Assembly (NCBI GenBank): GCA_038245685.1
Contig: JBBRSF010000001.1
Span: 1-31,551, forward strand
Direction of reading: 5' to 3'
DNA length: 31,551 nucleotides
Source: Minisyncoccia bacterium
GTDB lineage: Bacteria; Patescibacteriota; Minisyncoccia; Phycocordibacterales; UBA9973
Within the stretch, counting starts at the first letter, position 1. Every line of letters starts with the position of its first letter. Made by a program: the position numbers and the translations under genes. This document shows, one piece after another, positions 1 through 31,551 of the stretch. The notes under the pieces are model-generated. The model was given only the letters and a program-made list of their open reading frames with translations. It did not search any database and had not been told where the DNA came from.

Positions 1-165
1 CACAAATGATTCTTCTCCTTCCGATACTGCTATGATAACAGGAACATTTAGTTTCTTTGCAGCATTATAAATTGCGTGAAATTCTTCAATATTTGAAATA
101 TTAAAATGTCCTATTGCAACCTTTTTTTCTTCCGCTTCTTTTATGCACTCACGCAATGTTTTCAT
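1..165 (-). CDS. fba: Class II fructose-bisphosphate aldolase, N-terminal part (runs off the window edge)
   Basis: Not in the ORF track. Manual translation from ATG at 165 gives MKTLRECIKEAEEKKVAIGHFNISNIEEFHAIYNAAKKLNVPVIIAVSEGEESFV, matching the class II aldolase N-terminus (A.g.fN..n.E...a...AA.....PvIi..SeG). Confidence 0.85.
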   Translation of the reverse strand, partial: MKTLRECIKEAEEKKVAIGHFNISNIEEFHAIYNAAKKLNVPVIIAVSEGEESFV

Positions 166-190
166 ATTTTGATTAGTGGAGTAAAATTCG

Positions 191-1621
191 CTACTCGGTT
201 AATAAATCTATTAATAATTGCTTCGTTACAGTAGGATTTGCGCTGCCTTTTGTCTCTTTCATTATTTGTCCGACTAAAGACATTAGTGCTTGTTCTTTGC
301 CTCCCTTATAATCTGCTACAACTTTTGGGTTGGCTTCAATTATTTTCTCTGCTACTTCTTGCAATGAGCCAGTATCATTTTTTTGTAGTAAACCATTTTC
401 CTCCGAAATTTTAAGCGGAGACTTATCTTCTATCGCAATCATTCCTAATATGTCTTTTGCTCCGCGAGAAGATATTTTTCCTTCTTGTATCAAAAAGATA
501 AGCTCGGCGAAGTTTTTCGCGCTTGGGAATTTCACTTCTGGATTATTCTTTTTCAATCCGACATAGTCAGTAGTTATATAGTTTGAAGCGATTTTAATTT
601 TTTCTTTATCATTTAGTATTTTTGCCACGTCTTCAAACCATCTTCCGGTGGGAAGATCATTTATATATACTTCTATATCTTCATCTTTGATTTCAAAATC
701 TTTTTTAAATCTGGCACGCATAACTTCCGGCAATTCCGGTAATTCCCTTTTCATTTTATCCAAATCAAAAGCTTCGTGCAGCTTCATTTTAGGTAGATCA
801 GGATCGGGGAAATATCGATAGTCTTCACTAGACTCCTTTTTCCTTTGCGAGTAAGTAGCTTGCTTGCTTTCATCCCATCCCCTTGTCTCCTGAGTAATAT
901 CTGCACCTTTTCCTTCATCAAGTAACTTAGTCATACGATCTACTTCGTATTTTATAGCCCGCTCCACGCTTCGAAATGAATTTAAATTCTTTACTTCTAC
1001 TTTTGTTCCGAGCTTTCCTTTTTCGGCAGATATGGAAATATTTGCTTCCACTCTCATTTCTCCTTTATCCATATTCGCTTCCGAAACTCCTAGGTACCAA
1101 AGTATGAGCTGAAGCTCCTTCGCAAACTTCGAAGCTCCCTTCGCAGTATCCTCTCGATTTTCGAAAGTGTGTGGCTCGGTGACGAGTTCCAAAAGTGGCA
1201 CACCTGCGCGATTAAAATCAATGAGCGAAAAATCTCCGCGGTCATGTTTATTGTTCGCCGTGTCTTCTTCGAGATGTATCCTGGTAACATCAAAGTCTGC
1301 CAAATACCCGCCGGAAACTATCGGGTATTTATATTGCGATATCTGGTAGCCTTTTGGAATATCGGGATAAAAATAATTCTTGCGATCAAACTCTGTAAAG
1401 TCAGCAATTTTACCGTCTATGGCAAGACCGACTTTTATCACATTCTCTATAGCTTTTTTGTTCGGCACCGGAAGCGCCCCTGGGTGCGCCATGCAAACTG
1501 GACAGATATTTACGTTCGGATTTTCCTCATCAGGATTATTCTTGCACGCACAAAACATCTTGGTATTCGTCTTTAGCTCTGCATGCACTTCAAGCCCAAT
1601 TGTAGGGTAATATTTTGCCAT
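191..1621 (-). CDS. gatB: Asp-tRNA(Asn)/Glu-tRNA(Gln) amidotransferase subunit B
   Basis: Motifs IGLEVHAEL, RKNYFYPDIPKGYQISQ, RIHLEED, DFNRAGVPLLELVTEP, EVKNLNS and YRYFPDPDLP, plus a C-terminal Yqey-like domain. Confidence 0.98.
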   Translation of the reverse strand: MAKYYPTIGLEVHAELKTNTKMFCACKNNPDEENPNVNICPVCMAHPGALPVPNKKAIENVIKVGLAIDGKIADFTEFDRKNYFYPDIPKGYQISQYKYPIVSGGYLADFDVTRIHLEEDTANNKHDRGDFSLIDFNRAGVPLLELVTEPHTFENREDTAKGASKFAKELQLILWYLGVSEANMDKGEMRVEANISISAEKGKLGTKVEVKNLNSFRSVERAIKYEVDRMTKLLDEGKGADITQETRGWDESKQATYSQRKKESSEDYRYFPDPDLPKMKLHEAFDLDKMKRELPELPEVMRARFKKDFEIKDEDIEVYINDLPTGRWFEDVAKILNDKEKIKIASNYITTDYVGLKKNNPEVKFPSAKNFAELIFLIQEGKISSRGAKDILGMIAIEDKSPLKISEENGLLQKNDTGSLQEVAEKIIEANPKVVADYKGGKEQALMSLVGQIMKETKGSANPTVTKQLLIDLLTE

Positions 1622-1623
1622 TT

Positions 1624-2616
1624 TTACTTCTTCTTTAAAATTTTTGCCAATTCGTCACTCGTCTTTTTAACTAGTTTATCATCAAAAAGGGACAAAACAA
1701 AAACTTTTTTACTTATCTTTTTAAACGCTGTCACATTTTTCTCGATTATCTTATCCGTCACCATATCACTTTTAGTAAGAATAATTATTTCGTCTTTTGA
1801 GGAAAGTCCTTCATCCCCCAAGTCTAATTTCTCATCATACTGCTCGAGTTCTTTTCTTACTTCTTTGTAGGTAGCCATCATTTTAGGATTCTCGAAGGAA
1901 ACCAAATGTGCCAACATTTTGGTGCGTTTGATATGACGCAAAAATTTAACTCCTAGTCCTTTTCCTTCGGAAGCTCCTTCGATGATTCCTGGAATGTCCG
2001 CAATCACATATCCATAAAAATCTCCGAGGTTCGGATCGAGTGTAGTAAAAGCATAGTCTCCTACTTTGGCTTGAGCATTTGTAAGAGAATTAAGAAGAGA
2101 TGATTTTCCAGCGTTCGGCAGTCCTATCAATCCTATATCCGCAAAAAGTTCTAACTCAATCTTAAAATTCCCTTTCTCTCCTTCACCGCCTAAGCGAGAT
2201 TCTTTCGGTGTAGTATTCGTAGAACTTTTGAAATGTTCATTGCCAAATCCTCCGTAGCCACCTTTAAGCACCATAAACTTCTCACCTTCATCTTTTAATT
2301 GCCAGCTCTCTTCAGTATCAAGATTTGTGACGATAGAACCTATGGGAAGATCCAAATAAAAGTCTTCGCCGTTTGCGCCATGCAGGCTTTTATTGCCTCC
2401 ATCTTCTCCTCGCCCAGCCGAAAAACTTTTCTTTGCTTTATATTTAGAAAGTATATGAATGTCACGAACGGCTATAACAAAAAAATCTCCCCCGCGTCCG
2501 CCGTCTCCGCCAGAAGGTCCACCTTTTGGCACAAATTTCTCCTGTCGCCAACGCACGACTCCGTTCCCGCCGTTTCCTGCAGCGGCTTCTATTTTCATCT
2601 CATCGATAAATGCCAT
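1624..2616 (-). CDS. obgE: GTPase Obg/CgtA (no C-terminal extension)
   Basis: Gly-rich Obg fold (GNGGNG, GGDGGRGGD) and G motifs GLPNAGKS, YAFTT, DIPG and TKSD. Confidence 0.97.
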   Translation of the reverse strand: MAFIDEMKIEAAAGNGGNGVVRWRQEKFVPKGGPSGGDGGRGGDFFVIAVRDIHILSKYKAKKSFSAGRGEDGGNKSLHGANGEDFYLDLPIGSIVTNLDTEESWQLKDEGEKFMVLKGGYGGFGNEHFKSSTNTTPKESRLGGEGEKGNFKIELELFADIGLIGLPNAGKSSLLNSLTNAQAKVGDYAFTTLDPNLGDFYGYVIADIPGIIEGASEGKGLGVKFLRHIKRTKMLAHLVSFENPKMMATYKEVRKELEQYDEKLDLGDEGLSSKDEIIILTKSDMVTDKIIEKNVTAFKKISKKVFVLSLFDDKLVKKTSDELAKILKKK

Positions 2617-2618
2617 AT

Positions 2619-3527
2619 TTATGATTCTACCGCAATTTGAGCAAGTTTAATAGCCCCCTCTTTAGACAGTGCTGACGCCATGAAAAGTGCCCTATGACAA
2701 AAAACTGCGTCAGGTACTCCGGTAACTTTCTGCAATTCTTGATCCGTAAGCCCTGCCCATGAGCTTGGTAGGTCTTTCCGGTTCTCGAAATTCTGCGGAT
2801 TCTTTCGCACAGCTTTCACCCCCCAGCCGTTTCCGGCCTTACGCGGAAAGACTACATAAAGGGGCTCCGAAAAATTAACGAGTACGATGTGTTCGAATGG
2901 ATAATTCTTGTCGAGTATAATAATCCTTTTGTCTTTACTCGTTTCGTATGCTTCTAAAACATCTTTTTCTCCTTCAAGAAAACTCTGTGCCTGAAGTATC
3001 TCCCGATCTATAATTTTTCTGGCAAATGAAACGCAATCTAAAAAAATCTCATCCGTCTTCGAATCATCTTCTTTCCACGTTGGCACCATTGAGTGAAAAA
3101 AGGTTTGAATATAATATGGCGTGATTTCGCTTTTTGGAATAGCCAGATCGATGCCATTATCCGCTGCATCAACAGGCGCACAAAGTTTTTTCTGAATTAT
3201 TTCTGCCGCACGTTTCGATCCAGCCAATTTCTCCCCAAACTTTTTCCAGACAAGACCAAAAGAAGAATATTCTATGCCTTGCGGTCCCTGCCCTGCTCCG
3301 CCTATCTGATGATGATCGAATCTGTTTGCGTTTTCATCATATATTCCACCCACATCAAAAAGATAGTCTCCTGTTTTCAACGCTTCCGGGTCTCGGGAGC
3401 GAATTATTTCATAACTTTCGCCCTCTCGCTCGAGCATCATGCCTAAGGCCGCCGCAGAGAAAATATCATCTGCGTGAAATGCTCCGTTGTGGGTTATTAA
3501 CTTTACTACCTTGTTATTGTTGCTCAT
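2619..3527 (-). CDS. MYG1 (UPF0160) family DHH-type exonuclease
   Basis: Motifs THNGAFHADD, DVGG, FDHHQ and FCHRALF. Start moved from 3551 to the ATG at 3527 (MSNNNK), which reduces the overlap with dedA. Confidence 0.9.
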   Translation of the reverse strand: MSNNNKVVKLITHNGAFHADDIFSAAALGMMLEREGESYEIIRSRDPEALKTGDYLFDVGGIYDENANRFDHHQIGGAGQGPQGIEYSSFGLVWKKFGEKLAGSKRAAEIIQKKLCAPVDAADNGIDLAIPKSEITPYYIQTFFHSMVPTWKEDDSKTDEIFLDCVSFARKIIDREILQAQSFLEGEKDVLEAYETSKDKRIIILDKNYPFEHIVLVNFSEPLYVVFPRKAGNGWGVKAVRKNPQNFENRKDLPSSWAGLTDQELQKVTGVPDAVFCHRALFMASALSKEGAIKLAQIAVES

Positions 3528-4119
3528 TATAATATTCTTCAAATAATTCATATACCCAACTCACTAGTTTATCAAATATAACGTAAATTGCCAGTAAGAC
3601 TATAACCACAAGCAAAAATCTCCAGACCTCCCTACTTACATTTAATGCAGTAAAGCTAAACACATAACCCAGACTGAGCATGATCGGAGCCCAAACTAAA
3701 ATGCTTAGCGCCTCTGCTTTAAAAAATTTCTTATAATCAATTTTTTCGTAACCTGAGAAAATGATAACTATATTGTTTGCGCCCCAAATGAATTTAGATA
3801 TGAAAATAGACCAAAATGGTCTCTTCTTGAATCGCGGCAGAAGTATATAGACACGTTTTTTAATATAATTTAAAATTTTATGATTTTTAAATTTAACGCT
3901 CAGGAATTCTCCTAGGGCATATCCTAGAAACGGCTTAGCGAATGCAGCAATTAAAACAATGATTATAGTAGTGTATAAATTGAGTGCGCCTAAATGCAAC
4001 AAAACTCCCACGGAAATTACAAAAATTTCACCTTCAAATATTACTCCGAGAAAAATTATCGCATAGGTAAGAAGTTGATGATGCTCAACCAATCGTATCA
4101 AAAGATTTACTGTATGCAT
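3514..4119 (-). CDS. DedA/VTT family membrane protein
   Basis: Hydrophobic 201-aa protein with FEGE near the N-terminus, then GYALG, ISKFIWG and a SGYEKIDYKKFF..EALS..VWA segment, as in DedA proteins. Confidence 0.8.
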   Translation of the reverse strand: MHTVNLLIRLVEHHQLLTYAIIFLGVIFEGEIFVISVGVLLHLGALNLYTTIIIVLIAAFAKPFLGYALGEFLSVKFKNHKILNYIKKRVYILLPRFKKRPFWSIFISKFIWGANNIVIIFSGYEKIDYKKFFKAEALSILVWAPIMLSLGYVFSFTALNVSREVWRFLLVVIVLLAIYVIFDKLVSWVYELFEEYYNEQQ

Positions 4120-4134
4120 AAATGGACAGTTTAA

Positions 4135-4584
4135 TTAAAAAAGAGAATCCACCGCTTCTTTGACCACTGTCCCATCTGCCTTACCTTTAAGATCTTTCAT
4201 CAGGGCTGACATAAGCATGCCTTTCTTGGTAGGGTCAGTAATGCCGAGCTCTTCCTTTTTTGCGATTGCTATCTTCTCAACTTCGCTTTTATCCATAAGC
4301 TTCGGCAAATATGTTTCCAATATTTTAAGCTGAGCTTCTTCTTCTTTGACTAGATCTTCCCTTCCTCCTTTTGTGAATTGCTCAATAGAGTCTTTTCTTT
4401 GCTTGGAAAGTCGAGTGATGACTGCGAGAGCATCTGCGTCCTCGAGAATTTCATTGGGCTTCCTGTTCTTTGCAATAAGCTCATTCGTAAAAGCCGATGA
4501 CATACCCCGATAAGTTTCCAAGGAAACAGTATCCTTTGCCATCATTGCCTCTTTTATTTTATTTTTTATTTCTTCCTGCAACAT
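4135..4584 (-). CDS. GatB/YqeY domain protein
   Basis: 149 aa with IKEAMMAKD, KQRKDSIEQFTKGGREDL, ILETYLP and GKADG, the YqeY signature segments. Confidence 0.93.
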   Translation of the reverse strand: MLQEEIKNKIKEAMMAKDTVSLETYRGMSSAFTNELIAKNRKPNEILEDADALAVITRLSKQRKDSIEQFTKGGREDLVKEEEAQLKILETYLPKLMDKSEVEKIAIAKKEELGITDPTKKGMLMSALMKDLKGKADGTVVKEAVDSLF

Positions 4585-4597
4585 AAATTTATTACAT

Positions 4598-4674
4598 ATA
4601 AATTTAGGAAATAAGTTTTACAAGAGCCTTATCCTTATGACCTAACGCAGTAAAATTTGATTTCCTAAATTTAT
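4598..4674. repeat. Long inverted repeat / hairpin between divergent genes
   Basis: ATAAATTTAGGAAAT (4598-4612) is the exact reverse complement of 4660-4674. An inner AGTTTTAC/GTAAAATT pairing extends the stem. Confidence 0.85.
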
Positions 4675-4710
4675 TTTCTCATTATACCAAATCCATGATA
4701 AAATAGCACC

Positions 4711-5427
4711 ATGAAAAACCTTATATTTTTCGACACTGAAACTACTGGAAATACAGAGAAGGATTTCCTCTGTCAGATAGCTTACAAAAGTATCGAAGAA
4801 AATTTTGTTGGTTTATATAAACCCCCAGTAAAAATGCCCCCGGAGGCTTCGGCTATTCATCACATTTCAAACAAAATGATAGCGGATATGGCATCTTTTA
4901 AAGAAAGTCCCGATTATAAAAAAATAAAATCTCTTTTTGAAAGCGCGGATTCAGTAGTTATAGCTCACAATGCCCCCTTTGACCTTATGATAATAAAAAA
5001 AGAAGACATCATCCCTAAAAACTTTATCTGCACTTTGCGCGTGGCTCGAGAACTAGACCGCGAGGGAAAAATCGATAGATACAATCTACAATATTTGCGA
5101 TACCTTTTAGATATAGATGTCGAAGCCACGGCTCATGATGCCATGGGAGACGTGATAGTGCTTGAAAAACTTTTTGAAAGACTTCAAAAGAAAATAATGG
5201 AAGAAGACAATTTAGACGTAGAGGGCGCGATAGAAAAAATGATAAAGATCTCTCTCCACCCTTCACTTATGAGAACTTTTGGCTTCGGTAAACACAATGG
5301 TAAAAAAATCGAGGAAGTTCTAGCTACTGACCGCGGATACTTGGAATGGCTCCTCGCCCAGAAACTTGAAAGCGACCAGATAGAAGATGACTGGATATAT
5401 ACACTCAAGCACCATCTTGAAAAATAG
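4711..5427 (+). CDS. DEDDh 3'-5' exonuclease (ExoX / DNA polymerase III epsilon-like) with a short C-terminal domain
   Basis: Exo I FFDTETTG, Exo II HNAPFD and Exo III HDAMGD, plus the C-terminal motif FGFGKHNGK..E....D.GYLEWL. Confidence 0.9.
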   Translation: MKNLIFFDTETTGNTEKDFLCQIAYKSIEENFVGLYKPPVKMPPEASAIHHISNKMIADMASFKESPDYKKIKSLFESADSVVIAHNAPFDLMIIKKEDIIPKNFICTLRVARELDREGKIDRYNLQYLRYLLDIDVEATAHDAMGDVIVLEKLFERLQKKIMEEDNLDVEGAIEKMIKISLHPSLMRTFGFGKHNGKKIEEVLATDRGYLEWLLAQKLESDQIEDDWIYTLKHHLEK

Positions 5428-5438
5428 CCTTATTTTTC

Positions 5439-5502
5439 TTGACAAAATATAATTTTCGTGTAAACTGCTAAGTAATTCGTACAAAAATTTTTAACAAGGA
5501 GG
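5439..5502 (+). promoter_or_regulatory. Sigma70-type promoter and Shine-Dalgarno for the 5511 ORF
   Basis: TTGACA (5439-5444), 16-nt spacer, TAAACT (5461-5466). AGGAGG at 5497-5502 lies 8 nt before the ATG at 5511. Confidence 0.6.
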
Positions 5503-5510
5503 ATCATGCC

Positions 5511-5756
5511 ATGTGGTTAGTAGGAGATGTTCTCGTAATTTTACCGGGAGAGGAAGTGAGGCTGCTGGTAGCAGAAACCCGAGGAAAAATGCTGGTCGCA
5601 ATCGCAGAAGTAGATGTTCCCGAGTGGGTAACCGGCCACAATAACACGTTGAAGGAATTCATCCAACAATTCGCTTGCCGGCACAAGCGAAACACTCAGG
5701 TGGCAACTTCACTCACGGTCTTGCTCCGCTCGGCGCAAGACGCGCACTATATGTAA
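5511..5756 (+). CDS. Orphan hypothetical protein, 81 aa
   Basis: Has its own promoter, an AGGAGG and a terminator directly after the stop. No family recognised. Confidence 0.7.
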   Translation: MWLVGDVLVILPGEEVRLLVAETRGKMLVAIAEVDVPEWVTGHNNTLKEFIQQFACRHKRNTQVATSLTVLLRSAQDAHYM

Positions 5757-5758
5757 AC

Positions 5759-5799
5759 GCCGCACGGAGAGCTTGCTCCCGGGCGGCTCTTCTTTTTTT
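5759..5799 (+). terminator. Intrinsic terminator
   Basis: GCCGC/GCGGC outer stem with an inner GGAG/CTCC stem, followed by TCTTCTTTTTTT. Confidence 0.7.
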
Positions 5800-5815
5800 A
5801 TGTTAAAATAAATAA

Positions 5816-6904
5816 ATGCAAAATGGGATAGAAATAATAATAGGGCTATTCATCGGGGGCATAGTCACTTATTTTATTCTTGGCAGAAAAAAGGAGGAGA
5901 ATAAAAAAGCAGATGACCAGTCATTTCTCCTTTTACAACAGCAACTTTCCGAACTTGCGCGAGGACTAGACTCTAAACTTACCGAATCGCGCCGAGACAT
6001 GCAGGATGCAGTCCGCACCCAATTCTCAGAATCCCAAAAATTATTAAAAGACATCAACGAGCAGATGAGCAAAAGCTTGTTAGATGTAGCTCGTGAGCAA
6101 ACCAAGACAAATGAAGCTACCAGGCAGTTCGTGACTATCGCTGAAAAGCTTGGCGACCTTGAAAAAACTTTAAAACATCAGAAGCAACGGGGCAACTGGG
6201 GCGAAGCATCACTCGAACTCATCCTTTCAAATACTCTGGCTCCCGGACAGTATAAGATGCAATATGAGTTTAAGAATAAAGAAGTAGTGGACGCAGTGAT
6301 CGTGACTAAAGAAGGAATCATCCCCATAGATGCAAAGTTCTCACTAGATAATTATGACCGAGTCGTGCATGCGATAGACGACCGCCAGCGTGAAGAACTT
6401 GAAAAAGAATTCAAGAACGATTTAAAGAAAAGAATCGACGAGACCGCAAAATACGTACGCCCGGAAGAAGGCACTCTCCCCTTTGCATTTATGTATATTC
6501 CGGCAGAAGCGATTTATTACGACCTACTCGTGAACGAAGTCGGCTCCATAAAAGTAAACACTCGTAATCTCATCGACTACGCATACAATGAGAAAAAAGT
6601 CATCGTAATCTCCCCGACTACTTTTATGGCCTACCTCCAGTCCGTACTCTATGGATTTAAAGCATTCAAAATAGAAGAGTCAGCCAAAGAAATAATTAAA
6701 AAAGTAGAAGACCTCGGTAAGCATTTAAAATCTTATGATGAATACCACAACAAACTCGGCAATGCCCTAGGTACAGTGGTCAACCATTATAATGCTTCAA
6801 ATAAAGAACTTAAAAAAATAGATAAAGATGTTCTCAAAATCTCTGGCACTTCGCCTGAGATTTCTCTTCTAGAGATAGAGAAGCCAAAAACGTTTGAAGA
6901 ATAA
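5816..6904 (+). CDS. rmuC: DNA recombination protein RmuC
   Basis: N-terminal membrane anchor and coiled coil, then RGNWGE..LE.IL, IDAKF, FAFMYIPAE.IY and SPTT. Confidence 0.93.
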   Translation: MQNGIEIIIGLFIGGIVTYFILGRKKEENKKADDQSFLLLQQQLSELARGLDSKLTESRRDMQDAVRTQFSESQKLLKDINEQMSKSLLDVAREQTKTNEATRQFVTIAEKLGDLEKTLKHQKQRGNWGEASLELILSNTLAPGQYKMQYEFKNKEVVDAVIVTKEGIIPIDAKFSLDNYDRVVHAIDDRQREELEKEFKNDLKKRIDETAKYVRPEEGTLPFAFMYIPAEAIYYDLLVNEVGSIKVNTRNLIDYAYNEKKVIVISPTTFMAYLQSVLYGFKAFKIEESAKEIIKKVEDLGKHLKSYDEYHNKLGNALGTVVNHYNASNKELKKIDKDVLKISGTSPEISLLEIEKPKTFEE

Positions 6905-6912
6905 GAATTGAA

Positions 6913-6945
6913 TTGAAAACGACCAGCCCTTTCGGAACTGGTCGT
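6913..6945 (-). terminator. Intrinsic terminator between convergent rmuC and the 6975-7208 ORF
   Basis: ACGACCAG/CTGGTCGT 8-bp stem with a short T run on the minus strand. A second hairpin GAGCC-TCAA-GGCTC lies next to it. Confidence 0.6.
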
Positions 6946-6974
6946 GTGGAGCCTCAAGGCTCGATGATCGGGTG

Positions 6975-7208
6975 CTACTCCCTCCCCCGGACAATGGGGC
7001 GAGTGAATCGAAAAAATAGATCTTCTCGGTAAACTTTTTTCTCAATCCATTCCCCCCTCTTGTCGAGGTCCCGAAAGAAGTAAAAACTAAGCGCTTCTTC
7101 ACAGTCGCCGATTTTTACTTCGTAGTATGCCAGACACCACATGCACCACGAATGCCGAATGCGTTTAAAACTTTGAGTGAAAAAGGCGCGAACGACTTTC
7201 GGAAACAT
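6975..7208 (-). CDS. Orphan hypothetical protein, 77 aa, with a CMWC motif
   Basis: AGGAGG at 7214-7219 (minus strand), 5 nt before the ATG. A TGcTATATT extended -10-like box lies upstream and a terminator downstream. Confidence 0.65.
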   Translation of the reverse strand: MFPKVVRAFFTQSFKRIRHSWCMWCLAYYEVKIGDCEEALSFYFFRDLDKRGEWIEKKVYREDLFFRFTRPIVRGRE

Positions 7209-7280
7209 TTTGTCCTCCTCTTAACAAATTCAGCGATAATATAGCATACTTCAAAATAAAATGTTATATTTTCCGCACAT

Positions 7281-7352
7281 GGCCCTATCGTCTAACGGTT
7301 AGGACATATCCTTCTCAAGGATAGAATCGCGGTTCGATTCCGCGTAGGGTCA
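7281..7352 (+). tRNA. tRNA-Glu(CTC)
   Basis: Cloverleaf: acceptor GGCCCTA/TAGGGTC, anticodon arm TATCC-TTCTCAA-GGATA, T arm CGCGG-TTCGATT-CCGCG. CCA is not encoded. Confidence 0.95.
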
Positions 7353-7358
7353 CGGCGA

Positions 7359-7388
7359 CAAAAAACTCCCACTGCTGGGAGTTTTTTG
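7359..7388 (+). terminator. Terminator-like hairpin after tRNA-Glu
   Basis: CAAAAAACTCCC/GGGAGTTTTTTG, a perfect 12-bp stem with a 6-nt loop. Confidence 0.75.
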
Positions 7389-7520
7389 CATTTCGCCGTG
7401 AAGACGGAAGTATGTTTTTCTACCAAGAAAAACAACTGAGTCCGGGGCTGGAAAATTTGCTTTCGACGGAAAGCAAATTATTGTGGCTCACATTATTTTT
7501 GCACGCGAAGCGTACAAATC
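7389..7520. repeat. Multi-hairpin element downstream of tRNA-Glu
   Basis: Stems TGTTTTTC/GAAAAACA, AATTTGCTTTC/GAAAGCAAATT and TTTG.ACGC-GAA-GCGT.CAAA. The CTGAGTCCG motif is shared with the tsaD insert. Confidence 0.6.
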
Positions 7521-7521
7521 T

Positions 7522-8118
7522 TTAATGCAATTTATCTTTTTGCCCAGAGAAAACGTCGAGGAGATATTGTATCTGCCTCATTTCGGCATAATTTCTTGTT
7601 TTAATTAGATCGAACTTTAGGCTGGCGATAGTGTCCTCCAGTATTCTCTGTTCAAGTTTCGGATGTTTTTCAAAGTTATAATCTCCCATAAACTCATCTA
7701 CCGCCTCTGGTTCAAGTCTTATCATTATTTTCGGTACTGAAGGTTCATATTTTTTCCCTTCATGAAGTTTAATAGAAGGATGATCTTTTAATTGTTTTAT
7801 CGAATCAGTAACGTCTTTTGCAGTAGTTATTTCCATGAGCATGGCTGGCTCTCTGTCAGTATAGTCCGCAATAACGCCTATGTTATGAGCTGTGGCAGTC
7901 ATCATACTTTCTGCATCTCTTAAATAAGAAGCGGGTCTGACTTTTATTACATCTCTAAAATACTTATTAAAAAAATCTATCACTATGCGTTCAGCATCCT
8001 TGGAGGTTTCCATAGTCCGTTCCGGAGACCTGTCGGCATCAATTCTTTTATGAGTTCTAGTTTCTACTCTATTATGATTTTCGCCTCTTTCTTGAGGTCT
8101 TTCGTTTAAGTTTGGCAT
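7522..8118 (-). CDS. Hypothetical protein, 198 aa
   Basis: Long ORF with a TATAAT 6 nt before the ATG. No family recognised with confidence. Confidence 0.75.
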   Translation of the reverse strand: MPNLNERPQERGENHNRVETRTHKRIDADRSPERTMETSKDAERIVIDFFNKYFRDVIKVRPASYLRDAESMMTATAHNIGVIADYTDREPAMLMEITTAKDVTDSIKQLKDHPSIKLHEGKKYEPSVPKIMIRLEPEAVDEFMGDYNFEKHPKLEQRILEDTIASLKFDLIKTRNYAEMRQIQYLLDVFSGQKDKLH

Positions 8119-8146
8119 CAGTTAATTATACACTAAAACAAAATAT

Positions 8147-8554
8147 CTAGTTTTTTTCAAGCAAAGCCAGTATCTTGTCGAGCTTGTTCACTTCTATCGA
8201 ATTAAGTCGTATCTGAAGTTGCTCTATTTCTTTCTTGGCATCCACATTTGTTCTGAAATCTTCCATGGCTTGTATCCGGTCCCGTTCGCTTTGTCTGTTC
8301 TGCGCCATCATGATAATAGGCGCGGCATATGCGGCCTGGGTGGAAAAAAGAAGATTGAGGAGAATGAACGGATAAGGATCCCAGTGATAAATAATACCGA
8401 TAATATTCAAAGCCATCCAAAGCACCACAAGAACAGTCTGAATAATAATAAATGTCCATGAACCCATACGATTCGCCACATGATCCGCTATGCGCTGACC
8501 TACGCTTAAAGATTCATGATGCTTTTCGTGCCAATTTTTTTGAGATTTTTCCAT
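8147..8554 (-). CDS. DUF1003 family membrane protein
   Basis: Motifs GQRIAD.VA..MGSW.FI, WDPYPFILLNL.FS.QAAYAAPIIMMAQNRQ..RD. Confidence 0.93.
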   Translation of the reverse strand: MEKSQKNWHEKHHESLSVGQRIADHVANRMGSWTFIIIQTVLVVLWMALNIIGIIYHWDPYPFILLNLLFSTQAAYAAPIIMMAQNRQSERDRIQAMEDFRTNVDAKKEIEQLQIRLNSIEVNKLDKILALLEKN

Positions 8555-8627
8555 AGGAATTAATTATAGCAAACTTTTTACACTTCTTATACAGACATAG
8601 CCATTATATCAAAAATTAAACAATATA

Positions 8628-8705
8628 AAAACAACGCCTCAATGCTAGGCAGTTGAAGCGTCTTTGATTCTCTCCCCCGCCTTCACCAAGAGCGCGGGGG
8701 TTTTT
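8628..8705 (-). terminator. Compound hairpins after the 8715-8981 ORF
   Basis: CCCCCGC/GCGGGGG (8674-8700), then ACGC.TCAA/TTGA.GCGT (8634-8661) followed by TGTTTTT on the minus strand. Confidence 0.55.
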
Positions 8706-8714
8706 AGTGTTGTA

Positions 8715-8981
8715 CTACTTCTTAGAAGGCTTTTTAGGAAGTTGGGGCTGAACCCATGTGAACGTAGGAGACTGGCAAACTTCCATTTTGCGTAGAACGA
8801 TGACAGGATTGCTTGGATCCGTAGTCACGATCAAAACCGTCTTGTTCGTGACTTTGAGCATCTCGAAGGCACCGACTCTCCTACACTTTTCCTCGCTTGC
8901 CAGAAGTATTGCGGAACAACTTAGGCAAACGATAACGAACAGGAAAACCTGAAACAACAGAGAGTACTTTGGGCGTTTCAT
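8715..8981 (-). CDS. Orphan small exported protein, 88 aa
   Basis: GGAGG at 8986-8990. Basic N-terminus, then a hydrophobic signal/TM segment, and two Cys in the mature part. Confidence 0.65.
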   Translation of the reverse strand: MKRPKYSLLFQVFLFVIVCLSCSAILLASEEKCRRVGAFEMLKVTNKTVLIVTTDPSNPVIVLRKMEVCQSPTFTWVQPQLPKKPSKK

Positions 8982-9088
8982 GATGCCTCCATTGTTTTAC
9001 TTCTGGTTTTTTGGGATCATACATCACGTCGATTGACATGTTTTCTGTCCTCCCTTTTTCTGACAACTAATTCATTTATAGTATACAC

Positions 9089-10402
9089 CTATTCTGATTT
9101 TTTAAGCCACTCAGCATCTTGTCGGACTAATAGTTTATTTTTATTTTCTTGGTCAAGTAATATATTCGAAATTATCCGCTCCATGCGCATCCCTTGCGAA
9201 CCTTTCACCAGAATGATATCTCCTTTTGAAATAAATTGATCTATAAAATCCTTAGCTTCATAGGCAGTTCCAAATTCGTAAATGTTTTCTTCTTTCATCC
9301 CTCTTTCCACGGCTCCTTCTTTAATAGCCTTTGCACGCTGTCCCACTGTTATTAAAATTCCATTTGTATTTAAAAATATCTTACTCATAAATTCTCCTAT
9401 CTTTTTATGCGCTTCTACGGTATGTTTACCGAGTTCGAGCATATCGCCTAAGATTGCGATTTTCCTGCCATTTTTACTTTCTACTTCTCCGAGTGTTTGG
9501 AGCGCCGTCTCGCAAGCAAATGGAGATGAATTATATGTATCATCAATGATAAGCGAACCATTTATACCCTTTAATAAACGCATTCGCCCCGGAGGAACAT
9601 CATAAAAATTTAGTGAATCTATTGCATCCAACATATTTAAATCAAGCGCCGAGGCGAGTGTGAGCGCAGCAAGCGAAGCATACACATGATTTTTTCCAAA
9701 AACTCCGCTTATGACGACCGGCAAACTCTTGCCTCTCTCGTCGATCCGAAAGACTACTCCCACCGGCTCCCCATTTTCATCATAAGAAATATTATATCCC
9801 GACCCTAAAATGTCTGCCCCCTCATTAAATCCATAACTTACGATATGATTTTGCCCCTTGGCGCTCATCTCTCCTACTGTTTCATCATCTTTATTGATAA
9901 TGAGCACTCCGCTTTTTTTAAGAGTTTTGATAAGCTGACTTTTTTCTTCCACAAGATGTCTTCGAGATGAGAAAAATTCTATGTGCGCAGGCATTTCTCC
10001 TATGGCGGTTATGATAACTGCATCCGTTTTTAACCAAGCAGCAGTTTTTTTCATATCTCCAGGCTTACCAACTCCTACTTCGAGCACTAACCATTTCGGA
10101 TATTTGTGAGGCCACAAAAATAGCCACAATCCATCCATAATGTTTTCCAGCCAGATAATAGGATTATTCCACCCATTGTGGAGGCCTAAAATAGAAAGTG
10201 GTAACCCTATCTCACTATTAAAACTTTTCTCACTCTTCCTTACATATGCCACTTCCGAAAGCACTGCATATACTGCATCTTTGGTAGAAGTTTTTCCTAC
10301 CGAACCAGTGATAGCTACGATCTTCGGTTTGTATTTCCAAAGCACGAGTTCCGACTCAAATTTTAATATGTAATATATAATTTTTTTTAAAGTTAATTTC
10401 AT
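9089..10402 (-). CDS. murF: UDP-N-acetylmuramoyl-tripeptide--D-alanyl-D-alanine ligase
   Basis: Motifs AITGSVGKTSTKD, SFNSEIGLPL, VLEVGV, GRM, IIDDTYNSSP, LGDMLELG and LVKGSQG. Confidence 0.95.
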   Translation of the reverse strand: MKLTLKKIIYYILKFESELVLWKYKPKIVAITGSVGKTSTKDAVYAVLSEVAYVRKSEKSFNSEIGLPLSILGLHNGWNNPIIWLENIMDGLWLFLWPHKYPKWLVLEVGVGKPGDMKKTAAWLKTDAVIITAIGEMPAHIEFFSSRRHLVEEKSQLIKTLKKSGVLIINKDDETVGEMSAKGQNHIVSYGFNEGADILGSGYNISYDENGEPVGVVFRIDERGKSLPVVISGVFGKNHVYASLAALTLASALDLNMLDAIDSLNFYDVPPGRMRLLKGINGSLIIDDTYNSSPFACETALQTLGEVESKNGRKIAILGDMLELGKHTVEAHKKIGEFMSKIFLNTNGILITVGQRAKAIKEGAVERGMKEENIYEFGTAYEAKDFIDQFISKGDIILVKGSQGMRMERIISNILLDQENKNKLLVRQDAEWLKKSE

Positions 10403-10415
10403 TTTATTTCTTTAT

Positions 10416-12131
10416 CTATCGGTCCGGCGGAACGTTATAATAATTCAGCAGAAATTTCGTTATCTCTATAAATGGATCGCTCCAGGTGGTCGCCGCATAA
10501 GGCACGCCTTTCGGATTCACGGCATAGAGAAATACTATGAATTTAGGATCGTAAGCTGGAAAATAGCCGAAAAATGAATGGGTATGCCTATCTGCATAAT
10601 ATCCGCCGTTTGTACTATCCGCAACTTGCGCAGTTCCTGTTTTTACTGCGACGCTAAAATGGTCAAACTTGCCTTTTCCTCCTTTGATTGATTTATCCAT
10701 GACAGTGACCAGCATCCGAGTGATCTCCTGGCTACTTGCTTTGGATATTTTGGTCGGCACTAGAGGATATTTAAGAACTTTGCTCGTAGCGTCGTTGTAT
10801 TTTATTTCTTTTACGATGTGTGGTACTACCAAGTTTCCTCCATTTGCAAGTGAAGCCAAGGCTCTAACTAATTCTACTGGAGTAAGAGCGATACCTTGAC
10901 CGAAAGCAGCGTTCGCATACTCTATCTCTCTAGGACTTTTGATAATTCCCGATACCAATCCACTTGTTTCATTCGGTAGATCAATTCCTGTTTTATCTTT
11001 GATTCCATACCCGAGCATATAATCCCTAAATTTCACCTTACCAAGTTTTTGCTCTACAAACACCATTCCTGTGTTCAAAGACTGATTAAGCACGTCTTGC
11101 ATAGAAGTTCCCGGACCACGTCCCTTTTTGTCAAAATTAAATATCTCATGCTTCTCGATAGTTACTGAGCCTTTATCATCATAAGTCGTCTCCGCATTGA
11201 GTACGCCTGCATCGAGCGCAGCCGCCATTACTAGGGGCTTTACCACAGATCCGAATTCGAGAACGTTCTCTACGAGTGGATTCGAGAATAAATTTACATT
11301 CTTTGTCTGAGAAAAATTATTCGGATCAAAATCCGGTTTCGCACTAAGAGCATACATAGAGCCATCTACGGGATTCATTATTATCCCGCCTATTGAGTCT
11401 ATCTGATATTTTGCCCTCACTTCTGCCAGTTTCTTCTCTAGAAATCCCTGCACTTGGGGTTCGATAGTAGTGACGATATCTCCTTCCGGAGCATCTTTTG
11501 CAAAGAAAGTTTTTTTGATATTTGAAAATACTTCCGCAAAGAAATTTATATAGGGACTGTCTACATTCCTAGCCAGTGTAGTGTCATACTGTCTCTCCAG
11601 TCCGTATCTACCTCCTAACAAATCTCCTTTGTAACCTACTAATCCAACAGTGTGAGAAGCTAACTCGTGCCCCGGATAAAGACGCCATTTTTCTTTATAA
11701 ATACTTACCCCGGGGATTTTTAAGGCTGATACTGCATCAGCCACATCTTTGGACAAGTGCGTCGCAATTTCTTCATAAGGATCATTTTTCTTCGCCGTTT
11801 TTATAAGGAAATCCGCTTGATTTATAGGAGTATATTTATTGAGCTTCTGATATACAGAAGTTGGGTTTGTTATTTTCTCAGAATTTATTGCAATCTTATA
11901 CCCGAGTGTCTGTGTAGCGGCGGAAACAAGCTCACCGTTTTTTGTATAAAAATAAATTGTACCTCTTTCATAAATATTCGTAGAAGGCGTAGCGTATTGA
12001 TGGTCGGCTGCATCCGAATATGTGGAACCATGTATGACCTGTATAAAAAAAAGCTTAGTCAAAAGAATAAGCGCAAAAACGATAAGAAAAAAAAATAGTA
12101 CTCTGGATCTGACAACAAAACTAGATTTCAT
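10416..12131 (-). CDS. ftsI: Class B penicillin-binding protein (FtsI/PBP2 type)
   Basis: N-terminal TM segment, dimerisation domain with ERG and G..GLE, and transpeptidase motifs SVVK (SxxK), SLN (SxN) and KTG. Sits in dcw context. Confidence 0.9.
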   Translation of the reverse strand: MKSSFVVRSRVLFFFLIVFALILLTKLFFIQVIHGSTYSDAADHQYATPSTNIYERGTIYFYTKNGELVSAATQTLGYKIAINSEKITNPTSVYQKLNKYTPINQADFLIKTAKKNDPYEEIATHLSKDVADAVSALKIPGVSIYKEKWRLYPGHELASHTVGLVGYKGDLLGGRYGLERQYDTTLARNVDSPYINFFAEVFSNIKKTFFAKDAPEGDIVTTIEPQVQGFLEKKLAEVRAKYQIDSIGGIIMNPVDGSMYALSAKPDFDPNNFSQTKNVNLFSNPLVENVLEFGSVVKPLVMAAALDAGVLNAETTYDDKGSVTIEKHEIFNFDKKGRGPGTSMQDVLNQSLNTGMVFVEQKLGKVKFRDYMLGYGIKDKTGIDLPNETSGLVSGIIKSPREIEYANAAFGQGIALTPVELVRALASLANGGNLVVPHIVKEIKYNDATSKVLKYPLVPTKISKASSQEITRMLVTVMDKSIKGGKGKFDHFSVAVKTGTAQVADSTNGGYYADRHTHSFFGYFPAYDPKFIVFLYAVNPKGVPYAATTWSDPFIEITKFLLNYYNVPPDR

Positions 12132-12477
12132 TTGGAGACATCTTTAAGCTACCAAGAGCTTTACGGGTAGCGAAAGTTGGTTTGTTTTCTTTGAAACCCA
12201 TAGAGGCAGACATAGCTAAATCTACATGGTTGGATAAAGACAAATACGAAAGTTCGAGGTTTCCTACTTCGTTGGTAAGTGCCAAAGCCTCTTTTTCTAA
12301 AGACTTTCTGGCTACAATATTGAAAACCGTATTCCCCAGGGTAGTTATATATAAAATAGTTAGGAAGCCCAAGATCATAAGCATTGAATTTAAAATAACT
12401 CTAGAAACCTCCACATTGTTGTTCATTATATGAACGTTTTGTATACTTGTTTTTAATCTTATGGTTGCTTGTTTCAT
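12121..12477 (-). CDS. Probable cell division protein FtsL
   Basis: Lies between rsmH and ftsI. Single TM segment, short coiled coil and an A...GF ending, as in FtsL. The call rests mainly on synteny. Confidence 0.65.
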   Translation of the reverse strand: MKQATIRLKTSIQNVHIMNNNVEVSRVILNSMLMILGFLTILYITTLGNTVFNIVARKSLEKEALALTNEVGNLELSYLSLSNHVDLAMSASMGFKENKPTFATRKALGSLKMSPNEI

Positions 12478-12481
12478 ATTT

Positions 12482-13396
12482 TTATTTAATTTTTTCTAAA
12501 ATTCTTAACTTTGCGCTTCTTGATCGGGGATTATTTTTTAATTCTTCGCTCCCGGCAAGAATAGGTTTTTTGTTTATTAAAATTGCTCTTTGTTCTTTTT
12601 GCTTTGCTTTGTAAAATCTTTTCACTACCCTGTCTTCGAGACTATGAAACGATATTACGGACATGCGTCCTCCTTCTTTTAACACCTCCCATCCTTTGTT
12701 TAATCCCCTTTCTAATGCCCCCAGTTCATCGTTTACGGCTATTCTTAGGGCTTGGAATGTTCTAGTGGCACAGTGTACCTTTTGTCTCTTATATGACCTT
12801 CCTACCGCGCCCTCGATTATCTCCACCAAATCCTTCGTTGTCTTTATCTCTTTCTCTGCTCTTCCTTCTACAATCGCTTTTGCTATTCGTCGGGAGAGTT
12901 TTTCTTCGCCGTATCCGTAGATGATATCGGCTAAACTTTTCTCTTCCCAAGTATTCACTATATCTATCGCAGTCAGGTCTTCACTTGTTGGATCCTCTTT
13001 CATGGTCATGAGTAGTGGCTCATCTTTCATGAAAGAAAATCCACGTCCGGAATTCTCAAGCTGGTCAGAACTTAATCCTAAGTCAAAGAGAATGGCATCT
13101 ACTTTCGCAATCTTTTCTCCCTCCAGGGCTTTGTCTAAGTTTGCAAAATTTTCATTAATAAGTTTTATGTCACATTCTAAACCTTTGAACTTACTCTCCG
13201 CCTTTATAAATGCGCTTTGGTCTTGATCTAAAGCAATTATTTTTATGCCTTGATGTCGCTTGCACATCTCGGCGCTATGACCTCCGCCCCCAAACGTCGC
13301 ATCTAAGACTATTGAACTAGTAGCTAGATTTAGACTTTCTATTGCTTCATTTAAAAGAACTGTCTTGTGTACACTTTCGATCATTTCCTCTCGCAT
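12482..13396 (-). CDS. rsmH: 16S rRNA m4C1402 methyltransferase
   Basis: Motifs HKTVLL.E, DATFGGGGHS, DLGLSSDQL, RGFSF, ATRTFQALRIAVNDEL, SFHSLEDR and NPRSRSAKLR. Start set at the ATG at 13396, just after the mraZ stop. Confidence 0.97.
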   Translation of the reverse strand: MREEMIESVHKTVLLNEAIESLNLATSSIVLDATFGGGGHSAEMCKRHQGIKIIALDQDQSAFIKAESKFKGLECDIKLINENFANLDKALEGEKIAKVDAILFDLGLSSDQLENSGRGFSFMKDEPLLMTMKEDPTSEDLTAIDIVNTWEEKSLADIIYGYGEEKLSRRIAKAIVEGRAEKEIKTTKDLVEIIEGAVGRSYKRQKVHCATRTFQALRIAVNDELGALERGLNKGWEVLKEGGRMSVISFHSLEDRVVKRFYKAKQKEQRAILINKKPILAGSEELKNNPRSRSAKLRILEKIK

Positions 13397-13397
13397 C

Positions 13398-13850
13398 TTA
13401 TTTCCCTCTTGCCCCACTTTCGGCAAGCTTTTCCGCTAAATGTCCGACTTGCTTCTCGATGGCATCTTGATTCTGCGACCAAGTCTTGTCATTCCATATC
13501 TCCACTCTGTCCTCTACTCCGATAATAGCTGCTTTATCTTTCAGTCCGATTCTATCTTTAAGAAAATCCGGAATTAAGATTCTCCCGATAGAATCTACCT
13601 CGACTTCGGCAGCGCGACCGAACATGTATCGGTTGAAACTTCGCTGATCGGCTTTTAGGAAGGAAAGATCGGCGCTAGCATCCGCTAGACGCTTACTTAC
13701 TTTCGCCCAATCTTTCAAAGTGAAAATGAACAAGCATGCATCAAGTCCAGGTGTAATAATAATTTTCTTTCCCATGACTTTTCGAAACTTCACAGGAAGT
13801 GAAACTCTATTCTTATCATCAATTGTGTGTATGTATTCTCCGATGAGCAT
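13398..13850 (-). CDS. mraZ: Division/cell wall cluster transcriptional repressor MraZ
   Basis: Motifs GEY.HTIDDKNRVSLP.KFR and DSIGRILIP (two SpoVT-AbrB repeats). Confidence 0.97.
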   Translation of the reverse strand: MLIGEYIHTIDDKNRVSLPVKFRKVMGKKIIITPGLDACLFIFTLKDWAKVSKRLADASADLSFLKADQRSFNRYMFGRAAEVEVDSIGRILIPDFLKDRIGLKDKAAIIGVEDRVEIWNDKTWSQNQDAIEKQVGHLAEKLAESGARGK

Positions 13851-13880
13851 AAAATTTCACTAAATTACTTTTTACATTTT

Positions 13881-13935
13881 TCCCACTTTTTCCCACCTGA
13901 TATACATTATATTCCACCTTGAAATATAACGCCAA
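13881..13935 (-). promoter_or_regulatory. mraZ promoter with MraZ-box direct repeats
   Basis: On minus: TTGGCG, 18-nt spacer, TATAAT (13935-13906). GTGGGA at 13896-13891 and 13886-13881 (10-nt period) and GTGGAA at 13917-13912. Confidence 0.75.
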
Positions 13936-13943
13936 GTCTTCCC

Positions 13944-13952
13944 TGTGGATAA
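13944..13952 (-). promoter_or_regulatory. DnaA box
   Basis: TGTGGATAA is the reverse complement of the consensus TTATCCACA. Confidence 0.6.
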
Positions 13953-13991
13953 CTATGATTAGAAATATTTACCGAGATGTATAATGAAAAT

Positions 13992-14321
13992 ATGAGTATA
14001 TTTGAATTTAGAACAACAAAAGAAGGCGATGTAAATATAGGAGGAATCGTTCGGGCTCCAGGAGAAGATGAACCTCTACCCCAAAAGATGCATGGCATGA
14101 ATCCCGAAGATGTAGCTAGAAATAAAGCATACGAAGAAAAAGAAATTGCTTTTCTTTCACATATGCTAGATACAACAGAATTCTTCGGACATAAATGGAC
14201 TGCGGGAGAAGTGATAAAAAATCCAAAAGTGCACGATGCAGTAGCCAAAAAACTTCCAGAAAAATTTCGATACGGCAAACTCGATGAGCATTTGAAAACT
14301 CTGGCTATGTCTACAAATTAA
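13992..14321 (+). CDS. Hypothetical protein (~109 aa)
   Basis: The ORF track starts it at 13977, but TATAAT at 13980-13985 lies 6 nt before the in-frame ATG at 13992. A terminator follows the stop. Confidence 0.7.
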   Translation: MSIFEFRTTKEGDVNIGGIVRAPGEDEPLPQKMHGMNPEDVARNKAYEEKEIAFLSHMLDTTEFFGHKWTAGEVIKNPKVHDAVAKKLPEKFRYGKLDEHLKTLAMSTN

Positions 14322-14341
14322 AAGCCCCTTTAGGGGCTTTT
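14320..14341 (+). terminator. Intrinsic terminator
   Basis: AAAAGCCCC-TTTA-GGGGCTTTT. Confidence 0.8.
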
Positions 14342-14345
14342 TCTA

Positions 14346-14385
14346 TTGACTTATACTATCTTTTGTGATATACTATAAAAGGAGG
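14346..14385 (+). promoter_or_regulatory. Near-consensus sigma70 promoter and Shine-Dalgarno
   Basis: TTGACT, 17-nt spacer, TATACT with an extended TGn. AGGAGG at 14380-14385 lies 6 nt before the ATG at 14392. Confidence 0.8.
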
Positions 14386-14391
14386 TAAGAC

Positions 14392-14589
14392 ATGACTAAA
14401 ATCATGCTCAAAAAAATTCCTGCGGGTTTCGGGGACGAAGGTCTCGAGATCGTAAACCCGGATATCCCGGGAGTTACGATCGTGAAAAAAGAGGATTTCG
14501 TTATTCTCGAAATCGAAGACGGATACGTCGGCCGAGTCGTTCTCGACATCTCTGAAAAAGGAATCGACTACGACTTCGAAAAATCGTAA
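14392..14589 (+). CDS. Orphan acidic small protein, 65 aa
   Basis: Complete expression signals (promoter, AGGAGG, terminator). No family recognised. Confidence 0.8.
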   Translation: MTKIMLKKIPAGFGDEGLEIVNPDIPGVTIVKKEDFVILEIEDGYVGRVVLDISEKGIDYDFEKS

Positions 14590-14602
14590 CCACTCGCCGT
14601 TC

Positions 14603-14644
14603 AATCCCCGTTCCGACAACTCATCGTCGGCGCGGGGATTTTTT
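14603..14644 (+). terminator. Compound terminator between the 14392 ORF and convergent lysS
   Basis: AATCCCCG/CGGGGATT outer stem, CCGAC/GTCGG inner stem, then a T run. Confidence 0.75.
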
Positions 14645-16103
14645 ATTCTTTGTTTGGTCGCATGAGAGGAAAGATCTGTGTCTCACGAAGAGGCTTATCA
14701 GAAAGAATCGCAAACAACCTTTCTCCAAAACCAAATCCGCAAGTCGGAGGCATGCCATACTCGAGCATTTCCACAAATTCATCGTCTTGCATCATGGCCT
14801 CTGTGTCTCCTCCTTTTATAAGTTCTTGTTGGGTTTCGAATCTTCCTTTCTGGTCTATTGGATCATTGAGCTCGGAGTATCCATTCCCTACTTCACTTCC
14901 AGCGAGAAGTGGCTGAAATCTTTCTGTAGTCAGAGGATTTTCAGAATTTATTTTGGATAGCGGAGCCACCAGTGTAGGATGATGAATCAAAAATGCCGGA
15001 CCCGAAATTTGCTTCCTGCAATATTTCCAAAGAGTATCAGTCAGACGTTCTTTGTTTTCTCCATCGTATTTCACACCCAACTCTTCGAGTTTACTTTTCA
15101 TTTCTTCTTCAGTCGCATTCAAAACATCCAGGCTCGTCATTTCTTTTATTTTGGAAACATAATCTATCATCTCCCATTCACTAGCCAAATCAAAAGAATG
15201 TCCGTGATAAGTAAACTTGGTGGTTCCGAAAACTTCCTCCGCAATTTTAATATACATTTCTCGGACTAACTTCATACCGTCTTTGTAGTTGGCATAGGCG
15301 AAGTAGAATTCCATATTTGTAAACTCTTGCGCATGCTCGGGGCTAGTGCCTTCGTTCCGGTAGGCCCTGCCTATCTCAAAAGTTTTAGGAAAACCCGCAG
15401 CCATGAGACGTTTCTGCCATAGCTCTCCGATCGAGATACGCATATATACATCTAGGTCGTAGTCGTTGTGGTGTGTTTTAAAAGGAGTAGCTTCGGCTCC
15501 GCCTGTAGTAGTTTCAAGTGTAGGGGTTTCTACCTCTAAAAATCCTTGGTCTTTCATGAAAGAACGCGTAACATCCCAGAATTTAGATTTCTTCTCCACC
15601 ATCTCCTTGATTTCTGGATTCATTAAAATATCGAGATATCGTTTTCGATAACGCTCTTCCACGTCCACCAACCCGTGCCATTTCTCAGGCAAAGGTCGAA
15701 GGCTCTTAGAAAGCATCCGCCAATCTTTCACTTCAATAGTTTTTTCTCCGCGGTTTGTCTTGAAGAAGGACCCTTCCACTTCTATAAAATCCCCTATGTC
15801 GACGACTTCTCCCCAAAGAGAAAATTTATCTTCACTTATTATGTCTTTCTTTAGAAGTGCTTGAAAAGTGCCCGTGCCGTCATACAAAGTAACGAAAATA
15901 ATTGCACCTTGTCCGCGGATAGACATGATCCGACCCGAAACCCATTTGCTTTCTTTGCTGGCTTCTAGGCTTTCAAAATTCTTTCCTGCTTCCGCGAGAG
16001 AGAGTTCCCGTAAAGATTCTGCGGGATATGGATTGATACCCTTATCCTCTAAAATTTTTAATTTATTTATACGGAGATCCCTGATTTCATCAATTGAAGA
16101 CAT
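14643..16103 (-). CDS. lysS: Lysine--tRNA ligase (class II)
   Basis: N-terminal OB fold, then RYRKRYLD, FLEVETP, GGAEATPF, YRNEG, HAQEFT.ME.Y, NGYSELNDP and GMPPTCGFGFG. Confidence 0.98.
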   Translation of the reverse strand: MSSIDEIRDLRINKLKILEDKGINPYPAESLRELSLAEAGKNFESLEASKESKWVSGRIMSIRGQGAIIFVTLYDGTGTFQALLKKDIISEDKFSLWGEVVDIGDFIEVEGSFFKTNRGEKTIEVKDWRMLSKSLRPLPEKWHGLVDVEERYRKRYLDILMNPEIKEMVEKKSKFWDVTRSFMKDQGFLEVETPTLETTTGGAEATPFKTHHNDYDLDVYMRISIGELWQKRLMAAGFPKTFEIGRAYRNEGTSPEHAQEFTNMEFYFAYANYKDGMKLVREMYIKIAEEVFGTTKFTYHGHSFDLASEWEMIDYVSKIKEMTSLDVLNATEEEMKSKLEELGVKYDGENKERLTDTLWKYCRKQISGPAFLIHHPTLVAPLSKINSENPLTTERFQPLLAGSEVGNGYSELNDPIDQKGRFETQQELIKGGDTEAMMQDDEFVEMLEYGMPPTCGFGFGERLFAILSDKPLRETQIFPLMRPNKE

Positions 16104-16167
16104 CTCAATATTCTACACAATTTGGGAACAAAGGGAAAGACAAAAGACAAAAATAGAAAGTATTAGA

Positions 16168-16635
16168 TTATGAAACGTTAATTATTTTATAGTTCACTAC
16201 ACCTTTTGGAGTTTTGAAAGAAACAGAGTCATTTTTTTTCTTTCCAAAGAGGGCGGCTCCAAATGGAGAGTGGTTCGAGATCTTGCCCACCGCCATATCT
16301 GCTTCTTCGGAGCCCACTATCACATAGGTCTTTTCTTCTTTAGTATCTTCTTTTTGAACAACAACTTTCGAACCGATTTCGATGTTATCGCCTCCTCCCC
16401 CTTGAACAGTTTCAGAAGACTGAAGTATTTGTTCGATTTTTGCGATTCGCGCCTCCAAATTGCTCTGGTCTTCCCTAGTCTGATGGTATTCAGCATTTTC
16501 GGAAAGATCACCCAACGACTTGGCATATTCTAAAGTTTCTAGAATTTCTTTTCTTTTAGGTCCCTTTAGGTCCCTTAGCTCGGCGACCAGAGCTTGTCTT
16601 TTTTCTTCTGTTATATAGTCTCCGCTTTTATTCAT
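16168..16635 (-). CDS. greA: Transcription elongation factor GreA
   Basis: Motifs GDLSENAEY, LE.RI..IE.IL and IS..SPFG.AL.GKK. Confidence 0.97.
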   Translation of the reverse strand: MNKSGDYITEEKRQALVAELRDLKGPKRKEILETLEYAKSLGDLSENAEYHQTREDQSNLEARIAKIEQILQSSETVQGGGGDNIEIGSKVVVQKEDTKEEKTYVIVGSEEADMAVGKISNHSPFGAALFGKKKNDSVSFKTPKGVVNYKIINVS

Positions 16636-16671
16636 GGTTTTCTATAGTTTCTATCTAATATTTGTGATTTT

Positions 16672-16752
16672 AATAAAAAAAATAAACACCGTTAATTGAC
16701 TATAACGGCATTCATGCTGATTTATAATATATTTATTTCAGGAAAAAGTCAA
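16672..16752 (-). promoter_or_regulatory. greA promoter followed by a leader terminator
   Basis: On minus: TTGACT (16752-16747), 17-nt spacer, TATTAT (16729-16724), then hairpin CCGTTA/TAACGG and TTTATTTTTTTT, ahead of the greA ATG. Confidence 0.65.
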
Positions 16753-16818
16753 TGGAAATAGCCTCTCCTAGGCACTTCGGCTTGCCAAATTTCTTTAATA
16801 TGATAACCTTAGCGCTAT

Positions 16819-17052
16819 ATGGCAAAAACAGTAATTGAGGTAAAGAAGAATCCGAACGAGAACAATTCGAGCGTACTTCGCAGATTTTCTAGACGAATAC
16901 AAGAATCGGGAATCATCCGTAAGGTAAAAAGCAACCGTTATAACGTTCGAAAAGAATCCAAACTTAAATCAAAGAAAGGCGCACTGAAAAGAATGGGGCG
17001 AAGAAAGGAAATCGAAAAATTAAAAAAACTTGGGAAGATATCTTTTAAGTAA
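16819..17052 (+). CDS. rpsU: 30S ribosomal protein bS21
   Basis: Highly basic 77-aa protein with V...ENNSSVLRRFSRRIQESGII, matching the S21 pattern E....LRRF.R. Confidence 0.8.
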   Translation: MAKTVIEVKKNPNENNSSVLRRFSRRIQESGIIRKVKSNRYNVRKESKLKSKKGALKRMGRRKEIEKLKKLGKISFK

Positions 17053-17073
17053 ATTATCTCTACCTCGCATTAA

Positions 17074-17550
17074 ATGCTCATAAAAGAAAATAAATTCTCT
17101 CTACGAAATATCACAAAAGGCAAGCCTCCTAGCTTGCCTTTTGTGATATTAAAAGACAAAATCCTTGGTGATGATTATTCTCTATCGGTGGCTTACGTCA
17201 CCGAAAAAGTTTCTCGCGAACTAAACAAAAAATGGCGGGGCAAGGACAGCCCGACCAACGTGCTTTCTTTTACTCTCAGTAAAAATTCTGGCGAACTGGT
17301 CCTCTGTCCTACGATTATCAAAAAGGAAATTAAAATTTTCGAGAGAACTTACCGAGAATTACTCGGATTCTTAGTTATCCACGGAATGCTTCATTTGAAA
17401 GGATACGAACATAGTAGTAGAATGAAAAGAGCAAGGATGGAAAGTGAGGAAAATAAATATGATCAAAAATATTTCAGTAGGCATAGACGTGGGCTCCTCC
17501 ATGACTCGAGTAGTAGTAGGAGAATTCATAAAGGGAGAAAAAAATCCTAA
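17074..17550 (+). CDS. ybeY: rRNA maturation endoribonuclease YbeY
   Basis: Motifs LNKKWRGKDSPTNVLSF, GELVLCP and the metal motif HGMLHLKGYEH (H3xH5xH). Confidence 0.9.
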   Translation: MLIKENKFSLRNITKGKPPSLPFVILKDKILGDDYSLSVAYVTEKVSRELNKKWRGKDSPTNVLSFTLSKNSGELVLCPTIIKKEIKIFERTYRELLGFLVIHGMLHLKGYEHSSRMKRARMESEENKYDQKYFSRHRRGLLHDSSSSRRIHKGRKKS

Positions 17551-18622
17551 TATTATTGGCGTGGGTGAATCCCCCACTTTCGGACTCCGCCATGGCTATG
17601 TAGTAAACACTACACTGGTTGCTGACTCTATAAAAAGTGCAGTGCTCCTCGCCGAAAAATCTGCTGGAGTTAAAATCCGGCGCGCATTCATAGCTCTTTC
17701 GGGTACTACGCTTCGCGGAGAAATAAGTTCCGGGGGGACGATTGTTTCTAAGGCAGATGGAGAAGTAACTCTTTTAGATGTGAATAAAGCCCTCACCGAC
17801 TGCGAAGACAACTTAAGTTTGGGAAACAAGAAAGTAATTCATGTCTACCCCATCGGCTATCGGCTAGACGGCAAAGAAGTACTAGGCAGAATAGAGGGTA
17901 TGCGGGGAACCAAGCTTGAAGCCAAGGCGCTTTTCGTCACATATTCTATAGTCCATTTGGAAGATTTACTTGAATCAGTAGCTGAGGCAGGCGTCGAAAC
18001 CATAGACGTGATTGCAGGCCCGGTAGCTGCAAGCCTTATATCAATCTCCGACAAACAAAAAATCGTCGGGGTGGCGCTGGTAGACATAGGTGCCGAAACT
18101 ACTTCCATATCTGTTTTCGAAAATGGAATTCTAAATTCAATTTATGCTTTTCCGATTGGTGGCAATGACGTCACAAATGATATTGCTCTCGGACTAAAGA
18201 TACCTTTAGAGAAAGCGGAGGAATTTAAATTGGGAAATATTGATGAAACATTTTCCAAAAAGAAACTTGATGAGATCATAGAAGCACGCCTTGCTGACAT
18301 TTTTGAATCTATAGAAAATAATTTAAAGAAAATAAAAAGATCCGAACTCTTACCTGCGGGTATTGTCTACATAGGAGGCACCGCAAACATCCAGAATTTA
18401 GAAGAACTCTCGAAATCCGCTCTTCGTTTGCCTGTAAGCAAGGGAACGACGGACATTTTTGGCACCACAAAGACCAAACTGCGAGACTCTTCTTGGTTTA
18501 CTGCAATCGGACTTTTAACTTCTGGTAAAGATACAGGTGGAAGCGGAGATGGTAGCTTCAATGGATTCTTTAAAGACCTAAAAAACTCAATAAGATCAGG
18601 CGTAAAACAGCTAATGCCTTAG
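17459..18622 (+). CDS. ftsA: Cell division protein FtsA
   Basis: Motifs VGIDVGSS, GLRHGYVVN, VDIGAETT, IGGNDVTNDI and G...GGTA. ATG at 17459 preferred to the GTG at 17444. Confidence 0.95.
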   Translation: MIKNISVGIDVGSSMTRVVVGEFIKGEKNPNIIGVGESPTFGLRHGYVVNTTLVADSIKSAVLLAEKSAGVKIRRAFIALSGTTLRGEISSGGTIVSKADGEVTLLDVNKALTDCEDNLSLGNKKVIHVYPIGYRLDGKEVLGRIEGMRGTKLEAKALFVTYSIVHLEDLLESVAEAGVETIDVIAGPVAASLISISDKQKIVGVALVDIGAETTSISVFENGILNSIYAFPIGGNDVTNDIALGLKIPLEKAEEFKLGNIDETFSKKKLDEIIEARLADIFESIENNLKKIKRSELLPAGIVYIGGTANIQNLEELSKSALRLPVSKGTTDIFGTTKTKLRDSSWFTAIGLLTSGKDTGGSGDGSFNGFFKDLKNSIRSGVKQLMP

Positions 18623-18766
18623 TTGGAAAATTCTCATTTAGAAATGAAAAAAATGCAAATTTATCAAAACTTTGCTTTTTAAGATTTTCTGCTATTATAA
18701 GACCTATATAGATTAACCTTTTTATAAATCACCTAAGTCGCCCGCCCCGGCGGACCAAGAAAAAAT

Positions 18767-19978
18767 ATGCCAAAAATAAACCAGGAGATTGAGAGCTTTG
18801 CGAGAATTATGGTCATCGGTATCGGTGGCTCTGGGAAAAATGCTGTGAATCACATGATCAACACCAAAGTGAAAGGGGTTTCCTTTATCTGCATGAATAC
18901 TGATACCCAAGACTTACATCACTCTCTCGCTGATAAAAAAATTCACATTGGAAAAAATCTCACCAAAGGTTTGGGCGCTGGTATGGATCCAGAAGTCGGA
19001 AAAAAAGCAGCGGAAGAAACTAAATCTGAAATACAAGATGTCATCAAAGGTGCAGACATGATATTCCTCGCATGCGGAATGGGTGGAGGAACCGGAACAG
19101 GTGCAGCTCCGATAGTTGCGCGCGCGGCTCGTGAACAAGGCATCCTGACTGTGGCTGTCACTACTAAACCATTTTTCTTCGAAGGTAGTCACCGTATGAA
19201 AATTGCAGAAAAAGGCATAGACGAATTGGCTAAAGAAGTGGACGCAATAATCATCATACCGAACGACAAGCTCCTTCAGCTTTCTGATAAAAGCACCAAT
19301 TTTAAAGACGCTTTTGTGAAATGCGATGATGTATTACGTCAGGCGGTAGAAGGCATTTCTGACCTTATAACGACTCCTGGAATCATTAACGTAGACTTTG
19401 CCGATATTAAAGCTATCATGTCAAACGCAGGCTCCGCGCTCATGGGCATCGGGAGCGCATCTGGCGAGAAGCGAGCAGAGAAAGCAGCACTTGCGGCTAT
19501 CAATTCCCCACTTCTAGAAGTTTCTATTCACGGAGCAAAAGGAGTTCTCTTTGCGATCTCTGGTGGCGACGATCTAACTATAAACGAAATACAAGAAGCT
19601 GCCAAGATAATAACTGAATCTATCGACAAAGACGCAAAAGTTATTTTTGGAACAATTCACGATGATAAATTAAAGAAGGGAGAAATAAAAGTCACCGTCA
19701 TAGCTACGAGCTTCCCTGCGGATATGCCTAGAAAGACACTCTTTAGCGCTACTCCTACTGGCGCCCTTGCCAAAGAAGAATCTCCAGCAATTATAAAAAA
19801 GGAAGTACATAATACTATTTCAAATAACAACAATAACAACTCGAATAGTACTTTGAATAATAACGACTTCCTCAAAAAGATGGATCGCAAAGAAACTGTA
19901 AAAGAAGATGTAATTATTGACGACGATGGGGACGACTGGAGCGCTGTTCCAGCCTTCTTGAGGAGAAATAAGAAGTAA
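18767..19978 (+). CDS. ftsZ: Cell division protein FtsZ
   Basis: Motifs GIGGSGKNA, NTD.Q.L, GLGAG, GMGGGTGTGAAP, INVDFAD and the C-terminal core VPAFLRR. Confidence 0.99.
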   Translation: MPKINQEIESFARIMVIGIGGSGKNAVNHMINTKVKGVSFICMNTDTQDLHHSLADKKIHIGKNLTKGLGAGMDPEVGKKAAEETKSEIQDVIKGADMIFLACGMGGGTGTGAAPIVARAAREQGILTVAVTTKPFFFEGSHRMKIAEKGIDELAKEVDAIIIIPNDKLLQLSDKSTNFKDAFVKCDDVLRQAVEGISDLITTPGIINVDFADIKAIMSNAGSALMGIGSASGEKRAEKAALAAINSPLLEVSIHGAKGVLFAISGGDDLTINEIQEAAKIITESIDKDAKVIFGTIHDDKLKKGEIKVTVIATSFPADMPRKTLFSATPTGALAKEESPAIIKKEVHNTISNNNNNNSNSTLNNNDFLKKMDRKETVKEDVIIDDDGDDWSAVPAFLRRNKK

Positions 19979-20016
19979 TTTATCCACCACGTGACGCATA
20001 GTGTATAATGGAAGAT

Positions 20017-20943
20017 ATGACTTATGACCTAATAATTATAGGCGGAGGGCCAGCTGGCACCGCGGCGGCAGTATATGCAGCAAGGAAGCGTTTAAAGACC
20101 CTTTTTATTACCCAAGAATGGGGTGGACAGAGCGTAGTATCTGAACAAATATTTAATTGGATAGGCACTCCCTCGCTCTCTGGTAACGACCTCGCAGCTA
20201 ATTTAAAAAAACATGTTTTAGCGAACACGGGCGAAAGCCTAGAAATAGCTGAAGGAGAAAAGGTAAACTCTCTTACAAAAAACGGGGATATTTTTTTAAT
20301 GAAAACCGAATCCGGAAAAGAATTTTCTGGAAAAACCGTCCTAATAGCTACGGGAAGTAGCCGAAGAAAGATTACCGCTCTTAATGCAGACAAATTTGAG
20401 AACAAGGGTCTCACCTATTGTGCTTCATGTGATGGGCCTCTTTTTGCAGACATGGATGTGGCAGTGATAGGAGGAGGCAATGCGGGCTTTGAATCAGCTG
20501 CTCAACTACTCGCCTACTGTAAATCTGTAACTCTCATAAACAGAAGCGACACTTTCAAAGCAGATGAAGTAACAGTAGAAAAAGTATTGAGAAATCCAAA
20601 GATGAAGGCCTTAAAGAATATCGAAACTTTAGAAGTAAAAGGAGACAAATTTGTGGAAGGCTTAGTATACAAAGATAGCACAACCGGCGAAACTCACGAG
20701 CTTGCTGTCTCGGGCATCTTTGCGGAGGTAGGACAAATCCCAAATACGGACTTTGTAAAAGGCTTGGTGCCACTCGACGACATAGGCAGAGTCAAGATAG
20801 ACGCACGGTCTCAAAAAACAGAAACAGCTGGAATATGGGCAGCTGGAGACTGCACCAATGTCCTCTATCATCAGAACAACATCGCCGCAGGCGATGCAGT
20901 GCGGGCGCTCGAAGACATATATCTAGCTATTCACGCGAAATAA
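20017..20943 (+). CDS. trxB: Thioredoxin reductase-like FAD/NAD(P)H disulfide oxidoreductase
   Basis: Motifs GGGPAG, redox-active YCASCDG, VIGGGNAG and AAGDC. Start placed at the ATG at 20017, 7 nt after TATAAT (20004-20009). Could be an AhpF C-terminal-like paralog. Confidence 0.8.
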   Translation: MTYDLIIIGGGPAGTAAAVYAARKRLKTLFITQEWGGQSVVSEQIFNWIGTPSLSGNDLAANLKKHVLANTGESLEIAEGEKVNSLTKNGDIFLMKTESGKEFSGKTVLIATGSSRRKITALNADKFENKGLTYCASCDGPLFADMDVAVIGGGNAGFESAAQLLAYCKSVTLINRSDTFKADEVTVEKVLRNPKMKALKNIETLEVKGDKFVEGLVYKDSTTGETHELAVSGIFAEVGQIPNTDFVKGLVPLDDIGRVKIDARSQKTETAGIWAAGDCTNVLYHQNNIAAGDAVRALEDIYLAIHAK

Positions 20944-20990
20944 CAACAAAAAAACCGCTCGTCGAAAGAGCGGTTTTTTTGTTGTTATTT
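20938..20990. terminator. Bidirectional terminator
   Basis: Perfect 23-bp inverted repeat AAATAACAACAAAAAAACCGCTC/GAGCGGTTTTTTTGTTGTTATTT with a 7-nt loop. Confidence 0.9.
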
Positions 20991-20995
20991 AGCTT

Positions 20996-21058
20996 TTATT
21001 TTGCGCAAGTACACGCACTCATCTTATTGCCACAACTAGGGCATGTTGTTTCATCCAT
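20996..21058 (-). CDS. Putative Cys-rich micropeptide, 20 aa (MDETTCPSCGNKMSACTCAK)
   Basis: Manual translation. It has CxxC and CxC motifs and stops 5 nt before the bidirectional terminator. Confidence 0.6.
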   Translation of the reverse strand: MDETTCPSCGNKMSACTCAK

Positions 21059-21147
21059 ATTTTTGAAAGTAATATAATAATCTAAGGGATACGACGACTA
21101 GCGCATCCACACTATTGTAGACGTATGAGATGACAAACCAATACGGG

Positions 21148-21234
21148 CGGAGGCGGTGAGATTTGAACTCACGATTAGTTTTCACCAATGCTGGTTTTCG
21201 AAACCAGTGCCTTCAACCACTCAGCCACGCCTCC
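21148..21234 (-). tRNA. tRNA-Ser(CGA)
   Basis: Acceptor GGAGGCG/CGCCTCC, anticodon arm CTGGT-TTCGAAA-ACCAG, long variable arm, discriminator G. Confidence 0.95.
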
Positions 21235-21284
21235 ACTTAAAATATTTCTCCTAGAATTATACTTCAAGCCAGTGAAAGAACATA

Positions 21285-21325
21285 TTGACTTTTTAGATAT
21301 TTTAGATATAGTTTGCGAGAGGAGG
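21285..21325 (+). promoter_or_regulatory. Promoter and Shine-Dalgarno for the TonB-C-like gene
   Basis: TTGACT, 16-nt spacer, TATAGT. AGGAGG at 21320-21325 lies 7 nt before the ATG at 21333. Confidence 0.65.
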
Positions 21326-21332
21326 AGTGGGA

Positions 21333-21944
21333 ATGAAAACAATACTGATTGCTCTTTGCCTGATCGTGCTGTCGTCAATGCAGGCCGGGGCTACCGAGCC
21401 TCGCTTGATCCAAGGCACCAAACCAAAGTACACCCCTCAAGCGATCAAAATGAACATTGAGGGCACGACGTCCTTTCGAGTAATAGTGGACACCAACGGC
21501 AAGGTGACCGAAGTTACTGAGTTGGTGAGTCACTTCAGAATGAAGACTCGGAAAGAACCTACCGAGTCAGAACTGGCGGAATTCACCAAAGCCAGTATAA
21601 GTCTGGTGACCGCCACGAAAGAAAAGATTCACCAATGGGAGTTTACTCCCGCCTGTATGAACGGCAACGAGACGATGGTAGTCATCGCTATTACCATCGA
21701 GTTTCATTTGCCGCCCCCACGGGACGACTTACAGCAAAAGATTTATCACCTGCCGATCGACGAAGACATCGAAAAAGTTCTTTTGATTCATGTAAAAAAG
21801 GAGAGAACAATGGCTCTGAAAACCACGAGCAAGATTTACGACATTGAGCAACTCGAGAAGGAAATGTTGCAACTGGCGATCCTCGCCACCCGCATTCCCC
21901 CACGCCGACACAAACGTCGGCAAAGAAAAAAGAGGCGACATTAG
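21333..21944 (+). CDS. Exported protein with a TonB C-terminal-like domain and a basic tail
   Basis: Signal peptide MKTILIALCLIVLSSMQAGA. PKYTPQA..MNIEGT..F.V.VD.NGKV and W.FTPA..NG......I.IEF match the TonB_C pattern. Confidence 0.7.
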   Translation: MKTILIALCLIVLSSMQAGATEPRLIQGTKPKYTPQAIKMNIEGTTSFRVIVDTNGKVTEVTELVSHFRMKTRKEPTESELAEFTKASISLVTATKEKIHQWEFTPACMNGNETMVVIAITIEFHLPPPRDDLQQKIYHLPIDEDIEKVLLIHVKKERTMALKTTSKIYDIEQLEKEMLQLAILATRIPPRRHKRRQRKKRRH

Positions 21945-21952
21945 CCTCTATC

Positions 21953-22005
21953 AAACCGCCTGAGAGAAAGCCGACCTGGCACACTCTGCAGGCGGTTTCT
22001 CTTTT
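21953..22005 (+). terminator. Compound terminator
   Basis: AAACCGCCTG/CAGGCGGTTT 10-bp stem around a 26-nt structured loop, then CTCTTTT. Confidence 0.7.
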
Positions 22006-22015
22006 ATATATACAG

Positions 22016-22087
22016 TGACCCTACTGGGAATCGAACCCAGATTGACGGATTGAAAACCCGCTGTCCTAACCGTTAGACGATAGGGCC
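22016..22087 (-). tRNA. tRNA-Glu(TTC)
   Basis: Acceptor GGCCCTA/TAGGGTC, anticodon loop TTTTCAA, T arm CTGGG-TTCGATT-CCCAG. Confidence 0.95.
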
Positions 22088-22148
22088 ATTTACGCTTCTT
22101 ATACTATATTATTTTTAATAAAATCGCAAAAACATTATAATAGACTTT

Positions 22149-22748
22149 ATGGAAAATAAAGAGGAAAAACTGAAAGATCTACATCAAAAATGGATAGCGA
22201 ATTGCAAATGCAAGCTTCGAATGACTGCCACTCAAGCGGTAAAAGGTGCAGGCAGTGCCTCTGCAGAGATTATCTTGATCGGAGAAGCTCCAGGCAAGAA
22301 AGAAGACGAGACGGGCGAACCCTTTGTCGGGGCCGCAGGAAAATTCTTAAACGAAATGCTCGGAATAATAAATTTAAAACGAGAAGATATATACATAACC
22401 AACGTTGTGAAGTATCGACCACCAAATAATCGAGATCCCCTACCCGAAGAAAAAGCGGATTGCAAAGAATGGCTCTTGGATGAAATAAAAACTATTTCTC
22501 CACGGCTTATAGTCTTGCTGGGGCGCCACGCGATGAATAACTTTTTTCCAGAACTAGAAATATCACAAGCGCACGGGAAATTTATAACAAAACAATTTAA
22601 AGGAATGGCGACAAAATACTTCTTTCCTCTTTACCACCCAGCGGCTGCACTATATAACGGTTCTATGAGAGAAATCTTGATAGAAGATTTCAAGAAAATC
22701 CCCAAAGTAATAAAAGAGATCAAGAAACGAGAAAATTCAAAGATATAG
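22149..22748 (+). CDS. Uracil-DNA glycosylase family 4
   Basis: Motif A GEAPG..ED..G.PFVG.AG, TNVVK.RPP.NRDP, and motif B YHPAA.LY. Confidence 0.95.
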   Translation: MENKEEKLKDLHQKWIANCKCKLRMTATQAVKGAGSASAEIILIGEAPGKKEDETGEPFVGAAGKFLNEMLGIINLKREDIYITNVVKYRPPNNRDPLPEEKADCKEWLLDEIKTISPRLIVLLGRHAMNNFFPELEISQAHGKFITKQFKGMATKYFFPLYHPAAALYNGSMREILIEDFKKIPKVIKEIKKRENSKI

Positions 22749-22764
22749 TATATAATCATCTCAC

Positions 22765-23520
22765 ATGGAAAACGATAAAATCAAAATATTGATTCTAGCT
22801 GCAGGCAAGGGCAAGCGCATGGAGTCCGACGAGCCCAAAGCTTTAGCGCTTCTACGCGGAAAGCCATTCTTGCAACATATACTCGAAACGGTGGCCAAAC
22901 TCCACATAAAGATAAAACCCGTTATAATCATAGGCTACAAAAAAGAAAGAATTCAAGAAGTTTTAGGAACTGAACATATGTATGCAATTCAGCATGAACA
23001 GTTAGGAACTGGACATGCAGTAGCATCTGCGAAAAGTGTCATAAACTCTCCCCATGAGACTATACTCATTCTCGCCGCAGATCAGCCTATGGTTTCCAAA
23101 GAAACTCTAGAAAAAATTATCAAACATCATCAAAAAATGCATCCGATTTTGACTCTTGCTACTGTGAAAATTCCTGATTTTGAAGATTGGCGCAAGGGAC
23201 TTCTGTCTTTCGGAAGAATTGTTCGGGACAGCTCCGGTAAAATTTCTAAAATCGTAGAAGCTAAAGATGCAGATGATGGAGAAAAAGAAATAAAAGAATT
23301 AAACCCCGCCGTGTATGCATTTGATGCGAACTGGCTCTGGGCAAATATCGGCAGGCTTAGCAAGAACAATGCCCAGAATGAATATTATTTAACCGACCTA
23401 GTGAAAATGGCTTTCGAGCAAAAGATGAAAATTGAGTCGGTGGAAATGGAAAATATCATTGAAGCTATGCAGCCTAATTCCAAAGAGGAACTTGAAACAC
23501 TGGAAGGTCTGGTAGTATAA
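22765..23520 (+). CDS. Sugar-1-phosphate nucleotidyltransferase, GlmU N-terminal domain only
   Basis: Motifs ILAAGKGKRM.S..PKAL, Q.EQLGTGHAV, GRIVRD, EYYLTD. Ends at 251 aa with no hexapeptide repeats. Confidence 0.85.
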   Translation: MENDKIKILILAAGKGKRMESDEPKALALLRGKPFLQHILETVAKLHIKIKPVIIIGYKKERIQEVLGTEHMYAIQHEQLGTGHAVASAKSVINSPHETILILAADQPMVSKETLEKIIKHHQKMHPILTLATVKIPDFEDWRKGLLSFGRIVRDSSGKISKIVEAKDADDGEKEIKELNPAVYAFDANWLWANIGRLSKNNAQNEYYLTDLVKMAFEQKMKIESVEMENIIEAMQPNSKEELETLEGLVV

Positions 23521-23531
23521 TATAGAGCCAC

Positions 23532-24749
23532 ATGCAAAATCCATTTCAAAATGCTATGACCCAGCTCGACAAGCTTGCTCAAATAAAAAAATTTGAGGAA
23601 TCTTTCATCGAGCGCTTACGACAACCAAATCGAGATATTCGCATATCTATCCCCGTAAAGATGGATGATGGAACTATTAAAATTTTTGAAGGCTACAGAG
23701 TCGAATACAACAATGCTCTCGGTCCCTACAAAGGTGGTATCAGGTATCATCCTGATACCGAAGTAAATGAAGTGAAGGCACTTGCCTTTTGGATGGCTTT
23801 GAAGTGTGCAGTGGCCAACATCCCGATGGGTGGAGGCAAAGGTGGTATCACCGTCGACCCTACAAAATTATCTAAGGGCGAACTCGAACGACTTTCTCGC
23901 GGATGGGTACGAGGATTAGGAGATGTATTGGGTCCAAAGAAAGATGTCCCTGCCCCGGACGTAAATACTACACCCGAGATCATGGCTTGGATGGCAGATG
24001 AATTTGAAAAAATATCGGGAGATAAAACAGGAGCGACATTTACAGGCAAACCGCTTGATAAAGGAGGATCTGAAGGTAGAGGCCCTGCTACGGGAATGGG
24101 CGGGTTTTATGTCTTTGACGCATTAAGAGAAAGATTAGGACTTCCCGAAAAATGCAAAATAGTAATTCAGGGATTTGGAAACGTCGGCTCCAATGCAGCA
24201 GAGATATTTGAAAGTCATGGTCATACTATTATCGCCTTGTCTGACTCTAAGACGGCAATTACAAACGAAGAAGGACTCGATGTGAAAGCAGTCGAGAAAC
24301 ATAAAAAAGATACAGGATCGCTCAGAGATTTCCCTGGAGCAAAAAATATTTCAAACGAAGAACTTTTAGAACTACCTTGCGATGTTCTTATCCCTGCTGC
24401 ATTTGAAAACCAAATCACCGACAAAAATGCAGACAACATAAAAGCAAAAGTTGTGCTCGAACTTGCCAACGGCCCCACTACCCCCGAAGCCGACGAAGTG
24501 CTTTTCAAAAAAAATATATCAGTTATCCCAGACATACTCGCAAACTCGGGCGGAGTAACAGTCTCATACTTTGAGTGGGATCAAAATCTAAAGAACGAAC
24601 ATTGGAGCGAATCAGAAGTTCTAGCCAAACTCCTCCCCCTTATGAACGAGGCAGCCAAAAAAGTTTACGAAAAATCTCAAGAATACAAAACTCACTTGCG
24701 CATGGGTGCTTTTCTCCTTGCCCTTGAAAGGATCGAGGCAAAGATGTAA
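23532..24749 (+). CDS. gdhA: Glu/Leu/Phe/Val dehydrogenase (glutamate dehydrogenase type)
   Basis: Motifs GPYKGGIRYHP, GGGKGG, PAPDVNT, QGFGNVG, ELANGP, NSGGV.VSYFEW.QN. Confidence 0.93.
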   Translation: MQNPFQNAMTQLDKLAQIKKFEESFIERLRQPNRDIRISIPVKMDDGTIKIFEGYRVEYNNALGPYKGGIRYHPDTEVNEVKALAFWMALKCAVANIPMGGGKGGITVDPTKLSKGELERLSRGWVRGLGDVLGPKKDVPAPDVNTTPEIMAWMADEFEKISGDKTGATFTGKPLDKGGSEGRGPATGMGGFYVFDALRERLGLPEKCKIVIQGFGNVGSNAAEIFESHGHTIIALSDSKTAITNEEGLDVKAVEKHKKDTGSLRDFPGAKNISNEELLELPCDVLIPAAFENQITDKNADNIKAKVVLELANGPTTPEADEVLFKKNISVIPDILANSGGVTVSYFEWDQNLKNEHWSESEVLAKLLPLMNEAAKKVYEKSQEYKTHLRMGAFLLALERIEAKM

Positions 24750-24771
24750 CATCTAAAGACTTTAATAATTT

Positions 24772-24844
24772 GCGCGGTTAGCTCAGTTGGTAGAGCGACC
24801 CCTTGACGTGGGGTAGGTCACAGGTTCGAATCCTGTATCGCGCA
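24772..24844 (+). tRNA. tRNA-Val(GAC)
   Basis: Acceptor GCGCGGT/ATCGCGC, anticodon arm ACCCC-TTGACGT-GGGGT, T arm ACAGG-TTCGAAT-CCTGT. Confidence 0.95.
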
Positions 24845-24845
24845 C

Positions 24846-24954
24846 AGCGGGATAATGACTGAATTTATTCAGTCATGTACGGATTCGAAAGGAGTTTCGT
24901 TATTTATTAAATCGAAACTCACCTGCCGACGTAGTCGGCGAGTCCTATATCGCT
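24846..24954. repeat. Multi-branch structured element downstream of tRNA-Val
   Basis: Stems ATGACTGAAT/ATTCAGTCAT, GGATT/AGTCC, GAGTTTCG/CGAAACTC and GCCGAC/GTCGGC, closed by AGCG/CGCT. Confidence 0.65.
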
Positions 24955-24962
24955 ACAATATT

Positions 24963-26129
24963 ATGAGAATTTTAAGCATTGAGACGTCGTGCGACGATAC
25001 GGGCATAAGTATAATGGAAGCAAAAGGAGGCATCACAAATGCTTCTTTTAAAGTTCTCGGTGACACCGTCTCTTCACAAATTGATATTCATATCCCCTTC
25101 GGCGGAGTTTATCCTGCCCTTGCTAAACGTGAGCACATCAAGAACCTTCCGATCGTCCTTGAAAAAACTTTAAAGAAAGCAAGACTAGAAAACAAAAAGA
25201 AACCTGTAGATGTGATATCGGTGACAATGGGCCCCGGGCTCGAACCAGCTCTCTGGACAGGGATAGTCTTCGCTAAAGAACTCGGCAAGAAATGGGATGT
25301 GCCAGTTATCCCCGTAAACCATATGGAAGGTCATATTCTTTCTGTATTTGGAAAAAATAAAGGTCAATTTAAAATTACTACCAAGAAAAATCCTATTTTA
25401 TCTCTTTTAGTCTCTGGAGGACACACTGAACTCGTTCTCGTAAAAAAATGGGCTGATTACAAGATCATAGGGCAAACCCTCGATGATGCAGTCGGAGAAG
25501 CCTTCGACAAGGTTGCCCGCATGCTCGGTCTTCCCTATCCTGGCGGACCACAGATTTCCAATCTAGCACAAGAAGCCAGAGCCTTTAGCGAGCGAAGCAT
25601 TGCGCAGGTTGACGAACCGAGCATAGCAAAAAATCAGCAGATTTTTATGCGCGCTGAGTCCGCGAAAGGCTCTAGCGCATCTTTCTCTCTTTCTCTTTCT
25701 TTGCCTCGCCCTATGCTTTATAGTAAAAATTTTGATTTTTCATATTCGGGACTCAAAACAGCTGTTTTATATTTAATTAAAGACTTAGGAGGATTAGAGA
25801 AAATAAGCGAAAAGACAAAAGCACAAATTGCACTTGAATTTGAAAATGCAGCTATCGAATGTCTAATTAAAAAAACTGGGAAAGCAATCGACGCCTATAA
25901 AATAAAAACATTGATAGTAGGCGGTGGAGTATCAGCGAACAAATACTTGCGGAGCGAAATGAAAAAGCTTGCCAAAGAAAAGAAAGTAGAACTTCTATTC
26001 CCTGCCAAAGAACTTTCGACTGACAACTCCATCATGATAGGCATAGCTGGATATTTAAAATATCTAAAAATAAAAAACAAAATCCCAAAAGTGGAAAGTA
26101 TCAAGGCGACTGGTAATTTAAGGCTTTAA
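24963..26129 (+). CDS. tsaD: tRNA N6-adenosine threonylcarbamoyltransferase TsaD, with an in-frame insertion
   Basis: Motifs ILSIETSCDDT, GGVYP.LA.REH, GPGL, NHMEGH, LLVSGGHTEL, DDAVGEAFDKVAR.LGLPYPGGP, FSYSGLKT, GGGVSAN, TDNSIMIG. Start reset from 24855 to 24963. Confidence 0.97.
   Translation: MRILSIETSCDDTGISIMEAKGGITNASFKVLGDTVSSQIDIHIPFGGVYPALAKREHIKNLPIVLEKTLKKARLENKKKPVDVISVTMGPGLEPALWTGIVFAKELGKKWDVPVIPVNHMEGHILSVFGKNKGQFKITTKKNPILSLLVSGGHTELVLVKKWADYKIIGQTLDDAVGEAFDKVARMLGLPYPGGPQISNLAQEARAFSERSIAQVDEPSIAKNQQIFMRAESAKGSSASFSLSLSLPRPMLYSKNFDFSYSGLKTAVLYLIKDLGGLEKISEKTKAQIALEFENAAIECLIKKTGKAIDAYKIKTLIVGGGVSANKYLRSEMKKLAKEKKVELLFPAKELSTDNSIMIGIAGYLKYLKIKNKIPKVESIKATGNLRL
25575..25676. 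mobile_element. 102-nt palindromic element inserted in frame in tsaD
   Basis: Terminal inverted repeat GCCAGAGCCTTTAGCG/CGCGAAAGGCTCTAGC (14 of 16 match). Length is exactly 34 codons. Confidence 0.65.
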
Positions 26130-26152
26130 CCCTTCGACAGGCTCAGGGCAAA
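26130..26152. repeat. Short REP-like palindrome between tsaD and valS
   Basis: CCCT-TCGACAGGCTC-AGGG directly after the tsaD stop. GC-rich in an AT-rich spacer. Confidence 0.55.
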
Positions 26153-26169
26153 TATGATAATATGGACAC

Positions 26170-28308
26170 ATGGATGAAAGGTTATTGAAGCCGTACGACT
26201 CAAAAAATACAGAAGATAGGATATACAAGCTTTGGGAAGAGTCCGGTTTTTTTAACCCCGATAAAAGGCCTGACTGGGCAAATGATCCCGCGACAAATAA
26301 AAACTTCGACAAAACTTTCTCTATTGTCCTCCCTCCTCCGAATGCTACTGGGGTACTCCACTTAGGGCATGCTCTTGAAGACTCCATGCAAGATACGATG
26401 ATTCGCTTCAATCGTATGCAAGGAAAGCAAACACTTTGGGTGCCGGGCACTGATCATGCTGCCATAGCCACAGACTCAAAAGTTACAAAAATTTTAGAAA
26501 AAGAAGGGCTGAAGAAAAAAGATATCGGCAGAGAAAAATTCCTAGAGCGTGTAGATAAGTTTGTCGATGATAGTCGAAAAACAATCGTAAGCCAGCTAAG
26601 GAAGATAGGCGCATCGCTCGACTGGTCTCGAGAAGCATTTACGTATGACCAAGAACGCAACATCGCCGTTCGCACAGCATTTAAGAAAATGTATGATGAC
26701 GGACTTATATATCGCGGTCATAGGATCGTTAACTGGGATCCAAAAGGCCAAACAGTTATTTCCGATGATGAAATAGTTTACGAAGAGAGAAAAGGAAAAT
26801 TCTACACTTTTAAATACGGACCATTTAATATAGGCACAGCGCGCCCTGAGACAAAATTTGGAGACAAATACGTAGTTATGCATCCTAACGACGAAAGATA
26901 TAAAGATTGGCAGCATATGCAGAAGATCACTTTAGAATGGATTAATGGGCCTATAGAGGCGACCATCATAAAAGACGAAATGATAGACATGGAATTCGGC
27001 ACGGGCGTCATGACCATTACTCCATGGCATTCTCATGAAGATTTTGCCCTCGCAGAAAAATATAAACTAGACAAAGAACAAATAATTGACCAGTACGGGA
27101 AACTTCTTCCTGTCGCGGAAGAGTTTGCGGGGATGAAAATTACCGACGCTAGAGAAAAAATAGTAGAGAAGCTCAAGGAAAAAGGACTCTTGGTATCTAT
27201 AGATGAGAACTATGTAAACAGAGTGGCTACTGCTGAAAGAACAGGAGGAGTAATAGAACCGCAAATAATGCTCCAATGGTTCGTGGATGTAAATAAAAAA
27301 ATCCCTACTCGAGGAGACAACTCACTCAAAGAGCTTATGCTTCTGCCCGTCCGAAACGGTGAGATAAAAGTTCTCCCCGATCACTTTGAAAAAGTTTACT
27401 TTAATTGGATCGAGAATTTGCGGGATTGGTGTATATCTCGGCAGATATGGTATGGCCACCGCATACCTGTATGGTATCGTTCGGCCCATCTCACGACAAG
27501 TAAAAGGGAAGAAATATATGTAGGAATAGAAGCACCTAAAGAAACGGGATGGACCCAAGATGAAGATACACTAGACACTTGGTTCTCTTCCGGACTTTGG
27601 ACTTTCTCCACTTTAGGATGGCCGGATATAAATGCGTCTGACTTAAAAAGATTTCATCCGACCAATGTTATAAATCCCGGCTATGAAATACTATTTTTCT
27701 GGGTGGCGAGAATGATATTAATGTCCCAATACCTACTAGGAGAAGTTCCTTTCAAAACTGTCTATCTACATGGCATGCTTCGAGACGCGAAAGGTCAAAA
27801 ATTCAGTAAATCCCTGGACAATGGTGTGGACCCGATTGAAATAATAAATGAGTATGGAGCCGATGCTCTCCGTATGTCGATGATCGTGGGTATAGGTCCT
27901 GGAGCAGATGGAAAATTCGACATTCAAAAAGTAAAGGCTTATAGTAAGTTTTCGAACAAGATTTGGAACATAACTCGATATATTCTGTCGCAAGAAAATT
28001 CAGGAAGTTTGAAAAAGGATTTGATAGATGAATTTAATACTTTAGCTAACGATATTACCTCAGATATGAACAATTACCGTTTTTATCTTGCCGCAGAAAA
28101 AATCTACGCTTACTTATGGCATCGCCTAGCTGATGAGATTATCGAGGAAAGTAAAAATAATCCCGATTATAATGCTACCCTTTATTACATTCTAGAAAAT
28201 TCACTTAAAATACTTCACCCCTTTATGCCCTTTGTTACTGAAGAAATTTGGTCGATGATGCCTATTGAAAACAAAAATCTTCTAATGATAGAAAAGTGGC
28301 CTATATGA
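26170..28308 (+). CDS. valS: Valine--tRNA ligase, short form without the C-terminal coiled coil
   Basis: Motifs PPPNATG.LHLGH, WVPGTDHA.IAT, DWCISRQIWYGHRIP, DTLDTWFSS, KFSKS. 712 aa. Confidence 0.97.
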   Translation: MDERLLKPYDSKNTEDRIYKLWEESGFFNPDKRPDWANDPATNKNFDKTFSIVLPPPNATGVLHLGHALEDSMQDTMIRFNRMQGKQTLWVPGTDHAAIATDSKVTKILEKEGLKKKDIGREKFLERVDKFVDDSRKTIVSQLRKIGASLDWSREAFTYDQERNIAVRTAFKKMYDDGLIYRGHRIVNWDPKGQTVISDDEIVYEERKGKFYTFKYGPFNIGTARPETKFGDKYVVMHPNDERYKDWQHMQKITLEWINGPIEATIIKDEMIDMEFGTGVMTITPWHSHEDFALAEKYKLDKEQIIDQYGKLLPVAEEFAGMKITDAREKIVEKLKEKGLLVSIDENYVNRVATAERTGGVIEPQIMLQWFVDVNKKIPTRGDNSLKELMLLPVRNGEIKVLPDHFEKVYFNWIENLRDWCISRQIWYGHRIPVWYRSAHLTTSKREEIYVGIEAPKETGWTQDEDTLDTWFSSGLWTFSTLGWPDINASDLKRFHPTNVINPGYEILFFWVARMILMSQYLLGEVPFKTVYLHGMLRDAKGQKFSKSLDNGVDPIEIINEYGADALRMSMIVGIGPGADGKFDIQKVKAYSKFSNKIWNITRYILSQENSGSLKKDLIDEFNTLANDITSDMNNYRFYLAAEKIYAYLWHRLADEIIEESKNNPDYNATLYYILENSLKILHPFMPFVTEEIWSMMPIENKNLLMIEKWPI

Positions 28309-29024
28309 TGGATATTTTTAATCATGACCCTAAAATAATAGGTCTCGCACTCTTGGGGGGTATCATTCCCTCTCTTCTATGGCTGTGGTTTTGGCTGAAA
28401 GAAGAAGAAAATCCAGAACCTAAAGCTATTCTTACCATAGTTTTCATTATGGGCATAATTGCAGTTTTGGTTGTTTTACCAATACAGCAATTCATTCAAT
28501 CAAAAGTATCCTCCCATGAAATAGAGCTAATTTTATGGGCAGCTTCAGAAGAAATGGTCAAATTCTTTGCTGTTTTATTAGTTTTGTATAAAAGTAGCTA
28601 TAATAAAAAACCTATAGACTGGCCGATTTTTATGATTACGGCAGCACTCGGATTCGCGGCGCTCGAAAATACACTATTTTTAATAAAGCCTTTTTCCGTT
28701 AGCCAAGCCACTGTGGCTCTCTTAACCGGACAATTAAGGTTCATGGGTTCTACTCTCCTCCATACTATTTCTTCAGGGGTTATAGGGATTTCTTTGGGAA
28801 TTGCCCTTAATATGAACGCTCTGAAAAAAACATGGCACTTGTTCATAGGATTTTTTATTGCTATTACCTTGCATAGCGCTTTTAATTTCTTTATAATAAG
28901 AAACAACGGCAGTGATTTTTTAAAAGTTTTTGCCTTTCTATGGGTAGTCACAATTGTAATTATGCTACTCTTTGAAAAGGTTAGACGAATGAGTGAAGAT
29001 ACTACAACTTTAATTAATAACTAA
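28305..29024 (+). CDS. PrsW family intramembrane metalloprotease
   Basis: Motifs EEMVKF, GFAALEN, LLHT and LHSAFN in a multi-TM protein. ATGA overlap with the valS stop at 28305-28308. Confidence 0.88.
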   Translation: MMDIFNHDPKIIGLALLGGIIPSLLWLWFWLKEEENPEPKAILTIVFIMGIIAVLVVLPIQQFIQSKVSSHEIELILWAASEEMVKFFAVLLVLYKSSYNKKPIDWPIFMITAALGFAALENTLFLIKPFSVSQATVALLTGQLRFMGSTLLHTISSGVIGISLGIALNMNALKKTWHLFIGFFIAITLHSAFNFFIIRNNGSDFLKVFAFLWVVTIVIMLLFEKVRRMSEDTTTLINN

Positions 29025-29037
29025 ATTATAAAATCAA

Positions 29038-29526
29038 ATGGAAAATAAAAAAAGAAGTTTTTTTGAAAGATTGACAGGAAGTGTAACTATGGATGATGAG
29101 GCTCCAGAACCTGCGAAAAAAGAATTTTTTATCAAAGGAGTAAAGAGTCATAGTAGTGAGAAAAATGATAGCAAATGGGTGGAAGAAGAAGCTGAAGAAG
29201 CAGAACTTTCAGTCGACGTATACCAGACTCCTACGAGTATAGTCATCGAAACCATGGTAGCTGGTGTAAAGCCAGAAGACCTTGAGCTTTCTATCGCGCG
29301 GGACACCGTCACGATCCGAGGAGAAAGAGAAGAATCTCGCACGATCGATGAAGATAATTACTTTATCCAAGAATTGTATTGGGGGAAATTTTCGAGAACC
29401 ATTTCTTTGCCGGCTGAAGTAGAGCCAGAAGAAGCAGAAGCCACAGAGAAACACGGCTTACTAACTATCAAACTCCAAAAGGTAGATAAAGACAGGAAAA
29501 ACGTAGTGAGGGTTAAATCTATCTAA
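29038..29526 (+). CDS. Hsp20/alpha-crystallin family small heat shock protein
   Basis: Motifs VDVYQT, AGVKPEDLEL, VTIRGER, GKFSRTISLP.EV, A..KHGLLTI.L.K. Confidence 0.93.
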   Translation: MENKKRSFFERLTGSVTMDDEAPEPAKKEFFIKGVKSHSSEKNDSKWVEEEAEEAELSVDVYQTPTSIVIETMVAGVKPEDLELSIARDTVTIRGEREESRTIDEDNYFIQELYWGKFSRTISLPAEVEPEEAEATEKHGLLTIKLQKVDKDRKNVVRVKSI

Positions 29527-29534
29527 ATTATTTG

Positions 29535-29607
29535 TGCCAAGACCCAGGTTCGAACTGGGGACCCTTCCCTCTTCAGGGGAATGCTCTACCAACTGAGCTA
29601 TCTTGGC
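29535..29607 (-). tRNA. tRNA-Phe(GAA)
   Basis: Acceptor GCCAAGA/TCTTGGC, anticodon arm TTCCC-CTGAAGA-GGGAA. Confidence 0.95.
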
Positions 29608-29626
29608 ATTTGCTTTTTACTCTAAT

Positions 29627-29884
29627 TTAATTCGAAAAACTTTTCAACATCGATCCGAAATTTTGAAAATTCGTTTTCGTTCCTCCATATACTTCAATAA
29701 GCTGAGTAAGGTAAGGCTGGACGAAATAATAAGCTCCGAACGCAGACCCTATAATAAGGACCCAGTAAATAATGGTCATTATCCTTCCGATGCGCATAGA
29801 ACGCCTCACGGAATGTAGCATTTTATTATTATCTTCTGCAAGCCTGTACGTATCCTCTAATAATTTTTTTGATTCAGGATCCAT
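29627..29884 (-). CDS. Small single-pass membrane protein, 85 aa
   Basis: Helical N-terminus followed by one hydrophobic segment (IMTIIYWVLIIGSAFGAYYFV). Fills the intergenic gap. Confidence 0.75.
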   Translation of the reverse strand: MDPESKKLLEDTYRLAEDNNKMLHSVRRSMRIGRIMTIIYWVLIIGSAFGAYYFVQPYLTQLIEVYGGTKTNFQNFGSMLKSFSN

Positions 29885-29923
29885 GGCAACATATTAGCAT
29901 AATTTATAACATTTTAAAAGACA

Positions 29924-30718
29924 TTACCCTTCTAGGTGAAGTCTCGCCTCTGCGTCTCTGATTCTTTGCATTTTCACTTCTGGATCTTTATCTCGAAGCT
30001 CATTTTTATCAGCTTCCTCTAGTACTTTTTTTAGATCTATTTCTGTTCCTTTTCGTAAAAGTATATAGCCTGCTGCAGCTGTGACAGCTTTCTTCTTTCC
30101 GTCTACTACTACATATCCACTATTGATGGTTTCTTTAATGTGAGTAAACGGTTTTTCTATATCTTCTTCTTTTAAATCTTTTTCAATCCTTAATATAATA
30201 ATTATTTCATCAGATGTGTCTCCACGACGAAAAGCAAAATCTTGGTCCCTAGTGGCTTGTCTTATTTTATCCGCAATACATCGCAAGGCCTTACTCCCAG
30301 CTGTTTGACTGATTTCATTATTCCATTTTCTCAAATTATCTAAGTCCACTGAAATAACCATGATGGCTTGCAGAGGCGGGTGTCTTCCTTTATTTTCCTC
30401 AGTGGGAATAAAATTCAATTCTTGAATTTGATCTGATAAATATTTTTCAAGCTCTTCATGTTTACGCAAGCCTGTAACTGCATCTATACCTAAATGATCT
30501 TTTTCGTCGCTAAGAGTGCGTGCGATCTCTGAAAGATGCAACTCTGTATGTTCTCTTTTTTGTAGAAGTTTTCTTATGAGATGATTATATTCAGTTTCGT
30601 TAATTTCTTTTTTTTCAAATGCCTCATCTAAAACTTCGAGGTTGATTTTGTCGCTATGATCCATGTCATACGAGAATGTTTCGCTTTTTTTAGGAGCCCG
30701 AGGTGGCTTTTCTTGCAT
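29924..30718 (-). CDS. GGDEF-domain protein with a degenerate active site
   Basis: DAVTGL, VDLDNLRKWN..ISQTAGSKAL, RRGDTSDEIIIIL and LEEADK align to the GGDEF domain pattern. Confidence 0.8.
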   Translation of the reverse strand: MQEKPPRAPKKSETFSYDMDHSDKINLEVLDEAFEKKEINETEYNHLIRKLLQKREHTELHLSEIARTLSDEKDHLGIDAVTGLRKHEELEKYLSDQIQELNFIPTEENKGRHPPLQAIMVISVDLDNLRKWNNEISQTAGSKALRCIADKIRQATRDQDFAFRRGDTSDEIIIILRIEKDLKEEDIEKPFTHIKETINSGYVVVDGKKKAVTAAAGYILLRKGTEIDLKKVLEEADKNELRDKDPEVKMQRIRDAEARLHLEG

Positions 30719-30791
30719 ACCTATATATTATCATATAAAGTAGGCAATTTCCAAGAAGGGTTTAATCTGTTATATTATATGTGAGTTATAT

Positions 30792-30863
30792 GTCTTCGTA
30801 GTTAAATGGATATAACGACTCCGTCCTAAGGAGTAATTGCAGGTTCGATTCCTGCCGAGGACA
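30792..30863 (+). tRNA. tRNA-Arg(CCT)
   Basis: Acceptor GTCTTCG/CGAGGAC, A20 in the D loop, anticodon arm ACTCC-GTCCTAA-GGAGT, T arm GCAGG-TTCGATT-CCTGC. Confidence 0.92.
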
Positions 30864-30992
30864 CAAAAAAAATACTAAATTTTCTCATTCAAATTAATTT
30901 TATATTAAAAAACAGGTTTTTTCTTTTGTAAATAGTTCTTTTTTAGCTTTATTCTTAAAGCTTATTTTAGTTAATATTAAATTAAGATTAAG

Positions 30993-31001
30993 TTATCCAC
31001 A
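30993..31001 (+). promoter_or_regulatory. DnaA box in an AT-rich spacer
   Basis: Perfect TTATCCACA. Confidence 0.5.
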
Positions 31002-31030
31002 GTTTAGACAGATTTACACACTTATATATC

Positions 31031-31058
31031 TTGACATAAAAAATACAAAAAGTAATAT
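31031..31058 (+). promoter_or_regulatory. Probable sigma70 promoter
   Basis: TTGACA, 16-nt spacer, TAATAT, upstream of the ATG at 31104. Confidence 0.5.
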
Positions 31059-31103
31059 ATTAAAATAACATTAAATTATTATTAATTAATCAAAAATAAA
31101 TTT

Positions 31104-31551
31104 ATGGCAAGTAAAAACAAAAAAATAGGAAAAGTTCTACTCTTCGCTTTAACTATAGGATTACTTCCCTTCTCTCCTGCCAAGGGTGACCTAGAAAAAA
31201 GCGCTCATGCTAGTTCTCCAATTACAAAAAGCCAATACGACAGCATGTATCAGTATCACGCTTTGGAAAATAAAACCTCTTACTTTCTTGCAATGAACGA
31301 TGTGAATAGTGCAAACGAAGCTCCAACAGGAACTCCGACTGAGCCAACGAAAAACGACAACACAAGTAGCGCACAACTATCTACCCCTACTATTGCTCCA
31401 GAGAGCGCAGTAGAAACAGACAATACAGACACGATTGCAGTCGACCTAGAAAACATAATTGCAAAATCAAAAGAATCTATTAATAAAATTGACAACATAA
31501 TAAGCGAAGCGAAAAATCGAAGTGGAATACATACCTTCATTACTGGAACAA
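31104..31551 (+). CDS. Exported protein, N-terminal part (runs off the window edge)
   Basis: Manual translation stays open to the end: MASKNKKIGKVLLFALTIGLLPFSPAKG... Signal peptide, a Pro/Thr/Ser-rich linker, then a helical region. Confidence 0.75.
   Translation, partial: MASKNKKIGKVLLFALTIGLLPFSPAKGDLEKSAHASSPITKSQYDSMYQYHALENKTSYFLAMNDVNSANEAPTGTPTEPTKNDNTSSAQLSTPTIAPESAVETDNTDTIAVDLENIIAKSKESINKIDNIISEAKNRSGIHTFITGT

Follow-up and report, generated by a model that had tools for sequence, protein, structure and literature searches.

Putative leaderless promoters abut the start codons of about one third of the genes in a Candidatus Nomurabacteria genome

Gene content and -10 boxes of the window

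The window, a stretch of 31,551 nucleotides analysed in full, is contig C1 of a 574-kb MAG from the Nomurabacteria/Paceibacteria (Candidatus Nomurabacteria, Parcubacteria, candidate phyla radiation), which has a GC content of 39.6% and is ~92% complete. The lineage is uncultured, and its membership in the Parcubacteria is indicated by the nearest LysS loci (80-83% identity), which are labelled Candidatus Nomurabacteria or Paceibacterota. Gene starts were set to the first ATG of each ORF by a purpose-made caller, and part of them are wrong; within the window, gene names were checked by Pfam, and the Pfam domains begin at residues 3-9, in line with the called starts. An earlier note on this DNA listed eleven genes with a -10 hexamer 6-10 nt before the ATG and no GGAGG. 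All eleven boxes are present at the claimed distances, and GGAGG is absent upstream of each of these genes (Table 1). Four genes missing from that list share the layout, namely, those for the class I aminoacyl-tRNA synthetase (with a -35 element, TCGACA, at 18 nt), the 85-aa ORF, the GGDEF-domain protein and, weakly, the VTT protein. Overall, TAnnnT lies 6-8 nt before the start codon in 15 of the 35 window genes, for which the probability at the background rate is ~1e-7 to 1e-6.

Several of the boxes overlap or closely follow the upstream gene. For instance, the obg box sits within the 3' end of a MYG1-family gene, the nucleotidyltransferase box starts 3 nt past the UDG stop codon, and the gdhA box includes the TAA stop codon of the preceding gene (23518-23520). 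Orthologues bear on some of the starts: M1 of a TrxB orthologue aligns with ATG 20017, not with ATG 20008, and the LysS N-terminus is common to the orthologues, 8 of 17 of which carry a TGn-type box 6-9 nt before the ATG. A box likewise precedes the rmuC orthologues of two other orders, with a spacing of 6 or 8 nt. In the 109-aa ORF, an alternative in-frame ATG (13977) lies upstream and would fall outside the predicted transcript. The tsaD gene was not counted, because TACAAT stands only 3 nt upstream of its ATG at 24963, which misfits a leaderless geometry; the long ORF begins at 24855, right after tRNA-Val. By contrast, none of the five genes of the mraZ-Mur ligase cluster is preceded by a box at 6-8 nt, and the internal genes of this cluster overlap the end of the previous gene or start at most 14 nt from it.

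Table 1. Boxes and associated genes in the window (distances are from the end of the hexamer to the start codon)
Gene	Box	Position	Strand	Start codon and remarks
obg (Obg by Pfam)	TAGAAT	2624..2629	-	7 nt before ATG 2616
VTT gene			-	gene at 4119, box layout weak
RNase T/ExoX-like exonuclease	extended -10, TGaTAAAAT	4696..4704	+	6 nt before ATG 4711
rmuC	extended -10, TGtTAAAAT	5801..5809	+	6 nt before ATG 5816
198-aa ORF, no Pfam family	TATAAT	8125..8130	-	6 nt before ATG 8118
DUF1003	extended -10, TGcTATAAT	8563..8571	-	8 nt before ATG 8554
mraZ-rsmH-(118-aa ORF)-PBP-Mur ligase cluster	none at 6-8 nt	9089..13850	-	five genes, contrast
109-aa ORF	TATAAT	13980..13985	+	6 nt before ATG 13992
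lysS	TAGAAT	16110..16115	-	6 nt before ATG 16103
trxB	TATAAT	20004..20009	+	7 nt before ATG 20017
Uracil-DNA glycosylase (UDG)	TATAAT	22136..22141	+	7 nt before ATG 22149
Nucleotidyltransferase (NTP-transferase, GlmU-N-like)	TATAAT	22751..22756	+	8 nt before ATG 22765
gdhA	TATAAT (10 nt) and TAATAT (8 nt), overlapping	23516..23523	+	before ATG 23532
Class I aminoacyl-tRNA synthetase	extended -10, TGaTAATAT	26155..26163	+	6 nt before ATG 26170
85-aa ORF	extended -10, TGcTAATAT	29891..29899	-	6 nt before ATG 29884
GGDEF-domain gene	extended -10, TGaTAATAT	30725..30733	-	6 nt before ATG 30718

A genome-wide peak of -10 boxes before start codons

The earlier note proposed plotting the distance from TAnnnT to the start codon across the genome against shuffled sequence. 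Compared with 300 dinucleotide-preserving shuffles, with internal ATGs as a second control, this plot has a sharp peak at a spacer of 6 nt, where the motif precedes 124 of 563 genes versus 20.6 ± 4.6 in the shuffles (z = 22.7). Spacers of 6-8 nt together account for 191 genes versus 60 ± 7.4, and TAnnnT lies at these spacers in 33% of the genes as opposed to 4.5% of the internal ATGs. When offsets are compared over 576 first ATGs, spacer 6 is occupied in 21.7%, whereas the other offsets and the internal ATGs stay at 1-3%. The extended form of the motif, TGnTAnnnT, is more sharply placed still, with 66, 16 and 10 occurrences at spacers 6, 7 and 8, respectively, and 0.5-1.7 per position elsewhere.

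Genes with TAnnnT ending 6-8 nt before the ATG were treated as a box class (n = 193). The mode lies at exactly 6 nt, both for the TAnnnT boxes (117 of 193) and for those with TGn (66 of 92); another 39 and 37 boxes have spacers of 7 and 8 nt, and the excess at 9-15 nt is smaller (78 genes, some of them by chance). The claim that leaderless or near-leaderless initiation is a main route in this genome is thus supported by the predicted promoter positions, its share being about one third of the whole gene set and ~45% among divergently oriented genes. Another 20% of the genes start at most 10 nt from the previous stop codon and about one third show neither signal, implying that a further initiation route must exist.

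Promoter character of the boxes

The flanks of the 193 boxes, which played no part in their selection, are those of extended -10 promoters. T and G occupy positions -15 and -14 in 61% and 56% of the genes, with TGn present in 48%, and a weak -35 element is recognizable as TTG at -35 to -33 (55/50/30%). The genome encodes a complete RpoD-type sigma factor with regions 1.1, 1.2, 2, 3 and 4, so that TGn, a weak -35 and a sigma factor with region 3, as expected of sigma70 extended -10 promoters, are all found. TGnTAnnnT also occurs 8-20 nt upstream of 8 of the 34 tRNA genes, which identifies it as a transcription signal rather than a translation signal. These properties support the reading of the boxes as promoters, as opposed to AT-rich noise or translation signals.

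A distance of 6 nt is canonical between the -10 hexamer and +1 for sigma70, and transcription preferably starts at an A preceded by a pyrimidine; pyrimidines occupy -1 in 71% of the spacer-6 genes. Given this usual geometry, the mode at spacer 6 would make the first base of the ATG the +1 position. No public RNA run was listed for stretches of 9,951 and 1,901 bases of this DNA. We infer the start positions from E. coli-type promoters, and the boxes at 7-8 nt, as well as the 10-nt box of gdhA, may yield leaders of 1-4 nt.

Conservation and gene spacing

Same-genus orthologues that share the N-terminus retain the box in 19 of 26 cases if it is present in the genome under study, but carry one in only 4 of 30 if it is absent (Fisher p = 7.5e-6). 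Around the conserved boxes, the flanks and the sequence of the 6-nt spacer have diverged between the orthologues.

The boxes are equally frequent before divergent genes (45%) and before same-strand genes separated by a gap of 11-60 nt (45%), whereas at gaps of 10 nt or less they precede only 18% of the same-strand genes (Fisher p = 1.2e-6). The further claim of the earlier note, that even genes inside apparent operons have promoters of their own, therefore holds statistically, with predicted promoters at the 11-60 nt gaps.

Shine-Dalgarno motifs and the 16S rRNA tail

An SD 4-mer at a spacer of 4-12 nt precedes 7.3% of the genes versus 10.2% of the internal ATGs, and by this measure the genome makes no apparent use of SD sites. 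An SD core of at least 5 nt is found in only about 25 genes; these are GC-richer, and their good AAGGAG(G) motifs are not accounted for by a ribosome without the anti-SD.

No 16S gene was found in the MAG assembly, and the state of the anti-SD was therefore taken from relatives. Full-length 16S genes of six same-genus and five same-order genomes all (11 of 11) lack CCTCC in the 3' tail, which after helix 45 reads AATAATTCAAT or a variant thereof and varies within the order. Pairing to the genus 16S tail in place of an SD interaction was considered and rejected, given that complementary 5-mers occur upstream of 26% of the box-less genes versus 30% in shuffles. A six-frame search of the ~92% complete genome gave no match to uL1 (PF00687), for which the control matched in 14 of 14 genomes; bS21 also was not found in the genome, which does encode a four-domain S1 protein and IF3.

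In a comparative sample of 20-100 kb per genome with first-ATG starts, for which small between-genome differences mean little, three anti-SD-bearing genomes (G072, G055 and G199) also display a spacer-6 peak, and some anti-SD-less members of the class have only a weak one. A strict link between the loss of the anti-SD and the leaderless layout is thus unsupported by this sample, and the link is loose across the phylum.

Alternative explanations

The AT-rich composition of the genome and the calling of starts as the first ATG of an ORF could, in principle, generate TA-rich hexamers before miscalled start codons. However, no shuffle yields more than 35 genes at spacer 6, far short of the count in the genome, internal ATGs rarely carry the motif, and the orthologue N-termini agree with the called starts. 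We rejected this reading on the strength of the shuffle and internal-ATG controls and assign it a negligible probability. Only slightly less improbable is that the hexamer acts in translation, as a non-SD ribosome-binding or 'Kozak-like' element on leadered mRNAs of the kind known from Bacteroidia. Every gene class, including the box-less genes, is rich in A between -11 and -2, and SD sites appear unused, as such an element would lead one to expect. Against it, the TG at -15/-14 and the TTG at -35 correspond to RNA polymerase contacts with no role in mRNA, the motif recurs before tRNA genes, 5-mers complementary to the 16S tail are not enriched and the tail itself is variable within the order, making a ribosomal role of the hexamer very improbable.

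A milder alternative, which we regard as unlikely but as more credible than either of these, accepts the boxes as promoters and places most starts 1-5 nt before the AUG, giving very short leaders that might be handled by the 30S subunit with the help of S1 instead of through the 5'-AUG route. The boxes at 7-8 nt, the smaller excess at 9-15 nt, the TATAAT at 10 nt in gdhA and the four-domain S1 protein are all compatible with such leaders, whereas the mode at exactly the canonical spacing and an A at +1 after a pyrimidine point to initiation on the AUG itself. The distinction is a fine one, as mRNAs with leaders shorter than ~5 nt are generally regarded as functionally leaderless.

A leaderless-promoter model and its implications

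Given the motif and its spacing, the promoter-type flanks, the occurrence before tRNA genes, the conservation among orthologues, the lack of SD enrichment and the loss of the anti-SD in relatives, we consider it highly probable that the boxes are sigma70 extended -10 promoters set at the ATG. About one third of the genes would be transcribed from such promoters (TGnTAnAAT, with a weak -35), whose hexamer is separated from the ATG by 6 nt or, in fewer cases, by 7-8 nt, so that RNA polymerase would be expected to start on the A of the AUG or 1-2 nt earlier. On such a leaderless mRNA, the ribosome would bind at the 5'-terminal AUG with the help of the initiator tRNA, without Shine-Dalgarno pairing, as would suit a lineage whose 16S rRNA lacks the CCUCC anti-SD. 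A causal tie to the loss of the anti-SD may exist as well. Lacking SD-led internal initiation, a downstream same-strand gene would be reached either by re-initiation a few nucleotides from the previous stop codon or from a leaderless promoter of its own within the 3' end of the preceding gene. We advance only tentatively, as somewhat doubtful, the order-wide extension of this model, in which internal SD starts do not exist, every cistron is either leaderless-promoted or stop-coupled, and gene spacing has been shaped by the loss of the anti-SD; if true, it would amount to a naturally occurring bacterial translation system almost free of SD.

Leaderless gene starts as such are already known, but a layout of this kind, here predicted for about one third of the genes, apparently has not been described for Parcubacteria, as we found no paper describing it in the literature on Patescibacteria, the candidate phyla radiation, Parcubacteria, Paceibacteria, Minisyncoccota and related names. 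Should the starts be confirmed, leaderless mRNAs and stop-start coupling would take the place of SD pairing in a large uncultured lineage, which would explain how the anti-SD-less ribosomes already reported for Parcubacteria find start codons and would provide a bacterial counterpart of the leaderless-dominated archaea. In practical terms, gene callers that expect an SD mis-set start codons in leaderless-rich genomes, as exemplified in the window by trxB (20017 versus 20008) and the 109-aa ORF (13992 versus 13977), and genes from the candidate phyla radiation with their native upstream sequence may need an added ribosome-binding site for translation in E. coli.

Comparison with known systems

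Initiation independent of SD has been described in Bacteroidia, such as Flavobacterium johnsoniae, which correspond to group B of GeneMarkS-2 (PMC6847099). As in that group, SD sites appear unused here and the sequence just upstream of the starts is A-rich. Bacteroidia, however, retain the anti-SD and employ a non-SD motif on leadered mRNAs, whereas the 16S rRNAs of the relatives studied here are devoid of it and the main signal in the present genome is a putative promoter at the start codon, which sets this genome outside group B.

The genome also has features in common with the subgroup of Parcubacteria lacking both the anti-SD and uL1 (Tsurumaki, Saito, Tomita and Kanai, 2022, RNA 28:1041, PMC9297842) and with the 'SD-scarce organisms lacking CCUCC', which include Campbellbacteria and Wolfebacteria (PLoS One 2024, PMC10783764). 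Among these are the taxonomic position in Parcubacteria, the failure to detect uL1 and bS21 and the scarcity of SD motifs; in the relatives of the present genome, the 16S lacks CCUCC. Both studies are confined to the rRNA and the loss of SD, with no mention of -10 boxes next to start codons or of a replacement for SD-led initiation.

The layout itself resembles that of the leaderless-rich genomes of GeneMarkS-2 'group C', comprising Actinobacteria (Mycobacterium tuberculosis, Streptomyces) and Deinococcus-Thermus (D. deserti), in which 25-50% of the promoter-proximal genes have a Pribnow box 6-8 nt from the start codon (PMC6028130). The likeness rests on sequence, the transcription starts being predicted here. 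Several features distinguish the present genome from this group: the remaining genes of group C use SD, which is not enriched here; the promoters are AT-rich and of the extended -10 type, in a 0.57-Mb genome of 40% GC; and closely spaced same-strand genes carry boxes as often as divergent genes do. In common with group C, the Pribnow box is localised at 6-8 nt (33% of all and 45% of divergent genes), placing the ATG at the predicted 5' end of the transcript.

Promoter-like hexamers upstream of start codons

The eleven -10 hexamers reported in the earlier note, upstream of obg, the exonuclease gene at 4711, rmuC, the 8118 and 13992 ORFs, the DUF1003 gene, lysS, trxB and the genes for UDG, a nucleotidyltransferase and glutamate dehydrogenase (gdhA), were all found at the claimed distances from the ATG, and none of these genes has an upstream GGAGG. 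Four further genes share this layout, one of them weakly (see the table). Overall, 15 of the 35 genes in the window carry TAnnnT ending 6-8 nt before the ATG, a count that would arise at the background rate with a probability of about 1e-7 to 1e-6. The obg box is located within a MYG1-family gene. The gdhA box (TATAAT, 23516-23521) includes the TAA (23518-23520) that ends the nucleotidyltransferase gene upstream, such that one hexamer is stop codon and promoter element at once.

Coordinates of features in the window
Feature	Position	Strand	Remark
Further box gene	ATG 4119	-	layout weak
Further box gene	ATG 26170	+	same layout; class I tRNA synthetase
Further box gene	ATG 29884	-	same layout
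Further box gene	ATG 30718	-	same layout
tRNA box TGTTATATT, extended -10	7262-7270	+	before tRNA-Glu (7281), 10 nt upstream of mature 5' end
tRNA box TGTTATATT, extended -10	30768-30776	+	before tRNA-Arg (30792), 15 nt upstream of mature 5' end
Gene with good SD-like motif	5491-5756	+	
Gene with good SD-like motif	8881-9066	-	
Gene with good SD-like motif	14372-14589	+	
Gene with good SD-like motif	21313-21944	+	

The test named beforehand, a genome-wide plot of hexamer-to-ATG distances against shuffled sequence, revealed a peak well above the AT-rich background. A self-trained dicodon model called 601 genes, and starts were set at the ORF's first ATG. TAnnnT occurs with a spacer of exactly 6 nt at 21.7% of 576 starts versus 1-3% at other offsets, and at 1-3% per offset upstream of 2,645 internal in-frame ATGs. 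When the 60 nt upstream were shuffled 300 times with dinucleotides preserved, spacer 6 was found in 20.6 ± 4.6 genes versus 124 observed (z = 22.7), and spacers 6-8 in 60 ± 7.4 versus 191. TGnTAnnnT is present in 66, 16 and 10 genes at spacers 6, 7 and 8, respectively, versus 0.5-1.7 per position elsewhere. The layout is thus a genome-wide property of the lineage rather than a peculiarity of the window.

When 193 box genes (spacer 6-8) were aligned on the hexamer, positions outside the selection displayed T in 61% at -15 and G in 56% at -14 (TGn in 48% of boxes), and TTG (55/50/30%) at -35 to -33. Directly before the A of the ATG, 71% of spacer-6 genes have a pyrimidine. Of the 34 tRNA genes, 8 also have TGnTAnnnT, 8-20 nt upstream of the mature 5' end; translation is not involved there, and the spacing implies very short pre-tRNA leaders. 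The genome's RpoD (403 aa) contains regions 1.1, 1.2, 2, 3 and 4, and rpoD itself has TAGAAT 8 nt upstream of its ATG (locus L195, about 603-615). Collectively, these features are characteristic of sigma70 extended -10 promoters. In E. coli-type promoters, the distance from hexamer end to +1 is usually 6 nt; given the modal spacer of 6, +1 would fall on the A of the AUG. The sharp peak and the promoter features support the proposed leaderless or near-leaderless reading, with +1 deduced from box geometry.

A separate bias concerns position -1, which is T in 52% of all genes and in 53% of those lacking a box, and G in just 6%. Promoter start-site preference is no explanation for this bias where there is no box.

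Gene content, start codons and conservation

The genome (573,561 bases in 54 contigs, 39.6% GC, estimated 92% complete), of which the window is full contig C1, shows stop-codon use consistent with code 11. The nearest LysS-encoding loci (80-83% identity) derive from MAGs that carry the label Candidatus Nomurabacteria or Paceibacterota, which by sequence similarity places the organism in the Parcubacteria/Paceibacteria of the candidate phyla radiation (CPR). Pfam agrees with the gene names given previously for Obg, the RNase T/ExoX-like exonuclease, RmuC, DUF1003, LysS, TrxB, the UDG-family glycosylase, the nucleotidyltransferase and glutamate dehydrogenase (gdhA, 23532-24749). Housekeeping neighbours include gatB, an mraZ-rsmH-PBP-Mur ligase cluster, greA, ftsA, ftsZ, tsaD, a class I tRNA synthetase and Hsp20.

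LysS orthologues (46-83% identity) share the same first residues, the M1 of one TrxB orthologue aligns to the proposed start at 20017 and not to 20008, and Pfam domains of window gene products start at most a few residues from the N-terminus. The tsaD reading frame stays open as far upstream as 24855, immediately 3' of tRNA-Val; if started at the 24963 ATG, its TsaD domain begins at residue 30 and TACAAT lies just 3 nt upstream.

In 100-kb samples from each of two same-genus genomes, restricted to orthologues with coinciding N-termini, the orthologue had a box in 19 of 26 cases when it was present here versus 4 of 30 when it was absent (Fisher p = 7.5e-6). Apart from TGnTAnnnT and how far it lies from the ATG, the aligned upstream regions have little in common, and the 6-nt spacer sequence differs; this retention of position amid divergent flanks suggests that box position is under selection. 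Over a wider evolutionary range, promoter and gene are not coupled: only 8 of 17 lysS orthologues carry a box, the remaining ones following closely behind an upstream gene.

Operon context and routes of initiation

Boxes at 6-8 nt precede 45% of divergently oriented genes and 43-46% of same-strand genes with a gap of 11-60 nt, compared to 21% where the gap is 0-10 nt and 6% of overlapping genes (Fisher p = 1.2e-6 for gaps ≤10 versus 11-60 nt). The frequency at 11-60 nt gaps bears out the suggestion that genes inside apparent operons have their own promoters; in closely spaced box genes, the promoter is embedded in the final codons of the gene ahead. The mraZ cluster represents the other solution, with tightly abutting genes and no boxes.

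The further claim that leaderless initiation is a main route applies to about a third of all genes. A box precedes 33% of gene starts; another 20% lie ≤10 nt behind the stop codon of the preceding gene, with maxima at 1-4 nt and at the 4-nt overlap. In a further 13% the box is 9-15 nt away, and 34% show none of these signals. Hence, a third route must presumably exist, probably S1-dependent binding to A-rich leaders. S1 is a 370-aa, four-domain protein and IF3 is also encoded (contigs C21, C6 and C30 for S1, IF3 and rpoD); no match to ribosomal protein uL1 (PF00687) or bS21 (PF01165) was found in this 92%-complete genome.

Shine-Dalgarno motifs and anti-SD

GGAG, GAGG or AGGA at spacer 4-12 occurs at 7.3% of starts versus 10.2% of internal ATGs. 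This assembly contains no 16S gene, and the anti-SD was therefore read in relatives: the tail after helix 45 is AATAATTCAAT or a variant in all full-length genes from 6 same-genus and 5 same-order genomes, the corresponding tail in other bacteria being GATCACCTCCTTA. Wider sampling showed the anti-SD in 29 of 30 16S genes at phylum level and in about half of 29 at class level, in agreement with the 48% reported for Parcubacteria (Tsurumaki et al.; PMC9297842).

Although the relatives lack the anti-SD, about 25 genes genome-wide have a good AAGGAG(G)/GGAGG 6-9 nt upstream of the ATG. These are mostly GC-richer (mean GC 0.46 versus 0.395; median 203 aa). Their rate (4.2% of starts) is not above that of internal ATGs (3.7%); nonetheless, motif quality and spacing are conspicuous.

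Comparison with other lineages

Samples of 20-100 kb per genome, with starts taken at the first ATG, gave a strong spacer-6 peak for members of the same genus and order (25-37% at 6-8 nt) and for one further anti-SD-less class member. The peak is weaker in several other anti-SD-less Paceibacteria and absent from three anti-SD-bearing class members. It is also clear in three anti-SD-bearing genomes (G072, G055 and G199), of which G072 uses SD sites as well (34%). The layout is thus widespread yet patchy across the phylum. Strict coupling to anti-SD loss is not supported by these samples, with clear peaks in anti-SD-bearing genomes and weak ones in some anti-SD-less genomes.

Several CPR genomes (G184, G149, G265 and G245; loci L095-L099, L070-L074 and L155-L162) retain the CCUCC anti-SD, with SD motifs at or below the internal-ATG control (2.3% versus 9.2% in G184), a Bacteroidia-like state found elsewhere in the CPR. 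The leaderless peak is weak in G184 and not seen in the other three.

Published work describes loss of the anti-SD and scarce SD motifs in Parcubacteria (PMC9297842; PMC10783764), whereas full-text literature searches found no report of a leaderless promoter layout in CPR bacteria. The layout is real and the leaderless reading supported, +1 following from box geometry. GeneMarkS-2 group C, comprising Actinobacteria and Deinococcus-Thermus, is defined by leaderless genes whose Pribnow box is 6-8 nt away from the start (PMC6028130).

Follow-up and report, generated by a model that had tools for sequence, protein, structure and literature searches.

What could a TonB-type C-terminal domain (TonB_C) be doing in a genome in which no ExbB, ExbD or TonB-dependent transporter is found? 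The question is raised by an open reading frame in a 31,551-nt stretch of DNA from a Minisyncoccia bacterium (this whole stretch is referred to here as the window). An earlier note had described the frame as coding for a secreted TonB_C-like protein with a basic tail resembling that of HIV Tat, possibly an effector exported by an epibiont. The ORF is present as described (21333-21944, plus strand) and encodes a 203-aa protein, P0001, in four parts. A predicted Sec-type signal peptide is followed by the TonB_C domain and then by a 58-aa extension predicted to be helical, and the chain ends in the tail PPRRHKRRQRKKRRH (Table 1). The gene is a single, self-contained unit with a promoter-like site, a strong Shine-Dalgarno sequence and a hairpin terminator of its own, and its ATG start lies 7 nt downstream of the AGGAGG core (21320-21325).

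Table 1. Features of the TonB_C gene, its product and its surroundings (positions in the window; aa, residues of P0001).
Feature	Position	Strand	Basis or remark
tRNA-Ser(cga), native left boundary of insertion	21145..21235	-	ARAGORN
Sigma-70-like promoter, TTGACT-16-TATAGT	21285..21312	+	Consensus scan, 10/12 matches; pattern match only, with 1.9 such sites expected by chance in the region
Shine-Dalgarno sequence, GAGAGGAGGAG	21317..21327	+	Read from sequence
Predicted Sec signal peptide, aa 1-20, MKTILIALCLIVLSSMQAGA	21333..21392	+	Hydrophobic core; alignment to P0004
TonB_C domain, aa 21-130	21393..21722	+	Pfam PF03544, AF2, Foldseek
Domain insertion of ~18 aa, roughly aa 66-85	21528..21587	+	Alignment A1, columns 101-126
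C-terminal extension, aa 131-188	21723..21896	+	Acidic, pI 5.6; predicted helical, low confidence
Polybasic tail, PPRRHKRRQRKKRRH	21897..21944	+	Net charge about +10; stop TAG 21942-21944
Compound three-hairpin terminator region	21904..22007	.	Common to the converging TonB_C gene and tRNA-Glu
tRNA-Glu(ttc), native right boundary of insertion	22015..22087	-	ARAGORN

The N-terminus of P0001 reads MK, followed by 13 hydrophobic residues and then MQAGA, and the Kyte-Doolittle mean in an 11-residue window peaks there at 3.3. The n-, h- and c-regions look right and are conserved with P0004, a 140-aa hypothetical protein encoded on a 1.7-kb metagenome contig (L024) and the sole full-length relative recovered (35% identity), in which M1, L5, A7, L8, C9, L10, I11 and S15 are identical. 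The hydrophobic core and this alignment bear out, as a prediction, the cleavable-looking signal peptide reported earlier. Judging from the sequence, cleavage would occur after A20, and a type I signal peptidase is encoded in the genome (Peptidase_S26 match). Neither a twin-arginine motif nor a lipobox was found in the signal peptide, and a lipoprotein reading of the N-terminus was ruled out, with a leucine before C9 and a cysteine too near the N-terminus.

The assignment of the central part of the protein to the TonB_C family holds at the level of both profile and fold. Pfam PF03544 (TonB_C) matched P0001 at 42 bits, above its cut-off of 24.6, with the insertion dividing the match into aa 30-62 and about 98-125; in the whole-genome profile search, these two stretches together scored 44.4 bits. 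The AF2 model of P0001 alone adopts a TonB_C fold, in which a three-stranded sheet packs on helices, with pLDDT of 95-98 across residues 21-130. All of its top 16 Foldseek matches in the PDB were TonB C-terminal domains (16/16), the best being 6i97_D (TM by target 0.86, rmsd 2.0). Fold matches in the AFDB and ESM Atlas were TonB_C proteins throughout, and an Atlas feature search returned only generic TonB_C or unnamed clusters. Near-invariant positions of the family are retained (P31, Y33, A37, G44, G56, W102, P106, G111 and F124), and the alignment places a C-terminal edge strand (ETMVVIAITIEF) in the domain. The insertion that had been noted in the domain appears in the model as a lengthening of strand 2 and the next helix (elements E57-70 and H78-99). 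The Pro-rich linker is missing, as had also been claimed, and about 10 residues (TEPRLIQGTK) lead from the predicted cleavage site to the domain. P0001 carries no TM anchor, its N-terminus being a short segment that resembles a signal peptide, leads into AGA and contains no His.

TonB_C domains bind an extended peptide of their partner by adding it at the edge of the beta-sheet, and on TonB the edge strand is the site at which the TonB box pairs by beta-strand addition. With TonB of diderm bacteria (E. coli, P. aeruginosa), P0001 shares the fold, the core residues and this edge strand. However, diderm TonB has a TM anchor, a Pro-rich spacer, ExbB/ExbD and transporters, all four of which are lacking in P0001 or its genome, whereas P0001 adds the cleavable-looking signal peptide, the 18-aa insertion, the helical extension and the polybasic tail.

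The missing partners were evaluated across the genome (573,561 bp, 92% complete), whose TrxB has homologues at about 81% identity named Candidatus Nomurabacteria, Paceibacterota or Patescibacteria and which is of Candidatus Nomurabacteria-like type within the CPR. The previously noted absence of exbBD and of a TonB-dependent receptor from the window extends to this 92%-complete genome, in which ExbB (PF01618) and ExbD (PF02472) had no match at E <= 1. The TBDT barrel (PF00593), Plug (PF07715), Omp85 (PF01103) and LpxC (PF03331) likewise had no match there, the outer-membrane barrel search covering Pfam families only. Nothing resembling a full outer-membrane system was recovered, and Ton clients and an outer membrane are, on this genomic survey, probably absent from the organism. 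TonB is generally missing in Patescibacteria (PMC7137472), and incomplete Ton systems occur in monoderms, where the parts are regarded as likely non-functional (PMC12204202). Because P0001 is without anchor and Pro-rich rod, and its genome without ExbB, ExbD, transporters and Omp85, it cannot act as a TonB energy transducer.

Next to P0004 is encoded an OmdA-like protein that shares 78% identity with one from this genome, which places contig L024 in a close relative. P0004 has the same signal peptide, an insertion equal in size and place, and PPP(P) after the last strand. Its gene resembles that of P0001 in having a TTGACA/TATAGT-like promoter, a strong Shine-Dalgarno sequence, a hairpin after the stop codon and raised GC (53.9% vs 44.9% for the contig). 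Since signal peptide and insertion are shared at 35% identity, this architecture has been kept through long divergence. Unlike P0001, P0004 ends about 10 residues past the domain, has neither helical extension nor basic tail, and lies in a different gene neighbourhood.

Further likenesses are found in Acidobacteriota, Bacteroidota and others, whose TonB_C modules, stand-alone or promiscuously fused and annotated as 'TonB family protein' or 'TonB C-terminal domain-containing protein', have 30-36% domain identity to P0001. Two of these (P0047 and P0088) have the comparable architecture of a short signal peptide and a bare TonB_C domain; others carry tandem TonB_C domains or fusions to M56, PilZ, Ank, Sel1 or thioredoxin. 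As with P0001, these modules lie in unrelated gene contexts away from ExbBD/TBDT genes. They sit in a diderm periplasm, however, whereas the genome encoding P0001 has no outer-membrane markers, and none of them shares its extension or its tail.

Within the clade, TonB_C matches without ExbB or TBDT were seen in genomes of the same order, family and genus (G884, G919, G905, G911 and G054). On these sequence matches, orphan TonB_C proteins recur sporadically in the clade, a point that the earlier note had not seen. They are mostly of canonical build (TM, Pro-rich, TonB_C), unlike P0001. The one orphan consisting of a bare signal peptide and TonB_C domain (105 aa, in G905) is not a close relative of it. 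A testable question is whether orphan TonB_C genes in CPR genomes are chance remnants from neighbouring diderms or a tool that episymbionts use repeatedly.

An extra C-terminal region and a basic ending were both described earlier, and both are present, as residues 131-188 and then the tail. The extension was modelled by AF2 with pLDDT of 55-82 and helices at 131-137, 144-167 and 171-185. GC at the three codon positions is 0.53/0.16/0.60, the GC3 being equal to that of the domain, which argues that the extension codes in this frame. No homologue of residues 131-188 was found, a Pfam search of the extension gave no match, and a word-indexed search of 5.8 billion proteins with residues 131-203 returned only the protein's own record. 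A frameshift origin of the extension was ruled out by the in-frame GC periodicity and by agreement with the Logan assembly. For the tail too, the Logan assembly is identical base for base, and no local frameshift is seen.

Twelve of the last 15 residues of P0001 are K, R or H, making its C-terminus the most basic among the 540 ORFs of at least 100 aa in the genome (the runner-up has 8). All tail codons lie inside the three-hairpin terminator structure. Hairpin 1 (GCCGAC 21904-09 / GTCGGC 21916-21) and hairpin 2 (AGAGGC 21931-36 / GCCTCT 21944-49) overlap them, as does the A-run, and CTCTTTTAT comes after hairpin 3 (21953-21998). Read on the minus strand, hairpin 2 leads into TTTTTTCTTTG, and a terminator-like site lies at 21949-21931. 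The region contains inverted repeat I3, and its RNA fold has a free energy of -48.1 kcal/mol, with z = -8.3 for the plus strand and z = -4.0 for the minus strand. The A-run coding for KK is the complement of the terminator-like T-run behind tRNA-Glu on the minus strand. The polybasic tail may thus be a by-product of the reading frame entering terminator hairpins shared with tRNA-Glu, although it could still affect the behaviour of the protein. A tail designed after the manner of HIV Tat is weighed against by the tail-less P0004, by the terminator overlap (z = -8.3) and by the A-run complement. HIV-1 Tat 49-57 and the tail are alike in composition alone (a run of R, K and Q, about +10) and are not homologous; terminator hairpins and an A-run encode the tail, which is also unrelated to the twin-arginine (Tat) export pathway. 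Such a conspicuous polybasic ending can come from a frame that overlaps terminator hairpins, which calls for caution in reading function from composition. A C-terminal sorting signal (a hydrophobic segment followed by a basic tail) was ruled out, LQLAILA being too short.

The gene sits alone between tRNA-Ser and tRNA-Glu, as had been stated and as ARAGORN and the neighbouring genes confirm. The surroundings are housekeeping genes, in the order GreA, YbeY, FtsA, FtsZ, TrxB, tRNA-Ser, TonB_C gene, tRNA-Glu, UDG, NTP transferase, GDH and TsaD, and the flanking genes are syntenic with relatives. Both tRNA genes have close counterparts within the genus: tRNA-Ser is identical at 84/88 positions to that of G033, and tRNA-Glu at 73/73 to that of G062. 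The segment between them measures 779 bp here, while in G033 the same two tRNAs are only 36 bp apart and in G013 they flank an island of 4.1 kb that encodes a large serine recombinase and a MazF-like toxin. In G062, the 16-nt 3' end of tRNA-Glu is duplicated. That this is a variable hot spot, with the TonB_C gene as a rare accessory insertion, had gone unnoticed. No recombinase or integrase was found among the neighbouring genes in the window, and no att-like direct repeats or partial tRNA duplicates within it; mobile-element traces were seen at the same tRNAs in relatives, unlike in this window. An attC reading of the hairpin after the stop codon was ruled out on inspection, the core motifs not fitting.

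Composition and distribution both set the gene apart. Its GC (48.8%) is above that of its flanks, its GC3 is 0.60 vs 0.36 (98.6th percentile), and its CAI-like index of 0.599 falls at the genome's 0.7th percentile. P0001 was not found in the 60 relatives and the 400 genomes of the phylum that were searched, and scans of genome, metagenome and viral contigs with P0001 or a P0001+P0004 alignment found no relative. PHROGs gave no match to P0001, and the word-indexed search of 5.8 billion proteins returned only its own record for the whole protein. Among 1.84 billion representatives, only P0004 aligned in one stretch that takes in nearly all of the signal peptide and domain (query 5-133); matches to the domain had at most 36% identity, with taxonomy only for one Bacteroidota MAG protein. 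The Atlas clusters nearest by shape were mostly Acidobacteriota. Ultimately, the domain of P0001 comes from diderm bacteria. A high GC3 is no proof of recent import, because P0004 is also GC-richer than its own contig. A purely recent import is weakened by the presence of P0004 in a close relative and by a discrete class made up of the genome's top five secreted-protein ORFs by GC3. The gene may belong to a pool resident in the clade.

On balance, we favour a rare accessory gene whose product is a Sec-exported, soluble TonB_C protein serving as a passive binding module, with a tail that is probably a by-product. By analogy, an exported passive binding module is the most likely role: Sec export would place soluble P0001 outside the cell, where the TonB_C domain would bind a partner passively via strand addition at the edge of its sheet, and anionic polymers (cell wall, membrane or nucleic acid, for example) would retain the protein through its +10 tail. 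It is rather unlikely that the gene is instead a neutral passenger, foreign or pool DNA caught at the tRNA hot spot, without a role and likely to be lost. Its near-singleton status, its codon usage at the 0.7th percentile and the variability of the location among relatives would fit such a passenger, and TonB_C genes abound in likely donors, so that a random transfer would frequently bring one along; the parts of incomplete Ton systems in monoderms have also been deemed likely non-functional (PMC12204202). However, the frame is intact and equipped with promoter-like site, strong Shine-Dalgarno sequence, signal peptide and terminator, the near-invariant core residues are all kept and the model is very confident. 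The 35%-identical P0004 of a close relative has the same signal peptide and insertion, and a 0.57-Mb genome tolerates little ballast. Very improbable is an artefact, in which the 779-bp segment would stem from chimeric joining at the conserved tRNA sequences or from contamination during binning, or the tail from a sequencing frameshift. The GC of the gene is indeed above that of its flanks, and the Logan graph has a branch node within tRNA-Glu (22015-22044), through which the right-hand junction runs, with an alternative path of 127 bp at depth 3.8. Yet a single Logan contig (20782-22044) runs from inside trxB through tRNA-Ser and the gene into tRNA-Glu with zero differences, and its depth of 8.4 matches the flanks (6.8 and 5.8), although the run may be the sample behind this genome assembly, which limits the independence of these data. 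Both tRNAs are moreover the genus's own, the flanking genes are syntenic with relatives, the tail has no indel or variant and the extension is periodic in frame.

The effector reading is speculation, and we regard it as unlikely. P0001 would be released and directed at a host, its tail bringing it onto or across a diderm outer membrane and its domain binding TonB boxes, so that it would work as a decoy or adhesin. The closest folds belong to TonB C-terminal domains whose structures were determined together with a transporter (6i97_D, 2gsk_B and 2grx_C), and the edge strand and family core residues are retained. The protein looks exported, its own genome offers no partner with a TonB box, no other C-terminus in that genome is as basic, and orphan TonB_C genes recur in the clade. 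A periplasmic TonB C-terminal fragment also inhibits TonB-dependent uptake in E. coli, which counts in favour of such an effector. Against it, TonB boxes are periplasmic, and this lineage may have a host that is not a diderm. P0004, the sole full-length relative, is without extension and tail, terminator hairpins coincide with the tail codons, and a near-singleton gene is not a conserved weapon of the clade. Furthermore, TonB_C occurs promiscuously, in fusion with many unrelated domains, and the fold therefore does not imply TonB-box binding. The broader proposal, that CPR epibionts repeatedly acquire and export motorless TonB_C domains as weapons or grapples and that P0001 is a TonB-box decoy, is a little more doubtful still; the same doubt attaches to its further element, that the polycationic tail opens or sticks to the outer membrane of the host.

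If P0001 is made and exported, a binding domain of TonB type would be at work in a single-membrane cell independently of any Ton system, and P0001 would be a simple case in which to ask what the partners of the many stand-alone, uncharacterised TonB_C modules are. As one near-singleton accessory gene, judged here from its sequence, it carries moderate weight. The database gene call for this locus (P0002, 188 aa) starts at M16, by which the signal-peptide region is cut off.

P0001, the 203-aa product of the gene under study, combines a predicted export signal with a TonB_C domain that is intact and well folded, and none of the Ton partners searched for was found in its genome. Residues 1-20 (MK, 13 hydrophobic residues and MQAGA) look like a Sec signal peptide whose cleavage is predicted from the sequence; a twin-arginine motif, a lipobox and a TonB-type anchor are all absent from this segment, and the genome encodes a type I signal peptidase. 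Residues 21-130 match the Pfam TonB_C model in two stretches (PF03544, 42 bits against a cut-off of 24.6), and the NCBIfam TonB models gave partial matches, all below threshold. Alignment with 44 relatives showed that the near-invariant P31, Y33, A37, G44, G56, W102, P106, G111 and F124 are all retained, and that an insertion of about 18 residues follows the second strand, before the next helix. AlphaFold2 modeled this part with pLDDT 95-98. TonB C-terminal domains made up the whole of the top 16 PDB matches, led by that of P. aeruginosa in complex with FoxA (6i97_D; TM by target 0.86, rmsd 2.0); matches in AlphaFold DB and the ESM Atlas were TonB_C proteins throughout. Residues 131-188 are acidic (pI 5.6) and helical by low-confidence prediction (pLDDT 55-82), and a search for a homolog of this region found none. 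The last 15 residues (189-203, PPRRHKRRQRKKRRH; charge about +10) form the most basic C-terminus among 540 ORFs of at least 100 aa in the genome, with 12 basic residues compared to 8 in the runner-up. The anatomy described in the earlier note (signal peptide, TonB_C with insertion, extra C-terminal region and basic tail) holds. The extension and tail of this TonB_C domain protein, encoded in a genome of the CPR (Patescibacteria), are unprecedented.

The assembly comprises 573,561 bp in 54 contigs (92% complete, 1.7% contaminated), the window being contig 1. The closest relatives of the neighboring TrxB, about 81% identical, are named Candidatus Nomurabacteria, Candidatus Paceibacterota, Minisyncoccia or Patescibacteria group. 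Searches of the whole 92%-complete genome found no TonB-dependent transporter (TBDT) barrel or plug, ExbB, ExbD, Omp85 or LpxC, while named control genomes gave the expected matches. The absence of exbBD and of a TonB-dependent receptor, previously remarked on for the window, probably extends to the whole genome, as does that of Omp85 and LpxC. Since P0001 is without anchor, spacer, motor and clients, four defining features, it is not a TonB energy transducer despite its TonB domain.

The gene that the earlier note described is confirmed; it is the sole ORF between tRNA-Ser and tRNA-Glu, with an AGGAGG core ending 7 nt 5' of the ATG. The database call of the same gene (P0002, 188 aa) begins at M16 and leaves out the signal peptide. 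The longer start is preferred because of this Shine-Dalgarno (SD) sequence and because the N-terminus is conserved in P0004, a 140-aa protein on a metagenome contig that is the only full-length relative.

Features of the P0001 locus and of the loci compared with it (window positions unless a contig is named)
Feature	Position	Strand	Remark
Inverted repeat	20935-20993		
tRNA-Ser(cga)	21145-21235	-	
Promoter-like site TTGACT-16-TATAGT	21285-21312		pattern match
P0001 gene	21333-21944	+	203 codons
Hairpin 1, GCCGAC-ACAAAC-GTCGGC	21904-21921		encodes RRHKRR
A-run and hairpin 2 5' arm AGAGGC	21931-21936 (arm)		encodes QRKKRR
Hairpin 3, then CTCTTTTAT	21953-21998		P0001 gene's own terminator
tRNA-Glu(ttc)	22015-22087	-	
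GC3-rich signal-peptide ORFs (L033-L035)	C8:20408-20860; C13:1811-2458; C13:2559-4238; C40:1713-2408		
G054 TonB gene (L028)	G054:C1 111837-112067		
G905 secreted TonB_C gene (L040)	G905:C17 1396-1713		
G911 TonB_C gene (L037)	G911:C5 1279-2010		
G013 island locus (L021)	G013:C6 806-5075		
G013 inverted repeat	G013:C6 1069-1350; 3043-3324		
G062 tRNA-Glu 16-nt duplicates (L016)	G062:C21 1988-2003; 2156-2171		

The final 15 codons of P0001 fall within a compound hairpin structure, and hairpin 2 contains the stop codon in its loop. Read on the minus strand, the same hairpin precedes TTTTTTCTTTG, a combination that forms a terminator-like site downstream of the converging tRNA-Glu. The region folds with -48.1 kcal/mol (z = -8.3 for the plus strand, -4.0 for the minus). 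Both arms of a CG-rich palindrome read as Arg codons and an A-run as Lys or Arg, so the tail can be explained as the frame entering a bidirectional terminator. P0004 has no polybasic tail. The terminator explanation does remove the need for a designed function like that of HIV Tat, to which the tail had been likened. The overlap does not show the tail to be inert, since any protein made carries it.

That the gene is an assembly artefact is very improbable. One sediment-metagenome run contains 98% of the sampled words, and in its Logan assembly a single 1,263-bp contig covers 20782-22044 with zero differences, beginning at the end of trxB, taking in tRNA-Ser and the complete P0001 gene and reaching 30 nt into tRNA-Glu, at a depth (8.4) near that of its flanks (6.8 and 5.8); as the genome may itself have been assembled from this run, the Logan contig counts as an independent assembly but not as independent data. 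The graph branches inside tRNA-Glu (22015-22044), where a 127-bp alternative path (depth 3.8) with different sequence leftwards may represent a strain or relative that co-occurs and lacks the TonB_C insert. A local frameshift had been raised as a source of the tail; comparison with the Logan assembly did not point to an indel within the tail codons, and in the extension GC varies with codon position as it does in a coding frame (0.53/0.16/0.60, vs 0.46/0.42/0.63 in the TonB_C domain).

The gene is a compositional outlier, with 48.8% GC vs 39.6% for the genome, a GC3 of 0.60 vs 0.36 (sd 0.06; 98.6th percentile) and a CAI-like index in the 0.7th percentile. A functionless passenger seems to us unlikely, and our analysis leans slightly toward P0001 being an accessory, exported, passive binding module. 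Judging by the behavior of TonB_C domains in other proteins, it would capture its partner passively, by adding a strand to the edge of the sheet, with the cationic tail fixing the protein to anionic surfaces. The earlier note had instead proposed an effector acting on the TonB boxes of a host, which we consider improbable; the anatomical and contextual part of that interpretation stands.

P0001 was not found in 36 same-genus and 24 other same-order genomes, nor in 400 genomes sampled from the phylum. Across 1.84 billion representatives, an exhaustive HMMER scan yielded 682 matches; the best 150, which are those listed, all lie in the domain region at 26-40% identity, and many are tandem or fused TonB_C proteins. 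Among the matches listed, only P0004 (35% identity) aligns as one segment across almost all of the signal peptide and domain (query 5-133), and it has in common with P0001 the signal peptide, an equally large insertion in the same position and a run of Pro residues beyond the last strand. The P0004 gene (53.9% GC vs 44.9% in its surroundings) comes with a promoter-like site, an SD and a hairpin of its own. Its 1.7-kb contig comes from a close relative, because it encodes an OmdA-like product 78% identical to one of this genome. The P0001 architecture has thus been kept through long divergence inside, or circulates among, Nomurabacteria-like genomes. Its ultimate source is a diderm-type TonB_C module, and a high GC3 is by itself no proof that the gene was imported from a diderm very recently. 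The modules nearest in modeled shape are mostly from Acidobacteriota, a lead and not a phylogeny.

TonB_C matches occurred in 7/300 other genomes of the order and 3/32 of the genus, at a different locus each time, and P0001 belongs to this sporadic pattern of orphan TonB-family genes in the clade. Proteins of canonical build (TM anchor, Pro-rich spacer, TonB_C) were found at L038 (G884:C6), L039 (G919:C4), L028 (G054:C1), L026 and L027, in several near-complete genomes belonging to this genus or order. The G884 gene adjoins fusA and has a native-like GC3 (0.39), that of G919 is GC-rich and that of G054 lies about 112 kb into its contig. G905 encodes a 105-aa protein of signal peptide and bare TonB_C, flanked by an agmatinase-like gene and cysS, which is a second stand-alone secreted TonB_C of the genus, unrelated to P0001. 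Matches on tiny contigs (e.g., L030) may be contamination. Neither ExbB nor TBDT was found in G884, G919, G905, G911 or G054 (97-100% complete). G911 has a low-GC gene for a signal peptide, TonB_C and a C-terminal stretch, which we take to resemble the start of a TonB-dependent receptor plug; its neighbors are Bacteroidota-like, so this bin is possibly contaminated. The orphan pattern agrees with incomplete Ton systems occurring occasionally in monoderms, where they are thought non-functional (PMC12204202), and with Patescibacteria being generally without TonB (PMC7137472).

The P0001 gene is also one of the five highest-GC3 signal-peptide ORFs of its genome (0.54-0.70; next, 0.44), a discrete class whose members all encode orphan proteins, secreted or lipoprotein-like, and lie within contigs of normal GC. 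The C13 pair occupies a block of about 2.4 kb at 57% GC; one of the two has BACON domains, and the 215-aa member has partial relatives in 3/70 genus genomes. The C40 protein has a 36%-identical paralog alongside and no match in the 70 genus genomes.

Core genes flank the locus on the left (GreA, YbeY, FtsA, FtsZ, TrxB) and right (UDG, nucleotidyl transferase, glutamate dehydrogenase, TsaD), and in same-genus genomes this locus also carries TrxB, UDG and the genes that follow UDG. Both tRNAs are, by sequence, native to the genus: tRNA-Glu is identical to that of G062 (73/73) and tRNA-Ser nearly so to that of G033 (84/88). The TrxB-UDG interval varies within the genus. The two tRNAs are 36 bp apart in G033, and in G013 they enclose a 4.1-kb island with a MazF/PemK-like toxin, a 380-aa orphan and a large serine recombinase of 533 aa (Resolvase, Recombinase, Zn_ribbon_recom), the gene of which overlaps tRNA-Glu at its 3' end. 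The orphan and toxin lie between the two copies of a GC-rich inverted repeat, each about 280 bp long. In G062, tRNA-Glu has the opposite orientation to that in the window, and a second copy of its final 16 nt occurs at a distance of 168 bp, within a 650-bp stretch (49% GC) separating UDG from the tRNA; this looks like a scar of integration or excision at this tRNA. No recombinase among the neighbors and no att-like repeat were found in the window. Between trxB and the tRNA-Ser region lies a 26-nt inverted repeat (96% complementary, A/T runs on either side), which starts 9 nt before the trxB end, overlaps its stop codon and looks like a strong bidirectional terminator.

What the first reader, a model, noticed from the sequence alone, without database searches (positions are those of the whole stretch)
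25575..25676. Palindromic element inserted exactly in frame in tsaD
Seen: 102 nt (34 codons, starting and ending on codon boundaries) bounded by a 16-nt inverted repeat with 14 matches, containing GCGAAGC, an AAAAATC/GATTTTT hairpin and CTGAGTCCG. The last two features recur behind tRNA-Glu. There are 44 residues between LA and LPRPM. Removing the element leaves 10, close to the usual TsaD spacing. Established: TsaD is essential in most bacteria, and Rickettsia palindromic elements are the precedent for repeats that insert in frame into surface loops of conserved proteins. Inference: an RPE-like family of selfish mini-elements is active in this lineage, using tRNA 3' flanks and tolerant coding loops and creating new protein sequence. 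Removal at the RNA level is an alternative.
Basis: partly seen in the sequence, partly recalled or inferred. Interest (0 to 1): 0.82.

Follow-up and report, generated by a model that had tools for sequence, protein, structure and literature searches.

The report
In-frame palindromic repeat element in tsaD
The extra 34 codons in this ultra-small bacterium's essential tsaD gene are one copy of a small hairpin-forming DNA repeat that is scattered through its relatives' genomes, between genes and in frame inside housekeeping genes, much like the palindromic elements of Rickettsia.

Summary
Window 25575-25676 is a 102-nt, codon-aligned palindrome inside tsaD that solved TsaD structures lack.

The tRNA-Glu "recurrence" is at best a decayed copy (9.3 bits, E 0.04).

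A covariance model of the Y-shaped core finds:
- 5 good copies in this genome: tsaD and fmt in frame, 3 intergenic;
- copies in 147 of 151 genomes of the genus (1-30 each);
- copies in 78 of 151 genomes of the order;
- copies in only 5 of 150 across the rest of the phylum.

Other hosts are uvrD, tgt, ileS, leuS and mnmA. Copies lie in both orientations and several frames, always open. Evolution keeps the fold (13 of 14 pairs covary), not the peptide. AlphaFold2 gives the insert pLDDT under 50.

The outer stems are specific to each locus. One filled/empty comparison shows that the stem contains an inverted copy of host flank.

HUH (Y1) transposase genes are present but show no association (odds ratio 0.8), so how the element moves is unknown. 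No RNA data exist to exclude removal from the transcript.

This scan has noted similar in-frame palindromes in other Patescibacteria genomes. I found no paper describing them.

The parts
24963..26129 (+). tsaD coding sequence (388 aa), the host gene
   Evidence: ORF. Pfam PF00814 TsaD, 3.3e-78. 8000 homologs, the best named ones annotated TsaD.
25575..25676 (+).
   Evidence: Sequence. Fold -43.7 kcal/mol, z -3.0. No counterpart in solved TsaD structures. AF2 pLDDT <50 for residues 215-241.
25575..25590 (+). Left arm of the outer stem; its first codons GCC AGA are the conserved Ala-Arg of the TsaD motif LAxEAR, so are probably host sequence
   Evidence: I8, 14/16 complementary. Alignment of homologs.
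25661..25676 (+). Right arm of the outer stem
   Evidence: I8.
25595..25658 (+). Conserved Y-shaped core, the part shared with all other copies
   Evidence: Covariance model R1: 70.8 bits (this copy was in the training set). 59/64 identical, by eye, to an intergenic copy in genome G125 that was not used for training (L073). The two hp1 differences compensate each other.
25607..25618 (+). Hairpin 1: 4-bp stem GGTT/AACC with loop GACG, flanked by CGCAG and GAG
   Evidence: The stem covaries (GC, CG, UA, AU); the loop is invariant in 10 aligned copies.
25629..25646 (+). Hairpin 2: 7-bp stem AAAAATC/GATTTTT with loop AGCA
   Evidence: All 7 pairs show compensatory changes across copies.
25654..25662 (+). 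CTGAGTCCG, a motif of the Y1 subfamily (xxGAGTCCG in 4 of 4 Y1 copies aligned)
7379..7444 (+). Possible decayed relative behind tRNA-Glu: hairpin 1 degenerate, hairpin 2-like GTTTTTCT-ACCA-AGAAAAAC, then CTGAGTCCG. Not established.
   Evidence: Model R1 with filters off: 9.3 bits, E 0.04.

Best explanation
The insert is one copy of a multi-copy, gene-less palindromic repeat family of the Nomurabacteria/Paceibacteria branch of Patescibacteria.

Anatomy. A copy has a conserved core of about 65 nt that folds as a three-way junction. Hairpin 1 has a 4-bp stem and a GACG loop, framed by CGCAG...GAG. Hairpin 2 has a 7-bp stem of free sequence and an AGCA loop. A long outer stem encloses the core. 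Its inner part belongs to the subfamily and its outer part is specific to the locus.

Distribution. Copies land, or survive, mostly just after stop codons between genes. They also sit inside genes where three conditions hold: the added length is a multiple of three, the frame used has no stop, and the site is a tolerant loop. In tsaD the copy is read through and adds about 34 residues of disordered loop between helix GGPxISxLAxEAR and LPRPM. The peptide is a by-product: selection or mechanism keeps the nucleic-acid fold, not the amino acids.

Shown here: family membership, distribution, in-frame residence, fold covariation, both orientations, fast turnover at the same loops, and locus-specific stems.

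Inferred: translation, from frame and stop statistics only.

Inferred with low confidence (about 35%): how it spreads. I favour movement as a single-stranded hairpin with a replication-coupled strand switch. The new 3' end folds back on the palindrome and copies the adjacent host flank backwards, which builds the outer stem. Existing hairpin tips then become preferred landing or replacement sites. No dedicated transposase could be tied to the element.
For: Family:
- Model R1 hits 147/151 genomes of the genus, about 1450 copies.
- It hits 78/151 genomes of the order (69/131 genera).
- It hits only 5/150 others in a phylum-wide sample, which also serves as a specificity control.
- The exact 30-base Y2 core occurs in at least 120 loci of Patescibacteria MAGs.
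- In the window's own genome, tsaD and fmt carry copies in frame and 3 copies are intergenic.

In-frame residence:
- The top hits lie in uvrD, tgt, ileS, leuS, mnmA, tsaD and an M1 peptidase.
- 73 of 81 Y2 copies lie in ORFs.
- All 13 filled tsaD alleles in 24 genomes of the genus keep one open frame, with loop lengths from 50 to 64 aa.

Fold kept, peptide not:
- 13/14 pairs have compensatory changes.
- The same core is read in two orientations, 33 on the gene's strand and 40 on the other, and in several frames.
- The core of L011 is the reverse complement of the core of L005 at the same tsaD site.

Turnover:
- Presence/absence on a TsaD tree needs 22 changes, against 22.8 for shuffled labels.
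- One protein carries two copies in tandem (P0079).

Disordered loop:
- AF2 gives pLDDT 88 overall and <50 for residues 215-241.
- Solved structures have nothing there.

Locus-specific stems:
- In G125 the outer stem has a median of 31 pairs.
- The outermost 12 nt are unique in 31/33 copies, while the innermost 12 nt are shared in 17/33.
- G113 has empty sites where G125 is filled.
- At the purF|purQ junction the native AAAATAAYTAAY is kept as one arm, and its inverted copy is new DNA.

A subfamily fitted to genes:
- By hand translation of one representative each, GC-rich Y2 is open in 4-5 of 6 frames and Y4 in 2 of 6.
- In G125, Y2 is 5/5 coding, and all but one of about 18 Y4 copies lie outside long ORFs.
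Against: - No RNA or protein data exist. The only run holding this DNA is a DNA run kept as contigs, so translation is inferred.
- Copies are related to each other, so covariation and strand asymmetry partly reflect descent. Palindrome arms can also be homogenised mechanically rather than by selection.
- The flank-copy step rests on one clean filled/empty junction at about 80% identity.
- At the other junction a full element with its own arms was inserted and no flank copy is evident.
- No target-site duplication, no replication-strand bias (22:12, not significant) and no linked enzyme were found, so the mobility mechanism is open.
- This genome's 5 copies are too diverged for BLAST to link them, so recent activity here is not shown.
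Confidence: 0.8

Rival explanations
1. The family is mobilised in trans by an HUH (Y1) tyrosine transposase of the IS200/IS605-RAYT kind. The enzyme would recognise the hairpins in single-stranded DNA, as in REP/RAYT systems.
For: - ORFs of about 225 aa with PF01797, an HFH (HUH-type) motif and a QGxYKS tyrosine motif occur in 110/151 genomes of the genus. Some genomes have up to 14, and this genome has 2.
- The element-forward strand folds better than its complement in 62/75 Y2 copies and 33/34 G125 copies, as expected if one strand is recognised.
- No target duplication was seen, which fits this enzyme class.
Against: - Across the order the 2x2 table (my hand tally of the handle lists) is 45 with both, 33 with the element only, 46 with Y1 only and 27 with neither. 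The odds ratio is 0.8.
- 20 genus genomes with no Y1 hit average 9.5 copies, against 9.6 overall.
- Y1 genes are not flanked by the element. There is no model hit on contig C40 of this genome, and the nearest copy in G125 is 14 kb away.
- There is no lagging-strand bias (22:12, and in the other direction).
Confidence: 0.2
2. The element is a structured RNA or DNA motif useful to the host, for example an mRNA stabiliser or terminator at gene 3' ends or a protein-binding site. On this view the tsaD copy is an exapted or regulatory structure within the mRNA.
For: - 27/34 copies in G125 are intergenic, although 89% of that contig is coding.
- 17 of 20 copies in tandem gene contexts lie nearer the upstream gene's stop codon, within 7-50 nt.
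- Three copies lie between genes of one pur operon.
- The fold and the loop sequences are conserved.
Against: - Orientation relative to transcription is random: 7 same against 13 opposite for intergenic copies (my hand tally) and 33 against 40 for coding copies. The better-folding strand is therefore often not the transcript.
- Presence at a given site has no phylogenetic signal, and close relatives have empty sites.
- There is no Rfam match.
- Copy number per genome ranges from 0 to about 35 within one genus.
Confidence: 0.08
3. The 102 nt are removed after transcription or translation (intron-like or intein-like), so TsaD is made without the insert.
For: The strong hairpin would bring the two junctions together. 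No direct RNA or protein evidence excludes this.
Against: - Every coding copy examined keeps the frame and has no stop. Removal would not require this. For 13 tsaD alleles of different lengths, chance alone would give about (1/3)^13.
- Copies in genes lie in both orientations, which a self-splicing RNA could not tolerate.
- There is no Rfam hit, including to group I and II introns.
- 34 residues with no conserved junction residues cannot be an intein.
Confidence: 0.04
4. The insert is a lineage-specific TsaD loop that grew in place, and its palindromy is incidental or made by local template-switch mutation alone.
For: Short hairpins with no core exist at this site in some relatives (L015, L016, L018, L021). 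Palindromes can grow by fold-back copying.
Against: - The same 65-nt core occurs at hundreds of unrelated loci and genes.
- The tsaD core is 92% identical (by eye) to an intergenic copy in a genome whose TsaD is only 69% identical.
- Six other families of the same order have plain short loops at this site.
Confidence: 0.02

Closest known systems
Rickettsia palindromic elements (RPEs; Ogata et al. 2000/2002, Claverie and Ogata 2003, as summarised in PMC10969869 and PMC3733652)
   Same: - Gene-less palindromic repeats of about 100-150 nt in a reduced genome.
- Many are inserted in frame in unrelated housekeeping genes.
- They are also found in intergenic DNA.
- No transposase has been assigned.
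- The inserted peptide is compatible with the protein fold.
   Different: - A different phylum, and sequence similarity was not tested.
- The review states that each RPE encodes a conserved peptide. Here the same core is read in both orientations and several frames, and only the fold is kept.
- The core is a three-way junction with two conserved loops.
- The outer stems are locus-specific and partly made from host flank.
- The same protein loops are hit or replaced again and again, with no phylogenetic signal.
REP/BIME elements and RAYT transposases (REPtrons), including the CGTC-tagged REPs (PMC3733652)
   Same: - Short palindromic repeats, mostly just downstream of genes.
- Some lie inside genes, often repair and replication genes.
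- CGTC REPs also lack a dedicated transposase.
- The tetranucleotide GACG/CGTC is the most conserved feature here too.
   Different: - REPs are 20-40 bp single hairpins with the tag at one end of the palindrome. Here GACG is the loop of a separate 4-bp hairpin inside a 65-nt branched core.
- RAYT-like genes are present but are neither adjacent nor associated.
MITEs with terminal inverted repeats and target-site duplications (for example Correia, ERIC, RUP; review PMC10969869)
   Same: Non-autonomous, multi-copy and hairpin-forming when transcribed. They are occasionally fused in frame to ORFs.
   Different: - No clear target-site duplication at the two junctions examined.
- The terminal repeats are not element-borne: the outermost 12 nt are unique in 31/33 copies.
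- No parent insertion sequence was identified.
[quoted passage not shown]
   Same: The coding DNA has dyad symmetry, is translated, and shows a punctate distribution suggesting mobility.
   Different: PARCELs are tandem arrays of a conserved 25-residue amphipathic motif in accessory membrane proteins. Here single copies sit in loops of core enzymes and the peptide is not conserved.

Membership tests
Dispersed palindromic repeat family of this lineage (model R1) | Core with hairpin 1 (GACG loop, CGCAG...GAG frame) and hairpin 2 (AGCA loop) in the right order and spacing | tested here: met
   70.8 bits. The copy was in the training set, but by eye it is 59/64 identical to an untrained copy (L073).
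Dispersed palindromic repeat family of this lineage (model R1) | Multiple copies at unrelated loci, with specificity of the model | tested here: met
   5 good copies in the own genome. 147/151 genomes of the genus. 5/150 others in the phylum-wide sample.
Rickettsia palindromic elements (RPE-1 to RPE-10) | Sequence similarity to an RPE consensus | not tested
   No RPE sequence was at hand from a tool. The taxon and core architecture differ, so I claim 'works like', not membership.
Rickettsia palindromic elements | In-frame residence in unrelated housekeeping genes plus intergenic copies | tested here: met
Rickettsia palindromic elements | Each family encodes a conserved peptide (PMC10969869) | tested here: not met
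   The same core is read as GVSQADxPRGSA..DSDP or as GSLS..ALPLGSSACETP, and in other frames.
REP / RAYT (REPtron) | A 20-40 bp single hairpin tagged at one end by GTAG or CGTC | tested here: not met
   Branched 65-nt core. GACG is a hairpin loop, not an end tag.
REP / RAYT (REPtron) | A RAYT gene flanked by the repeats, or co-occurring with them | tested here: not met
   No model hit near Y1 genes. Odds ratio 0.8 across 151 genomes of the order.
MITE (DDE-type) | Element-borne terminal inverted repeats and a direct target-site duplication | tested here: inconclusive
   Two filled/empty junctions at about 80% identity show no clear duplication. The outer arms are locus-specific. More and closer pairs are needed.
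IS200/IS605-derived palindromic elements | Orientation bias tied to the replication strand | tested here: not met
   In G125, ori lies near 112 kb and ter near 490 kb by GC skew and gene orientation. The split is 22:12, not significant, and only one genome was examined.
Group I / group II intron or other Rfam RNA family | Match to a curated covariance model | tested here: not met
   No hit overlapping 25575-25676 at E up to 10.
Intein | A splicing domain of at least about 130 residues with conserved junction residues | tested here: not met
   34 residues of variable sequence in several frames.

The most novel reading that the evidence does not exclude
These elements spread without a transposase of their own. 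A hairpin-driven, replication-coupled strand switch would write an inverted copy of the host flank next to the core, and hairpin tips would then become landing or replacement sites.

One GC-rich sublineage (Y2) is open in 4-5 of 6 frames in both orientations. It would have specialised in living inside essential genes, where imprecise deletion is lethal. It would thereby be continually rewriting surface loops of core enzymes across a large part of the Patescibacteria.
Probability: 0.25. Interest if true: 0.8.

Novelty: new variant of a known kind. Interest (0 to 1): 0.62.

Why it matters
In-frame palindromic elements are known mainly as a curiosity of Rickettsia. Finding a far larger case would make this a general way in which reduced genomes acquire new protein sequence. 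The case here has four features:
- about 1450 copies in 151 sampled genomes of one genus;
- copies in half the sampled genomes of an order;
- the same loops of tsaD, tgt, uvrD, fmt and ileS hit repeatedly;
- conservation of the fold rather than the peptide.

There are practical consequences. These inserts inflate and scramble alignments of marker genes used for CPR phylogeny. They can mislead gene callers and domain models. They also mark loops that tolerate arbitrary insertions.

The locus-specific stems made from host flank point to a mobility mechanism unlike the classical cut-or-copy transposition of MITEs.

Tried and rejected
- BLAST of the 102 nt against the own genome found only itself. 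The family is visible only to a structure-aware model.
- An Rfam scan found nothing at the element.
It gives only a weak model hit.
- Public reads: one DNA run kept as contigs and no RNA.
- Replication-strand bias in a 672-kb contig was 22:12, not significant.
- Orientation relative to the upstream gene was 7:13, not significant.
- No convincing target-site duplication was found at the filled/empty junctions or at the ends of Y4 copies.
- Y1/HUH transposase association was absent at genus and at order level.
- I tested whether 'intergenic' copies are really introns splitting one gene. The flanking ORFs of 5 copies are complete and different proteins.
- The TAA reported inside the tsaD match of G016 is just an earlier natural stop, so that gene is not broken.
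- Coding filled/empty pairs for tgt and uvrD failed. The near relatives are not empty but carry other palindromes.
- Organism names via cluster look-up were truncated. The lineage was inferred from record titles instead.
Full report
**What is in the window.** tsaD runs 24963-26129 on the + strand (388 aa; Pfam TsaD 3e-78). Position 25575 is the first base of codon 205, so the 102 nt to 25676 make exactly 34 codons. They are bounded by a 16-nt inverted repeat with 14 matches. They contain GCGAAGC, the hairpin AAAAATC-AGCA-GATTTTT (25629-25646; 0.11 expected by chance) and CTGAGTCCG (25654-25662). As RNA, 25565-25686 folds into a Y shape: a long outer stem and two inner hairpins, -43.7 kcal/mol, z = -3.0. 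The complement folds almost as well. Rfam has no match there. In solved TsaD structures (8iey, 4wq5, 4ydu, 6n9a) residues 207-245 of this protein have no counterpart, only 3-5 residues. An AlphaFold2 model built on 108 homologs has mean pLDDT 88.1, but below 50 for residues 215-241.

The claimed recurrence behind tRNA-Glu is a 9-mer at chance frequency (4 hits against 3.6 expected). It sits beside an ordinary terminator hairpin of other sequence. The family model later gave a weak full-length hit there (7379-7444, 9.3 bits, E 0.04). It may be a decayed copy, and I do not count it.

**The tsaD loop in relatives.** I aligned 120 TsaD homologs at 63-79% identity.
- About a quarter have a short loop between GGPxISxLAE and LPRPM.
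- The rest carry 25-60 extra residues that fall into a few recurring but mutually unrelated peptides.
- One protein (P0079) carries two in tandem.

At the DNA level, 13 of 24 genomes of the same genus carry an insert. Every insert is a long palindrome.
- Ten of the 14 insert-bearing alleles, counting the window's own, share one architecture: a variable outer stem, hairpin 1 (4-bp stem, GACG loop, framed by CGCAG and GAG) and hairpin 2 (7-bp stem of free sequence, AGCA loop).
- Four of these ten lie in the opposite orientation. The core of L011 is the reverse complement of the core of L005 at the same site.
- Thirteen of the 14 modelled base pairs show compensatory changes.
- Some relatives keep only a short hairpin (L015, L016, L018, L021). 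Others, and six other families of the order, have a plain short loop.

The 'different peptides' are therefore the same nucleic-acid element read in different frames and directions.

**It is a dispersed family.** BLAST of the 102 nt finds nothing else in the 574-kb genome. A covariance model of the 65-nt core (R1) does better.
- In the window's own genome it finds 5 good copies. These are tsaD, a copy in frame in fmt (contig C15; Pfam Formyl_trans_N), two intergenic copies on C13, and one beside a tRNA gene on C44.
- It hits 147 of 151 genomes of the genus, 1-30 copies each at the stricter filters and about 1450 in all.
- It hits 78 of 151 genomes sampled across the order, in 69 of 131 genera.
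- It hits only 5 of 150 others in an even sample of the phylum. This doubles as a specificity control.

The exact 30-base core of the commonest coding subfamily (Y2) occurs in at least 120 loci of public MAGs. Those shown (80 of the 120) are labelled Nomurabacteria, Kaiserbacteria, Paceibacterota, Parcubacteria, Minisyncoccia or Patescibacteria, auto-labelled Saccharibacteria, or simply 'bacterium' / 'uncultured bacterium'.

The window's core is, by eye, 59/64 identical to an intergenic copy in G125 (L073). The two hairpin-1 differences compensate each other. The TsaD proteins of the two genomes are only 69% identical.

**Where copies sit.** The best 30 hits in the genus are mostly inside long ORFs: tsaD, uvrD/pcrA (two sites), tgt (two sites), ileS, leuS, mnmA and an M1 aminopeptidase. 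The aminopeptidase example rests on the unpublished genome G076.

Of 81 Y2 copies, 73 lie in ORFs.
- They are read as GVSQADxPRGSA..DSDP when on the gene's strand (33 copies) and as GSLS..ALPLGSSACETP when on the other strand (40 copies).
- Further hosts are fmt (the same site as in this genome), uvrB, ksgA, rluA and def, assigned by motif only.
- A minority of these ORFs in GC-rich genomes may be spurious.

A full census of G125 (672-kb contig, 89% coding) gives 34 copies: 7 inside genes and 27 intergenic.
- Of 20 copies in tandem gene contexts, 17 lie nearer the stop of the upstream gene, 7-50 nt from the core.
- The flanking ORFs of five such copies are complete and different genes (purE|purH, purD|purN, purF|purQ and others). 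They are not split genes.

Subfamilies differ. By hand translation of one representative each, GC-rich Y2 is open in 4-5 of 6 frames. In G125 it is 5/5 coding. AT-richer Y4 is open in 2 of 6 frames, and all but one of its about 18 copies lie outside long ORFs.

**Translated or removed?** No RNA data exist. The only run holding this DNA is a sediment DNA run kept as contigs. The indirect evidence favours translation.
- All 13 filled tsaD alleles of the genus keep one open frame although loop lengths range from 50 to 64 aa.
- Every gene-internal copy examined is stop-free.
- Gene-internal copies lie in both orientations, which an RNA-level splicing element could not tolerate.

**Turnover.** On a TsaD tree with the insert columns removed, presence/absence needs 22 changes against 22.8 for shuffled labels. 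Insert type needs 67 against 71 (64% of branches have SH-aLRT of 80 or more). At this depth there is no phylogenetic signal. The loop is gained, lost or replaced faster than the protein diverges.

In tgt and uvrD, near relatives of G125 keep recognisably homologous stem arms, but the core is of another kind altogether. This suggests that cores are replaced at the tip of a resident hairpin.

**The outer stem.**
- In G125 the outer stem has a median of 31 pairs, and the whole palindrome is 106-182 nt.
- The outermost 12 nt of the arm are unlike any other copy in 31 of 33 copies. The innermost 12 nt are shared with another copy in 17 of 33.
- Stems run into host codons. In the window's tsaD copy they include GCC AGA, the conserved Ala-Arg. 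In L003 they include the E-L-R codons. In uvrD they include L-S of LSEIAVLYR. In L096 they include the stop codon of the upstream gene.

G113, about 80% identical, has empty sites at two pur-operon copies of G125.
- At purF|purQ the native AAAATAAYTAAY persists as the outer right arm, and G125 has new DNA that is its inverted copy.
- At purD|purN a full Y4 element with its own consensus arms is inserted, with no clear target duplication.

So at least sometimes the inserted DNA includes a backwards copy of the host flank.

**How it moves.** The element-forward strand folds about 6 kcal/mol better than its complement in 62/75 Y2 copies and 33/34 G125 copies. Copies are related, so this is a property of the family consensus. 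It hints at function as a single strand.

Y1/HUH transposase ORFs (PF01797, about 225 aa, with an HFH motif and a QGxYKS tyrosine motif) are common: 110/151 genomes of the genus, 2 in this genome. But nothing ties them to the element.
- They are not next to copies.
- Twenty genomes without them average 9.5 copies, against 9.6 overall.
- Across the order the association is nil: 45 with both, 33 element only, 46 Y1 only, 27 neither, by my hand tally of the handle lists (odds ratio 0.8).
- Orientation against the replication fork in G125 is 22:12, not significant.

I therefore commit only weakly, at about 35%, to a replication-coupled strand-switch and fold-back route. I give 20% to an HUH enzyme acting in trans.

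**Comparison with what is known.** The closest analogue is the Rickettsia palindromic elements. These are about 150 bp, in ten families, with many copies in frame in unrelated metabolic genes (PMC10969869). Intragenic REPs are also close, many of them in replication and repair genes, as are the CGTC-tagged REPs that lack a dedicated transposase (PMC3733652).

The differences are:
- a branched core;
- GACG as a loop rather than an end tag;
- no conserved peptide;
- stems specific to each locus;
- repeated hits on the same loops.

Full-text searches found no description of such elements in Patescibacteria.

This scan has noted related in-frame palindromes on other Patescibacteria genomes several times, so within the scan this is a further instance rather than a first sighting.

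**Data caveat.** Tallies include the unpublished genomes G076, G139 and G147 (3 of 151). Apart from the aminopeptidase example, no claim depends on them.

Noticed in passing
L006, L009, L012 (tsaD loop of genomes G005, G021, G016): A second, unrelated kind of palindrome occupies the same tsaD loop. It has hairpins CCCCTCCTT..AAGGAGGGG, GGTGG..CCACC and GCCC-TAAA-GGGC, and is read as PLL..GGG..LKGTPxxE.
   Followed up: no
L275 (G113 tgt), L277 (G113 uvrD), L278 (G072 uvrD): At the tgt and uvrD sites that hold Y2 cores in G125 and G068, near relatives keep homologous 16-20 bp stem arms. The cores inside them are quite different and are not matched by R1. The same arms hold different cores.
   Followed up: partly
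G125 contig C1, e.g. 516455 and 518783 (L256); 10 copies on the contig: A separate 26-28-nt GC-rich palindromic repeat, CCTCGCCCGTAGGGCTAYGGCCGAGG, is present at two pur-operon sites in G125 and missing at both in G113. It has 0 copies in the window's genome.
   Followed up: partly
G125 C1 505154, 516523, 518661 (L256): Three copies of the Y4 subfamily sit between consecutive genes of one purine-biosynthesis operon (purE|purH, purD|purN, purF|purQ), each just after a stop codon.
   Followed up: yes
L043:804-3065 (ileS ORF of G114) and L060:1027-3063 (leuS ORF of G007): The open frames of these aminoacyl-tRNA synthetases also hold a His_Phos_1 domain (ileS) and a NUDIX domain (leuS). These could be fusions, or insertions in the editing region.
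   Followed up: no
G000 contigs C40:1029-1352 and C10:12254-12505: This genome has two ORFs of about 224 aa with a Y1_Tnp (HUH) domain. Such ORFs reach 14 copies in some genomes of the genus, and their own ends and cargo are uncharacterised.
   Followed up: partly
window 25677-25705: A CT-rich low-complexity tract (TCTTTCTCTCTTTCTCTTTCT, read as SFSLSLSL) directly follows the palindrome. Relatives have FSFS or FSLS there. TTTTCT is the complement of AGAAAA (Arg-Lys) at the other side of the loop in many relatives, though the window itself reads AGAGCC there. This is a possible pre-existing micro-palindrome.
   Followed up: no
G000 contig C44:217-282 (-): One copy of the family lies directly beside the 5' end of a tRNA gene on the opposite strand.
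   Followed up: no
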